A stretch of DNA of 56,031 nucleotides, the filler included, from Jimgerdemannia flammicorona (lineage: Eukaryota): assembly GCA_003990765.1 (NCBI GenBank). It is 3 parts of 3 records of this genome, joined end to end, with 100 filler letters (N's around TTAATTAATTAA, not from the genome) between each part and the next. Parts side by side here need not be neighbours in the genome. Positions count along the whole stretch, not along the records: positions 18,713 to 37,323 come from RBNJ01002162.1; 2 more parts are not named here. One strand, written 5' to 3'. Within the stretch, counting starts at the first letter, position 1. Each line of letters begins with the position of its first letter. The translations under genes were made by a program, and so were the position numbers. Of this stretch, positions 1 through 56,031 are shown in pieces. The notes beneath the pieces are model-generated. The model worked only from the letters and a program-made list of their open reading frames with translations. It was not told the origin of the DNA and did no database searches.

Positions 1-1210
1 TACCCCCACTCAATGAAATATGTCAGATTCTTTAGAACTGACTGATGCAATATATTCGAGACAGAAACATTTCTCATGCATGCATTCACCCAAATATACA
101 AACTTATACTCATTTAATTTGTTATCATGTATGATTTAGTATAAGGGTGATAGCCATGAGAGAGCATGGGTTATTGAAGAAGTAAGATGGAGATTTAACC
201 TCTCTAAAGCCCCTACTAGGAGATTGTGAGCATTGGTTCCCCTTTTCTACTCTGGTCCACTTTCCGATATAAAGAATGAGTCTGTTTTTGGTTTGCTTAC
301 CAGATAAGCCTGAAGTTTACTGCTAAGTTCAAGGAAGAACTTTACTGCCATTTCCAAGTTATTTGCTACATTCCTAGAAAGCTGCCTTACTTAAGCCAGT
401 TTCTGATACAACTTTACAGTGAATCTGTTTGTACAAATGAAGCCAGTCTTTGATATAACTTTGCCAAGAGACTCTTTCCCAAAAGCTACCAGTTATTCAC
501 ATTCCCAGTTGAAGCTACTGATTCATGAAGAATCTGTGCTATCCAAGTTATTTCCCAGTTGAAGCAGCTGTTTTCAAGAAGTCTGCTAATTTAGAAGAAT
601 CTGTAACATCCGAGTTAACCAAATTATCCACACCACTCGAGTTATTATTCCCAGAAGAGCCTGATTTGTGCCATCTGAGTTTCTGTATCATTCGAGTTAT
701 CTACGCCATCCAAGTTATTCATTGTTCCCAGTGAGTCAATATGGAAGAATCTGCTGCCAGTATAATTCCCAATTATTATACAGAGATCATCGCACTATAC
801 AGAGATTGTCACAGAGAGATTGAAGATCGTCACTCAATAAGGAGAACCACTAAATTGTCAGACTGTCACGCATAAGAAACCCATCATACTACACAAGATC
901 ACCACCCATAAATTGCATACTTTTGGAGATCTCACTATACATAAATTTCTACCAATTCCCAGTTGATCCAATAAGGAAACCCATTCACACACAAATTGCC
1001 ACTACACCCAGAGAACTGTCTCAATCAGAAAATTGACATACAAATTGCTTACAGATATCCAGCCTTGACTATTATACCACTAAACACCAATAAGGACCTC
1101 AGGAATCTTAGAACATTTTGTTGCTTTTGAACAAAATAACTGGGGGCTCAAGTCAAACTACATCAACCCCCAACCTTGTAATTTGTCTCTATTGAGCCAG
1201 GCACATTACA
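1..1210 (+). mobile_element. Gypsy family A-type LTR (5' part divergent or truncated by window edge)
   Basis: From ~225 it matches the LTRs at 38882-40278 and 47865-49149; ends in the shared terminus ...TTGAGCCAGGCACATTACA at 1210. Confidence 0.85.
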
Positions 1211-3655
1211 ATACTTCCTATCAATAAAGAGCTAAGTACTGGAAAAATTCAAAGAATTTAAAGTAATTACTGAGAATGAAATAGGATGTAAAATATATAC
1301 TATATAATCAGATAATAGATATGAATATATCAATGAGATATTCAAATAATTCCTGAAAAAACATAGTATATAATAACAAAGAACAGCTTTCTGTATACCT
1401 CAACAAAATGGAATGGCTGAGCAATTTAACTATATAGTTGTAGAAATGGCTCATATGATGATTAATACAGCAGGATTGGGATACTCCTATTGGGCCAAAG
1501 TTATTAATACAGCAATATATATATATATATAATTGATATACATCTCAAGTGCTAAGCAAAGAGGCCAGTAACAATAATAAGCATGAGGATGATGATCTCA
1601 CCCTTGAAGAATTATAGACTAGAATTAAGCCCAATATATCACATCTATGTATATTTGATTGCAAGGTATATATTCTTGATAAGAGCAATACCAATTAGTA
1701 TAAATTCAAGCCAAAAGCCATCAAACACATATTTCTTTAATATTCTAGTATTGGTAAGACATATAGACTCTGGGATCTATACAAGCAGCATATCATTATT
1801 TTATATAATATATAATTTGGAGAAAAAGAAAATAAAGAATTCTGTATAGATACCAGTATATATATCTACATCTATATCTATATCTCAGTCAGCACAAGTA
1901 TAACAACCATCATCAACCTCTTCAGCAATCAATTGAAATTATTTTCAACTACTATATATACCTGAGCTAGAGTTGTCTGAGCTAAGAATAATAGAGATCA
2001 AGGATGAAGATAATGATAGATCCAATACTGAGAGATCCTCTATAAAGAATAATTATAAGTATTTCAATATTTGCTAAGAAACTCATTCTAAATTAGAAAG
2101 TTATTAGAACATATCAGCAAGCTCTATATAGCAGTAACATCAAGACTATATAGCTATGCCAAAGTATATAAATGTGTATATAGCAATATCTGATAAGCTA
2201 AACACATATGATGAAGCTAAGTAAACCCCAGAGAGCAAAAAATGGGAATGTATGATGGATGAGGAATATGATTCACTCATCAAAAACAGCATATGAGATC
2301 TTATATCCCTTCTACCAAATTGCCAAATAATTGGATCAAAGTGGGTCTATAGAATCAAGCATAAGAGAAATAGAAGTATAGAGTAATATAAAGCTCATTT
2401 CATTACTAAGGGTCAATTGTAAGATTATAGGATTATGATGAGACTTTTTTACCAATATTCAAGCTTACTTCACTTAGAATACTCCTTGTGATCAACATGC
2501 TATATGATCTGGAAATCTATCAAATGGATGTCAAGACAGTATTCCTGAATGGTAATATAGATACTGAACTATATATCTATCAACTGCAAGGATAAAAAAA
2601 AGATGAGCTTGTATATGAACTATATAAAGGACTATATGATATCAAGTAAGCAGTATAACTGTGAAATAAAAGGATTGATAAACATCTTCTTAATAATGAG
2701 TTTATCTACTATGAAGCAGATAATTACATATATAGCCAGTACTATGATAATGGCTGTGTAGTCTTTATCAGCATCTGGGTTAATGATATAATTATTATTG
2801 CTAGCAAGAATAGACTTAACAGAGTTAAAGAAACCTTAAATCAAAAGTTCAAGATGATAGATATGGGTAATGCATCCTGCCTTTTAGAGATATCTATTTA
2901 TATATAATAGAAAGACATATGCCATATATCTCTTGCAAGCAATATATGATCAAATAATCCTTCAATATTTTAACATGAATGAATACAAGTCTATTTGTAC
3001 TTCTATGGATAATTCTGTAAAATTAAGAAAACCAGATACTATTCCTGAGAATAATGACAATACATCAGCCAAAAACAATGCCAAAGACATACCATATCAG
3101 TAAGCAGTTAGTTCCCTTATATACCTCATACTAGGAATGAGACCTATATTATATACTATAAATAAGGTAGTACAGTATTCCTCCTGCTATGATAATTTAT
3201 ATTAGAGTATCATCAAAAGAATATTTAGGTATCTTAAGGATATAGTATACTATATGCTTATATTGGATAATAGTAACAGCAGGAAAAATGACAAAAAGAA
3301 TGACATTTAGCTAGCTAATATATGAGATACAGATTGGGCAAGTGATCTCAATGACCACCAATCTATGACTGAGTACCTCTTTCATATTAGTGACCAAGAG
3401 TCTATCATCTTATGGCAAATATATAAGCAATTATCCATAGCAATATTACCAATATAGACAAAGTACCAGATATTATCATTGGCAACAAAAAAAGCCATTT
3501 GGCTTCACAAACTATTAAAAGAACTTGAATTTACTTTAAAACAGAGTATTATACTATACTAAGATAACCAGTCTATGATTGTACTTACTGAGAATCTAGT
3601 GCATCATAGTAGAATGAAATATATTGATATATAGCATTATTTCATTTATGAATAC
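1211..3655 (+). pseudogene. pol: Ty1/Copia pol remnant (integrase-RT-RNase H), heavily decayed
   Basis: Manual translation gives PQQNGMAE (~1398), MDEEYDSLIKN, IIGSKWVYRIK (~2327), QMDVKTVFLNG (2521), IWVNDII (YVDD box), DTDWASD, DNQS and RMKYIDI in Copia INT-RT-RH order; many stops. Confidence 0.9.
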
Positions 3656-4926
3656 TGTAATGTGCCTGGCTCAATGGAGGCAAATTACAAGGTTGGGGGT
3701 TGATGTAGTTTGGCTTAAGCTCCAAGTTACTTTGTCAAAAAGTAATAAAATATTCTTGAGTTCCTGAGGTCTTTGGTGTTTAGTGGTATAATAGTCAAAG
3801 CTGGATATCTGTGAGTGATTTCCTTATTGGGATGGTTCTCTGGATATAGTAGTGATTTGTATGTGAATGGATTTCCTTCTTGGGTCAACTGGGAATTGGT
3901 AGAAATTCATATATAGCACAATCTCCAAAAGTATGTAATTTCTGGATGATGATCTCTTGTGTGGTGCAATGATCTCTATGTAGCATGACAGTTTCCTTAT
4001 ATGGGATGTTCTGATAATTTGGTGGATAACTTGATTTGGTGTGGATTCTCCTAAATCAATAGAGTTCTTGAATATCACTGGGAATTGTGCTAGTGGTGGA
4101 TAACTCAGTAGCTTGGGCTCACTGAGAACAATGAATAGCTCAGATGGTATGATAACTTTGGATGACATAGATTGGGCTCTTCTAGGAATAATACTCAGGT
4201 GGCGTGGGTCTTCTGAGAATGCAGATAACTTGAAAATGGTGGGTGACATGAATTCTTCTTGAACAGGCAGCTTCAACTGGGAAATGACTTGAGTTCTTGG
4301 CTAGTTATATCTAGACTGGCTTCATTTGTGCAAATGGATCACTGTGAAGTTGTGTCAAGAGACTGGCTTGTGGCAAGAAAGGCGAGCTCTCTGGAAATAT
4401 GGTGAATAACTCAAAAGGCAGCAAAGTTCTCCTTGAACTTGGTGGCAAACTTGGATTCTTCAGACTTAGTCTGGCAAGCATACCAATAATTCCAAAGGTG
4501 GTGAAGTTCTTCACTTGAACTTGGTGGCAAAATCTTCAAGCTTTGTATTGGAAAATGGACTGGAGTGGGAATAAGGAGACCAATGCTCAATCTTTAGAGG
4601 CTTCTTTGGTTTGCACTTCAATTCGGACTAGGGTTTATTCACTCTTGTCTCTGGGGTAATTTATATATTGTGGTGCTATCTGGTTGCTATATGGCTAACT
4701 ATAGATTTGCTACTTATAGCAAGTTGTGCAGATCCAGTACAAGTGTGCAGGTCCAGCACAAGTGTACAGGTCCTGCACAGATATACCTTATCTGGTAGTC
4801 TGGCTATTTATACAGTTTCTGCAGCAATGTTTACTGGTTACTATGCTGGGTATTCATGTCATCTGGCTAATTGTTTGCATCATCTGGCTAAGGTGTAATT
4901 CGTATGATACATCTTGGTTTGTCACA
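3656..4926 (-). mobile_element. 3' LTR of a family A Gypsy element inserted in the Copia RNase H
   Basis: Reverse complement starts TGTGACAAACC and ends GCACATTACA; homologous to 47865-49149; preceded by PPT. Confidence 0.92.
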
Positions 4927-4940
4927 TCAGCCCCCACTAA
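4927..4940 (-). other. Polypurine tract (family A)
   Basis: TTAGTGGGGGCTGA abutting the LTR TG; same as TCAGTGGGGGCTGA at 47851-47864. Confidence 0.8.
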
Positions 4941-4966
4941 GGGATGGTCTGTCCTCAGACTGTCCT

Positions 4967-5479
4967 TTAGTTATCATCCCAGTGTGGGTAAGCATCTTCT
5001 GCATCAATACCTATTCCATCATCTTTGTCATCTGTACCATGGTTGCTCCATTCCAAGGGTTCTTCTTCTTTTCAGAGAATAGGATTTCAACAGTATTGAT
5101 GATGCTCAGGTGTGGCTAGGTTTATTTCTCTTGTATCATACCAGGAGAATTGTGCTTGTATCAGGGCTGTAGGGTTTCGCTTATAAAGGGTGTACAGCCT
5201 GTCTGCAGTAGTGGCATCTCTCCTTGATAGTTCTGTGGTGTTTCTGATATATATTTGTTCTGGGACTGAGAGGTTCTGCAATTGTTCTCCAATTGTATAA
5301 TGGGCCTGGAGTTGGTGGACCTGTAGCAATCATCTGGCCAGGACAAGATTCTCTTGATGAATCCAGATCTTTTGGAGAGTATTCCCATTGACTTCTCAGA
5401 ATTGAGGTAGGGAAACTGGCAGTGATTGAAATGAGCTGAGGACAAGAGTTTGAAGGTGGTTGTCAACTCTCTGATTCAT
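4967..5479 (-). pseudogene. Family A accessory ORF (between integrase and PPT), copy 2
   Basis: MNQRVDNHLQTLVLSSFQSLPVSLPQF*...LQVHQLQAHYTIGEQLQNL...TADRLYTLYKRNPTAL...HWDDN*; two TGA stops and frameshifting near the C-terminus; aligns with 47310-47825. Confidence 0.8.
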
Positions 5480-5648
5480 GATGTGGGAAAAGGTATATTT
5501 TGAGGCAATTGATGTATACTGGTGTCTTGAGGATTCATCCATCCATGCTTCTTAAATAGATGCTGGTTCCTCTGATGTTATATACAAGATAAGGTCCTTC
5601 CCATTTGGGTTCCAGTTTGGCAGCAAAATTCATTTCAATCATACTGCT
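5480..5648 (-). pseudogene. pol: C-terminal GPY/F fragment of Gypsy family A integrase
   Basis: SMIEMNFAAKLEPKWEGPYLVYNIRGTSIYL, matching 47140-47240. Confidence 0.85.
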
Positions 5649-6997
5649 GATATATCTCTCTAACAGGGAGAGTAATGGTGCTGAATGTGTACTAGCTGCC
5701 TAAGCTGTAGTATTTGGGATATCACTTAGACTTTCTGACATAGGTGATCAAGAGGCTGATGAAGATAGCAAGGTTGTGGATTTGGGTGGAGGTGTTGACA
5801 ATATCAGTAGACAGAGGAGGGCTAGGTCTGGTGGACTTCACCAAGTACTTATACTGCTTAAGGGTATAGTGGCTGAAGTGAGCAAGTGAATTGCAGGGCC
5901 AAGAGTAGATACCCCTTATGTAGTAGGTGTGGAAGACTTGGTGCTCCCCCCAGGACATAACTGGTGACCTGCTTGCTCTGGTGGCTCTTGAAGGGAGTAG
6001 GAGATATACTATAAAGGATTCTGATGGAGAGTGGTAAATAGTGCTCACTGTATTGATCTTATGTAGAGTAGTGATGAGGGGGGGGAGGAATAGAGACCCC
6101 AGATATGGAGGTGGGACTACTTACTGTTAGAAGGTATCCTGGTGGGTAATTTTCAGCTGGAGGATGGCATAGAGTGTCTGCAGGAGCATGGGGGGGGGAT
6201 TTGTGACCAGAGGCATGACAGGAAGTAGAGATCAGCAAGGAGTGAGACTGGAATAGTGTCTGGCCATAATGCAAGATGGTGGTAAGATGACTTCTCCCCA
6301 AGTTCTGGGTAGTATAGTGGAGGCTACTTTGGTATAACATAATGCTGAAATACCAGTCTGGATATTTAGTAGAAGGAGACATTCTGGAGTATAAGGAGTA
6401 TCTGAATGTCAGGCAGGAGGGGAGTATAGTGCAGACCCCTGAGTATTAGCTGGTGGAGTGTGAGGTTTTAGGAGATTTCTGAAGGTTCATAAAAGACTAG
6501 TTGGAGCTACAACCTTTGGAGGGGGTGGAGGGGAAGAGATGGGGAGATCTTAGGCATAGGCTGGAGAGAGGAGTTGGGAATGAGTAGTTGACTTTGGGAT
6601 AGGCTCTGGACATTTGGGTTGGGCTCACCAGACATTGGCTCTAAATATTTGAGAATGGGCAGTACTTGATGGGCACAGGTTGTATGATGGGAGTAGATAT
6701 TGCTGGACATTCTGAATGATTGGTAGTGGGGGTAGATGTTGCTGGATATTCTGAATAGTTGGTAGTGGGAGTGGGGACCTTGAGGGGTAACTTGTAGGAT
6801 ACTTATGGAGTGTATTTGTGAAAAGAGTAGAGAGAGGGTTGGGGTCACTGGGGAGTTGGTGTCTCTTGAGAGGGGGGAGAGGGGGGGAGTTCTGTGTGAG
6901 ATTGGGTGAAAGGTATATTGGTACCTTTGTATTAATATAATATAGATTGGATGGTAATCAGTAATAAAGTTGAAGTTCAAGTGACTATAAAAAAAAA
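5649..6997 (+). mobile_element. 3' fragment of G-rich L1/Tx1-like LINE
   Basis: Homologous to the last ~1.3 kb of the LINE at 28411-34165; AATAAA then GTGACTAT and poly(A)/(TA)n tail. Confidence 0.85.
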
Positions 6998-7229
6998 TAT
7001 ATATATATATATATTTCAACTTATCTCAGTACATTCTGTAGATTGAGAATTACTGGGCTTCTACTAGTATAACATCTTCTATTTTGACCAGTTCCTACTC
7101 TTCAGTCTATGCTCTTCACTATTCCTATATAACATTTTTGCATTTGTATCACACCTTTCACTGGTAACATTCAGGTGACACAAGACTCAGACAACACTTT
7201 TTATAACATTTTTGGTGAAAGGAGATTAT

Positions 7230-9160
7230 TGATATATATATATAGTAATAATTATCCTGGTGAGTGTACCAGCCAGGGGGGCAGTAGTGCCTTTGACTGG
7301 CAGTACATAGGGAGGAGAGGAGATGGTTTGGGGATGCCAGGGCCTTCTATGGCTGACCATGGTACTGGTGGTGGAGGGAGGGGCAGATTGAGGCAATGAG
7401 GAGAGGAGAGGATGACCTTTGCTGACAAGGTCAAGATAGGGAGAATGGCATCTGGACTGGATAGTTGGTTGGGACTGGGGAAGGTATTGATAGCTTCAGT
7501 TAGAGACCAGGGAGGAGCTCCTATAGGAGGGTCAGACAGTAGAGAGAGGGGGGGAGTAGGGGCTGGATATGTGACTGCTGATGGAGCTGTGACTGGGGAT
7601 CTGGAAAAAAATCCAGATGTGATGGTAGTTGTCAGATCTGGACAGGGGGAGGGCACAAAGCCCAGAGATCTGGCAGATGGTGTGATGGACATGGTGTCAG
7701 CACCATTACTCAAAAAGTCAAGATCAGAATTTGCCATTATATTGTGCTTCTGAGGCTTGGCAGTGACTGTGAGGATGATTTTGGGGCTGGTAGCACAGGA
7801 GATAAAGGGGGTGGCTTCGGTGAAGTTCTTGAAGGGGAAAGAAGGGATTGAGGTGAGATTTGAAAAAGAGATATCATTATTGGAGGCTGTGGAGAAGGGG
7901 GTAGTGGTGGGCAGAGTGGTAGTTTCTATGGCCCAGTACATGTGCTGAGACCCTCAAGTGGTACAGTTGATGGTGTTAGATCTTCCTACAGTATCGAGAG
8001 AGAGGGCCAGAGAACTGATTGTAGAGGTGGTCAAGGAGTATGGGGAGATCATAGACATTGGGTTCTGAGTCTGGGAGGGTACTGAACTCAGAACAGGAGA
8101 CATTGATATCAGAGTGTGGCTGGCTAGAAGAGAGAACATGGGGAAGACAAGGGACTGGCCTGCTACTCTTAAGTGGGGCCCAGTTGAGTACAAGGTTTTG
8201 AGGGTAAAGAGGATGCTTGAGGAAGAGGAGGACTTGCTGGAGACTCTGGAGGATCTGGCAGAAGTAGTTGAGAAGAGGAGACTGGCTTGGAAGGAGTATG
8301 AGGCCAAGATAGTAGTGGAGATTGTAGATAGAAAAAGGATCAGGATAGACAAGGAGACCTGGGAGAAGATGCAGGGGAGGTGAATCCAGAAGGAGTTACT
8401 GGCAAAGATGGGAGGGGGTGTGGTAGACAGCAGGGTGGAGGAAGGTGGTGCTGGACTAAGGGAGAGTGCTTGGGCTGGAGAGTACAAGGTGGCTCCAGAG
8501 ATGGCCCCAGATGGATTGAATGAGGAGGGTCTAGGTGGCATAGTGGAGGATGCTGAAATGGTGGAGGAGGTTCACCCACTGTGTGATGTCCCAAGTGGGG
8601 CAGAGGGGGAGGAAGAATTACTGGATGTACTGGAGGAGGAGTGGGATGAGTCAGGAAGGAGAAGTGCTTTGGTGGACCCTGTAGTGGAAGTCAAGAGAGC
8701 TGCCCAAGGTATTACTGAGGCAGTGGATGAAGAGGAGTGACTGTGGAAGACCCTAAAGGGGGTAGCAGCTAAGGAGCTCAGGGGAGAGGACTTCAGGATG
8801 CTAAGTGATAGACACTGGGAGGAAATTCTTTATGGGGAGGAAGTGCTAAGGAAGATTAGAAATGAAATCCTGGCAGTACTATTGGAGTTGGAGAAATATC
8901 AAGTTGATGACCAGAGAGAGGAGGCCCTTTGGGGGATTGTGAATGACCAGGTGGCATACTTGTGGGGCTCAAGGAAGGGGTTGGAGAAGTGGAGAGTAGT
9001 GTGCACAGATTATCAGACAGAAATAAAGGTTGTGGATGGGGTGGAGTATCATGAAATCTTGAAAGCACTGGATGCTCAGGCTGTAGCAGAGGATGATTTA
9101 GAGACAGAGCAGCATTTGGATCTGGCTGGATGGGATGAGCATGGAATTCTAGACTGGGGC
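7230..9160 (+). pseudogene. LINE ORF1 (Gly-rich N-terminus, RRM-like core, acidic C-terminus)
   Basis: In-frame fragments 7412, 7757, 8114, 8408 and 8798 align with ORF1 of the other two copies; core YGEIIDIGF*VWEGT; start approximate. Confidence 0.75.
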
Positions 9161-9186
9161 TCTCAAATATCAAACATTTTTTAAAT

Positions 9187-12100
9187 ATTAACAGTATAAC
9201 TAGAATCTTTTCTTTGAATGTGAATGGGTTGAGGGGAGCAGCACAATGAAGGAATATCTTTAGCTGGCTGAGGGAACTGGATGTGGATCTCTTCTTACTA
9301 CAGGATGTATGGTATGAGGTTGACATGGACTTACTGGACTGGACTAGAGAATGGGGTAGGGCAGCTGTATAGACTGGATGGGTAGGCATTCTGGTTCAAA
9401 AGGGGATAGGGGACATTGGGGACATTGGACATTGGGGGAGTAGGTTAGTGTAGGGAGTATGGAAGAGGCCTGGATGGCACCCTTTGACTGTTGGGTCATA
9501 TTATTGCCCAGCTGAGAGGGGGGAATGTGTAGATTGGGTCAGAGGCCTGAGAGAGGCTGGTGTCATGGATGAGGCTGGGATTGATTGCCTGGGGGGGGAT
9601 TTCAACATAGTATGAGATAATGGGATGGACAGGACTGATGGTGGGAGAGGAATGAGAGGCAGAAGTGGTGGGTTAGATAATTGGATGGAGATTGAGAGGT
9701 TGAGCTCCTTGGTTGACTCAGGGAAATAGTTTTGGGTGGATTGCCAAATTTATACTCACTGGGTGGCAGGACTGGGCTCCAGGATTGACTGGGTGTTGAT
9801 GATAGAGTGCTGGAGAGTAGATGTCTGAGATGTGCTAGAGGTGGTTTGGTGCTCATGGTCGGATCACTGGGGTCTGATAGGGGGTGGGAGATTTGGGGGA
9901 AGTGGGGATGGGCCAGGACATTGGTGGCTGAATTCTTCTTTGCTGGAGGATGGTTTCTTATTGACAGACTGGGAGGTGGAAGTTATTGAGAAGATTCATA
10001 GGTGGCAGGAGCAGGGATTAAGAATTGGGGATCACTAACAGTGGCTGAAATCGAGTGCTCAGAGGTACTGGAGGGAGGCAGGGAAAGGAAGGAGTGCTCA
10101 GAGGTGGCAGTGAGTACAATGGGCTTCACAGAGATTGGTGGCACTTCTGGGGAGATGGGCAGGGTCACTAGAGGATTGGGGGGCAACTGATTGGCAAATT
10201 CAGTAGATATAAAAGAAAGTTGATGAATTAAAGAAAGTGCTATAAATGGAGAAAGAGATTCAGTTGAAGGGGATAGTGGTGAGGTTGCAGTAGCAGGGGT
10301 TGGAGAAGGGAGAGAGGCCCACTAGATTTCTTTCATAGTTGCTTCAGGCTCAGAGAACTAGACAGCAGTGAGAGGGGATTCTGGATGAGAATGGAGAGAT
10401 GGTGGCAGGGACTCCTAAGATTCTGGGATTACTGAGGACTCGCTGGGGAAATTTATAGAGTGAGGAAGAAGTGGGTGAGAATGTCCTGAAAATTGAACAG
10501 CAGTTGGAGGATTGGTATCCAGACCCAGCTATGGGCCTGGGGACACTGGGGGAGCCAGTGAGGGGGGAGGAAGTATGCAAGATCTTGGCTTCAATGAGCA
10601 AAGAGACAGCTTCAGGAGAGGATGGATTTTTCTGAGATTTTTGGAAGAAGATGGCCAGAGTGGAGGTGGTATTGGAGGAGATGACAGCAATGAGTGATGA
10701 GGTCCTTCAATCTGGATTGTGGATTAGAGGCCAGCACCTAGAGCTGGTCTCTTTGCTCTATAAGGATAAGAGGAGAAGAGAAAATTAGAAAAACTGGCAA
10801 CCAATCATGCTCGTTGACATGGATGGCAAGCTAGTGACAAAGATCTTGATGACTAGACTGCAGGGGATCACTCAGCAGATACTAGGAGTGGAGCAGAGGG
10901 ATTTTGTTGGTAGATGGTTGATCTAAGATGGAACTGCCTAGGTCCATGGGGTGATTGAAGGAGTTCAGACAGCTGGGATTGATGGCTGGTTAGTGTTTCT
11001 GAATCAGAAGAAGCCATATGACAGGGTGAGGAGGGTCTGGCTGGAGGGGGTGCTGAAATGGGTGGGAGTTCCCCCAGAGTTAAGGAGGTCATTAATCAGT
11101 CTATTGGAGAATAGTCAAGCAGCATTAATGGTGAATGGGCACAGAGGTGTGACTTTCCCACTAGGTCGTGGGGTGCTGCAAGGAGATCCATTGTCACTCA
11201 TCTTATATGTCCTTTCCTTGGAGCCTCTATTGGATAGAATCAGGCATCGAATTGGGGGTTTGGATATTTTGGGAATTAACTGGAATGTGGGGGCTTTTGC
11301 AGATAATATAGTGGTTAGACTGGATTCATTGAAGAATGTGGAGGAATTAAGGAGGTCTGTAGAATGGTATGAGAGGGGCTCAGATGCCAAACTCAACTGA
11401 CACAAATGTGAGACTCTGGTGCTAGGTGGTGGAATAGTTGGCAGTGATGTGATTGGAACAGTGGTGCCAGCAGGAGAACCAGTCTGGTACTTGAGGATCT
11501 ACTTTTTAGTGTATAGATCTCTTCTGCCCTGTGTATAGTAGGAACAGCAGCTTCTAGTATAGGTAAATATGCTCTTATAGTGGGGTGGTTGGCATATATC
11601 CTTGGCAGGAAGGGTAATGGTGCTGAATGTATACTGGCTGCCAAAGCTGTAGTATGTAGGGTATCATCTGGACTTCCTGGTGTGAGTGCTCAGGTGACTT
11701 CTAAAGATGGCAAGATTATGGATCTGGGCTGGGTGGTGAAGTCAGATTGGATGGGAGGTTCTGACTCTGCTTGTTGACAGAGGCAGGCTAGGCTTAGTAG
11801 ACTTTACTAAATGCCTTCACTGTCTGAGAGCATGGTGGCTAAAGAGAGCAAGTGAGTTGAGGGGCCAGAAGTGGGTACCACTCATGCAGAGGGTGTGAGA
11901 AGTCTGGTACTCCCCTCACAGAGTGACTGGTGACCTGCTTGCAATGGTGGCCCTGGATGGGAGCAGGAGGATGCAGTATAAAGGCTTTTGGTAGGGGGTG
12001 GTGGATGGTGTAAGGAGAATTGGACTTTGGTGGCAGGGCAATGAGAGGGAGGAGGACTGGGGACCATAGATGTGGAGATGGGACAGGCTATTGCTGAGAG

Positions 12101-12820
12101 ATATATTGGTGGAGAATTTCCTACTTGGTAATAGAATAGATTGCATGCAGGGCCTAGGGGGAGACCTATGGCCTGTAGTATGGCAGAGGGTGGGGATTGG
12201 TGAGAAGTGGGACTAGAATAGTCTTTGGTCTTGGAGCAAGCAGGTGATATGGTGACTTCCCCCCAAGTTCTGGGTGGTATGGTGGAGGTTTCTAAGGTGG
12301 AATGTGATACTGAACTATCAGTCTGGGCACTTGGTGGTGGATGGTACTTTTGAGTGTAAGGAATGTTTAAATGTTAGCTAGGAGGGGGGAGTGGTACAAA
12401 TGCCTGAACATTGGCTTAGTGAGTGTGAAGTTCTGGTGGAGTTTTGGCACTGTATTGTGAACTTGTTAGGACTGTAGGCCCTGGTGGGGAGGGAAGGGGA
12501 GTGATGGGGGGACCTCTGCTGAAGATTAGTAGGTGGGATTGGAGATGAGTAGCTGATCTTGGAATGGGTTTTGGCAATTTGGATTGGGCTGATCAGGTAT
12601 TGGCTACATGTATTCAAGGAGGGCCAGCAGGTTGAGGTTGGGGCCAGAGTGGCACAATGGGAATAGTTAATACTTGACATTTTGAATAACTAGTGAAGAG
12701 GGTGGGGACCAGGTGGGGGGGGCTGATAGAGCTTAGTAATATATATTTACCAGAAAAGTGGAGAGAGGGTTCAGGTGGCAGGTGACTGGGTTATCCTCTA
12801 ATGGGGAGTGATGGAGAGTG
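9187..12820 (+). pseudogene. LINE ORF2 (AP endonuclease, reverse transcriptase, C-terminal CCHC)
   Basis: SLNVNGLRG, GGDFN, SRIDW, SDHWG, GPGHWWLN; RT NWQPIML, LVFLNQKKPYDRV, GVLQGDPLS, FADN, YL; CKEC...EHWLSEC. Confidence 0.9.
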
Positions 12821-12830
12821 GAGAAGGGCA

Positions 12831-15800
12831 AAGACCACTTTCACCTTTCTCCTGTACAATTCATATTACACCAACTTCAAGCAATGGTTTTCGACCCAAC
12901 TTGGAGAAAAGATATTATACAAATGTCATCAAGCAAGAGTTCTAATGGGTATACTGGGTCAGGTGGACCTGAGGCTTTTGGCTGGCAGAATGTAGGGAGG
13001 GGGTGTGGCCTGGGAATAGGGGCCTTTGGAGGGTCAAAGGGTGGTGAGGGCTCTGGAGGTGGACCGGTGTCTGGTGGCAATGGGGGAAGGTCTGGCCCCC
13101 CAAGCTTTGCAGACAAGGTGAAGGAGAGTAGGTGGCCAGCTGGATCTAGGGCTGGTGCTGCTGAAGGGAAGGGCAAGGTGAGTCTAGGGAGGGGGTGAGG
13201 TACTCAGGTGGGGGATGTGAGCATAGGTGCTGGAGGTGCTGTAGCTGGGGGGGGGACTGCTGATGGAAGTGTGACAGGGAATCAGGAAAAAAAAAGAGAT
13301 GTGACAGCTGATGGCAGAGTAGGGTGGGGTTCTCGATGTGGAAGGAGGACCTGGCCAATGGTGTAATGGGGCTGGTGGTAGCACCATTACTCAGGAAATC
13401 GATCTTGGAGTTTGCAGTGACACTGTGCTTCTGAGGCTTAGTGGTGATGGCAAGGATGGTCTTGGGGCTTATCTTGAAGCAGGTGGCTGGGGCTGCCTCA
13501 GTTAAGTTCCTGAAGGGTCTGAAGGGGGTTGAGGTGGGCTTTGAGGAGGCAGGCCCACTAGAAGAGGCTCTGAAAATTGGAGTGGTGGTTGGAGAGGTAG
13601 TGGTCCCCATGGTGTGCTGCCTGAGGTGGGACCCAGGGTGGTGCAGCTGCTGGTGAAAAGGGGGTGCCTATAGTGATGAAGGAGGAGACTAGGAGGAGGG
13701 TGGAGGAGGTGATGGCATAATATAGCAATGTGGTGGATATTGGCTTCCAGGTGTGGGAGGGGACCTCTATCAGGACTGGTGATGTGGATGTGAGGATTTA
13801 ACTGGCTGGAAGGGAGGCCACAGAGAAGATGAGTAATTGGCCCTCGGTATTGATGTGGGGGGCTTTCATCTGTAAGGTATCAAGGGTGAGAGGGAGTGAA
13901 GAGGAGGAAGAGGACTTGGTGGAGGCTCTGGAGGAGTTGAGTGGTGCTGTTGAGAGGAGGGCAAAGGCCTGGAAATTGTATGAGGAGTCGATACATCTGG
14001 AGATTATTGATGGGAAGTGCATTCACACTGACAAGAGGCAGTGGGAGCAGGCCCAGGGGTGCATGAGGCAGAGGGAGCTGCTGGCAAGTATGAAAGGCAG
14101 GACAAAGAAGAAAGTGGATAGGGCTGAGGGGTCTGGGGGCATTGCAGCCAGTGTCTGAGCTAGTAAAGGAGGAGGGGAGGTGGAGGCAAACAAGGAAGGG
14201 GCTGGGAAGGTGCCAAGCAAGGACCCCTATGTGGATGGCATATTTGAGGTCTGGGAGGAGATTTTGGATGATGCCACCCCCCCCCCTCTTGTCAGGAGGG
14301 GCTCAGTTGTGAAGAGAGGGGCAGCAGAGGATGTGCTGATGCAGGGTGCCCAGCAAGTACACTTTGGGGTCCCAGATATGGTGAAAGGGGGCCAGGTGGT
14401 GGCAGTTGGTGAGGATAAGCTGGTGGATGTCCCAGAGGAGGAGTGGGATGAGGCTGCCAGTGTAGGAGCAGATACTACAATACTAGATGCAGGGTGGCCA
14501 GGAACTCCTGGAGGGAAGGAGGTGGGGAACCTGCTGTAGATGAGCAAGGTGATGGATAACCTTGCAGCTGAGGAGTTGGGTGAAGTGGATCTGTGGGTTA
14601 TGCCTGAGGAGCATTGGGCATAGATTCTGCATGGAGATGGGGTGGTGGAAGCATTGAAGGTGGAGATTCTTACAGTTTTCCTGGAGAAAGAGGGATATGA
14701 GATGGATAAGGTGAGAGAGGTAGAGCTGGTGGTTGTTGCTGGTGAGCGGGCTGTCTACTGTTTGGCAGAGCACTATGGTTTGCAGCTCTGGCAGGAGGCC
14801 TGTCTGGAGTATTGTGAGGACTTTGAGGAGAAAGAGGATGGGGCACTGGCTGAACTTTTGGGAGGGTTGGAGGCACAGGAAGCTGAAGCAAAGGGACTAG
14901 CTGCAGAGCATGACTTAGACTTGGCACAGGAGGAGTTGAATGCAGATTTGTAGAGGATGAGTTTGATAAATAACATTATTTCTTATGAACAGTACACTAA
15001 CATTTTCTTGCTGAATGTGAATGGGTTATGGGGATCTGGGTGACATAAGAACATTTTTACTTGGCTCAAGGGACTGGAGGCTGATCTCTTTTTGCTGCAG
15101 GATGTACAGTGAGGATGAGGATAATTAGATGGAGTGGACTAGGGAATGGGGTGGGGCTACTGCTTGGTTTGGTAAGGTGGCAATTCTGGTGAAGAAGGGT
15201 AGAGGAGATTTGGGGAGAATCAGGAGCTGGGGGGATCACTTGGTCTGGGGAGAATGGCATCAGCCAGGGTGGGAGTTGGTGAGGGTTGGCTCCTGCTACT
15301 GTCCTGCAGTTAGGAGTGAGAGGATTGCTTGAATTAAGGAGCTGCTAGAGGAGAGTATTCTCTTGGAGGAAGGAGTAGATGTTCTCAGTGGTGATTTTAA
15401 TATAGTTCAGGATCTGCAACTAGATAGGACTGATGGAGGGAGAAATGCAGGTGGGAGAAGTGGTGGTCTGGTTGTGTGGGAGGAGGTGGAGAATCTTAGC
15501 TCCTTAGGGGATATGGGCAGAACATGGTGGGGCAATACCAGGGTCTACACACATTGGGTGAATGGCTTAGGTACAAGGATTGACTGGATTCTGACTGCTA
15601 AATGTTGGGGTGCTGATATTTGGAAGTCTTTGGAGGTGGAGTAGTGCCCATGGTCTGATCACTGGGAACTATTAGGGCAGGGGCAGTTTGGGGGGAGTGG
15701 AGATGGACCTGGATATTGGCACCTTAACTCCTCTCTGCTGGCTGAGAAGGGGTTGTAGGACTCATGGGTAGAGGACATCCATGTGAAGGTTCCTCTCTAG

Positions 15801-18612
15801 AGGCATGAGGGTTTGTCTGTGGGTGTCTGCTGGATAAGGTTGAAGAAGGCTGCAAGGGTCTATTGGGGAGGAGCTGGTAGAGAGACTGGGAGATAGAGGA
15901 GGAAGCACATGCAGTGTGCTTCAAATAGACTGAGGAGATTGCAGATGGAATGGGCTGATTTGCTTGCTTCTGATGAGGTGGAGGATTGGAGATTAGAGCA
16001 GGTAAAATTGGAGGTAGTGGAACTGCAACAGGTGTTAAGAGAGGAGGAGGAGACTCATATGTGGGGAATGGCTACCAGGCTATAGTGGCAGGGGATTGAG
16101 GAGGGAGAGTGGCCTACTAGGTACTTGTCTAGGCTCCTCAAAGCTAGAAGGGTGTGTCATCGGTGGGATGGGGTCTTTGATGCCAAGGGGGATATGGTAC
16201 ATGACACACAACAGATCCTGGGGGTTTTGAAGGAGAGATGGTGGGGTCTGTGGAGTGAGGAAGAAGGGGGTGCTGATGAAGAGGCAATTGGGGATATACT
16301 GGAGGAGTGGGAGCCACCACAGGTTGAGGGTCTGGGTGACTTGATCTTCCTGGTCTAAGAGTAGGAGATCCAGAGAGTCCTTGTGGCAACTAAGCTTGGG
16401 ATAGCACCAGGGGAGGATGGGTTACCTTGGGACTTCTGGAAGAAGATGGCAAAGATTCCTGGAATATTAGAGGAGATGGCTACCCTCTGTGCCCATGTTC
16501 TTCTGAATGGCGAGTGGGTTGGAGGGCAGGACTTGGGGCTGGTGGCCTTATTGTACAAAGACAAGGAGAGGAGGGAGGATTGGAAGAACTGGAGACCAAT
16601 CATGCTTCTAGATATGGACAGGAAGATGGTGACTAAGGTGATTGTCACAAGGCTACAGAAAGTTGCTCAACAGGTGCTGGGTGAGGAGCAGCAAGGCTTT
16701 GTTAGAGGCAGGCTTATAAGAGACAAGACTGCATGGGTACATGGTATCATTGAAGGGGCATAGGCTTGTGGACTGGATGGTAGATTGGTCTTTTTGGACC
16801 AGGAGAAGGCCTATGACTGTGTATGGTGGGTTTGGCTGGGAAAGGTGCTGGATAGAATTGGTGTTCCCTCAAGATTTCGGGCTTCTATGTTGAATCTGTT
16901 GGAGGGCAGCCAGGCAGTGCTGATGTGTAATAGTCACTGAGGTCTGGCATTTCCCTTGGGAAGAGGAGTTCCTCAGGGGGACCCTCTGTCTCCTATTCTC
17001 TATGCCCTTCCATTAGAACCTTTGATGGATAGGATTCACTGGAAGGTGGTAGGGCTCTCTATATATAGTATAGTGTGGAAGGTGGGGGCCTTTGCTGATG
17101 ACAAGGTAGTTGGACTTGGGTCTGTGGCAGATGTTGAGGCACTACAAGAGACAGTGGAATGGTATGAGGCACACTCTGGGGTGAAGCTCAACTGGCATAA
17201 GTGTGAGACAATGGTGCTAGGGAATGGACTAGTAGGTGGGGATGTCATTGGAACAATTGTCCCTACTGGTGAGGTAGTGTGGTATCTGGGCATATTCCTC
17301 TCTGTATATGGATCTGTCTTGCCTCGAGTGTGGTGGGAGAACAGGGTGACCATTTGGGGGGAGGCCCTTCAAGGGTGGGGGGGTTGCCATATCTCTTTGG
17401 CAGGGAGGGTGTCAATTCTGAATGTTTACTGGTTCTCCAAGCTTTGGTATGTGGCGTATCACCTAGACTTCCCAGCTTAGGTGGTGAAGAGGCTAACAAA
17501 GATGGCTAGAGACTGGATTTGTGTAGGAAGGAGGTCCCAGATCAGTTGGGATACTCTTGCAACACTGGTGGTTAGGAGAGGACTGGGCCTTGTAGATTTC
17601 CCTAAGAGGTTGCACTGCCTACGAGCCTGGTGGTTGAAGAGAGTTGTTGAACTGCAGGGAGGGGGATGGGTGCTACTGTTGCAGAAGATATGGGATATGA
17701 GATCCTCCCCTTGAGGGTCCTTGGGAGATTTACTCTCTTTGGTGGGGCTGAATGGTAGTTGATGGCTGCAGTTTAAGGGCTTCTGGTGGAGGGTGGTGGA
17801 TGGAGCACACAGAATTGGACTGTGCTGGCAAGGCAATGAGGAGGAGGTGATATGGGGTCCCAATATATGGCAGTGAGATAGACTGCTTCTGGGGGGCACC
17901 CCACTTACTAAGTTTGATATTGGGGATAGAGTAGAGTGTCAGCAGGGTCTTGGCCAGAATCTTTGGCCGAGTGGCTGGCAGGTGGCAAGGATTGGTGAAG
18001 AGTGGGACTGGGCAGGTGTCTGGTCATAGAGTGCTAAGGTGAGGCAATGGCTTCCTCCCAAGTTCTGGGTGGTATGGTGGAGAATGCTGTGGAGAAATAT
18101 CATGTTGAATTTCCATACAGGGCATCTGGTGGAAGGTGGCCATTTAGATTGTGAGGAATGTTATAATGTAGGGCAAGTTGGGGGATTTATACAGATGCTG
18201 GATCATTGGCTGGGAGAATGTGAGGTTTTGGGGGACTTTTGGATAGAAGTAAGGAATAGGCTAGGTGTGGAGAGGAGGCTGGATAGTGCGAGAGGCTGCT
18301 GGGAGGATTTGAAATCTCAGCTAGTGGGTGGTATAGACAATAGTTGGCTCATGTAGGGTGGGTGTTAGTAGTGTGGGTAGGATTGGCTGGCCATTGGCTC
18401 TTTGTGTTCGAGGAGGGGTGACAGATAGGTTTACAGGAGAAGTTGTTAAGATGGGAGGGGTTGATGGGAGATCTGCTGACTGGGTGGTGGGTGGATTGGG
18501 GTCCCGAGAGTGGGTGACATTGTGGTCTAGTGGAAAGGATCTGTGAACAGAGTGGTGGGCAGGTGGAGATGGTGTTAGATAAAGTGGCCTTTCATCAAGT
18601 GGGGGTAGGGGG
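12831..18612 (+). mobile_element. LINE copy 2 (diverged subfamily), nested in copy 1, runs into gap
   Basis: ORF1 from ATG 12923 (MSSSKSSNGYTGSGGPEAFGWQ) to ~14953; ORF2 from ATG 14985 with GDFN, SDHW, NWRPIMLLDMDRK, LDQEKAYD, GVPQGDPLSP, FADD, CEEC...HWLGEC. Left boundary approximate. Confidence 0.9.
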
Positions 18613-18712
18613 NNNNNNNNNNNNNNNNNNNNNNNNNNNNNNNNNNNNNNNNNNNNTTAATTAATTAANNNNNNNNNNNNNNNNNNNNNNNNNNNNNNNN
18701 NNNNNNNNNNNN
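18613..18712. other. Assembly gap with artificial linker
   Basis: 100 nt: N-run, TTAATTAATTAA (stops in all six frames), N-run. Confidence 0.97.
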
Positions 18713-19015
18713 TCGGGTTCAGGGTCGGGTTCAGGGGTCGGGTTCAGGTTTGGGTTAAGGGTAAATAACGGGTCGGGTGACATACATTTCCAGGTCGGGT
18801 TAAAGACGGGTGACGTATTATTCCGGGTCGGGTTAAAGACGGGTGACGTACAATTCTGGGTCGGGTTAAAGACGGGTGACGTATAATTCCGGGTCGGGTT
18901 AAAGACGGGTGACGTATAATTCCGGGTTGGGTTAAAGACGGGTGACGTCTAATTCCGGGTTGGCTGTTTTACGGGTCGGGTTTCGGGTTAATCGGGTCGG
19001 GTTTGCGGAGCACTA
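18713..19015 (-). mobile_element. Terminus of a young hAT-like DNA transposon (TIR plus subterminal repeats)
   Basis: Minus strand begins TAGTGCTCCG, sharing the 9-nt terminus TAGTGCTCC with the hAT at 54061; many ACCCG motifs; interrupts the family C leader. Confidence 0.75.
18794..18958 (+). repeat. 33-bp tandem repeat x5 (GTCGGGTTAAAGACGGGTGACGTATAATTCCGG)
   Basis: Units start at 18794, 18827, 18860, 18893 and 18926. Confidence 0.95.
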
Positions 19016-19116
19016 GCTGTTGCTGCCCCTGGTTTGGTTGCTGACTTGGTTCTGCTAAGTTCTCCACTGTAGATAGCTGGGTTCTTGAGCCAAATGGTCA
19101 AGTCTTTTGAAAACTT

Positions 19117-19133
19117 TCTCAGTTGAGCCCCTA
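19117..19133 (-). other. Primer binding site, decayed tRNA-Pro type (family C)
   Basis: TAGGGGCTCAACTGAGA 3 nt after the LTR end CA; resembles the PBS-Pro TGGGGGCTCGTCCGGGA; the following leader resembles the family A leader at 40298-40340. Confidence 0.7.
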
Positions 19134-19615
19134 AAATGTGGTATGCAGTTTGTATCTCTAGTTGCTTCTGGCATAGCTCAATGTACCACTTGGTGGAGCG
19201 CATGGTATATGACTGAGTACGTTTGTGATGGTTGCGGGTTGATGATCACGTGATCAGTTCATCTGATTTGTACAGTGGAGGCTTGGGGCGAATTACTTCT
19301 TGAACGTACATGGTTCGTGGTGCAGTAGGGAATCGTTCAGATCAATGGTTCGGTTGAATGTTCATTCTTAACTTGAGGGCGGGTTCTGGCAGTTGTTTGT
19401 TTACTGGTGGTTGTTCATTTACTAGTAGTTGTTCATTTACTGGCAGTCTTATTCTAGTATCCTTGGGTTCCTTGGCTGGGGTCTTAACACTTGAATGGCG
19501 GGTCTCGAATGTGTGGTCTTGAACCTTGAATGGCAGTTGGTTCTGAATGCATGGCAGTCAGGCCGAATGTATGACAGTTGGACTGGCAGGATCTCGGCAG
19601 TGGTTGGCAGTTTTT

Positions 19616-19780
19616 GTGTGGCTTTCCTTAGCGGCGAATCTTGAACTGAACAGCTTTTTCATGCGGCTTTCCTTAGTAGTGAATCTTGAACTGAACAGCT
19701 TTTTCGTGTGGCTTTCCTTAGCGGCGAATCTTGAACTGAATGGCTTTTTCATGCGGCTTTCCTTAGCAGCGAATCTTGAA
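19616..19780 (+). repeat. 45-bp tandem repeat x~3.6 in LTR C U5
   Basis: GCTTTCCTTAGCGGCGAATCTTGAACTGAACAGCTTTTTCATGCG at 19621, 19666, 19711 and 19756 (partial). Confidence 0.92.
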
Positions 19781-20046
19781 CATTTTCTGTGGTAAGAAAA
19801 AATTCTTTAACTCAAATCTCGAGCAATCGTTACTCTAGTTATCTTGTTCTTAGAATTTATCTAGTCTCTTGGAGGCAGTGAGGTTTCTCTGTAATCCTTT
19901 TTACTTTTAAACACAAACTGACTGCGGTTTATTCACTCTAAGATATAGGGTTATTTATACAAATTTGCTAGCTAGGGGGGGGGGCTAAGGTATACTACAT
20001 TGTGGTGGTTTAATTGCTAAATATGAGTGTGACAATTGTTTGTGCC

Positions 20047-20302
20047 GAATTGGGATAAGATGAGTGCTAGTGCTGGATATAGATGTTGTGGGTGGTATCG
20101 CTGAAAACGGATGTTGCTGACTTGCTGACAAATGTTGGCTGACCGGACTGAGGAAATGGACGTTGGATCACTGAATTGGGATAAGGTGAGTGCTAGTGCC
20201 GGATTTGGTTGTTGGGGGTGATATTACTGGAAACGGATATTACTGACTCACTGACAAATGTTGGCTGACTGGACTGAGGAAACAGATGTTGGATCACTGA
20301 AT
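20047..20302 (+). repeat. ~126-bp direct duplication in LTR C U3
   Basis: GAATTGGGATAAG...GTTGGATCACT repeated at 20047 and 20173. Confidence 0.85.
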
Positions 20303-20443
20303 GGTAAAGTACCCTTCATCAGTGAACCAATCATCTTGCTGGGTTGTGACTTCTTCATCCTGTTCTTCAAAGGGTGGGAGCACCGGCCAGAAGGTGAGGG
20401 GGTAGAATTGTGGCCAATCATCTTCGATGACATTCTCTAACCC

Positions 20444-21219
20444 TTAGACTGCTTGAAGGCAGACAGAGAATTGGTAGATTCTTTGTTCCTCCTCTTCTTC
20501 TTCCTCAGATCCTTCAGTTTCTGTATTAGTAGGAACTTCTGGGACTTCTTGATTTGGTTCCCAAATGATGAGGTGTGAATTGTAGCTAACAGAGTGGTGA
20601 GTAGTTGGGGTTGCTCCAACAGGTGTTGTAATAGTAATGGGTGGTCCTTCGAAGATTTCCATGAAACTCATTAGGTGACCTTGATGGTTGTCTCGGAGTG
20701 GAGTGGTGTGAAAGCCTGGTTGAGTGGGCTCAGTTTGTTGGCTTCCTACAGTGACCCGGTTACTACCAATAGAGTTGGCTACTTCTGATTCTATCCAGTC
20801 TGTATCTTCAGTTGAGAGACGGGCAAGACTTCCAGCAGTCACTCCTTGTAAGTGTGCTATAGCCCAGGGAATATAGCAGAAGATTTGGTGGATATGGAGG
20901 GCTCTCTTGATTAGCTGGCTGGTGGTTAATATTTCGGCAATGAGGTCTTCCTGGTCACCTTCTTGGGTTTCATTATGAAGGCAGTGTCCAATTTCATAAT
21001 CATGCCAGAGGGTCATTCATTCAGTGGTATCTTTGAGCTGTGAGTCATTATGTACTGGTAATTGATGAAGTATCCAAGATCTTTGATGTAGAAGTTCAGA
21101 TGTTCAGAGGTGTCTGGGTGCCAAATAGCCTTCTTGATAGCTTCAAGGATTAGAGTCTTTGGGCCAGGCAAGGGAGAAGAGCAGCGGGAGGTCTGGTTGG
21201 GGTGGCGGATTGGAGACAT
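20444..21219 (-). pseudogene. Family C accessory ORF inside LTR U3 (~257 aa, one frameshift near 21015)
   Basis: ORF-track pieces 21013-21219 and 20444-21016 both align with the family B LTR ORF (DLGYFINYQYIM vs DPYHFILYCYEM; LWHDYEIGHCL vs MWQEYKIGNLL; HIHQIFCYIPWAIAHL vs KIYQIFRHTPWSIPNL). Confidence 0.75.
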
Positions 21220-21915
21220 TGTGAGGTGGATACTTGTTCTTTGGTGCCGATTCCTGAGGCAGAGTATGGTTCTTTAAATAATGTAGTCTTCCTTTTGGCT
21301 CGGATTATCATTGCTCCTTTTGAGGTGATCACCTAATGGGTCAGGCTGTCTATTTGATTGTCATGCCATTATGTCATCTGATCTTAGCAGTCACTAGTAC
21401 TCCATTGTCAATTACATATGTCACAATATATATTGTCACATAGTGGTTGCTGAGTTCTTCAAATATGCCAGATTCTCTTCAAGGTATATCTCTTAGACTA
21501 ACTCAAGTAATTATAAGCAAGTTCTTATTGGAGTGCCTTTCCAAGGTCTTATAGTCCTCAAACTTCTTATCTTTAACTGTCTTGTTATCTCTTAGATTGC
21601 TTGCAAGGAAGTGTGTATAAGTGAAACTGGAACTTGACTTTATTTCAAAGGAAATAAGAGGGGTATTTATACAAAATACAATTCAATGGTTGCTAAGATA
21701 TAAAGCTAAATATAAAATTCCAACAACTAAAACTACTAAGTTCCAGAGTCGGTACTGATGGTTGTATAGGTTCATGATGCTGGCATTATTTAATATTATA
21801 TACATCAAAATGCTGGTGCTGGAACAATTTCATGTCACCTCAGAATATCACTGCTGGCATTATCCAGTATTACATGAGAATACCGGTGCTGGCATTATCT
21901 AGTGTAACAAAGAAC

Positions 21916-22218
21916 TTAGAGCAGAAAGTTCAGAACTATGGGAGCTTCATCCTCATCATCATCATCACTGAAGGAGATGAGATCCATGAATTCAGCATGT
22001 AGGCTGCACATCTCACATACTTCATTGTCACATGTTTTGTGTACTTTGCATGCTTTGGGTATGTCACACAGGATAATGTCATTGATGACATCATCACATT
22101 CAGCTGTGGCAGGGAAATTGTAGACAAGGTTTGGAGCTCTCCAGTCTATGAGATTCTCTTCCACAAAATAGGAAACAAATGTGGGGTCTTGGGGGGGTTT
22201 AACCTGGATGCTTGAGCC
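21916..22218 (-). pseudogene. In-frame downstream segment of the LTR B ORF (Cys/His cluster, acidic tail)
   Basis: Same frame as 22219-22773, separated by one TAA; contains ACKVHKTCDNEVCEMCSLH and DDDDEDE; conserved in the 5' LTR (34963-35265). Confidence 0.6.
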
Positions 22219-22773
22219 TTAGAATACTGAGATCAATCCTTGCAGAAATTGGTCTGGGTTGTTCTGAAGGATAGGGTGTCAGAAGTCTTCTACTTCTTCA
22301 CTGTTGAGGGTGATAGTGGACTGGGCTTCTGTAGTCACCCTGGCTTCTAGTGTATTGATGCAGCAGGATGATAGGTCTCTGAAGTCTGAGACTCTGACAT
22401 ACTCTAAGTTGGGGATTGACCATGGTGTATGCCTGAAGATCTGATAGATCTTCTTAGCTGTCCTTATTTCGCATATATCCATGGGAGTGACATCTTGTAG
22501 CTCTTGGGTGCTGGCTTGTGGGAACTCCTGGCAGAGGAGGTTTCCTATTTTGTACTCCTGCCACATTTGGAGGTATTCAGTAGCAATAGTGATCCTTGTT
22601 TCCATTTCATAGCAGTAGAGAATGAAGTGATAAGGGTCTGCAGTACCCAGATTGACACTAGGAGTCCTTCTTGAGCAGGTCCTCATGGCTCTTCTGATGT
22701 CTTGGAACATTCTTTCCTCAACTGAGATACCTTGGTAATTCCTTGACCTTGAGGTTTGGTGGGCAGCAGGCAT
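22219..22773 (-). pseudogene. Family B accessory ORF in 3' LTR U3 (184 aa once the TGA at 22279 is read as Trp)
   Basis: MPAAHQTSRSRNYQG...LQMWQEYKIGNLL...TAKKIYQIFRHTPWSIPNL...; the 5' LTR copy has TGG at the stop position. Confidence 0.8.
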
Positions 22774-23349
22774 TTAATTTGTGGTAAGTCTTTGAGCTAT
22801 TTTGGGATTAGTGGTTCTTGTTGGTTGCTGCTACTGCAGTTCCTTGATCCTTCTTTTATATTCTTCAGGATGCTTGTGCTATAGTCACAATGACTTACAA
22901 TTGGTCATCATTGCTCATCTCATATGCTGTATGATCTTCTTATGCTCCAATCTGGTGTCTTGTAAGGAAAGGCTATCTCTGGTGCTGATGTCATCATTCT
23001 GGGGTTACCATTACATCTTCCTTCTGAATAAGGATCTTCCTGAGCATCCTTATTCATTGGTCCAGTCTTGAAAAATTTGCTGATCCCATAACCTCTGGCA
23101 AGGGGTCGAAAACTGGTGTTTATGGGCTGGTGTCTTCCCTTTGTATTTTGGCATGATGGTGGAGGGTCACTCTCTTTATATAGAGTAAGGATCTGATTCT
23201 GATCTTGACCAATCAGTTGATGGTTCGAACTTCTCTGACTGTGAAAGTCTCACAGATGAGTAGTTGCCAGTGCCATATCCCTTAGAGAATGGTCCAGACA
23301 GATAGCCTGCTGGTCATAGGACATACTGTTATGATTCACAGACTAGAAC

Positions 23350-24560
23350 CTCATGGGTGGTCATCATGTTTTGCTTCTCTTATATAGGTTCATAGTACTT
23401 CTTGAGTCTATTCCTATGTACTGTATTAGACAGTATGGTCTCTGAGATTTTTCTAAGCCAGAAGGTAGTTCTCTTAATATCTTGCATGTAGAAGGGTCCT
23501 TCCCATTTGGGCTCCAGTTTTCATAACCATGAGGCTTCTACCATATTTTGATAGAGTAGAACCTTTTCTCTAATTTGGATGGGTTCTAGGGCCTTGTGAT
23601 TCTTTTCCACATTCTTCCTTGTCAGTGCTTGTGACTTGGTGATGTAATCTTCGGCCTTCTTTCTAATTTGGTGTAGTCTCTGGATTTCTGCATCAACCCA
23701 TCTCTAAGTTAGGTCTAGATTTGTAGCTGAGATTCCATCAGAATCTTCTTCTCTAAAGAGCAGCTCTCTTGGGGTAAAATGTATGCTCTGTGACTATATA
23801 TCTCATAGAATAGAGAGAGCAGTTGGGAGATAGTTATCCCAATTCTCATATATCTCTGAGATCTTTGCTAGGATATTCTTGAGGGTCTTGTTGGTTCTCT
23901 CTGTTTGTCCATTTCCTTGAGAGTGGTACATGGTGGTCTTGATGTGCTGGATCTTATATTTCTGATACATTATCTCATAGAATCCATTGATAAATTCTGT
24001 ACTGCAGTCTGTTGTGATTTGCTTTGGTGTCTTGTAGCAGCAGATGATTTCTCAGTATAGGAAGTTGGCTATAGAGAGGGCATTGGCTTCTTGTAATGCT
24101 CCTGCCTCTATCCATTTGGTGAAGAGGTCTATGATAACTATAATATAGTGGTTTCCTGATAGTGTTACTGGTAGTGGTCCAATGATATCCATTGTGATGT
24201 GGTGGAAGGGGATAGGCTCAATTATTGATGATTCTGGTGCCTGGTCTTGCTGATCTTGTTTCTGTTTTTGATACTTGTCAAACTCTTTGACAAATTGGCG
24301 CAGGTCTTCTTCCATCTTGGGCCACCATATGGTTCTTCTTACCTTATCATATGTGTTGATTCCTCCTAAGTATCCTTGCTCATATACTTCCTTCATTACT
24401 TGATACTTCTTATATTCAGATATTACTAGCTTTTCTCCTTTTCTGAGTGTAGTATTATCTAATTCAAACTGTTTCCAAGTCTGGTTGATGATGGTAATTG
24501 TCCAGGGTTTGAGATGGTTGGGCATCTTCTGCTGCCTAAGGTAGCTGATTAATCCATAGT
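23350..24560 (-). pseudogene. pol: Gypsy B integrase
   Basis: PFHHITMDIIGPLP, IDLFTKWIEA, TTMYHSQGNGQTERTNKTLK, WEGPFY. Confidence 0.9.
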
Positions 24561-24599
24561 ATAGCTCCTTATTCATGTTGAGTAGTCTTGATGGGGGTG

Positions 24600-25900
24600 T
24601 TTCAGAGTGTCCTTGAGAGTGCATTGGCATTGGTATTGGTCTTTCCTGAGTAGTGCTTGATAGTACAGTCATACTCTTGCAGCCTGTAGATTCATCTGGC
24701 ATATATTTCTTTGGGGTTCAGAGTGTGAAATAGCCAGGCAAGAGCAGAATGGTCTGTTTGAATGGTGAAGTGTTTTCTGGCTAGGTAGTAGTGGAACTTG
24801 TCTACTGCTCAAACTACTGCTAAGCATTCAAGCTTGTATGACTTATAGTTCTGTTCTGCTCCACAGGTACCTTGGCTTATATAGGAGATGATATATTCAT
24901 GTCTATCTTTCTTCTGAGCTAGGACTGCTCCAAGTCCTATAGCACTCACATCTGTCTGCAGGATGAATTCTAGGTTCCAGTCTGGTCTTCTGAGGATGGG
25001 TGCTTGGGTCAACCTAGTCTTGAGTTTATTGAAGATTTCTTGATGCTCCTTGGTCCATTCGAATTTGGTCTCCTTCTTCAGTAGCTTGTAGATAGGTGCT
25101 GCAATGTTGGAGTATCCTTTGATGAATCTTCTGTAGTAGCTGGCCAGTCCAAGGAAGGCATGGACTTCTGTAGTTGTTCTGGGTCTTGGGTAGGCTACAA
25201 TAGCCTCGATCTTCATGGGGTCTGTGTGGATTCCAGTCTGGTTGATGAGGTGTCCTAGGTAGGCAATTTCTTGAGCTACAAACTTGCATTTCTTGGGCTT
25301 GATGTAGAGGCCGTGCTCCTTGAGTCTCTTGAGGGCTAGCTGTATGTGATTGACATATTCCCGTGCAGTATTGCTGAAGATGATCACATCATCAACATAG
25401 ACAAAGAGCCACTTTCCAATCTCATTGCTGAAGACTCTGTTCATCATTCGCTGGAAACTTGCTGGGGCATTGCACATTCCAAATGGCATTTGTAGATAGA
25501 TATTGGTGGTATCAGGTGTGATGAAGGCTGATTTCTCACTGGCATCTCGAGTGAGACCAATCTGATGGAAGCCTGAGAACAGATCCAAGGTGGTGTAGTA
25601 TTTGGCTTCGCTTCTAAGAGTGGTAAGGATTTCTTGAATATTCGGCAAGGGCTGCCTATCCTTCTTGGTAATGGTATTGAGTTTCCTGTAGTCAATGCAG
25701 AGTCTTGGTGCAAACTCTCCAGGCTTGCTTCCTTTCTTTGGGGTAAGGACAATAGGTGAGGCCCAGGAGCTGATAGCTTGCTTGATAATTCTGGCTTCTT
25801 CCATTTCCTTGAGTTCGGCTCACAGCCACTCTCTGTAGGCAGGTGGTATGGGTCTGGCTTTCTGATAGATAGGCTTGGTATCACCAGTGTCAACTTCATG
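24600..25900 (-). pseudogene. pol: Gypsy B reverse transcriptase and RNase H
   Basis: SSWASPIVL, RLCIDYRKLN, LDLFSGFHQI, MPFGMCNAPASFQ, YVDDVII, LQTDVSAIGLGAVL. Confidence 0.95.
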
Positions 25901-26089
25901 GTAGTACTTGGGTTCTTGATTGTGGATATCCCTAAAGTCTGTAGCAAGTACTCCTTCATTCTGGTACAGGATCTTGAGAAGTTGTTCCTCCAGGGGAAAG
26001 TTTTCTCCAATGGTATATATGTGCTTGTTCTGGTCCTTGTCTTTCTTGTGCTCAAGTTCAGTAATCTTGGTGGTGGCATAGGCTCCTCT

Positions 26090-26500
26090 TCCAGTAGATC
26101 CAAAGTCTTGTTCTCCTCTCTTAGTCTTGATAAGTTCAGTGGCTTCTATGATCTTGGGCTTCTTGATTTCATGGATCAGCATCTGGCCAATCCTGTCATG
26201 CTTTTTGACTTTGAAGGGAGTGGTGTGGTTGTGATTTCTGACTATGAGAAAAATCTCGCCAGTATAATTAGGGTCAATTACTCCTCCTTCAACTGAGATT
26301 TTGCTTTTGGCCAGACTGCTCTTGGTCTTGATAATTCCAGCATGGTCTTCTGGCAACTTGACTCCAATTCCAGTGCCAAGTAGGGTAGTGGTCTGTGGTT
26401 CAAGAGTAGCATCTTGGATGCTGGCAAGGTCCATTCCTATGGCTTCTTCAGTCTTGTATTCTGAGATCTTGGCTTCAGGGTGAAACTTCTTGACCTTGAA
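26090..26500 (-). CDS. dut: dUTPase domain in Gypsy B pol (between PR and RT)
   Basis: Motifs GMDL, KSSLA, GGVIDPNYTGEI, DRIGQ and RGEQDFGSTG in an open frame. Confidence 0.92.
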
Positions 26501-26879
26501 GGTGATGTCTGATTCTTGTTCTTCCTCATTGTCACTGTCAGCTTGAAGCTCTGGGGGCTGGTCATCTTCTTTGGCTTTCCTTTTTGCTTTGGCAGCTTCT
26601 TGCTTATGTTTCTGTTGGTGGATTTTCCTGACTTTACTGATATAGGACCAGCAGTCATTCAGGTGTTCAGAGCAGTACATTCATACCATGGGGGCATCTT
26701 CCTTGAGGGGCATACTCATCAATGATCTTGTTATACCACTGCTTATCTGTGAGCTTGGGTGTCTTGTTCTTGTTCTTGTTCACTGAGTACATGAAGACCT
26801 CTGTGTCTTCTTCATCTTCTTCCTCTATGTCTGACAGGACTCCTTTGTGGACATTGATAGAAACTCATACCTTTCTTCC

Positions 26880-27220
26880 TCTGTAGTTGATCTGCATCTT
26901 CTGGATATTGAGGTCAATGATGGCCTTGGCCTTGTGAAGCCATTGGTTGCCAATAAGGATGTCATAGTTGGTGGCGCTTGTAACAATTACATCTACTGAG
27001 ATGGTAGCTCCTCCTATCTTGATGGGGACTTCTTGGATTTTGCCAAGAGGAGTAGCTCATATACCATCTGCTGTGACTTAAACCATCTTGGTAGACTCTT
27101 TAATGTCCCAACCTAGGCAGTCAATTGTCTTCTTACTCATGAGGCATCCTCCAGCACCAGTATCAATGATGGCATCAAAGATACAGTCTTTGATCTGATA
27201 GGGGGTATAGGCTGATGTCT
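26880..27220 (-). pseudogene. Gypsy B aspartic protease
   Basis: AIIDTGAGGCLMS and YDILIGNQWL. Confidence 0.85.
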
Positions 27221-27399
27221 TGTGCTGGTCTTCAGATTCTTTACCTGAGTTCTCAGATTCTTCTTGTGCATTGTGAGCTTCTACAATCTTGTACTCTTGA
27301 TTCTTGGTAGTAGTTGCAAGTCCTACTCTCAACTGCTGTCTGAAGGCAGAGACTTCAGCTAGCTGCCCAAAAGTGGCATTGACCTTCTGTTCTTTGAGG

Positions 27400-28410
27400 T
27401 CCTTATAGATGTCATACTGGTGGATCTTGGTCTTGCACAGCTTCTGTTCCTTCTCGCTCTTGCTTTCTCCTGAGACTGGAGTAGTGCCTTTGATAATTTG
27501 GTGGGTAGCTTCATCTAACTCTATGTCTTGATCAATCTCCTTGGGTTGGGTCTTGTTTTGAATAGTGACAGCTGGAGTCTTCTTTGGTCTTCCAACTGGC
27601 TTGCTGTTGCTCTTCTTGTCATAGGGCTTGGACCAGGTTCTGATACCTTCAGTAGCAGGGTAGAATTCAAGCTCCTTGTAGTATTCTTTGTCATCAGTGT
27701 CACTGATCTCCTCGATGACTACTGCATTGGTTTGTTCTCTGGTTCTGCTAGCATTGCTTGGTTGGGCTTTGCATCTTGTTTCGGTTATGCAACTCTTTGC
27801 ATAGTGGCCTTCTTCTCTACATCTGAAGCATGTGATATTACATTCTTCTATAGCAGCTGCAAATCTCTGTGCTGGTCTCCTGTTGGCACTTCAGACTTCT
27901 CTAACAATATCACTGAGGTGTGTAGTCATCTCAGCAAACTGCTTGGTAAGTTCTTCCACTGGGTTAGCTTTGGCTGTCTTGGGGGTAGGTGGGGTTGGTT
28001 GTCTGTTTACAACTATGGCAGATAAGATACTAGTTGGCTTTGATGGCTCCATCTTGATGCTAGTTATTTTCTCCATTGAGTGTTCGGCAGGGTGTCTGGC
28101 AGTCCAATATCTCTGTGCAAAGACCACTTTCTGATCAAGGGTCAGTGCAGCTGGAGTAGACTGGATTGCTAGGGCAATTTCAGAGTGAACTCCTTTGAGG
28201 AAGGTTGAATCCACTATTTGTTCCTTGAGGTAGTCATCATAGCCAGCCAAGACAATCTGGTAGCAGATTTGGGTATAGAATGAGTTGGGATCTTCACTAA
28301 GTCTCTGGCAGATAGTATTGAGTTGATCCTTGAGAGCTTGCTTGATCTCTTTGGTATAATATGTTGTTCTGAGGAAGACCTTCATGTTGGCAAGTTTGGC
28401 TGCACCAGCG
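27400..28410 (-). pseudogene. gag: Gypsy B gag, C-terminal part with CCHC zinc knuckle
   Basis: Continues AGAAKLANMKVFLRTTY from the N-terminal part across the LINE TSD; CFRCREEGHYAKSC at ~27789-27830. Confidence 0.85.
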
Positions 28411-31400
28411 GGTGACACAAGACTCAGACAATACTTTTCACTATGTTTTTGGTATCTGATGACTAACAACATAGATGGCAATGATTGAACTGGTGAGCAT
28501 ACTGGTCAGGGGGGCGATGGCGCCTTTGGCTGGCAGCAGGTGGGGAGGAGGGGAGATGGTTTGGAGATACCAGGGGCCTCAATGGCTAGCCGAGGTCCTG
28601 GTGGTAGAGGGAGGGGTGGTCTGAGGCAGAGAGGAGGGGAGAGGTCGACCTTTGCTAACAAGGTCAGAATGGGGAAGATGACTTTGGGTCTTGATAGTTG
28701 GCTGGACCTGGGGAAGGTGTTGATGGCTGTTGCTGGGGGACTGGGAGGTGTACCCAGGGGTATCGCTGAGAGTGGGGGAGGAGCGGGAGTAGGGGCTGGA
28801 GATGTGACTATTGATGAGGCTGTGACTAGGGATCTGGCAAAAAATCCAGATATAATGGCGGTTGATAATTCAGGACGAGGAGTGGGCACAAGGCCCAGAG
28901 ACCTGGTAGATAGGGTTACAGGCATAGTGTCGGCCCCATTACTCAAGAAGTTGAGGTCAGAATTTGCAGTCACAATGTGTTTCCGGGGCTTGGCAGTGAC
29001 AGCGAGGATGATTCTGGGGCTAGTGGTGTAGGAGGCAAAGAGCACAGCATCAGTGAAGTTTTTGAAGGAGAAGGAAGGAGTCAAGGTGGGGTTCGAGGAG
29101 GAAGACACCTTGCTGGCGGCCTTGGAGAAAGGGGTAATAGTTGGCAGGGTTATCATCCCTATGGCCAGGTGCATGTGCTGGGACCCCCAAGTGGTGCAGT
29201 TGACAGTGCTGGATCTCTCTATAGTATTGAAGGAGAGGACCAGAGAGTTGGTCATGGAGGTGATCAGGGAGTATGGAGAGATTGTGGATGTTGGGTTCAA
29301 GGTCTGGGAGGGTACAGAGCTTTGGACTAGTAATATCAATGTTAGGGTGAGACTGGCTGGGAGGGAGAGTACAGGGAAGTCGAGGGACTGGCCAGCGATG
29401 CTGAGGTAGGGACTGGTGGAGTACAAGGTCACGAGGGTGAAGGGGACCCAGAAGGAGGAGGAAGACCTGTTGAAGGCTCTGGAGGATCTGGAAGGGGCAG
29501 TCACAAGGAGGAAGAAGTTTGAAGCCAGGATGGTGGTAGGGGAGGTAGATGGGAAGAGGGTCCAAATGGAGAAGGGGGCCTGGGAGAAGCTGCAGGAGAG
29601 GAATATCCAGAAGGAGCTACTAGTGAGGTTGGATGGGGGTCAGGCCAGTGGAAGCTCAGGGGAGAGGGGTGTGGGATTGCAGGAGAGTGTCTGGGCTGAA
29701 GGGAGTGAAAGGGCCCAGAGTGGGGCTCAGCTGGGAGTGGAGGTGGAGAGGGTAGACAATATGGGGGCAGATGTGGAAATGAGTGAAGGTGTGCACCCCC
29801 AGTATAGTGTCCCAAGTAGAGCTAAGAGAGAGGAGGAGCTGCTTGATGTGCTGGATGAGGAGTGAGATGAGTCAGTGCAGAGGAGCATACTGGTGGACCC
29901 TGAGGTAGATGGGGGACAAATCGCTCAGGGTGCAGTAGAGGCAGTGGATGAGGAGAAGTGGATGTAGAAGACCCTGGAAGGGGTAGCAGCTGAAGAGCTG
30001 GGGGGTGAGGATTTCAGGGTGATGGAAGAAAGGTATTGGGAGGAGATCCTATAGGGGGAGGAGGTGCTGAGGAAGATGAGGAATAAGATCCTGGCTGTTC
30101 TCCTGGAGTTGGTTGAATATCAGTCAATGATCAGAGAGAGGAGGAACTTAGGAGAATTGTGAGTGACAGGGCACTATTCTTGTGGAATTCAAGGAAGGGA
30201 CTAGAGAAGTGGCACACAGTCTGCTTGGATTATCAGGCAGATATAGAGATAGTAGATGGGGTGGAATGTCAGGAAATCTTGGAGGCACTGGATGCTCAGG
30301 CTAATACAGAGGGTGACTTAGAAGCAGAATGGTGCTTAGATCTGGCTGGGGATGAGATGAGCATGGATTACTAGGATGGGGTCTCTCTTGCAACATTTTT
30401 TCAATATGAACAGTACAACTAGGATATTCTCTTTGAATGTTAATGGGTTATGGGAGGCTGCTAGGAGGAAGTATATATTTGGATAGCTTAAGAGACTAGA
30501 ATTGGACCTCTTCTTGTTACAGAATGTTTGTTATGAAGTAGATGTAGACCTCTAGGATTGGACTAAGGAATAGGGGGGTGTGGCAGTATGGAGGGGAAAA
30601 GTGTGTATCCTTATTTGGAAAGAGATGGAGGACATTGAGGATATTGGACATTGGGGGTCTCAGGTGGTGTGGGGAAGGTGGTTGAGGCCTGGATGGGGCT
30701 CATTGATGATTGGGTCTTGTTACTGCCCAGCTGAGAGAGGGGAGAGGGTGGACTGGGTTTGTAGATTGAGAGAGACTGGTGTATTGGGAGAAGTTGGGCT
30801 GGACTATATGGGGGGTGACTTCAACATGGTATGGGATAAGGAGATGGACAGAACAGATGGAGGAAGAGGTGTGCAGGGCGAAAGTGGTGGGCTGGATGAC
30901 TGGTTGGAGACAGAGAGATTGTGTTCTCTAGTGGACTCAGGAAGGCATTTTTGGGCTGATCGGCAGGTGTACACCCACTGGGCGGCAGGGCTGAGCTCCA
31001 GAATTGACTGGGTTTTGACGGCGGAGTGTTGGGGAGTAGATATCTGGTCAGCACTGGAAGTAGTTTGGTGTCCATGGTCTGATCACTGGGGGCTGCTTGG
31101 AGGGGGGAGGTTTGGAGGAAATGAGGATGGGCCTGGACATTGGCAGCTAAATTCTTCCTTGTTGGAGGATAAGGAGTTGTGGGAGGGTTGGGAGGCAGAG
31201 GTGGTTGGAAATATTGGTAGGTGGTGGGAACAAGGCCTTGAGACTGGGGACCGCTGGAGGAGGCTGAAGGTGATTGCTCAGGGGTATTGGAGGGAAGCTG
31301 GGAAAGCAAAGTGTGCCCAGCAAAGGCAGAGGGTGCTGTGGGCCTCACAGTATCTGGCAGCACTCATGGAGAGATGGGCAGGTGTGCTGGAAGATGGGGA

Positions 31401-34165
31401 CATGACTGATTGGCATATTGTGAGAATCTGGCAGGAGGTGGAGGAGCTTAAAGGAGTGTTATGAGGGGAGGAGGAGGTGAAGCTGCAGGGAATGGTGGCC
31501 TGACTATAGTGGAAGGGGCTTGAGAAGGGGGAGAGGCCTACTAGGTTTTTGTCATGGTTGTTACAGGTATGATGAACAAGGCAGCAGTGGGAGGAAGTTC
31601 TGGATGTGAATGGTGAGCTGGTAGTGGGGACTCCAACTATTCTGGACCTATTGAGAACCAGATGGAGGAACCTATGGAGTGAGGAGGAAGGAGGAATAGA
31701 TGCTCTGGACATTGAAAGGCAGCTGGGGGATTGGCACCTGGACCCTGTGATGGGGCTTGGGGCATTGGGGGACCCAGTGAGTGGTAAGAAAATTCACAGG
31801 GTTGTGGCCTCGATGGGTAAGGGGACAGCCCCAGGAGAGGATGGACTTCCCTGGGATTTTTGGCAGAAGATGGCAGGAGTGAGCGAGGTGCTAGAGGAAA
31901 TGACTGCTATGTGTAATGGAGTTCTCCAGTCTGGTGCTTGGATTGGGGGATAGCATTTAGGGCTAGTCTCCTTGCTCTACAAGAATAAGGTGAGGTGAGA
32001 GGACTGGAAGAACTGGTGGCCAATCATGCTTCTCAACATGGACCAAAAACTGGTGACAAAGATCTTAGTGATGAGGCTGCAAGGAATCGCTCAGCAGGTG
32101 CTTGGTGTGGAACAGCATGGGTTTGTCAGTGGCCAGTTGATTCATGATGGGACAGCATGGATACATGGAGTGATTGAAGGTGCCCAGGCAACAGGGGTGA
32201 ATAGCAGATTGGTGTTTCTGGACCAAGAAAAGGCTTATGACAGAGTGCAGAGGATATGGCTGGAGGGAGTGCTGAGGCAGATTGGTATCCCCCCAGGGTT
32301 CCAAGAATCATTGATCAGCCTCTTGGAGGACAGTCAGGTAGCATTGGTCATCAATAGCCACAGGGGGGTGACCTTTCCTTTAGGACATAAGGTGCCACAA
32401 AGAGACCCCTTGTTGTCCATATTGTATGCCCTTTCCCTAAAGCCTCTACTGGATAGAATTTGGTATTGGATTGGGGGTTTGGACATTTTAGGAATTAATT
32501 GGAAGGTGGGGGCCTTTGCTGATGATATAGTGGTTAGGCTGGGCTCCTTGGTAGATGTGGGGGAGTTACAGAGATCTGTGGAATGGTATGAGAGGAGTTC
32601 TGGTACGAAACTGAACTGGCACAAATGTGAGACTCTGATACTGAGTGCTGGAATTGTGGGCAGCAATGTCATTGGAACAGTGGTACTGGCTGGAGAACCA
32701 GTACGTTATTTGGGGATTTACTTCTCAGTGTTTGGATCTCTTCTTCCCCAGGAATGGTGGAACTGAAAACTTCTAGAGTGGGGCAATGTTCTGCTGTGAT
32801 GGGGAGGTTGGCATATGTCACTAGCGGGAAGAGTGATGGTACTGAATGTGTATTGGATGCTGAAGCTATGGTATGTGGGATATCATCTAGACTTCCCAAC
32901 CTGGGTGATCAAGGAACTGTTGAAGATAGCAAGGTCATGGATCTGAGGAGGATGGTGGAGCCAGGTGGGTTGGAAGGTGCTCACACTGCCCTTAGAAAGA
33001 GGTGGGCTGGGCCTAGTAGACTTTGCTAAGTGGCTTCAATGTTTGCGAGCTTGGTGGTTGCATAGGGCAAGTGAGCTTAGGGGTCAGGAGTGGGTGCCAC
33101 TTATGTAGAGATTGTGAGAGGTTCAGTACTCCCCACATGGTGGCTTGGGTGATCTGCTCATGATGGTGGCCATAGATGGGAGCAGGAGGATGTGGTTTAC
33201 AGACTTCTGGTGGGGGGTGGTGGATGGTACTAAGAGAATTGGACTTCAGTGGCACGGTGATGAAGCTAAGAAGATTGGGGACTGCAGATGTAGTGGTGGG
33301 ACAGGCTTCTACTGGGTAGAGTTCTGGTGGAGAACTTTCAGCTTGGTAAGGGTTTGGAGTGTCTGTGAGGCCTAGGTGGAGACCTGTGGCCCGAAGCCTG
33401 GCAGAGGGTTGGAATTGAGGAGGAGTGGGATTGGAATGGGCTCTGGCTTTGGAGTAAACAGATGAGGCAGTGGCTGCCCCCCAAGTTCTGGGTAGTGTGG
33501 TGGCATATCCTATGGCAGAATGTAATGTTGAACTATTGGTCTGGGCACTTAGTGGCTGGTGGAGTGTTCGAGTGTGAGGATTATTTCAGTGTTGGTCAGG
33601 AGGGCAGTGTTGTACAAATGCCTGAACATTGGCTTAGCAAGTACAATGTTTTGGAGGAGTTTTGGAGATGTATTATGAACCAGTTAGGGCTGGGTGCCTT
33701 GGAGGGAGAGGAAGGAGGGAGATGGGGAGAGCTTTGCCGGCGACTGGTGGGGGGGGTTGGGAATGAATGGCTGACCCTTGGTTGGGCTTTGGCCATGTAG
33801 GTTGGGTTAGCTAGACATTGGGTTCATATCTTCGAGGAGGGGTGGCGGGTTAGAGTTGGGAATAAGGTGGCACATTGGGAATGGTTGCTATTGGACATTT
33901 TGAATAGCTGGTGGCAAGGTTGGGGGCTGGGTGGGGGGTACTGCAGGGGTTTAGTGCAGTATATCTCCCGGAAGAGTGGTGGGAGGATTCGGGTAGTGGG
34001 TAACTGGGTAGTGTTCAGACAAGAGGAGGTTGAGGGGAGAGGGTTGGGTCCACAGGGCATTGGGTGAGGGTGGGGTGATATTGTATTGTTAGTATTATAG
34101 ATGTCAGTAATAAAGGGCAGTCTAAGGGACTATAAAAAAAAAAAAAAAAAAACAAAAAAAAAAAA
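28411..34165 (+). mobile_element. Full-length LINE copy 3 with poly(A) and 19-bp TSD
   Basis: TSD AAGTTTGGCT(G/A)CACCAGC(G/A) at 28392-28410 and 34166-34184; ORF1 ~28460-30374; ORF2 ATG 30406 to 34067 with APE, RT (LDQEKAYDRV, FADD) and CCHC remnants. Confidence 0.96.
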
Positions 34166-34360
34166 AAGTTTGGCTACACCAGCATCAGCAATGGTGGCTG
34201 CATTAAACTTGTCTCTGGCAGGTCCTCTGAGGCTGACTGGTAGAAGGGCCAATTGAGCATCTATACCAAGAGCTCGTATGATGGCAAATTGTTCAAAGTC
34301 TTCAATGAAGATCAAGATTGACTCTTCAGTAGTATATCCATAGAATGTGGGGAGATACAT
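34166..34360 (-). pseudogene. gag: Gypsy B gag N-terminus
   Basis: MYLPTFYGYTTEESILIFIEDFEQFA...LPVSLRGPARDKF, a Ty3/Gypsy capsid-like start. Confidence 0.8.
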
Positions 34361-34466
34361 TTCTATCTTATCTTGAATTCTTGCAGGGGTGACTCTTGTA
34401 GTCAGGGTAGTTGTTGTGGGGATTGTTTATTTTTCAGCTTGAAAGTGAGGGATTTGTCTTGAATCA

Positions 34467-34483
34467 CCAGCCAATGGGTACCA
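34467..34483 (-). other. Putative PBS of family B (tRNA unassigned)
   Basis: TGGTACCCATTGGCTGG starts 3 nt after the 5' LTR end. Confidence 0.6.
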
Positions 34484-34486
34484 AGT

Positions 34487-36062
34487 TGTTATGTAGTGGT
34501 TGCTGAGTTCTTCAAATATGCCAGATTCTCTTCAAGATGTATCTCTTAGACTAACTCAAGTTGTTATAAGCAAGTTCTTATTGGAGTGCCTTTCTAAGGT
34601 CTTATAGTCCTCAAACTTCTTATCTTTAACTGTCTTGTTATCTCTTAGATTGCTTGCAAGGAAGTGTGTATAAGTGAAACTGGAACTTGACTTTATTTCA
34701 AAGGAAATAAGAGGGGTATTTATACAAAATACAATTCAATGGTTGCTAAGATATAAAGCTAAATATAAAATTCCAACAACTAAAAACTAAGTTCCAGAGT
34801 CAGTACTGATGGTTGTATAGGTTCAGAATGCTGGCATTATTTAGTATTATATCAAAATGCCAGTGCTGGAACAATTTCACATCATCTCAGAATACCAGTG
34901 CTGACATTATCCAGTGTTATATGAGAATACCAGTGCTGGTATTATCTAATGTAACAAAGAACTTAGAGTAGAAAGTTCAGGACTATGGGAGCTTCATTCT
35001 TATCATCATCATTACTAAAGAAGATGAGATCTGCGAATTCATCATATAGGCCATACATCTTGTGTACTTTGTTATCATATATTTCATGTACTTCGCATGC
35101 TTTGGGTATGTCACGCAGGATGATGTCATCAATGATGTCATCACATTCGGCTGTGGCAGGGAAATCAGGGATAAGGTCTGGAGCTCTCCAGTCTATGAGG
35201 TTCTCTTCCACAAAATAGAGAACAAATGTGGGGTCTTGGGGGGGTCTAACCTAGATGCTTGGGCCTTAGAATACTGAGATCAATCCTTGTAGGAATTGGT
35301 CTGAGTTGTCCTGAAGGATAGGGTACCAGAAGTCTTCTACTTCTTCACTATTGAGGGTGATAGTGGATCGGGCTTCTATAGCCACCCTGGCTTCTAGTGC
35401 ATTGATGCAGTGGGATGATAGGTCTCTGAAGTCTGAGACTCTGACATACTCTAAGTTGGGGATTGACCATAGTGCATGCCTGAAGATCTGATGGATCTTC
35501 TTAGCTGTCCTTGTTTCATATATATCCATGGGAGTGATATCTTATAGCTCTTGGGTGCTGGCTTGTGGGAACTCCCAGCAGAGGAGGTTTCCTATTTCAT
35601 ACTCCTGCTACATTTGGAGGTATTCAGTAGCAATAGTGATCCTTGTTTCCATTTCACAGCAGTAGAGAATGAAGTGATAAGGGTCTGTAGTACCCAGGTT
35701 GATACTAGGAGTTCTTCTTGAGTAGGTTCTCATGGCTCTTCTGATGTCTTGGAACATCCTTTCCTTGACCAAGATACCTTGGTAATTCCTTGATCTTGAG
35801 GTTTGGTAGGCAGCAGGCATTTCATTTGTAGTAAGTCTTTGAGCTATTTTGGGATTGGTGGTTCTTGTTGGTTACTGCTACTATGATTCCTTAATCCTTC
35901 TTTTATATTCTTCAGGATGCTTGTGCTGTGGTCACAATGACTTACAGTTGGTCATCATTGCTCATCTCATATGCTGTATGATCTTCTTGTACTCTAATCT
36001 GGTGGCTTGCAAGGAAAGGCTGTCTCTAGTGCTGATGTCATCATTCTGAGATTATCGTTACA
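34487..36062 (-). repeat. 5' LTR family B
   Basis: Colinear with 21434-23015; TGTAACGATAA...ACTACATAACA. Confidence 0.93.
35266..35820 (-). pseudogene. Family B accessory ORF in 5' LTR U3 (TAG at 35608 where the other LTR has Trp)
   Basis: 555 nt, the same length and frame as 22219-22773. Confidence 0.8.
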
Positions 36063-36227
36063 ATATATATATAAAAGAATATTTAATTAAAGTAATTAGT
36101 AGTTAGTAAACTATACTCTATTATATAATATAGGAAATAGTGATTTGTGAGCAATATTATCTTATATATAATATTATAGATCTACTTGACTACTGTCAAG
36201 ATTGCTACTTATAGATCTGAAATTCAG

Positions 36228-36589
36228 TTTTTTTTTTTTTTTTTTTTTTTATAGTCACTTAGACTTCACTATTTATTACCTATTCAGTCTATCAAGATAT
36301 AATTACAATATCTCAACCCACTATCCAATCTCTTGAGAGGGATCCTCTCTTATATCTTTATGATTAAATACTACCTTACTATCTTATACTACAATTCTCT
36401 TCTTACTTTACTCATATATCTTTTTTACTAAGTAATATTGATAACTCTCTTATAGACTCTATCTCAGCTATTAATCTATCAAGACATCCCCCATTAATTC
36501 TTTCTATCTCACTAATTACTCTCTTAAATCCAACTGCTGTCTCTCCTCAAAAACAAATAACTAATATCTAGTCAATTCCACCTATATAA
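36228..36589 (-). mobile_element. Old LINE 3' end (same superfamily), interrupted by LTR D
   Basis: Poly(T) then ATAGTCACTTAGACT...TTTATTAC, the reverse complement of the family 3' terminus. Confidence 0.8.
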
Positions 36590-37065
36590 TGTAACGTAGT
36601 GGATGCTTACTCTTGAAAGTATGTCGGATTTCTGTATCTTGAAAACTTGACTGTTCTGACTCTCGCAGAGTCTCTTGAAGTAGCAGGGGAGAGTGGGTGA
36701 GTTTGAAGTGTATCTGCCTGCAGGCTTACCAGTTCCTTTGCTATCTCTTTGCTTTGAACTATTTTGATCTGAGGTTTATTCACTCAAAGATACTGGGTTA
36801 TTTATACAAGTTTGCTAGCTATGAGAGGGTGGCTAAGTAATAAATGAGTCATTTGGACTTTGTCGAAACATTTGGACAATATCTAAATGCTATACTAAAT
36901 CGAGGTATTCGATTTGGATAATGTCCAAAATTTAGACAATGTCTAAGAAATTAGACAATGTCAAAATCGAGGACTGCTAACTATAATGCTATACTACTTT
37001 GGGAATGGATGCGATCAAGTGTCTATTCCCTATTTCCTTCTTCCAAATCTGGCTGTACCATCACA
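36590..37065 (-). mobile_element. 3' LTR of Gypsy family D (476 bp; termini related to family B)
   Basis: TGTGATGGTAC...CACTACGTTACA; PPT TATTCAGGAGGAAGT at 37066-37080; TATAAATA 36799-36806; AATAAA 36775-36780. Confidence 0.82.
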
Positions 37066-37102
37066 ACTTCCTCCTGAATAGATGGTCTTGTCTCTGAGGC
37101 AT

Positions 37103-37321
37103 CTATTCAAACTCCCAGGCTTCAACGGTCTGTATGGTCTTGTACTGTGCAATTTGCTGCATGACTGTTTCCCAATGATGTCTTCTCACTTTCTCAAAGT
37201 TGGTAGGGGTTACTCCTCTCAGGTGGTCTATCGCTGCTTCATCTTCTCGGAATAACTTGTGGATTCTTTTGGCAATAGTGATCTGTGAGTGGGAGAGTTG
37301 ACACTCGGCAATCCAGTCCTC
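37103..37321 (-). CDS. C-terminal part of family D accessory ORF (cut by gap)
   Basis: Manual translation: EDWIAECQLSHSQITIAKRIHKLFREDEAAIDHLRGVTPTNFEKVRRHHWETVMQQIAQYKTIQTVEAWEFE*; matches the B and C ORF core; absent from the ORF track. Confidence 0.7.
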   Translation of the reverse strand, partial: EDWIAECQLSHSQITIAKRIHKLFREDEAAIDHLRGVTPTNFEKVRRHHWETVMQQIAQYKTIQTVEAWEFE

Positions 37322-37323
37322 CT

Positions 37324-37423
37324 NNNNNNNNNNNNNNNNNNNNNNNNNNNNNNNNNNNNNNNNNNNNTTAATTAATTAANNNNNNNNNNNNNNNNNNNNN
37401 NNNNNNNNNNNNNNNNNNNNNNN
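37324..37423. other. Assembly gap with artificial linker
   Basis: N-run, TTAATTAATTAA, N-run. Confidence 0.97.
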
Positions 37424-38118
37424 TTTTTTATAGTCACTTGGACTCTGTCTTTATTACCAGTCTATGAATAAGTATACAGTATTACCTCCCACTACCCAAT
37501 TCCCACAGGGGAGCCCCTCCCCACCTCTTTATAAATAAAAATCACCCTCTCACCCACTACTCCAATCCTCCCCCCACTCTATCCACAGATTTTCTCTACT
37601 AAGTGATGCCTCTGACCACCCTGCAGCCCCCAACCAAGCCACCAGCCTGTCAAGGTGTCTTCCATAAGACTATGCTACTGCAATAACCTGTCCCCCAAGC
37701 TCTGTCTCCTTCCATCCTCAAAAACAAATAGTCAGTGACTGGCCAGCCCCACCCAAATAGCCAAAGCCCAGTTTAAGGTAAGCCACTCCTTTCCTACCCC
37801 CTCTACCAATCGATCCCTCAAGTCCTCCCACTGCCCCCGTACTTCAGCTCCCCTACACCTTACCCCCAAGCAATCCCCAATGGTCTACCAAAAGTCTCCC
37901 ATTATCTCACACTCTCCAAGCCAATGTTCTGACATCTGTACATAACCCCCTTCTTGTCCTACATTATGGCACTCCTCACAGTCAAAGCAATCCCCTATGA
38001 TAAGGTGATCTGAGCAGAAGTTGAGCATTATATTCCTCCTTATCATGTGCCACCAGACCACTCAGTACTTCAGTGGCATCCACTTTCTCACTGCAGCACT
38101 CCAGGTCCAAACACCTTG
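37424..38118 (-). mobile_element. 5'-truncated LINE 3' fragment
   Basis: Poly(T) plus ATAGTCACTTGGACT terminus; CEEC...EHWLGEC on the minus strand. Confidence 0.85.
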
Positions 38119-38339
38119 GCTATAACTGCTTAGTACTAGCAGGACTTATAACCTTTTTTATAAAAGAGATTGATTTTATTGAAGATGTAAGTTATATATT
38201 TTACACATTACTGATAAATGATATAAAACTAATAAAATAGTATATAGCATAATGTTATATACTTATATTGAGTTGCAATCTCAATAGATTTAAGTATTGT
38301 AAAGTAGATATATATATATCTATTATATATTCTCAGAAA

Positions 38340-38881
38340 TAGTATACTTAGAAATTTGAGTTGATGATATCATTTTAGTCAGAATGATAAGTAAAATTAA
38401 TAAAGTAAAGACAATACTATATAAGAAGTTCAAAATGATAGATATGGGCAATATGTCTTTTCTTTTAGAATATCTATCATATGTAATAGAAATATACATT
38501 CAGACTATATTCAAAAAATTTGGTATAAGCAAATATAAATCTATTAGAACTCCTATAAAGACATCTGTAAGGCTAAAGAGGTCCAGTAATACTATACTCA
38601 AAACTATATCTAGAACTAATAATATTCTCTATTAGTAAGTAATAGAATTTCTCATATATATTTTATGCTCAGAATGAGGCCCAATATATTATATATAGTC
38701 AAAAAAGTGATATAATACTCATTCTACTATAATAATATATATTAGATAGTAATTAAGTATATTTTCTAGTATATTAAAGATATAGTATACTATATACTCA
38801 ATTTGAGTAATGATAATAAGGGATAAAGCAAGAGTGCTAAAAGATATCTGATATATATATATATGATACTAATTTGACTAG
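38340..38881 (+). pseudogene. pol: Second Ty1/Copia RT remnant, extremely decayed
   Basis: *VDDII and KKFKMIDMGN; colinear with 2770-3340; ends at the RNase H D-x-D-W motif where LTR A begins. Confidence 0.75.
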
Positions 38882-40278
38882 TGTAACAGACCAAAACGTA
38901 CCACCTGAATTATAACTTAGCCAGATGACGCAAACAATTAGCATACTTACTCCACATGATGTGACTTCCAGTGTATCATAGTTACTCATGCCCACCACAC
39001 TTATAATTAGCCAAGACACTAGATCAGGATTGTTTATCTGTGTCCTGTAGACACACTCATGTCTGGCAGACACACTCATGTCCTGTGGACACACTCATAT
39101 CCTGTGGACACACTCATGTCCTGTGGACACACCTGTACCCAGAGGACACACCCAAACATTCCAAAGATAGCAAATCTATAGTTAGCCGCATAGTAATCAG
39201 ATAGCAACCAACTTGTATAAATTACCCCAGAGGCGAGAGTGAATAAAACCTCAGTCTGAAATACAAATACCAAAGAAGCCTCTAAAGATTGAGCATTAGT
39301 CCCCTTTCCACTCCAGTCCACTTTCCAATACAAAGCTGATTTTGCCACCAAGTTCGAGGAAGAACTTCGCTGCCTTTGGAACTATTGGTTCGCTTGCCAG
39401 ATAAGCCTGAAGATTTGCTGCCTAAGTTCAAGGAGAACTTCGCCGCCTTTGAGAATGCTTGTTATTGGTTCGCTTGTCAGATAAGCCTGAAGATTTCCGC
39501 CTAAGAGAAAGCTGCCTTGCTCAAGCCAGTTTCTGACGCAACTTTGCAGTGGAGCCAGTCTACGATGTAACCCTGTGCAAACGAAGCCAGTCTTTGATGT
39601 AACTTTACCAAGAGACCCTTTCCAAGCCGCCATCCTATTTCCCAGTTAGAACCCGCTGATTCAGGAAGAATCCGCATCACCTGCCATTTTTGAGTTATCC
39701 ACCATATTCCCAGTTGAAGCCGAATCCACACCATCCATCCGAGTTAATTCCCAGTTTTCGAGAAGCCTGCTGATTCAGGAAGAATCTGTGTCATTTGCCA
39801 TTTTCAAGTTATCCGCATCCCCAGAAGAGCCATCCAAGTTATCCATTATTCCCAGTGAAGCCTGCTATGGAAGAATCCGTGCCATACAATTCCCAGTGAG
39901 CCAAATCGAGTCATCTACTAGAAATCACATACTTTTGGAGATCGTCACGCTACACAAGATCATCATGCAGAAATCGCCCGCCAGATCCGCATAAGGAGAA
40001 CTGCTAAATTGCCAGACTGTCACGCATAAGGAGATCATCATGCTACATAGAAATTGTGCCATTCCCAGTTGACCCAAGAAGGAAGAGACATACAAATCGC
40101 CACTACTCCCAAGAATCTGTCCCAAAAAGGAAACTGCTTGCAGACATCCAGATCTTGACTATTATACTGCTAAACACTATGAACATTTTGTTGCTTTTAA
40201 CAAAGTAACTGGGGGCTCAAGCCAAACTACATCAACCCCCAATCTTGTAATTTGCCTCCATTGAGCCGATATGTTACA
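38882..40278 (+). repeat. 5' LTR family A (~1 kb U5)
   Basis: TGTAACAGACC...ATGTTACA; TATAAAT 39216-39222; AATAAA 39242-39247. Confidence 0.9.
39041..39133 (+). repeat. 19-bp tandem repeat x5 (TGTCCTGTGGACACACTCA) in U3
   Basis: Directly visible; not expanded in the other family A LTRs. Confidence 0.92.
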
Positions 40279-40280
40279 TT

Positions 40281-40297
40281 TGGGAGCTCAACTGGGA
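40281..40297 (+). other. PBS, decayed tRNA-Pro type (family A)
   Basis: TGGGAGCTCAACTGGGA 2 nt after the LTR; compare PBS-Pro TGGGGGCTCGTCCGGGA. Confidence 0.72.
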
Positions 40298-40854
40298 ATA
40301 TTTCAAAATCGACGTGACTTTTTAGCTCACAAGAACCTACAGTCAAACTGGATACATTTGATACAATACCAATCTCTGCTACTACAGGAGAACCAGTCAT
40401 CACTAGTATTTGGACAGGAAGAGAAGTAATCACCTCAAGACTTGCCAACTACCCAGCATCAGAAGGATCTCAACCAGAAGTAGGAGGCAGTACAGCCCGA
40501 AATCCTCAGCCAGATCAACCAGATCAACCAGATCAACCAGACAATACAGGCAGCCCTGCTGGAGATTTTAGAGAACTTGTACAAGAACTAGAAGACTTTA
40601 TTACCTGGACCCAACACCTTACAGCCAGATACCCCACACCAGTCCCACCAATTTCACCAATAGAACCCCTACCACAACCTCTTGCAGAACCAGAAGCAGC
40701 TCCTACAAGGATACCTAGGCCTACTCCACCTCATCCAAGGACCAGAACACCATCTTCAAGATACCCAAGCACCCTGGTCTCTAGTGACAGTTCAGAAAGC
40801 AAATCAGAATCAGAATCCAAATTCGAACCAGAATTAGAAGAAAGTGACAAAGAA

Positions 40855-42288
40855 ATGGCCACCTCATTGCCAATCTTTGCAGGATACCCAGAGGAAGACC
40901 CCAGAGAATTCCTTGATGGAATCGAAGGAATCGCAGCCTTGAGAAATCTCTCAGATGAAAGGAAGATTGCCATCTACAAAGCTCAGCTCAGAGAACCAGC
41001 CAGAGGGATTTTCCATCAAACAGCAAACAACCCAGATTCGGAACTAGCAAGACAGATACAAGCAGCAGTCTCCTATGAGCTAGAATATCAGACCATGGTC
41101 TACTGGCTCATAGAAAAGTATGCAGGAAATGAAACCCGGCACAAGGCTCAGGAATCCATCATGGGAATGAAGATAAATCTTGGAGAATCACCCAGAGCCT
41201 TCTTCACAAGAATCCAGAAGAGGATGCACTCCGCCAGGTTCAATGCCACCAACTAAGACATCATAGGTCCAATGACCTTTATGAATGGAATTTCTCCAAA
41301 TATTGCCTAGCATGTCCGCACCCTAGGCATCAGAAGGTCTGAAGAGCAAGTAGATGCAGCCCAAGAATTCTTTGATGTCAGGCAAGGAACTACCTGGAGT
41401 GATCATGATAAGAAGGAAGACAAAGAAGATATCCTGGTCAAAGCCCTGCAAGGACTCCTTCAAGGACAAGAAAGATCCGAAGAAAGAAGGCCAGCCAAGG
41501 AAGGAAAGAAGGACAGAAGTGAAATCCAAGACCTCAGCTCCAAGTTAGATCGATTGGTTGGTCAGATTGAAAAACTCACTATATGCGAAAATCGGAGCTA
41601 CCAAGACAACAGAGGATACCTACCACAGAGGAGCCAAGGTTATCCACCAAGAGATAACAGAAATTACCAGCAAGAAGAAAGAAGGTACTCTGCCCAAGAC
41701 AGAGCCCAAGTCCAATGCTTCCACTGTGGACAATTTGGATACTATGCCACTGAATGTGACAACAAAAGAAGTGACCAAAGAGACTCAGAACTACCAAACC
41801 GAAGGAATGACACCCAGTACAAGAAGACTGAAGCCCATCCTGTTGAAGATTTCGAGGAAGCAAGCAACAGTGAAGACTACAGTGACCTAGACTTATACCC
41901 TACCAAGGTTACCACCCGAAAGACAGTCTACCCAGCAGAAAAAAGAAAGAGATCTGTGGGAAGACCATCCAGGAACATCAGAAGAATTATTCAAGAAGAA
42001 GATGAAGAGCATGAGGAGGAACATGTTGAAACACCTCCCCGAACCCCCTCACCGTTTGTGCCCAAGACAAATGAATTGCCACCAGAAGATGAAGAAATGG
42101 AACAAGAAGAACGGGAACCTGCTGTTCCAAAGTCTAAGAAAAAGTACACTCCAAAAACCATGCCCAGAGACAATACAATGAAGCCTGGCAGAAGATTCAA
42201 GAAGTCAAATGGAAGTCCCTCTCCTGCAGTTCTTGCAATTGACACCAGCTGGAGTTCGAAACAAATTGCTGAGAACCACAAGGTCTAG
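40855..42288 (+). pseudogene. gag: Gypsy A gag
   Basis: MATSLPIFAGYPEEDPREFL..., LGESPRAFFTRI, zinc knuckle CFHCGQFGYYATEC (H>Y); in-frame stops. Confidence 0.88.
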
Positions 42289-42349
42289 CACTGGCCGAGT
42301 TCCAATCCCACAGCAAGAACCAGCTCCTATTCCTATTCAAGCAGCTGAA

Positions 42350-42730
42350 AGACATGTCAGCACCTACCTACATGGAGATATTGGAGGACAAAAAGTGAAA
42401 ATCCTCATAGACACAGGAGCAGCTGTCTGTGTCATCACCAAACGATTCCTGGACACCCTCCAATGGCCCATTGATGGACTATCCAACCTCAGTATCATAG
42501 TAGCAGATGGAGCCCGAACTCAACTCCTTGGAGAAGTATGAAATATCACTATCTCCCTTAGACACATTCAGTTCTCCATCCCCAAAGCTGTTGTCATCGA
42601 AGCTGTCACCTATGATATGATTCTTGGCACCAACTGGATGAAGGAAATGAATGCAGTTGTTGATATTGGCCAACAAGTACTCAAGTTTGACTACCGAGGC
42701 AAGAAGTATAGAGTTAAGGTGACCAGCTAT
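42350..42730 (+). pseudogene. Gypsy A aspartic protease
   Basis: KILIDTGAAVCVI and YDMILGTNWM. Confidence 0.9.
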
Positions 42731-44036
42731 GAGCAATCAAAGAAGAAGAAGAAGGTCACCATTCAAGAAGAATATGCCAGCAGTGAGGAGTCTACCAGAA
42801 GAAGAAGAAGAATCTGAAGATGGAAATGATCCCAGACTCAATTCACGAATTAACCTGGTAGATGACAGACCAGAAGACAATGTGTGGGCCAAGAACACTA
42901 TCCCTATTACCATTGGAGCCATCGCAGGAGAAGCCAAAGGATGCCCTATATGCCTCAAGAGACACAAGTGTCCCGAGCACTCCTCCAAGATCATGGGAAA
43001 AAGGAAATCACCTGGTGCAGCCTGCCCAGAATGCAGAAGAAAGAAGAAGAAATGCAGACATGTTCCAGAAACACCTGTAACTGAAGCTGCAGAAGTACAA
43101 GCAATTTGGGATCAAGAATCATCTGAAGAAGAAGAAACTTCTGACCAAGAAGTTCCTGAACAAGAAGTACCTGGTGAAGAAGAAGTCCCTGAACTCATCC
43201 CCTGAGATGACCCTCGCTGGATACCACCTGAAGACAATGACCCCTGGAATACAGAGGAAGGACCCAGTACCATCACCATTATCCCCAAGAAAGAAACCCA
43301 CCAAGAGAGAGCTTTTTGGCTAGGAAGATGTTCACATCAAATGGTCTTCCACTCTCCCCGAGACTATTGCTATCAGTGTCATCTGTTGGATCAACAAGAA
43401 AGACAGAGACCCCAGAGACCAGAACCCCCAACTACTCTTGCACAGTCTACCACCTTCCAAGAAGTCACCACAAGATTACAAAGTCGATTTAGGGGACAAG
43501 GCTTCTTTACCCAAACAGAAATATACCCCTTGTCTACCCTTCCACCAACTTATGATCAAGATGGGTACCGATTCCCAAGACAACAAGAGATAAATAGCTG
43601 GGAACATCATTTCCGAGCAATGGGATATTGCAACCATGGGAGACACCCTGATTGCTGAGACTGCAGACATCAGAAGATTCACCTCAGTCATGATGTTGCA
43701 GTGCACACATTGAAGAAAGGAGATAACTGAAGCCAGATCTGAAAGAGGCAGATTCGAAAAAGCCAGACCAAGAAGCTGGGAAAAAGAATTCTCAAGATCT
43801 ATGATTTGGGAGAAGACATCCTAGCTCTCATCAGACATGTAACCTGCCAAGGATGGGCAGAAGATGCCACCAACTTCATGGAAGCCCTTGACCCTACAGG
43901 AAGGAGGGAAATCAATTACCTCCGAGACCCCTCTACTGGAGCCAGATGGCCACACCTCAACCTTAGAGCTTGGAGGCTTTCTGCCAGCAGAGCTTCAGCC
44001 TTAGGAAAGCCTGAACTCAGCAAGGACATTGCCCAG

Positions 44037-44438
44037 TATGCCCTGCTGCACCCCAAGGCCAAGCCCCCGACCAAAGCTCACCCAGAAGATGTAGGATATG
44101 ATCTTCACAGCCTGGAGGACAAATCTATCAAGCCTGGAAAAACCTTCATGGTCAGAATGGGATTAGCCATGCAGCCACCTCAAGGAGCTTATATTCAACT
44201 GACCTCAAGGTCCGGACTTGCCAGACAAGGGATAACTGTAGAAGGAGGAACTATTGACCCAGGATATACAGGTGAAATCAAGGTCATCCTACACAACAGC
44301 AGTGCAGAATGGCACCGAATCATTAGAGGACAGAAGATTGCCCAAGCAGTCTTCATGAAGGTCAAGACCCCACAGTTACAGGAAGTCTCTGGACTAACTG
44401 AAGAGACAAGACAAGCTGAAGGATTTGGAAGTTCAGAC
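44037..44438 (+). CDS. dut: dUTPase domain in Gypsy A pol
   Basis: GYDL, SRSGLA, GGTIDPGYTGEI, QKIAQ and RQAEGFGSS. Confidence 0.93.
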
Positions 44439-44845
44439 AGGAAAGAGGTACATCTCCTTCAAGTCAACTGCCTCAAGAGGAATGTTCTCCAGCAAGTATA
44501 CTGCCAACTAGTCAGATTGCACAAGAATCTCATCCTGGAGCCTGGAGAACAAACCACTTTCGAAATCTTTGCACCACCCGACCCCAGGAACCTTTTCTTT
44601 GAACCCAAGAAAGATATCCCACACCTGGACATAGAGGGACACACATTCTCTGACAAAATGAACCCAGTATACTCCCGAGCAATCAACCAAAGTTGGGAGA
44701 CCATCATCCTGCCAAAAGGAACCATCATAGGACATCTGGTGCCTTTTCTCAACCGAACTCATAGGGAAGTTTATGAACTAAACCTATTGGGAAACGGCAA
44801 AAGGTCCCAGAAGAAAGGAAAGGCCCCTCTGCGACCCAGGAGACA

Positions 44846-46250
44846 GTGAAGCCTTCCACCAACATTGGAGAAGAATTGACACCTCAACAACAGCAACAAC
44901 TAGTAGAACTTCTCAACAAATATCAAGATATCTTCACCACCAATTATGGCAACCTGCCATACAACCCATCATATCACTACAGCATAAATACAGGAAGTGC
45001 AACACCCATCCGGCAGAAACCCTATAGAATACCCCATCACTTGAAAATATTCAAAAAAGAGCACATTCAAGAACTCTTAGACAATGGAGTCATCCGACCC
45101 TCCACTAGCCCCTGGGCCAGCCCTATACTTATTGTACCAAAGAAAAAAGGATGGAGACTCTGTGTAGATTACAGAAAACTCAATTCAGTCACCAAGAAGG
45201 ATGCTTATCCTTTGCTCAGGATCAATGACCTTTTGGACCAGTTACAGGATACCAGATACTTCAGCAGTATGGACCTCTTTGCAGGATTCCATGAGATCCC
45301 CATGGACCCCAAGGACATTCAAAAGACAGCCTTCCTTGCTCTAGGAAAACTGTTTGAATATCTCTGAATGCCCTTTGGACTCTGCAATGCACCCCCCACC
45401 TTTCAGAAGATAATGAATTCAGTCTATGCTCTCTTAATCCACCACTGCCTGATTATATACATGGACAATTCCAACATCTATTCAGCAAATTTCAAAGAAC
45501 ACCTGCACCACCTGGAGGAATTCTTCAAGCTCACCTGCAAGAACCACTTGAGGTTGAATATAAAGAAATGCTACTTTGGGAAACAGAAACTTGAATTCCT
45601 GGGATTCATGGTTTCAAAAGAAGGAACTCATGCAGACCTAAAGAAAACCAAGAAGATCAACAATTGGCTAGTACCCAAGACTCCAAAAGAAATACTATCA
45701 TTCCTGATGCTAGTATCCTACTATAGAAGATTCATCATGGATTTTGCCTAAATCGCTGCCCTAATTCAAATCCTTCTCAAGAAAGGAATACTGTTCAAAT
45801 GGACAGAACCACAGGAAAAAGCCTTCAGAGAACTCAAGAACTGCATGACCACAGCACCAATTCTTGTGTGCCCCAATCTACAGAAGCCATTTATCTTATA
45901 TATAGATGCTTCTAAAGATGGCCTAGGAGCTGTTCTAGCCTAAGAAGGATCTGATCAACAGTGCCATGTGATAGCTTATGCAAGCAGAGCTATCAATCAG
46001 CAGCAGATGAACTATGGTAGCACCAAACTGGAATGTCTTGCTGTCATATGAGCAGTCACCCTGTTCAAATATTACCTCATTAGAAAAAGGTTCACTCTGA
46101 TCACAGACTATGCAGGCTCAAATGGCTATTCAACTACAAGGAACCCACTGGAATCCTAGCCTGCTGGATCCTTATCCTTCAGGATTACAAAATCACCATT
46201 ATTCACAAAGCAGAGAAAGCCCACAACAATGTTGATGTACTTTCCCGACA
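44846..46250 (+). pseudogene. pol: Gypsy A RT and RNase H
   Basis: SPWASPILIVPKK, RLCVDYRKLN, MPFGLCNAPPTFQ, YMDN (D>N), LYIDASKDGLGAVL. Confidence 0.95.
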
Positions 46251-47300
46251 GCCCCAATGAATCAGAAGAAGGGTGTCCCAAGGAATCACACCCTAAAGGA
46301 AGCTCCTTAGACCATCAAAGAACAAGAAAATCTCATCTGACAAGAACATTGGAAAGCTCACCAAGGACAGACATGCATAGAAGACAAGATTCGAAAACAA
46401 TATCAATGTTAGCCCCACCTCAGAACCCAAGTCCGAGATGTCATTCAGAAATGTGACATCTGCCAGAAGTATCAAGGAAGGAAGAACTATCAAGCACCAC
46501 TACAACCAATCGCACTACCAGACAACATCTTTCAGAGATAGGGAGTAGATGTAATTAGACTCCTATCAGTTATACCAAGAAGAAACAAATATATCCTTGT
46601 ATTTGTGGAACATCTAACCAAGTGGCCTGAAGCTTTCCCAATAGAAATCACAGATACCTTAACTATTATAGGCCTTCTCCATAGACTCACACTCAGATAT
46701 GGACCACCAGAAGAACTCATCTCTGACTGAGGCATGGAATTCATCAACAAGTTATGCTCAAATTCACAAGATCCACCTCAAAAGGACCACATCATACCAC
46801 CCTCAGATCAATGGCATAACAGAGAGAATGAACCAGACCATCAAGAAAGAACTTGCCTGAGTCAATCCTACTAATTGGGACCTCTGCTTATCTGAGATCC
46901 TATGGGAAATCCAAAACACCCCTGCTGCCTCCACCAGACAAAAGCCATTCAAAATGATGTTTGCCAAGAGAACCAGAACTGCTGACCATGAGAATCTTGG
47001 AGACCTCCTCAAGAAGACAGAACAGTTATGTAATCAAGCCCAAGGACAGATTATCAAAGCCCAGGAAAGACAAAAGAAGTACTATAACCAAAAACAGAAG
47101 GATCAGGAGATCAAGATTGGAGATCAAGTCCTAGTTTGGAGAAGCATGATTGAGACAAACTTTGCCACCAAACTAGAACTAAAATGGGAAGGACCTTATC
47201 TTGTACACAACATCAGAGGAACCAGTATCTATTTAAAAAACATGAATAGATGAACCCTGAGAACACCAGTATACATCAATCATCTCAAACTATATTTCCC
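46250..47300 (+). pseudogene. pol: Gypsy A integrase
   Basis: CDICQK, FQR*GVDVI, VEHLTKWPEA, TSYHPQINGITERMNQTIK, KWEGPY. Confidence 0.9.
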
Positions 47301-47309
47301 CTCTACACT

Positions 47310-47825
47310 ATGAGCCAAAGAATTGATCAGCACCTCCAGACATTGGTCTTCAGCTCCTTCCAAGCCCTACCAGTCCCTCTACCCCAATTCAGCCAAGTCA
47401 ATGGGAGCCCCCTTCAAAGGATCCAGGCTCATCAAGAAAATCTCACCCTGGCCAGATGCCTACTATAAGTCCACCAACTGCAGGCCTATTATGTAATCGG
47501 TGAACAATTGCAGAACCTCCTAGCCCCAGAACAGACCTATATCAGGAACACTACAGGTCTGACCAGAAGAGACACTACTGCTACAGACAGACTATACACT
47601 ATTTACAAACGAAATGTCACAGCCCTGACACAGGTACAATTCTCCCTGAATGATATTCAAGGAATAAACCCTGTTACCTATTTGAGTATCATCAACTCTG
47701 TCAAAATCCTATTCCCTGAAGAAGAAGAAGAGTCCATAGAATGGAGTGACCCCAGTATAGACAATGAAGATGATGGAATAGGTATAGACGCAGAAGCAGT
47801 CTATGCTTATTGGGATGATGACTGA
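47310..47825 (+). pseudogene. Family A accessory ORF (171 aa with one internal TAA at 47466)
   Basis: MSQRIDQHLQTLV...LL*VHQLQAYYVIGEQLQNL...ATDRLYTIYKRNVTAL...AYWDDD*; the other copy has CAG at the stop. Confidence 0.82.
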
Positions 47826-47864
47826 AGAATAGTCTGGGATAGACTACCCTTCAGTGGGGGCTGA

Positions 47865-49149
47865 TGTGACAAACCAAAATATACCATCTGAATTATATCT
47901 TAATCAGATGATGCAAACAATTAGGTAAGATGATGTGACATATAGCATAGCAACCAGCAACCATGTGTGTGGAAAACTGTATAAATAGCCAGACATACCA
48001 GAAAGGGTCTGTTTACTTATACAGACTCTGTACACCTGCCATAAGTAGCAGATCTATAGTTAGCCACATAGTAACCAGATAGCAACCAACTTGTATAAAT
48101 TACCCCAGAGACAAGAGTGAATAAACCTTAGTCCGAATTGAAGTGCAAACTAAAGAAACCTCTAAAGATTGAGCAATTGGTCCCCTTATTCCCACTCCAG
48201 TCCACTTTTCAATACAAAGCCTGAAGATTTGCTGCCAAGTTCAAGGAAAAACTTCACTGCCTTTTGAAGAACCTACTGCTTAAGGAATAAGCCATGCTAT
48301 TGGTATGCTTGTCAGATAAGTCTGAAGAACTCCAGTTTCTACATTCCCAGAGAGCCTTGCCACAAGCCAGTCTCTGACACAACTTCGCAGTAGAGTCAGT
48401 CTATTAATACAACTCTGCATAAACAAAGCCAGTCTCGACATAACTTGCTAAGAACCCGAGTTATTATTCCCAGAAGAGCCCAATTCAAAAGAATCCACAC
48501 CATTCAAGTTAATTCCCAGTTAAGCCACCATTTTCAAGAAGTCTGCCGATTCAGGAAGAATCCATGTCATCTGCCATTTCTAAAGTTATCTGCTGTATTT
48601 CCAGTTGAAGCTGAAACTGTGACATCTGAGTTATTCATCATTCTCAGTGAGCCCAAGAAGAATCTACCACCAGTACTATTTCCAGTAATAAGAACCCATG
48701 CTATACAATTCCCAGTGAGCCAAATCGAGTTGTCTGCCAAATCTGTATAAGGAATACTGCTAAGATCATCCTGCATAAGGAAACCACTGCACTATATAAA
48801 GATCATCATGCTACACAGAGATTGATATACCAAGACCATCACTCAAAAATTGCACACTTTTGGAAACCACTCATGCTATACACAAATTCCACCATTCTCA
48901 GTTGACCTAAGAAGGAAACTCATTCACACACATACAAATCGCCACTATACCTAGAGAACTGTCTCAATTAGGAAATTGACATACAAATCGCTTGCATATA
49001 TCCAGCTTTGACTATTATACCACTAAACACCAAGGATCTCAGGAATCTTAGAACATTTTGTTGCTTTTTGACAAAGTAACTAGGGGCTCAAGCCAAACTA
49101 CATCAATCTCCAACCTTGTAATTTGCCTCTATTGAGCCGGCATATTATA
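47865..49149 (+). repeat. 3' LTR family A
   Basis: After PPT 47851-47864; TGTGACAAACC...GCATATTATA (terminal CA>TA); TATAAAT 48094; AATAAA 48120. Confidence 0.9.
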
Positions 49150-49199
49150 ATATCTATATAAATACATATGTATACAAACATATATGCAAATATATATAT

Positions 49200-49472
49200 C
49201 CCTTTGTCTGTAGATAAGATTGTCTTTTAAAATCATTTAGCAGACAAATTAAAGTTTGAAAAAAATGATTTTTTGAAACATTGTTTTTCTGTTAAAAATA
49301 TATCTCAATTTGTTTAAAAACAAATTTTTTTTTTTTTGTAAAATTTTTACCAAAGGTAGAATTATTATATAAAAAATTATTGGTAAATTTTTTTTTAAAA
49401 GCTATTATGATTTTAAAAGTTATAAACTTTTAAAATCTTGCCTCTAAATATAGGTGCAAAACAGTCAAAGGG
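49200..49472. mobile_element. 273-bp MITE with CCC...GGG termini and ATAT TSD
   Basis: TIR CCCTTTGTCTG / CAGTCAAAGGG (10 of 11 match); ATAT on both sides; absent from the paralogous hAT at ~54500. Confidence 0.75.
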
Positions 49473-49476
49473 ATAT

Positions 49477-51031
49477 ATAAAAACACATATACAAATATGC
49501 TAATACACATATTAATAGATTAGTCTTCAACAGTTTATAGTACCAATATGACTTCAAGTCAAATATTCTTGATAGTTCTATATTTTCTACACAATCCTTA
49601 CTCTGAAATCTGGCAATATTATACTAAGACTAGAGATGATATTATTTGTAATTATTGCAGATAAAAATTAAAAAAAGATAATATATTTATAATATAACTG
49701 ATACTTTTATTTAACACATACATAATATTATTTCTACTAACCCCTATATACTATATAGCTAGAAGTTCAAAATACTTGATGGGTCAACTTCAAATATATA
49801 TTAACATATAAAAGACAAATACTTCAACAAAATCAAAAAGAATATAGAAATAAGTAAAATTGATATCCAAGCTATAGTGGGTATATTTATCTAATTTCCT
49901 GACCAATTCTATATCAATAACTCTATTTAATCAAAAATATTTAGCTATATTCTTTAGTAGAATTTCAAAATTAACTTATTTACTAAATTATATGTATAGA
50001 TCAATCATTTACAACTATCAAGAGTAACTAGTTGCATAGTATCTTTGACCTCCTCAAGTATAATTTATATCTGCTATGTACTGACACTATTTGCAAAGAT
50101 ATTCTAAAGATCTATAGAAAGGAGTATGATAATCTTCATCAGATACTTCAGGTAAAATAAATAAATAAGGGCAATACTGTGACTATTGCAAGCTTAATTA
50201 TATATATATATAAAGAGTTCACCAATTTAATCTCACATTTAATAAATAGAATTCAGCAGACAGAATTTTATTTATAATTAATATATGGACATCTTCTAAT
50301 GTAATTTTATTTCTGGACATTACTAGTTATTGGATTGACTTCAATTGATAACTTAAATCTCTTACCCTCAACTTTATTAAACTCACTGGTCCTCATTCAG
50401 GAGAAAACATTGCAGATACTTTTATTAATTATATCTGAGAGCTTGGGATCACAACTAAGGTAAAAATGGGAGGACTTGTAATCTGGTCAGTGTTTTGAGA
50501 GAAGTCTTAAAATAAAACAGATTTTAATGGTTATTTATTTTCATATAAATATATTAACAGAAAATTTCAAGTATAGATTTTGGCCATTATGACAGATAAT
50601 ACTACAAACAACTCACTATTTTTCTGAAATTTAACAGTTAACCTTCAATAGAAAAATGTAGACTTTAGTATAGAAAACTGCCATATGCATTATCAGGCCC
50701 ATATACTGAACTTTACTATTCAGGATTATCTTATATATATAGATAAAATATCTGGAAGTGAGAAAACCCTGAGTATTATTTCTAAGCTACACAAACTAAT
50801 TATATTGATCTAATTATCTTTACAATAATGAGATAAATTTTCTATATAGTATAAAGTAATTAGTTTAGTTCTGAAAGAGCTAATATTGAATATCTATATA
50901 TATTGAAACTTGATATTTGCAATGATCTAGCATATACTGGAGTTTGCTATAGTATATACTCAATTTTTGGTTTTCTAAAGCAAATTGTTTTAGAAGACTG
51001 AGGATTATTAATTAATTAATTTCAAATTGGA

Positions 51032-51090
<59 letters not shown>

Positions 51091-51161
51091 GATAGATTCT
51101 ATAGTTGCTGCTGATAAGGAAATATGAGATAAGGCTATAGATGAAAGTAAGTAAAATGTAC
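49477..51161 (+). pseudogene. hAT (Ac-like) transposase remnant with introns, copy 1
   Basis: WTSSNVILFLDITSYWIDFN, LTGPHSGENI, QAHILN; GT..AG intron ~50460-50576; colinear with 54510-56031. Confidence 0.85.
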
Positions 51162-51591
51162 TATAATAGTTCTAGTTGACCTAAAGTAGCTCAAAGAGAT
51201 ACTTAAAGGTTCAAGTGTTCTCAAAGGATTTCTGAGAGAAAATATTCTGAGCTTTATTTAGGTAGAGAATAAGAATATTTATATATAATCTAAAAGAAAG
51301 ATCAAGAAGGATCTTGGAAAGAAAGAAAGAGAAATACCAAGAAATAGGTTCTTGACGAAGCTGACTAATACTATTCTACAATATTTCAAAAGGTTTTATA
51401 ACTAGCTAAGATAAGATACTTGATGCCAAGGAAAGATAAGAATGTTCTAGTAGTGTCTGGATACCAAGAGAAGGTTTCTAAGTAAGTAGAAGATGACAGA
51501 ATATAGTAGAATGTTCAAGAAATAATAAGAAAAGACTAACTAAAAGATGTAAAAATATACTAAGATTAAATATGACTGTGAAATTATTACA
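51162..51591 (-). repeat. 3' LTR of chromovirus (~430 bp)
   Basis: TGTAATAA preceded by PPT AAAAAGGGAGGGA (51592-51604); left boundary approximate. Confidence 0.65.
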
Positions 51592-51604
51592 TCCCTCCCT
51601 TTTT

Positions 51605-54060
51605 AAGAACCAATGTCCTCATTGAGTTCTTAGATAACATAAGACTAGATATACTTAACTAAAATTTCTCAAACTTATATTGGCATATTGGTAGGGATTG
51701 ACCATTCTCATATAGGGCAGAGGGCCTATTATTAGACTAATCAACTAGGAGGAGTTTGAACCTAGCTAGTAGCTTCATTTTAGTAGACTTCTTATTTATT
51801 AAATATTCTACTGGTTCTGGGGTCCCAAAGTAAACTTCCAATGTATAAGGTACTAGTCTTTGCCATAGATCATTGATAATCTAAGAAAGTCACTATAGGG
51901 ATTGGGCAATGTGTTTTGCCTTGAAATCTTGAACTAGATCTTGAGAGTTCTTGAGATTAACCAGTAATTCTCAAGTAGCATCATATTTAGGGTAGCTCAT
52001 CCACTTGACTAGATATTCAGGATAGTGGTAGCAGATTTGTTTGTCAAGAATTTTCTCAGCTTTATACTCAATATAGTCTTCAATAATTATAGGGACAGAA
52101 GGCTTAGGAATTCAGCCAGGGTAGGGCAGTGACTGATTCCAGGTCTTAACATATAATACATGAAAGACTAGATATACTCTTATAGTTTCAGGTAGCTTGA
52201 GGCAGTAGAAAGATGCAGAGACTTATTCAGTGATCTCAAAAGATCCAATATACTAGGACTGGAACTTGTTTGAAGGGCAGTTGACTTAAGATTATATCTT
52301 GAGGTTCTCAGTAGACAGTAGGACTTAGTCTTCAATAGTATAAGTGACATCATGGTATTTCTTATCAGCATACTTGACTTGATACAGAACTTATATTTGA
52401 CTATTTTTCTTTAAAGAGAATAGACTTGCAGAGGTCTCAGAATCTTGACCATAGAGTAACCAGAAAGGGGAAAGATCAGTAGATGATTGGACAGTATTGT
52501 TGTATATAAACTCTGCATAAGTCAGGTAGTAGTCCCAATTATCTTGCTTATAAGAAACATAGTTTCTAAGCATATATTCTAGAGTTCTATTCATACACTC
52601 AGTTTGTCCATCAGTTTGTGGGTAAAAGACAGTAGACATAGCCAATTTGGTTCCTAGGGTCTTGAAGAGAGTTTGCCAGAAGTAACTGATAAACTTGGGG
52701 TCATAATTACTGATAATTACTCACAGTAGGCTATAGTGATAGAAGATGAACTTGAAGAAGATTCTTATAATCTTGGGTGCAGTAGCATTGGTAGTAGTTG
52801 GTTCAGCAATCATAGTCTTAGTCAGATGGTCAATAAATATGATGATAGCATCAGCACCAGATTGAGTTTGTAGTAGTTGAGTTATAAAGTTCATAGTAAC
52901 TTGCTTGAATTTCTTAATAAGAATTGGTAATAGTTATAGAAAACCAGCTAATGCTTGGTTGGTAGACTTATTGTGCTGATATAGATCATAGCTGGCAACA
53001 TAGTTCTTGATTTCCTTGACCATGCTTGGTCAATAGTAGCAGTGTTGAATATTCTTGACAGTCTTCTCAATTTCCAGATAATCAGTAAGAGGGGAGAGTT
53101 ATGGTGTTCTTGTAAAACCTTATAGTATAGGTTTATGTTTTCAGATAGGTAGACTTGATCTTGATGATAGATCAGATTGTTCTTGATAGTATATATATCC
53201 TTGAACTCATTCAAGAAAACTCTAGTAGCAACTGTGTCTTCTTTATAAGCTTGTCTGATTTGGTCTAGGAATTCTGATGCCAAGGTGACCTGTATAATTG
53301 TGGCAAGATCTGGTCATCTTGATAAGGCATCTGGTACTACAAGTGTCTTATCAGACTTATAGATGATCATCAGGTTGAAGGTTTGAAGCTTGAGGCTCCA
53401 CTTGGCTTATAGATATGATAGAGTAAGTTGAATGTTGATATACTTGAGGGATTGATGATCAGTGATGACATCAAACTCAACACCTTCTAGATAACATCAC
53501 CAGTAGTCTAGTATATATATTATTGTCAGTAATTCTTTCTCATTAATAGCTAGCTTTTGTTTAGCTGGGGCTAGCTTGTAGAACTTGAAAGTAATAAAAT
53601 GATGTTCTTTGCTATCATTTTATAACAGGACTGCTCCAATGGCAAAATTTGATACATCAGTGGTAACTGTGAATTTTAGGCCTTAATCTACATTATATAG
53701 AACTGGAGCATAGGTCAGGTGGTTCTTGAGTTCTTGAAAGACTTATTGACAGAAGAGGTCCCAGGTATAGGGTACATAGTGGTCTGAGTGTGGGGCCTTT
53801 CTCATGAGGTTAGTCAGTGGCTCAGTAATGCCAGAGAAGTTTCTGACAAAGTGGCAGTAGTAGTCAGCTAGACTAAAAAAGGATTGGAGTTCTATAAGAT
53901 TTGACAGAATGGGTCATTCTTTAATTACTTCTATCTTGTATAAGTCTACTTGAATTCTTTATACAGAGACAATATGGTCAAGATATTCAACTTATTCTTT
54001 AAAGAATTCACACTTCTTAAGCTTGGTATAAAGCTTGTATTTTCACAGGATCTCTAGGAC
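51605..54060 (-). pseudogene. pol: Chromovirus (Ty3/Gypsy) pol 3' half: RT end, RNase H, integrase, chromodomain
   Basis: YTKLKKCEF, VTTDVSNFAIGAVL, STVFYPQTDGQTECMNRTLE, VFHV; chromodomain YKAEKILDKQICYHYPEYLVKWMSYPKYDAT*E at ~51925-52080. Confidence 0.9.
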
Positions 54061-56031
54061 TAGTGCTCCAAATGAGTCAATTTGAATCAAATCTGGATTT
54101 GATTTATCACATAACAGTTTGATCCAAATCTCAAATCTGAAGCCATCCAAATCAACTCAGATTAATCTAAATCACTCCATCTGAATTGCCCCATCTGAAT
54201 TACCCATCTGAATTATCTCATATAAACTATCCTATCTGAACCACTCAATCTGAATCACTCAATCCAAATCACTCAATCTGAATCACTCAATCCAAATCAC
54301 TCAATCTGAATCACTCAATCTGAATCACTCAATCTGAATCCTCTAATTCAAATCCTCCAATTCAAATCCTCTAATTCAAATTCTCCAATTCAAATCCTCA
54401 TCTGAATCTTTTAACTGAATCCTCCAATCCAAATCCTCCACATGACTCATATGCTAGATGCATCCATATATATAATATACATATATGTAAATATATATAT
54501 GTATATGCAAATATGCAAATACACATATTAACAGATCAGTCTTTAACAGTTCACAATACTGATGATGCTTCAAGTCAAACATCCCTAATAGTTCCATACC
54601 TTCTATGCAATTCTTGCTCTGAAATCTGATAATATTGTACTAAGATAGGAGATGATATTATTTGTAATTATTGCAGATAAAAAATTAAGATATACTTATT
54701 GATATAACTAATACTTTTGTTTAACATACATATAATACTATTTCATCCACCCCTATAAACTATACCAGCTAGAAGTTCAAAATACTTGGTGGTATGACTT
54801 TGAACATATATTGATACATAAAAGACAAGTACTCTGACAAAATTAAAAAGAATACTGAGACAAATAAAATTGACATCCAAGCTATGGTAGATATATTTAT
54901 CTGATTGCCTGACCATTTCTATACCAATAACTCTATTTAATTAAAAATATTTAGTCATACTCTTTAGCAGAATTTCAAAATTGGCTTATTTGCTAGATTG
55001 TATACACAGACCAGCTATTCACAACCATCAAAAGTGATCAATTGCATAGCATCTTTGGCCGCCTTAAGCATGATTTATATTTTCCAAGTACTGATACTAT
55101 TTGCAAAAATATCCTAGAGGCCTATAGGAAGGAGTATGATAATCTTCACTAGATACTTCAGATAAAATAAGAGTAGCACCATGACCTTTACAAGCTGAAT
55201 TATATATATATTTTTATAAAGAGCTCACCAATTTAATCTCACATTCAATAAGCAGAATTCAGTAGGCAAAATTTCATTTACAATCAACACATAGATATCC
55301 CCCAATGTAATTTCATTTCTGAGCATTACCAGTCATTGAATTGATCTTAATTGGCAGCTTAAATCTCTCACCCTTGACTTTATCAAACTTGCTGGTCCTC
55401 ATTCTGGAGATAATATCACAGATACTTTTATTAGTTATATCTAAGAGCTTAGGATTACAACCAAGATAAAAAAGGAGGGCTTACCATCAGGTTGATATTT
55501 TGAGAGAGATCCTAAAACAAAACAGATTTTATTAATTATTTATTTTCACATAAATTTATTGACCAAATATTTCAAGTATGGATTTTGGCCATTAGGATGA
55601 ATAATGTCACAAACAACTCAATATTTTTCCAAGTTTTAGCAGCTAGCCTTAAACAGGAAAACATGGCCTTTAGTACAGAAAGCTGTCATATGTGATGCCA
55701 GGCCCATGTACTAAACCTTACTATTCAGAACTATCTTATATATATAGACAAAACATCCAAGAGAGGAGGGGTTCTGAGTATAATTTCCAAGCTATGCAAA
55801 CTGGTTATATCAGTCTAATTGTCTTCATAATGATGAGACAAATTTACTGCATAGTGTAGGGCAATTAGTTTAGCCCTAAAAGAGCTTATATTAGATGTCT
55901 ATATATATTGGAACTTAACATTTGCAATGATCCAGTATACACTGGAGTTTGCTGTAGTATGTATTCTTTTTTTTCTTCAGTTAGCTAAAGCAACTTATTT
56001 TAGATAATTGAAGATTTTTTTTTTTTAAAAA
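54061..56031 (+). mobile_element. hAT DNA transposon 5' end with transposase remnant, copy 2, inserted in chromovirus RT
   Basis: TIR TAGTGCTCC; subterminal repeats; SPNVISFLSITSH*ID, LAGPHSGDNI, CQAHVLNL. Confidence 0.88.
54085..54440 (+). repeat. hAT subterminal short-motif array (ATC[T/C][G/A]AATCACTCA, ~14-bp period)
   Basis: Alternating ATCTGAATC and ATCCAAATC variants, consistent with decay of ATCCGAATC. Confidence 0.85.

Follow-up and report, generated by a model that had tools for sequence, protein, structure and literature searches.

Foamy-virus Tas/Bel1 is encoded by a 3′-terminal non-structural gene located in, or running into, the U3 region of an unusually long LTR; the gene is served by an internal promoter, and its product has an acidic tail. 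ORFs in or overlapping the U3 of the 3′ LTR are also known from MMTV (sag) and HIV (nef), Sag being a type II membrane glycoprotein and Nef a myristoylated protein. Extra ORFs (aORFs) between pol and the 3′ LTR occur in plant LTR retrotransposons and, as brtn, in Boty of Botrytis; according to the cited accounts, their conservation within a family is similar to that of the proteins encoded by the element itself (PMC7264820, PMC8365987). The Tor elements of Oikopleura are described as expressing their third gene from an extra, internal promoter (PMC4402516), and the account of bdelloid rotifer LTR elements presents them as dUTPase-bearing and retrovirus-like, with diverse non-env ORF3s common to lineages (PMC5408684).

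The window analysed here, the whole stretch of 56,031 nt, contains six same-strand copies of an accessory ORF, located at element 3′ ends or within LTRs in four Gypsy families (A, A′, the 5′ and 3′ LTRs of B, C, and D). Very probably, these ORFs constitute one fast-evolving accessory gene family of a dUTPase-bearing group of Gypsy LTR retrotransposons. As in Tas/Bel1, the gene is 3′-terminal, non-structural, and probably located in or running into U3, with an unusually long LTR as a result; the tail of its product is acidic, and a candidate promoter precedes it besides that of the LTR. However, the carrier is a Gypsy retrotransposon without env, families B and C hold the whole gene and a TATA box inside the LTR, and no sequence or fold similarity to Tas/Bel1 was detected, with no retroviral protein among the 50 BFVD matches listed. 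The family B ORF resembles sag and nef in its probable location inside U3, and hence in its duplication in both LTRs, but the protein, unlike Sag, has no hydrophobic segment, and no likeness to Sag or Nef was found. By their published descriptions, the ORFs of Grande, RIRE2, Retand, PvRetro13, and Boty (brtn) are antisense and internal, whereas those found here are sense, all six lying on the pol/LTR strand, and are inside the LTR in B and C. Like the third gene of Tor, the accessory gene has its own candidate promoter other than that of the 5′ LTR; the Tor gene, as outlined in its description, differs in encoding an env-like membrane glycoprotein and in having its promoter downstream of the 5′ LTR rather than inside it. 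The bdelloid ORF3s in the cited account are env-like, GDSL esterase, or DEDDy exonuclease proteins, none of those described there being small and helical with an acidic tail.

Structure of the carrier elements

The window is a composite of three segments, each about 18.6 kb long, with artificial linkers between them, and any neighbourhood across either linker is artificial. The host genome of the Gypsy families is AT-rich and eukaryotic, and blastn comparisons revealed a nest of related elements (Table 1).

Table 1. Features of the window and intact relatives of the accessory protein.
Feature	Coordinates or identifier	Strand	Details
Family A′ LTR	3652..4925	-	TGTATAAATA box 4805-4814; blastn 3652-5648 vs 49153-47140
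Family A′ accessory ORF	4964..5479	-	single frame, 4 in-frame stops, ends ...YPHWDDN
Artificial linker 1	18613..18712	.	44 N, TTAATTAATTAA, 44 N
Family C putative 5′ LTR	19137..21425	-	TGTATAAATA 19952-19961; AATAAA 19928-19933
Family C accessory ORF	20294..21219	-	~308 codons; 1 frameshift near 21016, 1 in-frame stop (TAA 20444-20446)
Family B 3′ LTR	21433..23015	-	1583 nt, TG..CA; TATAAA 22855-22860, TGTATAAATA 21664-21673, AATAAA 21639-21644
Family B accessory ORF, 3′ LTR (B3)	21916..22773	-	285 codons, 2 in-frame stops; ATG at 22773
Family B internal region	23016..34485	-	integrase, RT/RNase H, dUTPase, gag CCHC; PPT CAGAAGGAAGA 23016-23026; Pfam: Integrase_H2C2 24055-24717, RVT_1+RNase H 24812-25819, dUTPase 25823-26680, zf-CCHC 27081-27890
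Family B 5′ LTR	34486..36062	-	1577 nt; 91% identical to 3′ LTR; TATAAA 35902-35907, TGTATAAATA 34717-34726
Family B accessory ORF, 5′ LTR (B5)	34963..35820	-	285 codons, 4 in-frame stops
Family D accessory ORF	37103..37323	-	C-terminal 72 codons only; cut by linker at 37324; TGTATAAATA 36799-36808, AATAAA 36775-36780
Artificial linker 2	37324..37423		44 N, TTAATTAATTAA, 44 N
Family A 5′ LTR	38882..40276	+	decayed; TGTATAAATA box no longer exact; blastn
Family A gag-pol	40318..47253	+	broken into several frames; Pfam + ORF list; gag-asp_proteas 42182-42538, dUTPase 43743-44846, RVT_1 44777-45748; stop of pol frame 47251-47253
Family A accessory ORF	47310..47825	+	171 codons; one in-frame TAA at 47466-47468
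Family A 3′ LTR	47862..49153	+	start TGATGTGACA, right after purine-rich tract agtggggg; TGTATAAATA box 47978-47987
Intact relative, family B	P0002		271 aa
Intact relatives, B-like	L001, L002, P0008		323, 291, and 342 aa
Intact relative, family C	P0005		325 aa
Intact relative, family D	P0022		153 aa; C-terminus same as window copy
Intact relatives, family A	P0030/P0031		171-172 aa

The carriers of families A and B each comprise an LTR pair (with TG..CA ends in B), a PBS-like stretch, and a polypurine or purine-rich tract, and their Pfam domains follow the order gag (CCHC)–PR–RT–RNase H–INT on the element strand, with a dUTPase between PR and RT; both are Ty3/Gypsy (Metaviridae) LTR retrotransposons. 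The B element is flanked on both sides by ATATAT (target site duplication, TSD), its 5′ LTR is followed by the PBS-like TTGGTACCCATTGGCTGG, the polypurine tract lies directly upstream of its 3′ LTR, and its internal region is interrupted by a plus-strand LINE-like element (approximately 28411–34009, blastn). In soil-run contigs from other genomes, the sequence continues from the LTR end at 21433 into the PBS sequence. In family A, pieces of the 5′ and 3′ LTRs are 70–85% identical (blastn), the 5′ LTR is followed by the PBS-like TTTGGGAGCTCAACTGGG, the identified gag-pol parts are the aspartic protease, dUTPase (between PR and RT), RT, and the integrase C-terminus, the accessory ORF follows the pol stop and precedes the 3′ LTR, and the flanks are TA-rich. 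A′ is a second A-type element, truncated at 5648–5652, where a LINE-like sequence has inserted; homology to A was used to set the upper limit of its LTR (about 4925).

Within the window, pol was seen only for A and B, and linkage to pol is direct only for these two families, which are different element families (41% identity in RT and 31% in dUTPase). The LTR start of family C, TGTGACATATG, was placed by its likeness to that of A in a single copy; just past the LTR end lies a PBS-like stretch similar to the one in A, which ties C to an element, while D is tied to one by LTR-like features only. The insertion site of B is a (TA)n run, 8 nt upstream of the putative first base of the C LTR.

The accessory protein family

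BLASTP showed the products of B and C to be homologous from end to end (E 8e-10), and B and D are also related (E 8e-4), while a pairwise BLASTP comparison of C with A gave no significant similarity (E 3.7). In profile searches, the B 3′ LTR ORF was matched in two pieces (hmmsearch E 7e-60 and 3e-20), and D (E 5e-24), A′ (E 8.6e-7), and A (E 1.4e-4) were joined to the family. Profile–profile alignment of A, which the initial annotation had singled out as its weakest match, gave E 0.088 against a thin B/C/D profile but a significant hhalign probability of 81% (E 1.3e-5) against the broader profile A5, collinear with the motif proposed at that time. A5, built without family A, was searched against the stop-to-stop ORF pieces of at least 20 aa in the whole window; 11 pieces matched at E<1e-3, corresponding to exactly the six copies originally listed, and five further rows, all at E>2, represent noise. 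The common family proposed at the outset for the four Gypsy families is confirmed. No similarity was found between the accessory protein and the gag ORFs or any other ORF piece of the window (profile search).

The core is characterised by the motifs Y-x-I-G-x-x-L ... A-x-R-I-h-x-I-F ... L-x-g-V. The N-terminus is often basic, with a charge of +5 to +8 over the first 40 residues in B and C, which is not kept in A, D, and other members. In most families, the protein has a disordered tail in which acidic residues and aromatic or bulky ones abound, with end motifs such as DDVWHQL, YPHWDDD, EAWEFE, and DEAPxxLNF; the acidic tails noted earlier in A, B, and C were borne out by a net charge of -9 to -18 over the last 40 residues. 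The D-family proteins (153 aa) have almost no tail. The protein is soluble: no transmembrane segment was found in 10 full-length members, the maximum Kyte–Doolittle 19-residue mean being 0.19–1.07. In this it does not resemble an env-like ORF3 of the errantivirus/Athila type, in line with the original description of the ORFs as not env-like.

The AlphaFold model of P0022 (pLDDT 89.1, pTM 0.80) is all-helical with seven helices and predicts a compact all-helical core. As in the initial annotation, no named domain could be assigned: searches of Pfam, PDB, and PHROGs yielded no match, and no fold match was significant, none of 20 members matching Pfam at E<=10 and none of 15 at E<=1 (hmmscan). 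Structural searches returned weak HTH-like matches, and in Foldseek against BFVD DUF3102 proteins occupied ranks 1 and 13, with prob 0.72 and 0.60 and E near 1. None of these hints at DUF3102 (PF11300) or ParB-type helix-turn-helix domains was significant. The DUF3102 model matched 0 of 20 members at E<=10 and 0 of 15 at E<=1 (hmmscan), and the direct test by hhalign, of the family profile against a thin alignment of two DUF3102 proteins, gave the lead no support, with a probability of 0.07%, in a different region.

Intact relatives and selection

All five uncut window copies are disrupted (Table 1), while the 72 codons present in the D fragment include no stop. Nevertheless, intact versions of 153–342 aa are known from environmental contigs for every family, and more than 10 full-length ORFs of 150–340 aa are found outside the window. 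Those with a given source all come from jgi/ena environmental contigs and are either unnamed or called 'hypothetical protein'; the suggested resemblance to a domain of expanded Glomeromycotina hypothetical proteins gained no support. What stands of the earlier reading is a real shared non-env family tied to several diverged Gypsy families. A search of 1.84 billion representative proteins gave 16 matches at E<=1e-3, one of which (P0018) is a spurious bacterial Ig protein, and no cellular homologue was found among them.

The dN/dS ratios (NG86) were 0.19 for B3 versus L001 (164 codons), 0.20 for B3 versus L002, 0.18 for L001 versus L002 (279 codons; dS saturated), and 0.24 for A versus A′ (77 codons), with somewhat higher values for C versus L001 (0.39) and L002 (0.34). 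These between-lineage ranges of 0.18–0.24 and, for C, 0.34–0.39 are away from the value of about 1 which, like a non-significant profile–profile alignment, had been named at the outset as a ground for refutation. Differences between B3 and L001 are distributed over the codon positions as 51/37/71, most being at the third. Between-lineage ratios of about 0.2 indicate purifying selection on the accessory gene, as judged from the aligned codons. For the LTR pair of a single B element, the ratios were 1.12 (71 codons) and 0.46 (95 codons), as is expected once an element has inserted.

Promoter-like boxes and placement of the gene

The box TGTATAAATA occurs six times in the 56 kb, against 0.11 matches expected; every ORF copy is followed on its own strand by one such box, at a distance of 153–333 nt (153 nt past the ORF stop in A). 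The module (AGCAACCAT..)TGTATAAATA can be aligned between all of A, B, C, D, and L001, with AATAAA 17–22 nt beyond the box in B, C, D, and L001. The accessory gene is always the last on the sense strand, while the LTR start, and with it the polypurine tract, varies in position between families. In A, the LTR start is placed downstream of the gene but upstream of the box, and each element therefore has one gene copy. In B, and probably in C, the LTR starts about 200–240 nt upstream of the ATG; the B ORF corresponds to LTR positions 243–1100 of 1583, with the box at 1343–1352, and the whole gene would therefore lie in U3 and be duplicated in both LTRs.

A second conserved box, TATAAAAG, is located 61–80 nt upstream of the ATG in all four B-clade sequences (B3, B5, L001, and L002), and TATTTAAA-like boxes are present in C and A. 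We infer that TGTATAAATA and TATAAAAG are candidate promoters and, from the position of the latter, that the B-clade LTR may be a self-contained transcription unit with a TATA box, a short leader, the ORF, and the shared AATAAA, which would be expressible independently of the genomic RNA. Words shared between the regions upstream of the first and second boxes were found only in L002, with a borderline result for B5 and none in B3, C, or A, and thus give no general support for a common operator. Alternatively, the TGTATAAATA...AATAAA module could be a 3′-end processing signal, in which case R would be very long in B and C and would contain the gene; the promoter reading is preferred because no TATA-like box other than TGTATAAATA was noticed shortly past the LTR start of A.

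Possible functions of the accessory protein

The proposed regulatory function (transactivator or anti-silencing) is compatible with the anatomy, by analogy with known systems, since the gene lies just upstream of the LTR core promoter and has a putative TATA box of its own, and its product has a predicted helical core and acidic-aromatic tails. The preferred mechanism, proposed with somewhat less than even confidence and entirely by inference, is a nuclear DNA-binding regulator that would act in a Tas-like manner on the element's own LTR promoter(s). The helical core would bind DNA at these promoters, the acidic-aromatic tail would recruit the transcription machinery, and the working mode would resemble that of foamy-virus Tas expressed from its internal promoter. 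The near-tailless D family implies that an activation tail is not universal.

VANC counteracts host silencing for VANDAL transposons. A chromatin/anti-silencing or integration-targeting factor, with a helical core that attaches to the DNA or chromatin of sibling LTRs or their surroundings, would in a similar way counter host silencing or else tether the pre-integration complex to safe sites. The weak HTH-like hints, the gene's location in the LTR, from which solo LTRs could keep supplying the protein, and the insertion of B beside the C LTR within a nest of related elements point in this direction. However, this insertion is a single case that the (TA)n target may explain, the flanks of A being TA-rich too; domain searches revealed neither a chromodomain nor a zinc finger nor any other known chromatin reader, and the tails fit activation at least as well, making such a role doubtful.

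The export and packaging of genomic RNA, the assembly of Gag, and reverse transcription are steps at which small, helical retroelement accessory proteins are often active. The basic N-termini of B and C, together with dN/dS ratios showing that the protein matters for the element, would suit a chaperone or adaptor that acts on RNA or particles at one of these steps. Such a replication cofactor is nonetheless rather improbable, considering the lack of similarity to the window gag ORFs and other ORF pieces, the N-terminal charge not being conserved outside B and C, and the absence of any known RNA-binding domain in the domain searches. LTR retrotransposons do pick up foreign ORFs, the ORF3 repertoire described for bdelloids being an example (PMC5408684), but a captured or domesticated host gene, serving the host or carried as a passenger without a role in the element life cycle, is highly improbable here, given that no cellular homologue was found among the 1.84 billion proteins and that the position of the gene with respect to the promoter box is constant across families with RT only 41% identical. 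The accessory gene being more diverged than pol, its constant place points to old co-evolution with the elements. Finally, although all six window copies contain stops or are cut, the view that the ORFs are not a gene but frames left open by chance, or LTR sequence conserved without coding, is scarcely credible in view of the intact ORFs elsewhere and the predominance of third-position differences, and is effectively refuted by the confident AlphaFold model and the dN/dS of about 0.2.

Both the protein family and its in-LTR arrangement appear to be undescribed. Under the preferred, Tas-like reading, these Gypsy elements may encode their own regulator, as complex retroviruses do.

Retroelement content of the window

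Self-comparison of the window, together with a Pfam scan of its 112 stop-to-stop ORFs of at least 90 aa, revealed a nest of retroelements. The three pieces of the window are joined by two identical linkers, and therefore any adjacency across them is artificial. Elements A and B share the domain order gag(CCHC)-PR-dUTPase-RT-RNase H-INT, and they are distinct families, 41% identical in the RT N-terminus and 31% identical in the dUTPase. Several LINE-like elements encoding an endonuclease and RT are also present, one of them within the gag end of element B; the two tabulated stretches have a GC skew of +0.4 to +0.5 with an AT skew near nil, the sense strand being very C-poor.

A pair of direct repeats of about 1.5 kb, 79–82% identical and 5.0 kb apart, encloses about 3.5 kb with two ORFs of at least 90 aa, neither of which has a Pfam match. 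This unit may be a non-autonomous LTR element; the HMM and decamer scans of the window found neither a copy of the accessory family nor a TGTATAAATA box in it.

Positions of the main features in the window
Feature	Position	Strand	Remarks
Piece 1	1-18612		18612 bases
Piece 2	18713-37323		18611 bases
Piece 3	37424-56031		18608 bases
Linker	18613-18712		44 N + TTAATTAATTAA + 44 N
Linker	37324-37423		identical to the first
A', truncated A-type 3' end	3652-5648	-
LINE-like elements	5652-18600	+
Minisatellite	18713-19000	-	~31-nt units (…ACGTCACCCGTCTTTAACCCGACCCGGAATTAT…), then CCCGAC/CCCTGA-type short repeats, up to piece boundary
Fragment C, LTR only			beside element B
C, tandem repeats	19620-19800, 20047-20302	-
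C, AATAAA	19933
C, TGTATAAATA	19961
C, ORF end	20294
C, ATG	21219
C, putative TGTGACA start	21425
Element B, complete Gypsy	21433-36062	-
(TA)n run at B insertion	21425-21440, 36063-36075
LINE-like element in B	~28411-34009	+
Fragment D, LTR only			other side of element B
D, AATAAA	36780
D, TGTATAAATA	36808
D, ORF stop	37103
Element A, Gypsy	38882-49153	+
A, pol frame stop	47253
A, accessory ORF	47310-47825
A, LTR start	~47862
A, TGTATAAATA	47978
GATGAC/TGTGACA-like words in A, B and C LTRs	22915-23015, 47862-47950, 21360-21425		several copies, first ~100 nt
Direct repeats	49475-51009, 54491-56019

Identification of the accessory family

The peptides quoted in the initial annotation are present where it placed them, and the six copies listed there were all recovered: among the hits of a profile HMM to window ORF pieces of at least 20 aa, 11 pieces at E < 1e-3 assemble into these six, and five additional rows at E > 2 are noise. 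The likeness noticed between B and C is strong (BLASTP E 8e-10) and spans the whole protein, including the N-terminal MPxxR..QTS, the core, an F-x-x-P-L-x-D-N ... F-x-G-P-x-I block, and the acidic tail; that between B and D is also significant (E 8e-4). The membership of A, originally proposed on the weakest match, was not supported by the pairwise comparison of C with A (E 3.7), and a thin B/C/D profile gave an hhalign E of only 0.088. However, after the family had been enlarged with database relatives, an A-free profile of 15 sequences matched the two A copies over exactly the motif first pointed out (hhalign probability 81%, E 1.3e-5), and the HMM built from the same alignment detected A' at E 8.6e-7 and A at E 1.4e-4.

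Read in one frame, the copies in the 3' and 5' LTRs of element B (B3 at 21916-22773 and B5 at 34963-35820) contain two and four in-frame stops, A one, and A' (4964-5479) four, while the C copy has one frameshift and one stop; therefore, all copies in the window are dead, and so are the adjacent pol genes. The D copy has no stops in its remaining 72 codons and is indeed partial, as initially described, but its truncation is due to the artificial linker. The decay of the dead copies consists nearly entirely of in-frame stops (11 versus one frameshift in five copies). Transitions predominate where related contigs differ from the window; in sequencing run X1, there are 85 A>G, 58 G>A, 59 T>C, and 40 C>T changes and no more than 10 of each transversion. 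Such stop-dominated, transition-rich changes suggest deamination-type decay.

Altogether, the accessory family seen in the initial annotation is real, and the observation is firmer than sequence reading alone could tell.

Relatives outside the window

Word-indexed database searches yielded few accepted relatives: three out of 13 candidates were kept for B, and three out of 33 for C. When the B/C/D profile was run exhaustively with HMMER against 1.84 billion representative proteins, only 16 scored at E ≤ 1e-3, one of which, P0018 (1306 aa), was rejected as a bacterial Ig-domain protein matched through its low-complexity tail; with the four-family profile, 15 of 3884 candidates were accepted. 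Where a source is given, it is a jgi or ena contig of 0.5–3 kb; these relatives are unnamed or labelled 'hypothetical protein', and none carries a Pfam domain.

Each family is represented among these relatives by at least one intact, full-length version. For B, these are P0002 (271 aa) and the B-like L002 (291 aa), L001 (323 aa), and P0008 (342 aa); for C, P0005 (325 aa); for D, P0022 (153 aa), which ends in EAWEFE like the window copy; and for A, P0030 and P0031 (171–172 aa), which fix the start of the A ORF. More distant members are P0012, P0013, P0020, and P0021. Among metagenome loci, 3 of 210 candidate stretches passed with alignment A6; L001 and L002 are real, but only 1.3–1.5 kb long, and L003 was discarded as a 15-residue chance match.

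The B LTR is covered repeatedly, with 80–99% likeness, by contigs of two soil-metagenome and two organism-labelled runs, and several run contigs extend past the LTR end at 21433, where they read into the PBS sequence that also follows the 5' LTR of B. Run X10, which may be RNA, gave contigs that deeply cover the B LTR and the ORF in it; such depth is in itself no proof of transcription. Variants between the B LTR and the run contigs are mostly private to the window copy and added nothing to the selection test.

Selection on the accessory gene

The dN/dS ratios were calculated by the NG86 method for codon alignments of the open parts. For B3, they were 0.19 against L001 (164 codons; codon-position differences 51/37/71) and 0.20 against L002; values of 0.18 were obtained for L001 and L002 (279 codons; dS saturated), 0.24 for A and A' (77 codons), and 0.39 and 0.34 for C compared with L001 and L002, respectively. 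The ratio of about 1 across copies, named in the initial annotation as contrary evidence, was thus not observed between lineages. In contrast, comparison of B3 with B5, which have diverged only since insertion of their element, gave 1.12 (71 codons) and 0.46 (95 codons). Constraint thus acted on the gene during element diversification, and its decay after insertion has been neutral. The accessory ORFs represent a genuine family of proteins that is subject to purifying selection and linked to no fewer than four diverged Gypsy families.

Position of the gene and LTR anatomy

The LTRs of element B (1583 and 1577 nt, 91% identical) start with TGTAA and end with ACA; the element has ATATAT on both flanks, and its 3' LTR is preceded by a purine tract and its 5' LTR followed by a PBS-like stretch. 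By LTR position, the features are TATAAA (156), the ATG (243), the stop (1100), TGTATAAATA (1343-1352), and AATAAA (1372); thus, the whole gene lies within both LTRs. Element B is inserted in a (TA)n run, 8 nt upstream of the putative first base of the C LTR, and the flanks of A and A' are TA-rich as well.

In element A, the ORF is followed by a purine tract and only then by the LTR, and a search of ORF pieces with the HMM found no accessory-gene copy in the 5' LTR; the gene therefore lies outside the LTR, with one copy per element. In fragment C, a stretch about 820 nt beyond TGTATAAATA and AATAAA aligns with the PBS region of A, and C is therefore a putative 5' LTR with the gene inside. Its length, reaching 2.3 kb, is due in part to internal tandem repeats, namely units of about 126 nt after the ORF (86% identical) and of about 50 nt after TGTATAAATA. 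The position of the gene is fixed just upstream of the box read as the LTR core promoter, while the LTR boundary has moved, so that the gene is located in U3 in some lineages.

Promoter-like boxes

Exact matches to the decamer TGTATAAATA number six in the window, where 0.11 would be expected; every ORF copy has one, lying 153–333 nt downstream of its stop and on its own strand. Its surroundings align among A, B, C, D, and L001, and AGCAACCAT is present in both A and B. Being the only TATA-like box noticed in the short stretch after the start of the A LTR, TGTATAAATA is the putative core promoter of the genomic RNA. Another TATA-like box, TATAAAAG, occurs 61–80 nt ahead of the ATG in all four B-clade sequences (B3, B5, L001, and L002), whose proteins are only 43–59% identical; C has TTATTTAAAG 66 nt upstream of the ATG, and in A, TATTTAAAAA lies within the end of pol, roughly 75 nt ahead of the ORF. 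The upstream box would be the promoter of the gene itself, and a common poly(A) signal would be provided by AATAAA.

A shared operator upstream of both TATA boxes was considered and rejected: shared words of 8–10 nt stood out clearly from shuffles in L002 alone, as a 12-mer; B5 was borderline, and B3, C, and A showed none. The L002 12-mer, GTCAGGCGGAAC, is found with similar flanks at 165-185 and 1475-1500, roughly 120 nt ahead of the TATA box of the gene and roughly 230 nt past the stop, a pattern not seen in the other families. Words noted at the LTR starts of A, B, and C include AATGATGACATCAG, CAATGATGACCAAT, TGATGTGACA, AGATGATGTGACA, and CAGATGACATAATGGCATGACA.

Features of the protein

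Consistent with the initial description of the protein as not env-like, no 19-residue Kyte–Doolittle mean exceeds 1.07 in ten full-length members, indicating no TM segment. It had not been assigned to a named domain, and searches of Pfam, PHROGs, and PDB sequences gave no match either. B and C are basic over their first 40 residues (+5 to +8), and the acidic tails reported for A, B, and C are evident from the charge of the last 40 residues (-9 to -18). The tail endings are acidic-aromatic (DDVWHQL, YPHWDDD, and DEAPxILNFLL; EAWEFE in D).

A structural model of the C-type P0005 from a 7-row alignment was unusable (pLDDT 38), and an ESM Atlas search with this protein gave no usable match. The D-type P0022, modelled from a 20-row alignment, is predicted to form seven helices (pLDDT 89.1, pTM 0.80); for this protein, the ESM Atlas listed nothing but unnamed clusters from bacteria, phages, and archaea (0.92–0.95), which are leads only. 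DUF3102 proteins were sought in prokaryote genomes reached via dUTPase loci (79 loci), with counts of 0/3, 0/301 at E ≤ 1e-8, and 2/401 at E ≤ 1e-3, and comparison of the family profile with just two DUF3102 sequences gave an hhalign probability of 0.07%. Since it has neither a Pfam model nor a significant fold match, the accessory protein is a candidate new domain.

Possible function and implications

Considering the position of the gene and the TATA-like box belonging to it, as well as a helical core that gave HTH-like hints and tails of the acidic-aromatic kind typical of activation domains, we tentatively propose that the protein acts in the nucleus, where it would bind DNA and regulate the promoters of its own element. 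Tas of foamy viruses, which have an internal promoter and a long, ORF-containing U3, offers the best working analogy. A chromatin, anti-silencing, or targeting factor appears rather unlikely, and an RNA or particle cofactor slightly more so. It is very improbable that the ORF is a captured host gene, and, with dN/dS well below 1 between lineages, hardly credible that there is no gene at all.

Going beyond the proposed promoter regulator, one could hypothesise, with considerable doubt, that these are 'complex' LTR retrotransposons, whose U3 absorbed the gene of a Tas-like, self-regulating transactivator together with its promoter, and each LTR, including solo ones, would be a free-standing gene serving sibling promoters in trans. 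This would be the first such regulatory accessory gene outside Retroviridae, with a fold without a known relative.

Extra genes of LTR retrotransposons are known, most being env-like, enzymatic, or antisense ORFs without a known role, whereas the gene described here is on the sense strand and under purifying selection. Accessory genes as such are not new; the protein family apparently is. Plant aORFs are antisense and located between pol and the 3' LTR, and brtn of Botrytis Boty is likewise antisense (PMC7264820, PMC8365987); in Tor elements env is expressed from an additional promoter (PMC4402516); and ORF3s of bdelloid LTR elements are described as env-like, esterase, or exonuclease, a dUTPase domain also being present in bdelloid rotifer elements (PMC5408684). 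In fungal Gypsy elements, too, dUTPase is reported to lie between PR and RT, and a figure legend in the same paper mentions an 'additional ORF with unknown function' (PMC2864245). Literature searches, which covered few subscription journals and no Repbase or Dfam annotations, turned up neither an account of the present family nor a retrotransposon LTR that contains a sense-strand ORF along with a TATA box for it.

The gene is common to element families with RT only 41% identical, and is located immediately upstream of the putative LTR core promoter or, in some lineages, wholly inside the LTR with its own TATA-like box. The same architecture is used by complex retroviruses for regulators, as in the case of foamy Tas. 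Standard gene calling on masked genomes would miss this gene, and the HMM combined with the TGTATAAATA box provides a simple annotation marker for these elements. If the protein regulates the LTR, self-encoded transcriptional control has evolved in env-less retrotransposons, the LTR length of 1.3–2.3 kb would be explained, and solo LTRs would not be inert, each being able to express the factor.

Follow-up and report, generated by a model that had tools for sequence, protein, structure and literature searches.

The window analysed here, a stretch of 56,031 nucleotides in three joined parts from the fungus Jimgerdemannia flammicorona (assembly size 231 Mb), is a nest of decayed retroelements. 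In keeping with a fungal host, the assembly contains three above-cut-off matches to the chitin synthase N-terminal family. Retrotransposon LTRs are usually regarded as non-coding, holding control signals only; in both LTRs of one element in this nest, which we call family B, the U3 region contains a protein-coding gene. The gene, its carrier and its neighbouring relatives are arranged as follows, all on the minus strand.

19148 to 21425 (minus): complete LTR of family N, separated from the end of the family B LTR by 8 bp of (AT)n (2191 of the 2198 bases of an N LTR aligned, at 87%)
20294 to 21219 (minus): homologous U3 gene of family N, frameshifted here (308 codons in open copies)
21434 to 23015 (minus): family B 3' LTR (TG...CA, 1.58 kb)
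21639 to 21644 (minus): AATAAA, the sole one in the LTR, candidate polyadenylation signal
21666 to 21671 (minus): main TATA box of the LTR, located downstream of the U3 gene; the LTR has only two TATAAA motifs, this being one
21916 to 22773 (minus): U3 accessory gene, 3' LTR copy, with stops at codons 165 and 185
22855 to 22860 (minus): second TATAAA, 87 nt upstream of the ATG, candidate U3-gene promoter
23016 to 23028 (minus): polypurine tract (PPT), upstream of the 3' LTR and hence of the U3 gene
23370 to 28505, ends approximate (minus): decayed family B gag-pol, with zinc knuckle, protease, dUTPase, RT, RNase H and integrase
34461 to 34483 (minus): primer-binding site (PBS; TGG...) after the 5' LTR, read from the sequence
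34487 to 36062 (minus): family B 5' LTR of the same element
34963 to 35820 (minus): U3 accessory gene, 5' LTR copy, with stops at codons 71, 93, 185 and 190
37106 to 37321 (minus): family Q ORF3, 3' part; this ORF is short, distantly homologous and situated outside its LTR

The carrier is a Ty3/Gypsy retrotransposon by its gag-protease-RT-RNase H-integrase order and by its direct LTRs (TG...CA), PBS and PPT. Its domains run zf-CCHC, a weak aspartic protease, dUTPase, RVT_1, RNase H and integrase along the minus strand, and its two LTRs are 91% identical. AT-repeat sequence occurs on both flanks of the element, and a LINE-like element with a poly-A tail (window 28411-34168, plus strand; RT E 6e-19, weak endonuclease match) is nested in its gag. 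Copies related to this LINE-like element stand in tandem at about 5650-18240 of the window.

From 22773 to 21916 the minus strand reads as 285 codons and a stop. The ATG lies 243 nt inside the LTR, and about 245 nt separate the end of the gene from the main TATA box; the frame thus lies upstream of both that box (21671) and the AATAAA (21644), and is therefore in U3. The original prediction described LTR copies broken at different Trp codons, as they indeed are: at codon 165 (22279-81) the 3' copy reads TGA and the 5' copy TGG, and at codon 71 (35608-10) it is the 5' copy that is broken, by TAG, with TGG kept in the 3' copy. Also as described, a single TAA is common to both, at codon 185 (22219-21), and the frame continues beyond it. 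Codons 93 and 190 of the 5' copy are two more stops, in addition to those listed earlier. The stops at codons 71, 93, 165 and 190 each occur in one LTR only, and both copies of the gene in the window are dead.

The shared TAA had been explained either as a CAA codon lost from a single long ancestral gene or as a stop codon that is read through. We compared family B copies drawn from the 30 best DNA matches (40 scored of 3742 candidates) and from a further 30 that best matched a metagenome homologue; three frameshifted copies were dropped, leaving 57 in a single frame. Read across these copies, as had been proposed, codon 22219-22221 is CAA in 50, CAG in one and TAA in six, with no stop fixed. 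Codon 185 accordingly encodes an amino acid in 51 of the 57, which speaks for the long ancestral gene and leaves no readthrough. The full frame is open in 28 of the 57, and in nine of the 30 copies chosen by DNA, a choice without bias towards open frames (279-286 codons). This is one gene of about 270-286 codons.

A C-x2-H-x2-C-x4-C-x2-C-x2-H cluster had also been pointed out in the part after codon 185. It is complete in a single copy of the 57, the window's own, and is absent from the metagenome homologues. Its codons vary among copies between CGC, CGT, TGC, CAC and CAT, the pattern of decayed Arg codons, which makes the cluster an artefact of CpG decay; three of its six positions sit in a repeat that about half of the copies lack. 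We therefore rejected a zinc-finger protein, as there are no conserved Cys/His ligands and the cluster codons derive from CGY. Two products made through readthrough, the longer with a zinc-binding C-terminal extension, would suit the TAA in both window LTRs and the cluster in the window's 3' copy, yet the sense codon in most copies and the absence of the complete cluster from all other copies compared leave this reading with almost no credibility.

The gene had been thought intact when the element inserted. This stands for codons 1-184 and probably fails for the full gene, since the stop at codon 185 is common to both LTRs. The two LTRs have 12 rare alleles in common, this stop included; 350 other pairs average 2.6 and reach nine at most. 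They are thus a true pair, and their donor most likely had the codon-185 stop already. To judge from these alleles, the full gene was probably truncated by the time the window element inserted; gene conversion between the two LTRs could be another source of the common stop. An element with a truncated gene in both LTRs apparently did insert, so the gene seems dispensable in cis, and this fits action in trans. Dispersal of the gene by solo LTRs, which had also been anticipated, is real and of minor extent in our sample: of 60 family B LTRs examined, 33 had both sides readable, and three of these are solo.

To assess selection, we counted variants common to at least two copies whose direction is impossible for deamination, with CpG columns excluded. 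On these shared non-deamination variants, family B has a dN/dS of 0.11 (8 nonsynonymous to 26 synonymous, p 2e-9), and the 27 DNA-chosen copies alone give 0.10. Separate values for the two segments, a check that had been suggested, are 0.13 for codons 1-184 and 0.06 from codon 186 to the end (p 9e-4); when the frame is shifted, the ratio rises to 2.2 and 4.0. Family P shows the same direction at 0.29 (p 0.003), and family N has few variants (3 to 3, p 0.33). Changes were too few for transversion-only tests. Deamination singletons are neutral, with a dN/dS of 1.2-1.4, so selection acted in lineages that were transposing, rather than on copies already inserted. Of 34 indels within the ORF, 29 have a length divisible by three, compared with 12 of 67 in the remaining LTR, although many of those in the ORF belong to triplet-unit repeats of the tail and are therefore not independent.

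Nearly all premature stops (45 of 46) fall on codons that are mostly CAA, CAG or TGG among copies, as expected from cytosine deamination, and transitions make up 957 of 998 substitutions in seven LTR pairs. Within LTR pairs, CpG is hit most, followed by CpA and CpC, and CpT least; this dinucleotide bias fits decay of methylated cytosines with a non-CpG part.

An open frame that arose by chance in a repeat, without coding function, would agree with the lack of any match in Pfam, PDB or the Atlas. Such a frame would hardly show a dN/dS near 0.1 in the gene's frame only, indels that keep the frame and a protein conserved across families, and we regard it as very improbable. The predicted protein-coding gene under selection in the U3 of both family B LTRs is thus upheld by constraint beyond chance, and we are nearly certain that it is real and lies inside the U3 of a fungal Ty3/Gypsy LTR.

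The protein is predicted to be soluble and helical with an acidic tail. A model of the core, about 200 residues (pLDDT 73, pTM 0.65), has nine helices, among them a 37-residue one, and is closed by a beta hairpin; the tail is predicted to be disordered. The start is basic in families B and P, and the tail has a net charge of -10 to -18. Two short hydrophobic motifs of the tail, D-L-I-x-F and P-x-V-L-N-F, are shared by the B, P and metagenome proteins and are absent from family N. We found no transmembrane segment, the highest 19-residue hydropathy being 0.29 (B), 1.21 (N), 0.75 (P) and 0.03 (Q), which speaks against an env-like ORF.

Searches with sequence and structure gave no family to which the protein belongs. 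Pfam had nothing above its cut-off for either window segment or for 45 aligned members, and there were no matches among PDB sequences. A first structure model (pLDDT 46) matched long helices only; the core model at pLDDT 73 had no Foldseek match at E <= 0.001, and its best structural match reached a Z of 4.4 (rmsd 2.8, 77 aligned). In the Atlas, the best score for B was 0.87, and P gave mixed clusters of unrelated proteins at 0.92; these are leads only. This is a new protein family, without a family match or a clear fold match. Hypothetical proteins of arbuscular mycorrhizal fungi may often contain a helical domain of this kind.

Relatives of the gene were found in other Ty3/Gypsy families and in metagenomes, both inside and outside LTRs. 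Four whole elements of family N have a 308-codon version in both of their 2.1-2.3 kb LTRs. Family P, a chromovirus with a chromodomain integrase, has a gene of 269-276 codons outside the LTR, its stop abutting the PPT. Family Q has a 153-codon version directly after pol and outside its 478-bp LTR (profile probability 94.8), consisting of a 153-residue helical core without the acidic tail. At metagenome locus L101 the gene lies just before a purine tract and TG start. Open copies number 10 of 21 in family P and 3 of 25 in family N. Identity between the B and P proteins is 40% across 272 residues (E 6e-61), and between those of B and N it is 29%; codon positions are conserved between families in the order second, first, third. 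Protein searches returned only unnamed or "hypothetical" metagenome proteins (5, 5 and 11 matches); the viral contigs searched held no relative, and proteins of 600-2000 residues held no fused or longer form, which is weak evidence.

The end of a family Q element occupies window 36586-37321 (minus strand). This family is of high copy number and 92-99% identical over the piece searched, and its RT is 62-70% identical to that of family B. A further extra gene, the family C ORF3 (171 codons, window 47310-47825, plus strand), lies between pol and the PPT and has a Y-x-I-G-x-x-L motif that resembles the U3 protein; it is doubtful as a homologue, at a profile probability of only 5.7.

In an RT tree, B groups with Q and N with C, and P stands apart (B and P RTs are 39% identical); location in U3 accordingly requires at least two changes of place. 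Though B and Q are sisters by RT, the B protein is closer to that of P than to that of Q. These comparisons hint that the gene may have been exchanged between lineages, but a B+Q clade is not rejected (AU p 0.126).

Conserved motifs also lie before the gene. The upstream TATAAA is present in 50 of 52 family B copies and, at about -75, in 19 of 19 family P copies, and L101 has a TATA at about -80. Family N has TATAAA in this slot in 0 of 23 copies, with a variant, TATTTAAA, visible. A shuffled leader carries TATAAA in the slot 3% of the time, with one family's copies counted once. A 13-nt motif just before the ATG is common to B (33 of 52 copies) and L101. Conservation of the TATA box in B, P and L101 suggests a self-contained gene cassette with its own candidate promoter. 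One sequencing run of guessed type, which may be DNA, covers the LTR and hardly its flanks, and speaks neither for nor against expression. Around the main TATA box, about 70 nt are 74-87% alike in the LTRs of N, Q and C despite their distant RTs, a likeness that may point to exchange or to strong constraint on this core-promoter stretch.

Given these results, we propose that an accessory gene common to several Ty3/Gypsy lineages of the host travels as a cassette made up of a TATA box, a short leader and the ORF. In families P and Q the cassette lies between pol and the PPT, and in B and N within U3; there the LTR boundary, set by the PPT, would have shifted upstream and so taken the cassette into the LTR. 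In this position each B LTR, whether 5', 3' or solo, could yield its own mRNA without splicing, running from the upstream TATA box to the AATAAA of the LTR. The product may be a soluble trans-acting regulator of its own element's expression, either a transactivator or an anti-silencing factor, in which the helical core would bind DNA or chromatin and the acidic tail with its short hydrophobic motifs would offer an activation or recruitment surface. Taken whole, with the mechanism included, this is our best explanation, held tentatively and with a little less than even confidence.

We rank it ahead of two other roles. The protein may instead act after transcription, on the RNA or particle of the element, in export, packaging, nuclear entry or suppression of RNAi, like Rev-like and other retroelement accessory proteins. 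The basic N-terminus in B and P and the soluble helical core agree with such a role, as does the Q gene, which begins right at the end of pol like a late gene, and functions of this kind have been proposed for additional ORFs of retrotransposons (PMC7264820). We nevertheless judge it possible but rather unlikely, because no RNA-binding family was matched and because a regulator of transcription would account somewhat better for the separate TATA box and for the acidic tail, with its short hydrophobic motifs.

The other role is directed at the host or at competing elements, as copy-number control or as a selfish drive factor. At least three deeply diverged families have kept the gene, it is apparently dispensable in cis, and solo LTRs exist (as counted above); the U3 position would double the dose and let the gene outlast its element in solo LTRs. 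Against this, copies decay neutrally after insertion, as seen in the deamination singletons, which means that host loci were not what selection acted on, and the protein shows no membrane segment or enzyme fold, so that we consider such a role distinctly unlikely.

Returning to a regulator of the element's own expression, a bolder form can be stated. A mobile promoter-gene cassette would encode an anti-silencing or transactivator protein of new fold, have been swapped between chromoviral and non-chromoviral Gypsy elements and have entered U3 more than once, with each LTR, solo ones too, an independent transcription unit, and would aid escape from heavy silencing by cytosine methylation in this fungus. 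We think this full version doubtful and offer it as a speculation. The U3 protein is a candidate for how elements kept spreading in a genome with heavily deaminated repeats.

Among known systems, the nearest in layout are the sense additional ORFs (aORFs, or ORF3) between pol and the 3' LTR, which have been reviewed as located in the internal region (PMC7264820). Like them, the gene described here is an extra 3' sense gene, present in most copies of a family, under selection and common to distant lineages. Families P and Q match the layout exactly, with the gene upstream of the PPT, whereas in B and N it is found downstream of the PPT, wholly within the LTR and in both LTRs. Bdelloid ORF3s are likewise common to different lineages, and GDSL or DEDDy enzymes are named for them (PMC5408684); the U3 protein has no Pfam match to either of these.

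A whole ORF in U3 is known from MMTV, where one account places the entire sag ORF in U3, together with extra promoters upstream of the main one, and describes the product, Sag, of this mammalian retrovirus as a superantigen and type II membrane protein (PMC12789967). The U3 gene resembles sag in lying entirely within U3 and differs in its predicted soluble product, in which we found no likeness to Sag, its fungal host and its element without env. The same account describes foamy virus tas/bet as a 3' accessory gene that is expressed from an internal promoter and transactivates the LTR (PMC12789967). This serves as our working model, a 3' accessory gene with its own promoter acting on the LTR, although we found no homology, the candidate promoter here is a conserved TATA motif only and transactivation is proposed by analogy. 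For gene23 of maize Grande, another accessory gene, a promoter of its own and a nuclear product are reported (PMC7264820); it is antisense, internal and from a plant, and we found no likeness to it. By this comparison the U3 gene would be sag-like in position and tas-like in role, and a member of neither family.

The titles and abstract openings searched contained no U3-borne gene of a fungal retrotransposon, and a term search of PMC3601003 found no passage on ORFs in LTRs. A selected whole gene in U3 is already known from MMTV. As its relatives hold the gene both inside and outside the LTR, they show a route of genes into U3 and permit a direct comparison of the layouts.

Several further features of these elements were observed. 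A dUTPase domain lies upstream of RT in the pol of families B, N and P (window 25820-26680, minus strand; loci L063-L069, L113 and L117), and dUTPase-like text is visible in family C too. Tandem family B elements apparently with one common LTR occur at locus L011, and likewise for family P at locus L104. The window also contains tandem arrays at 18741-19004 and 54192-54373, with units of 33 nt and 14 nt, respectively. At another locus (L061:7005-9045, minus strand), a repeat of about 2 kb is inserted in the integrase of a family B element; its long ORF scores weakly against the profile of the U3-gene family (10.5 bits) and is possibly a further LTR-borne homologue.
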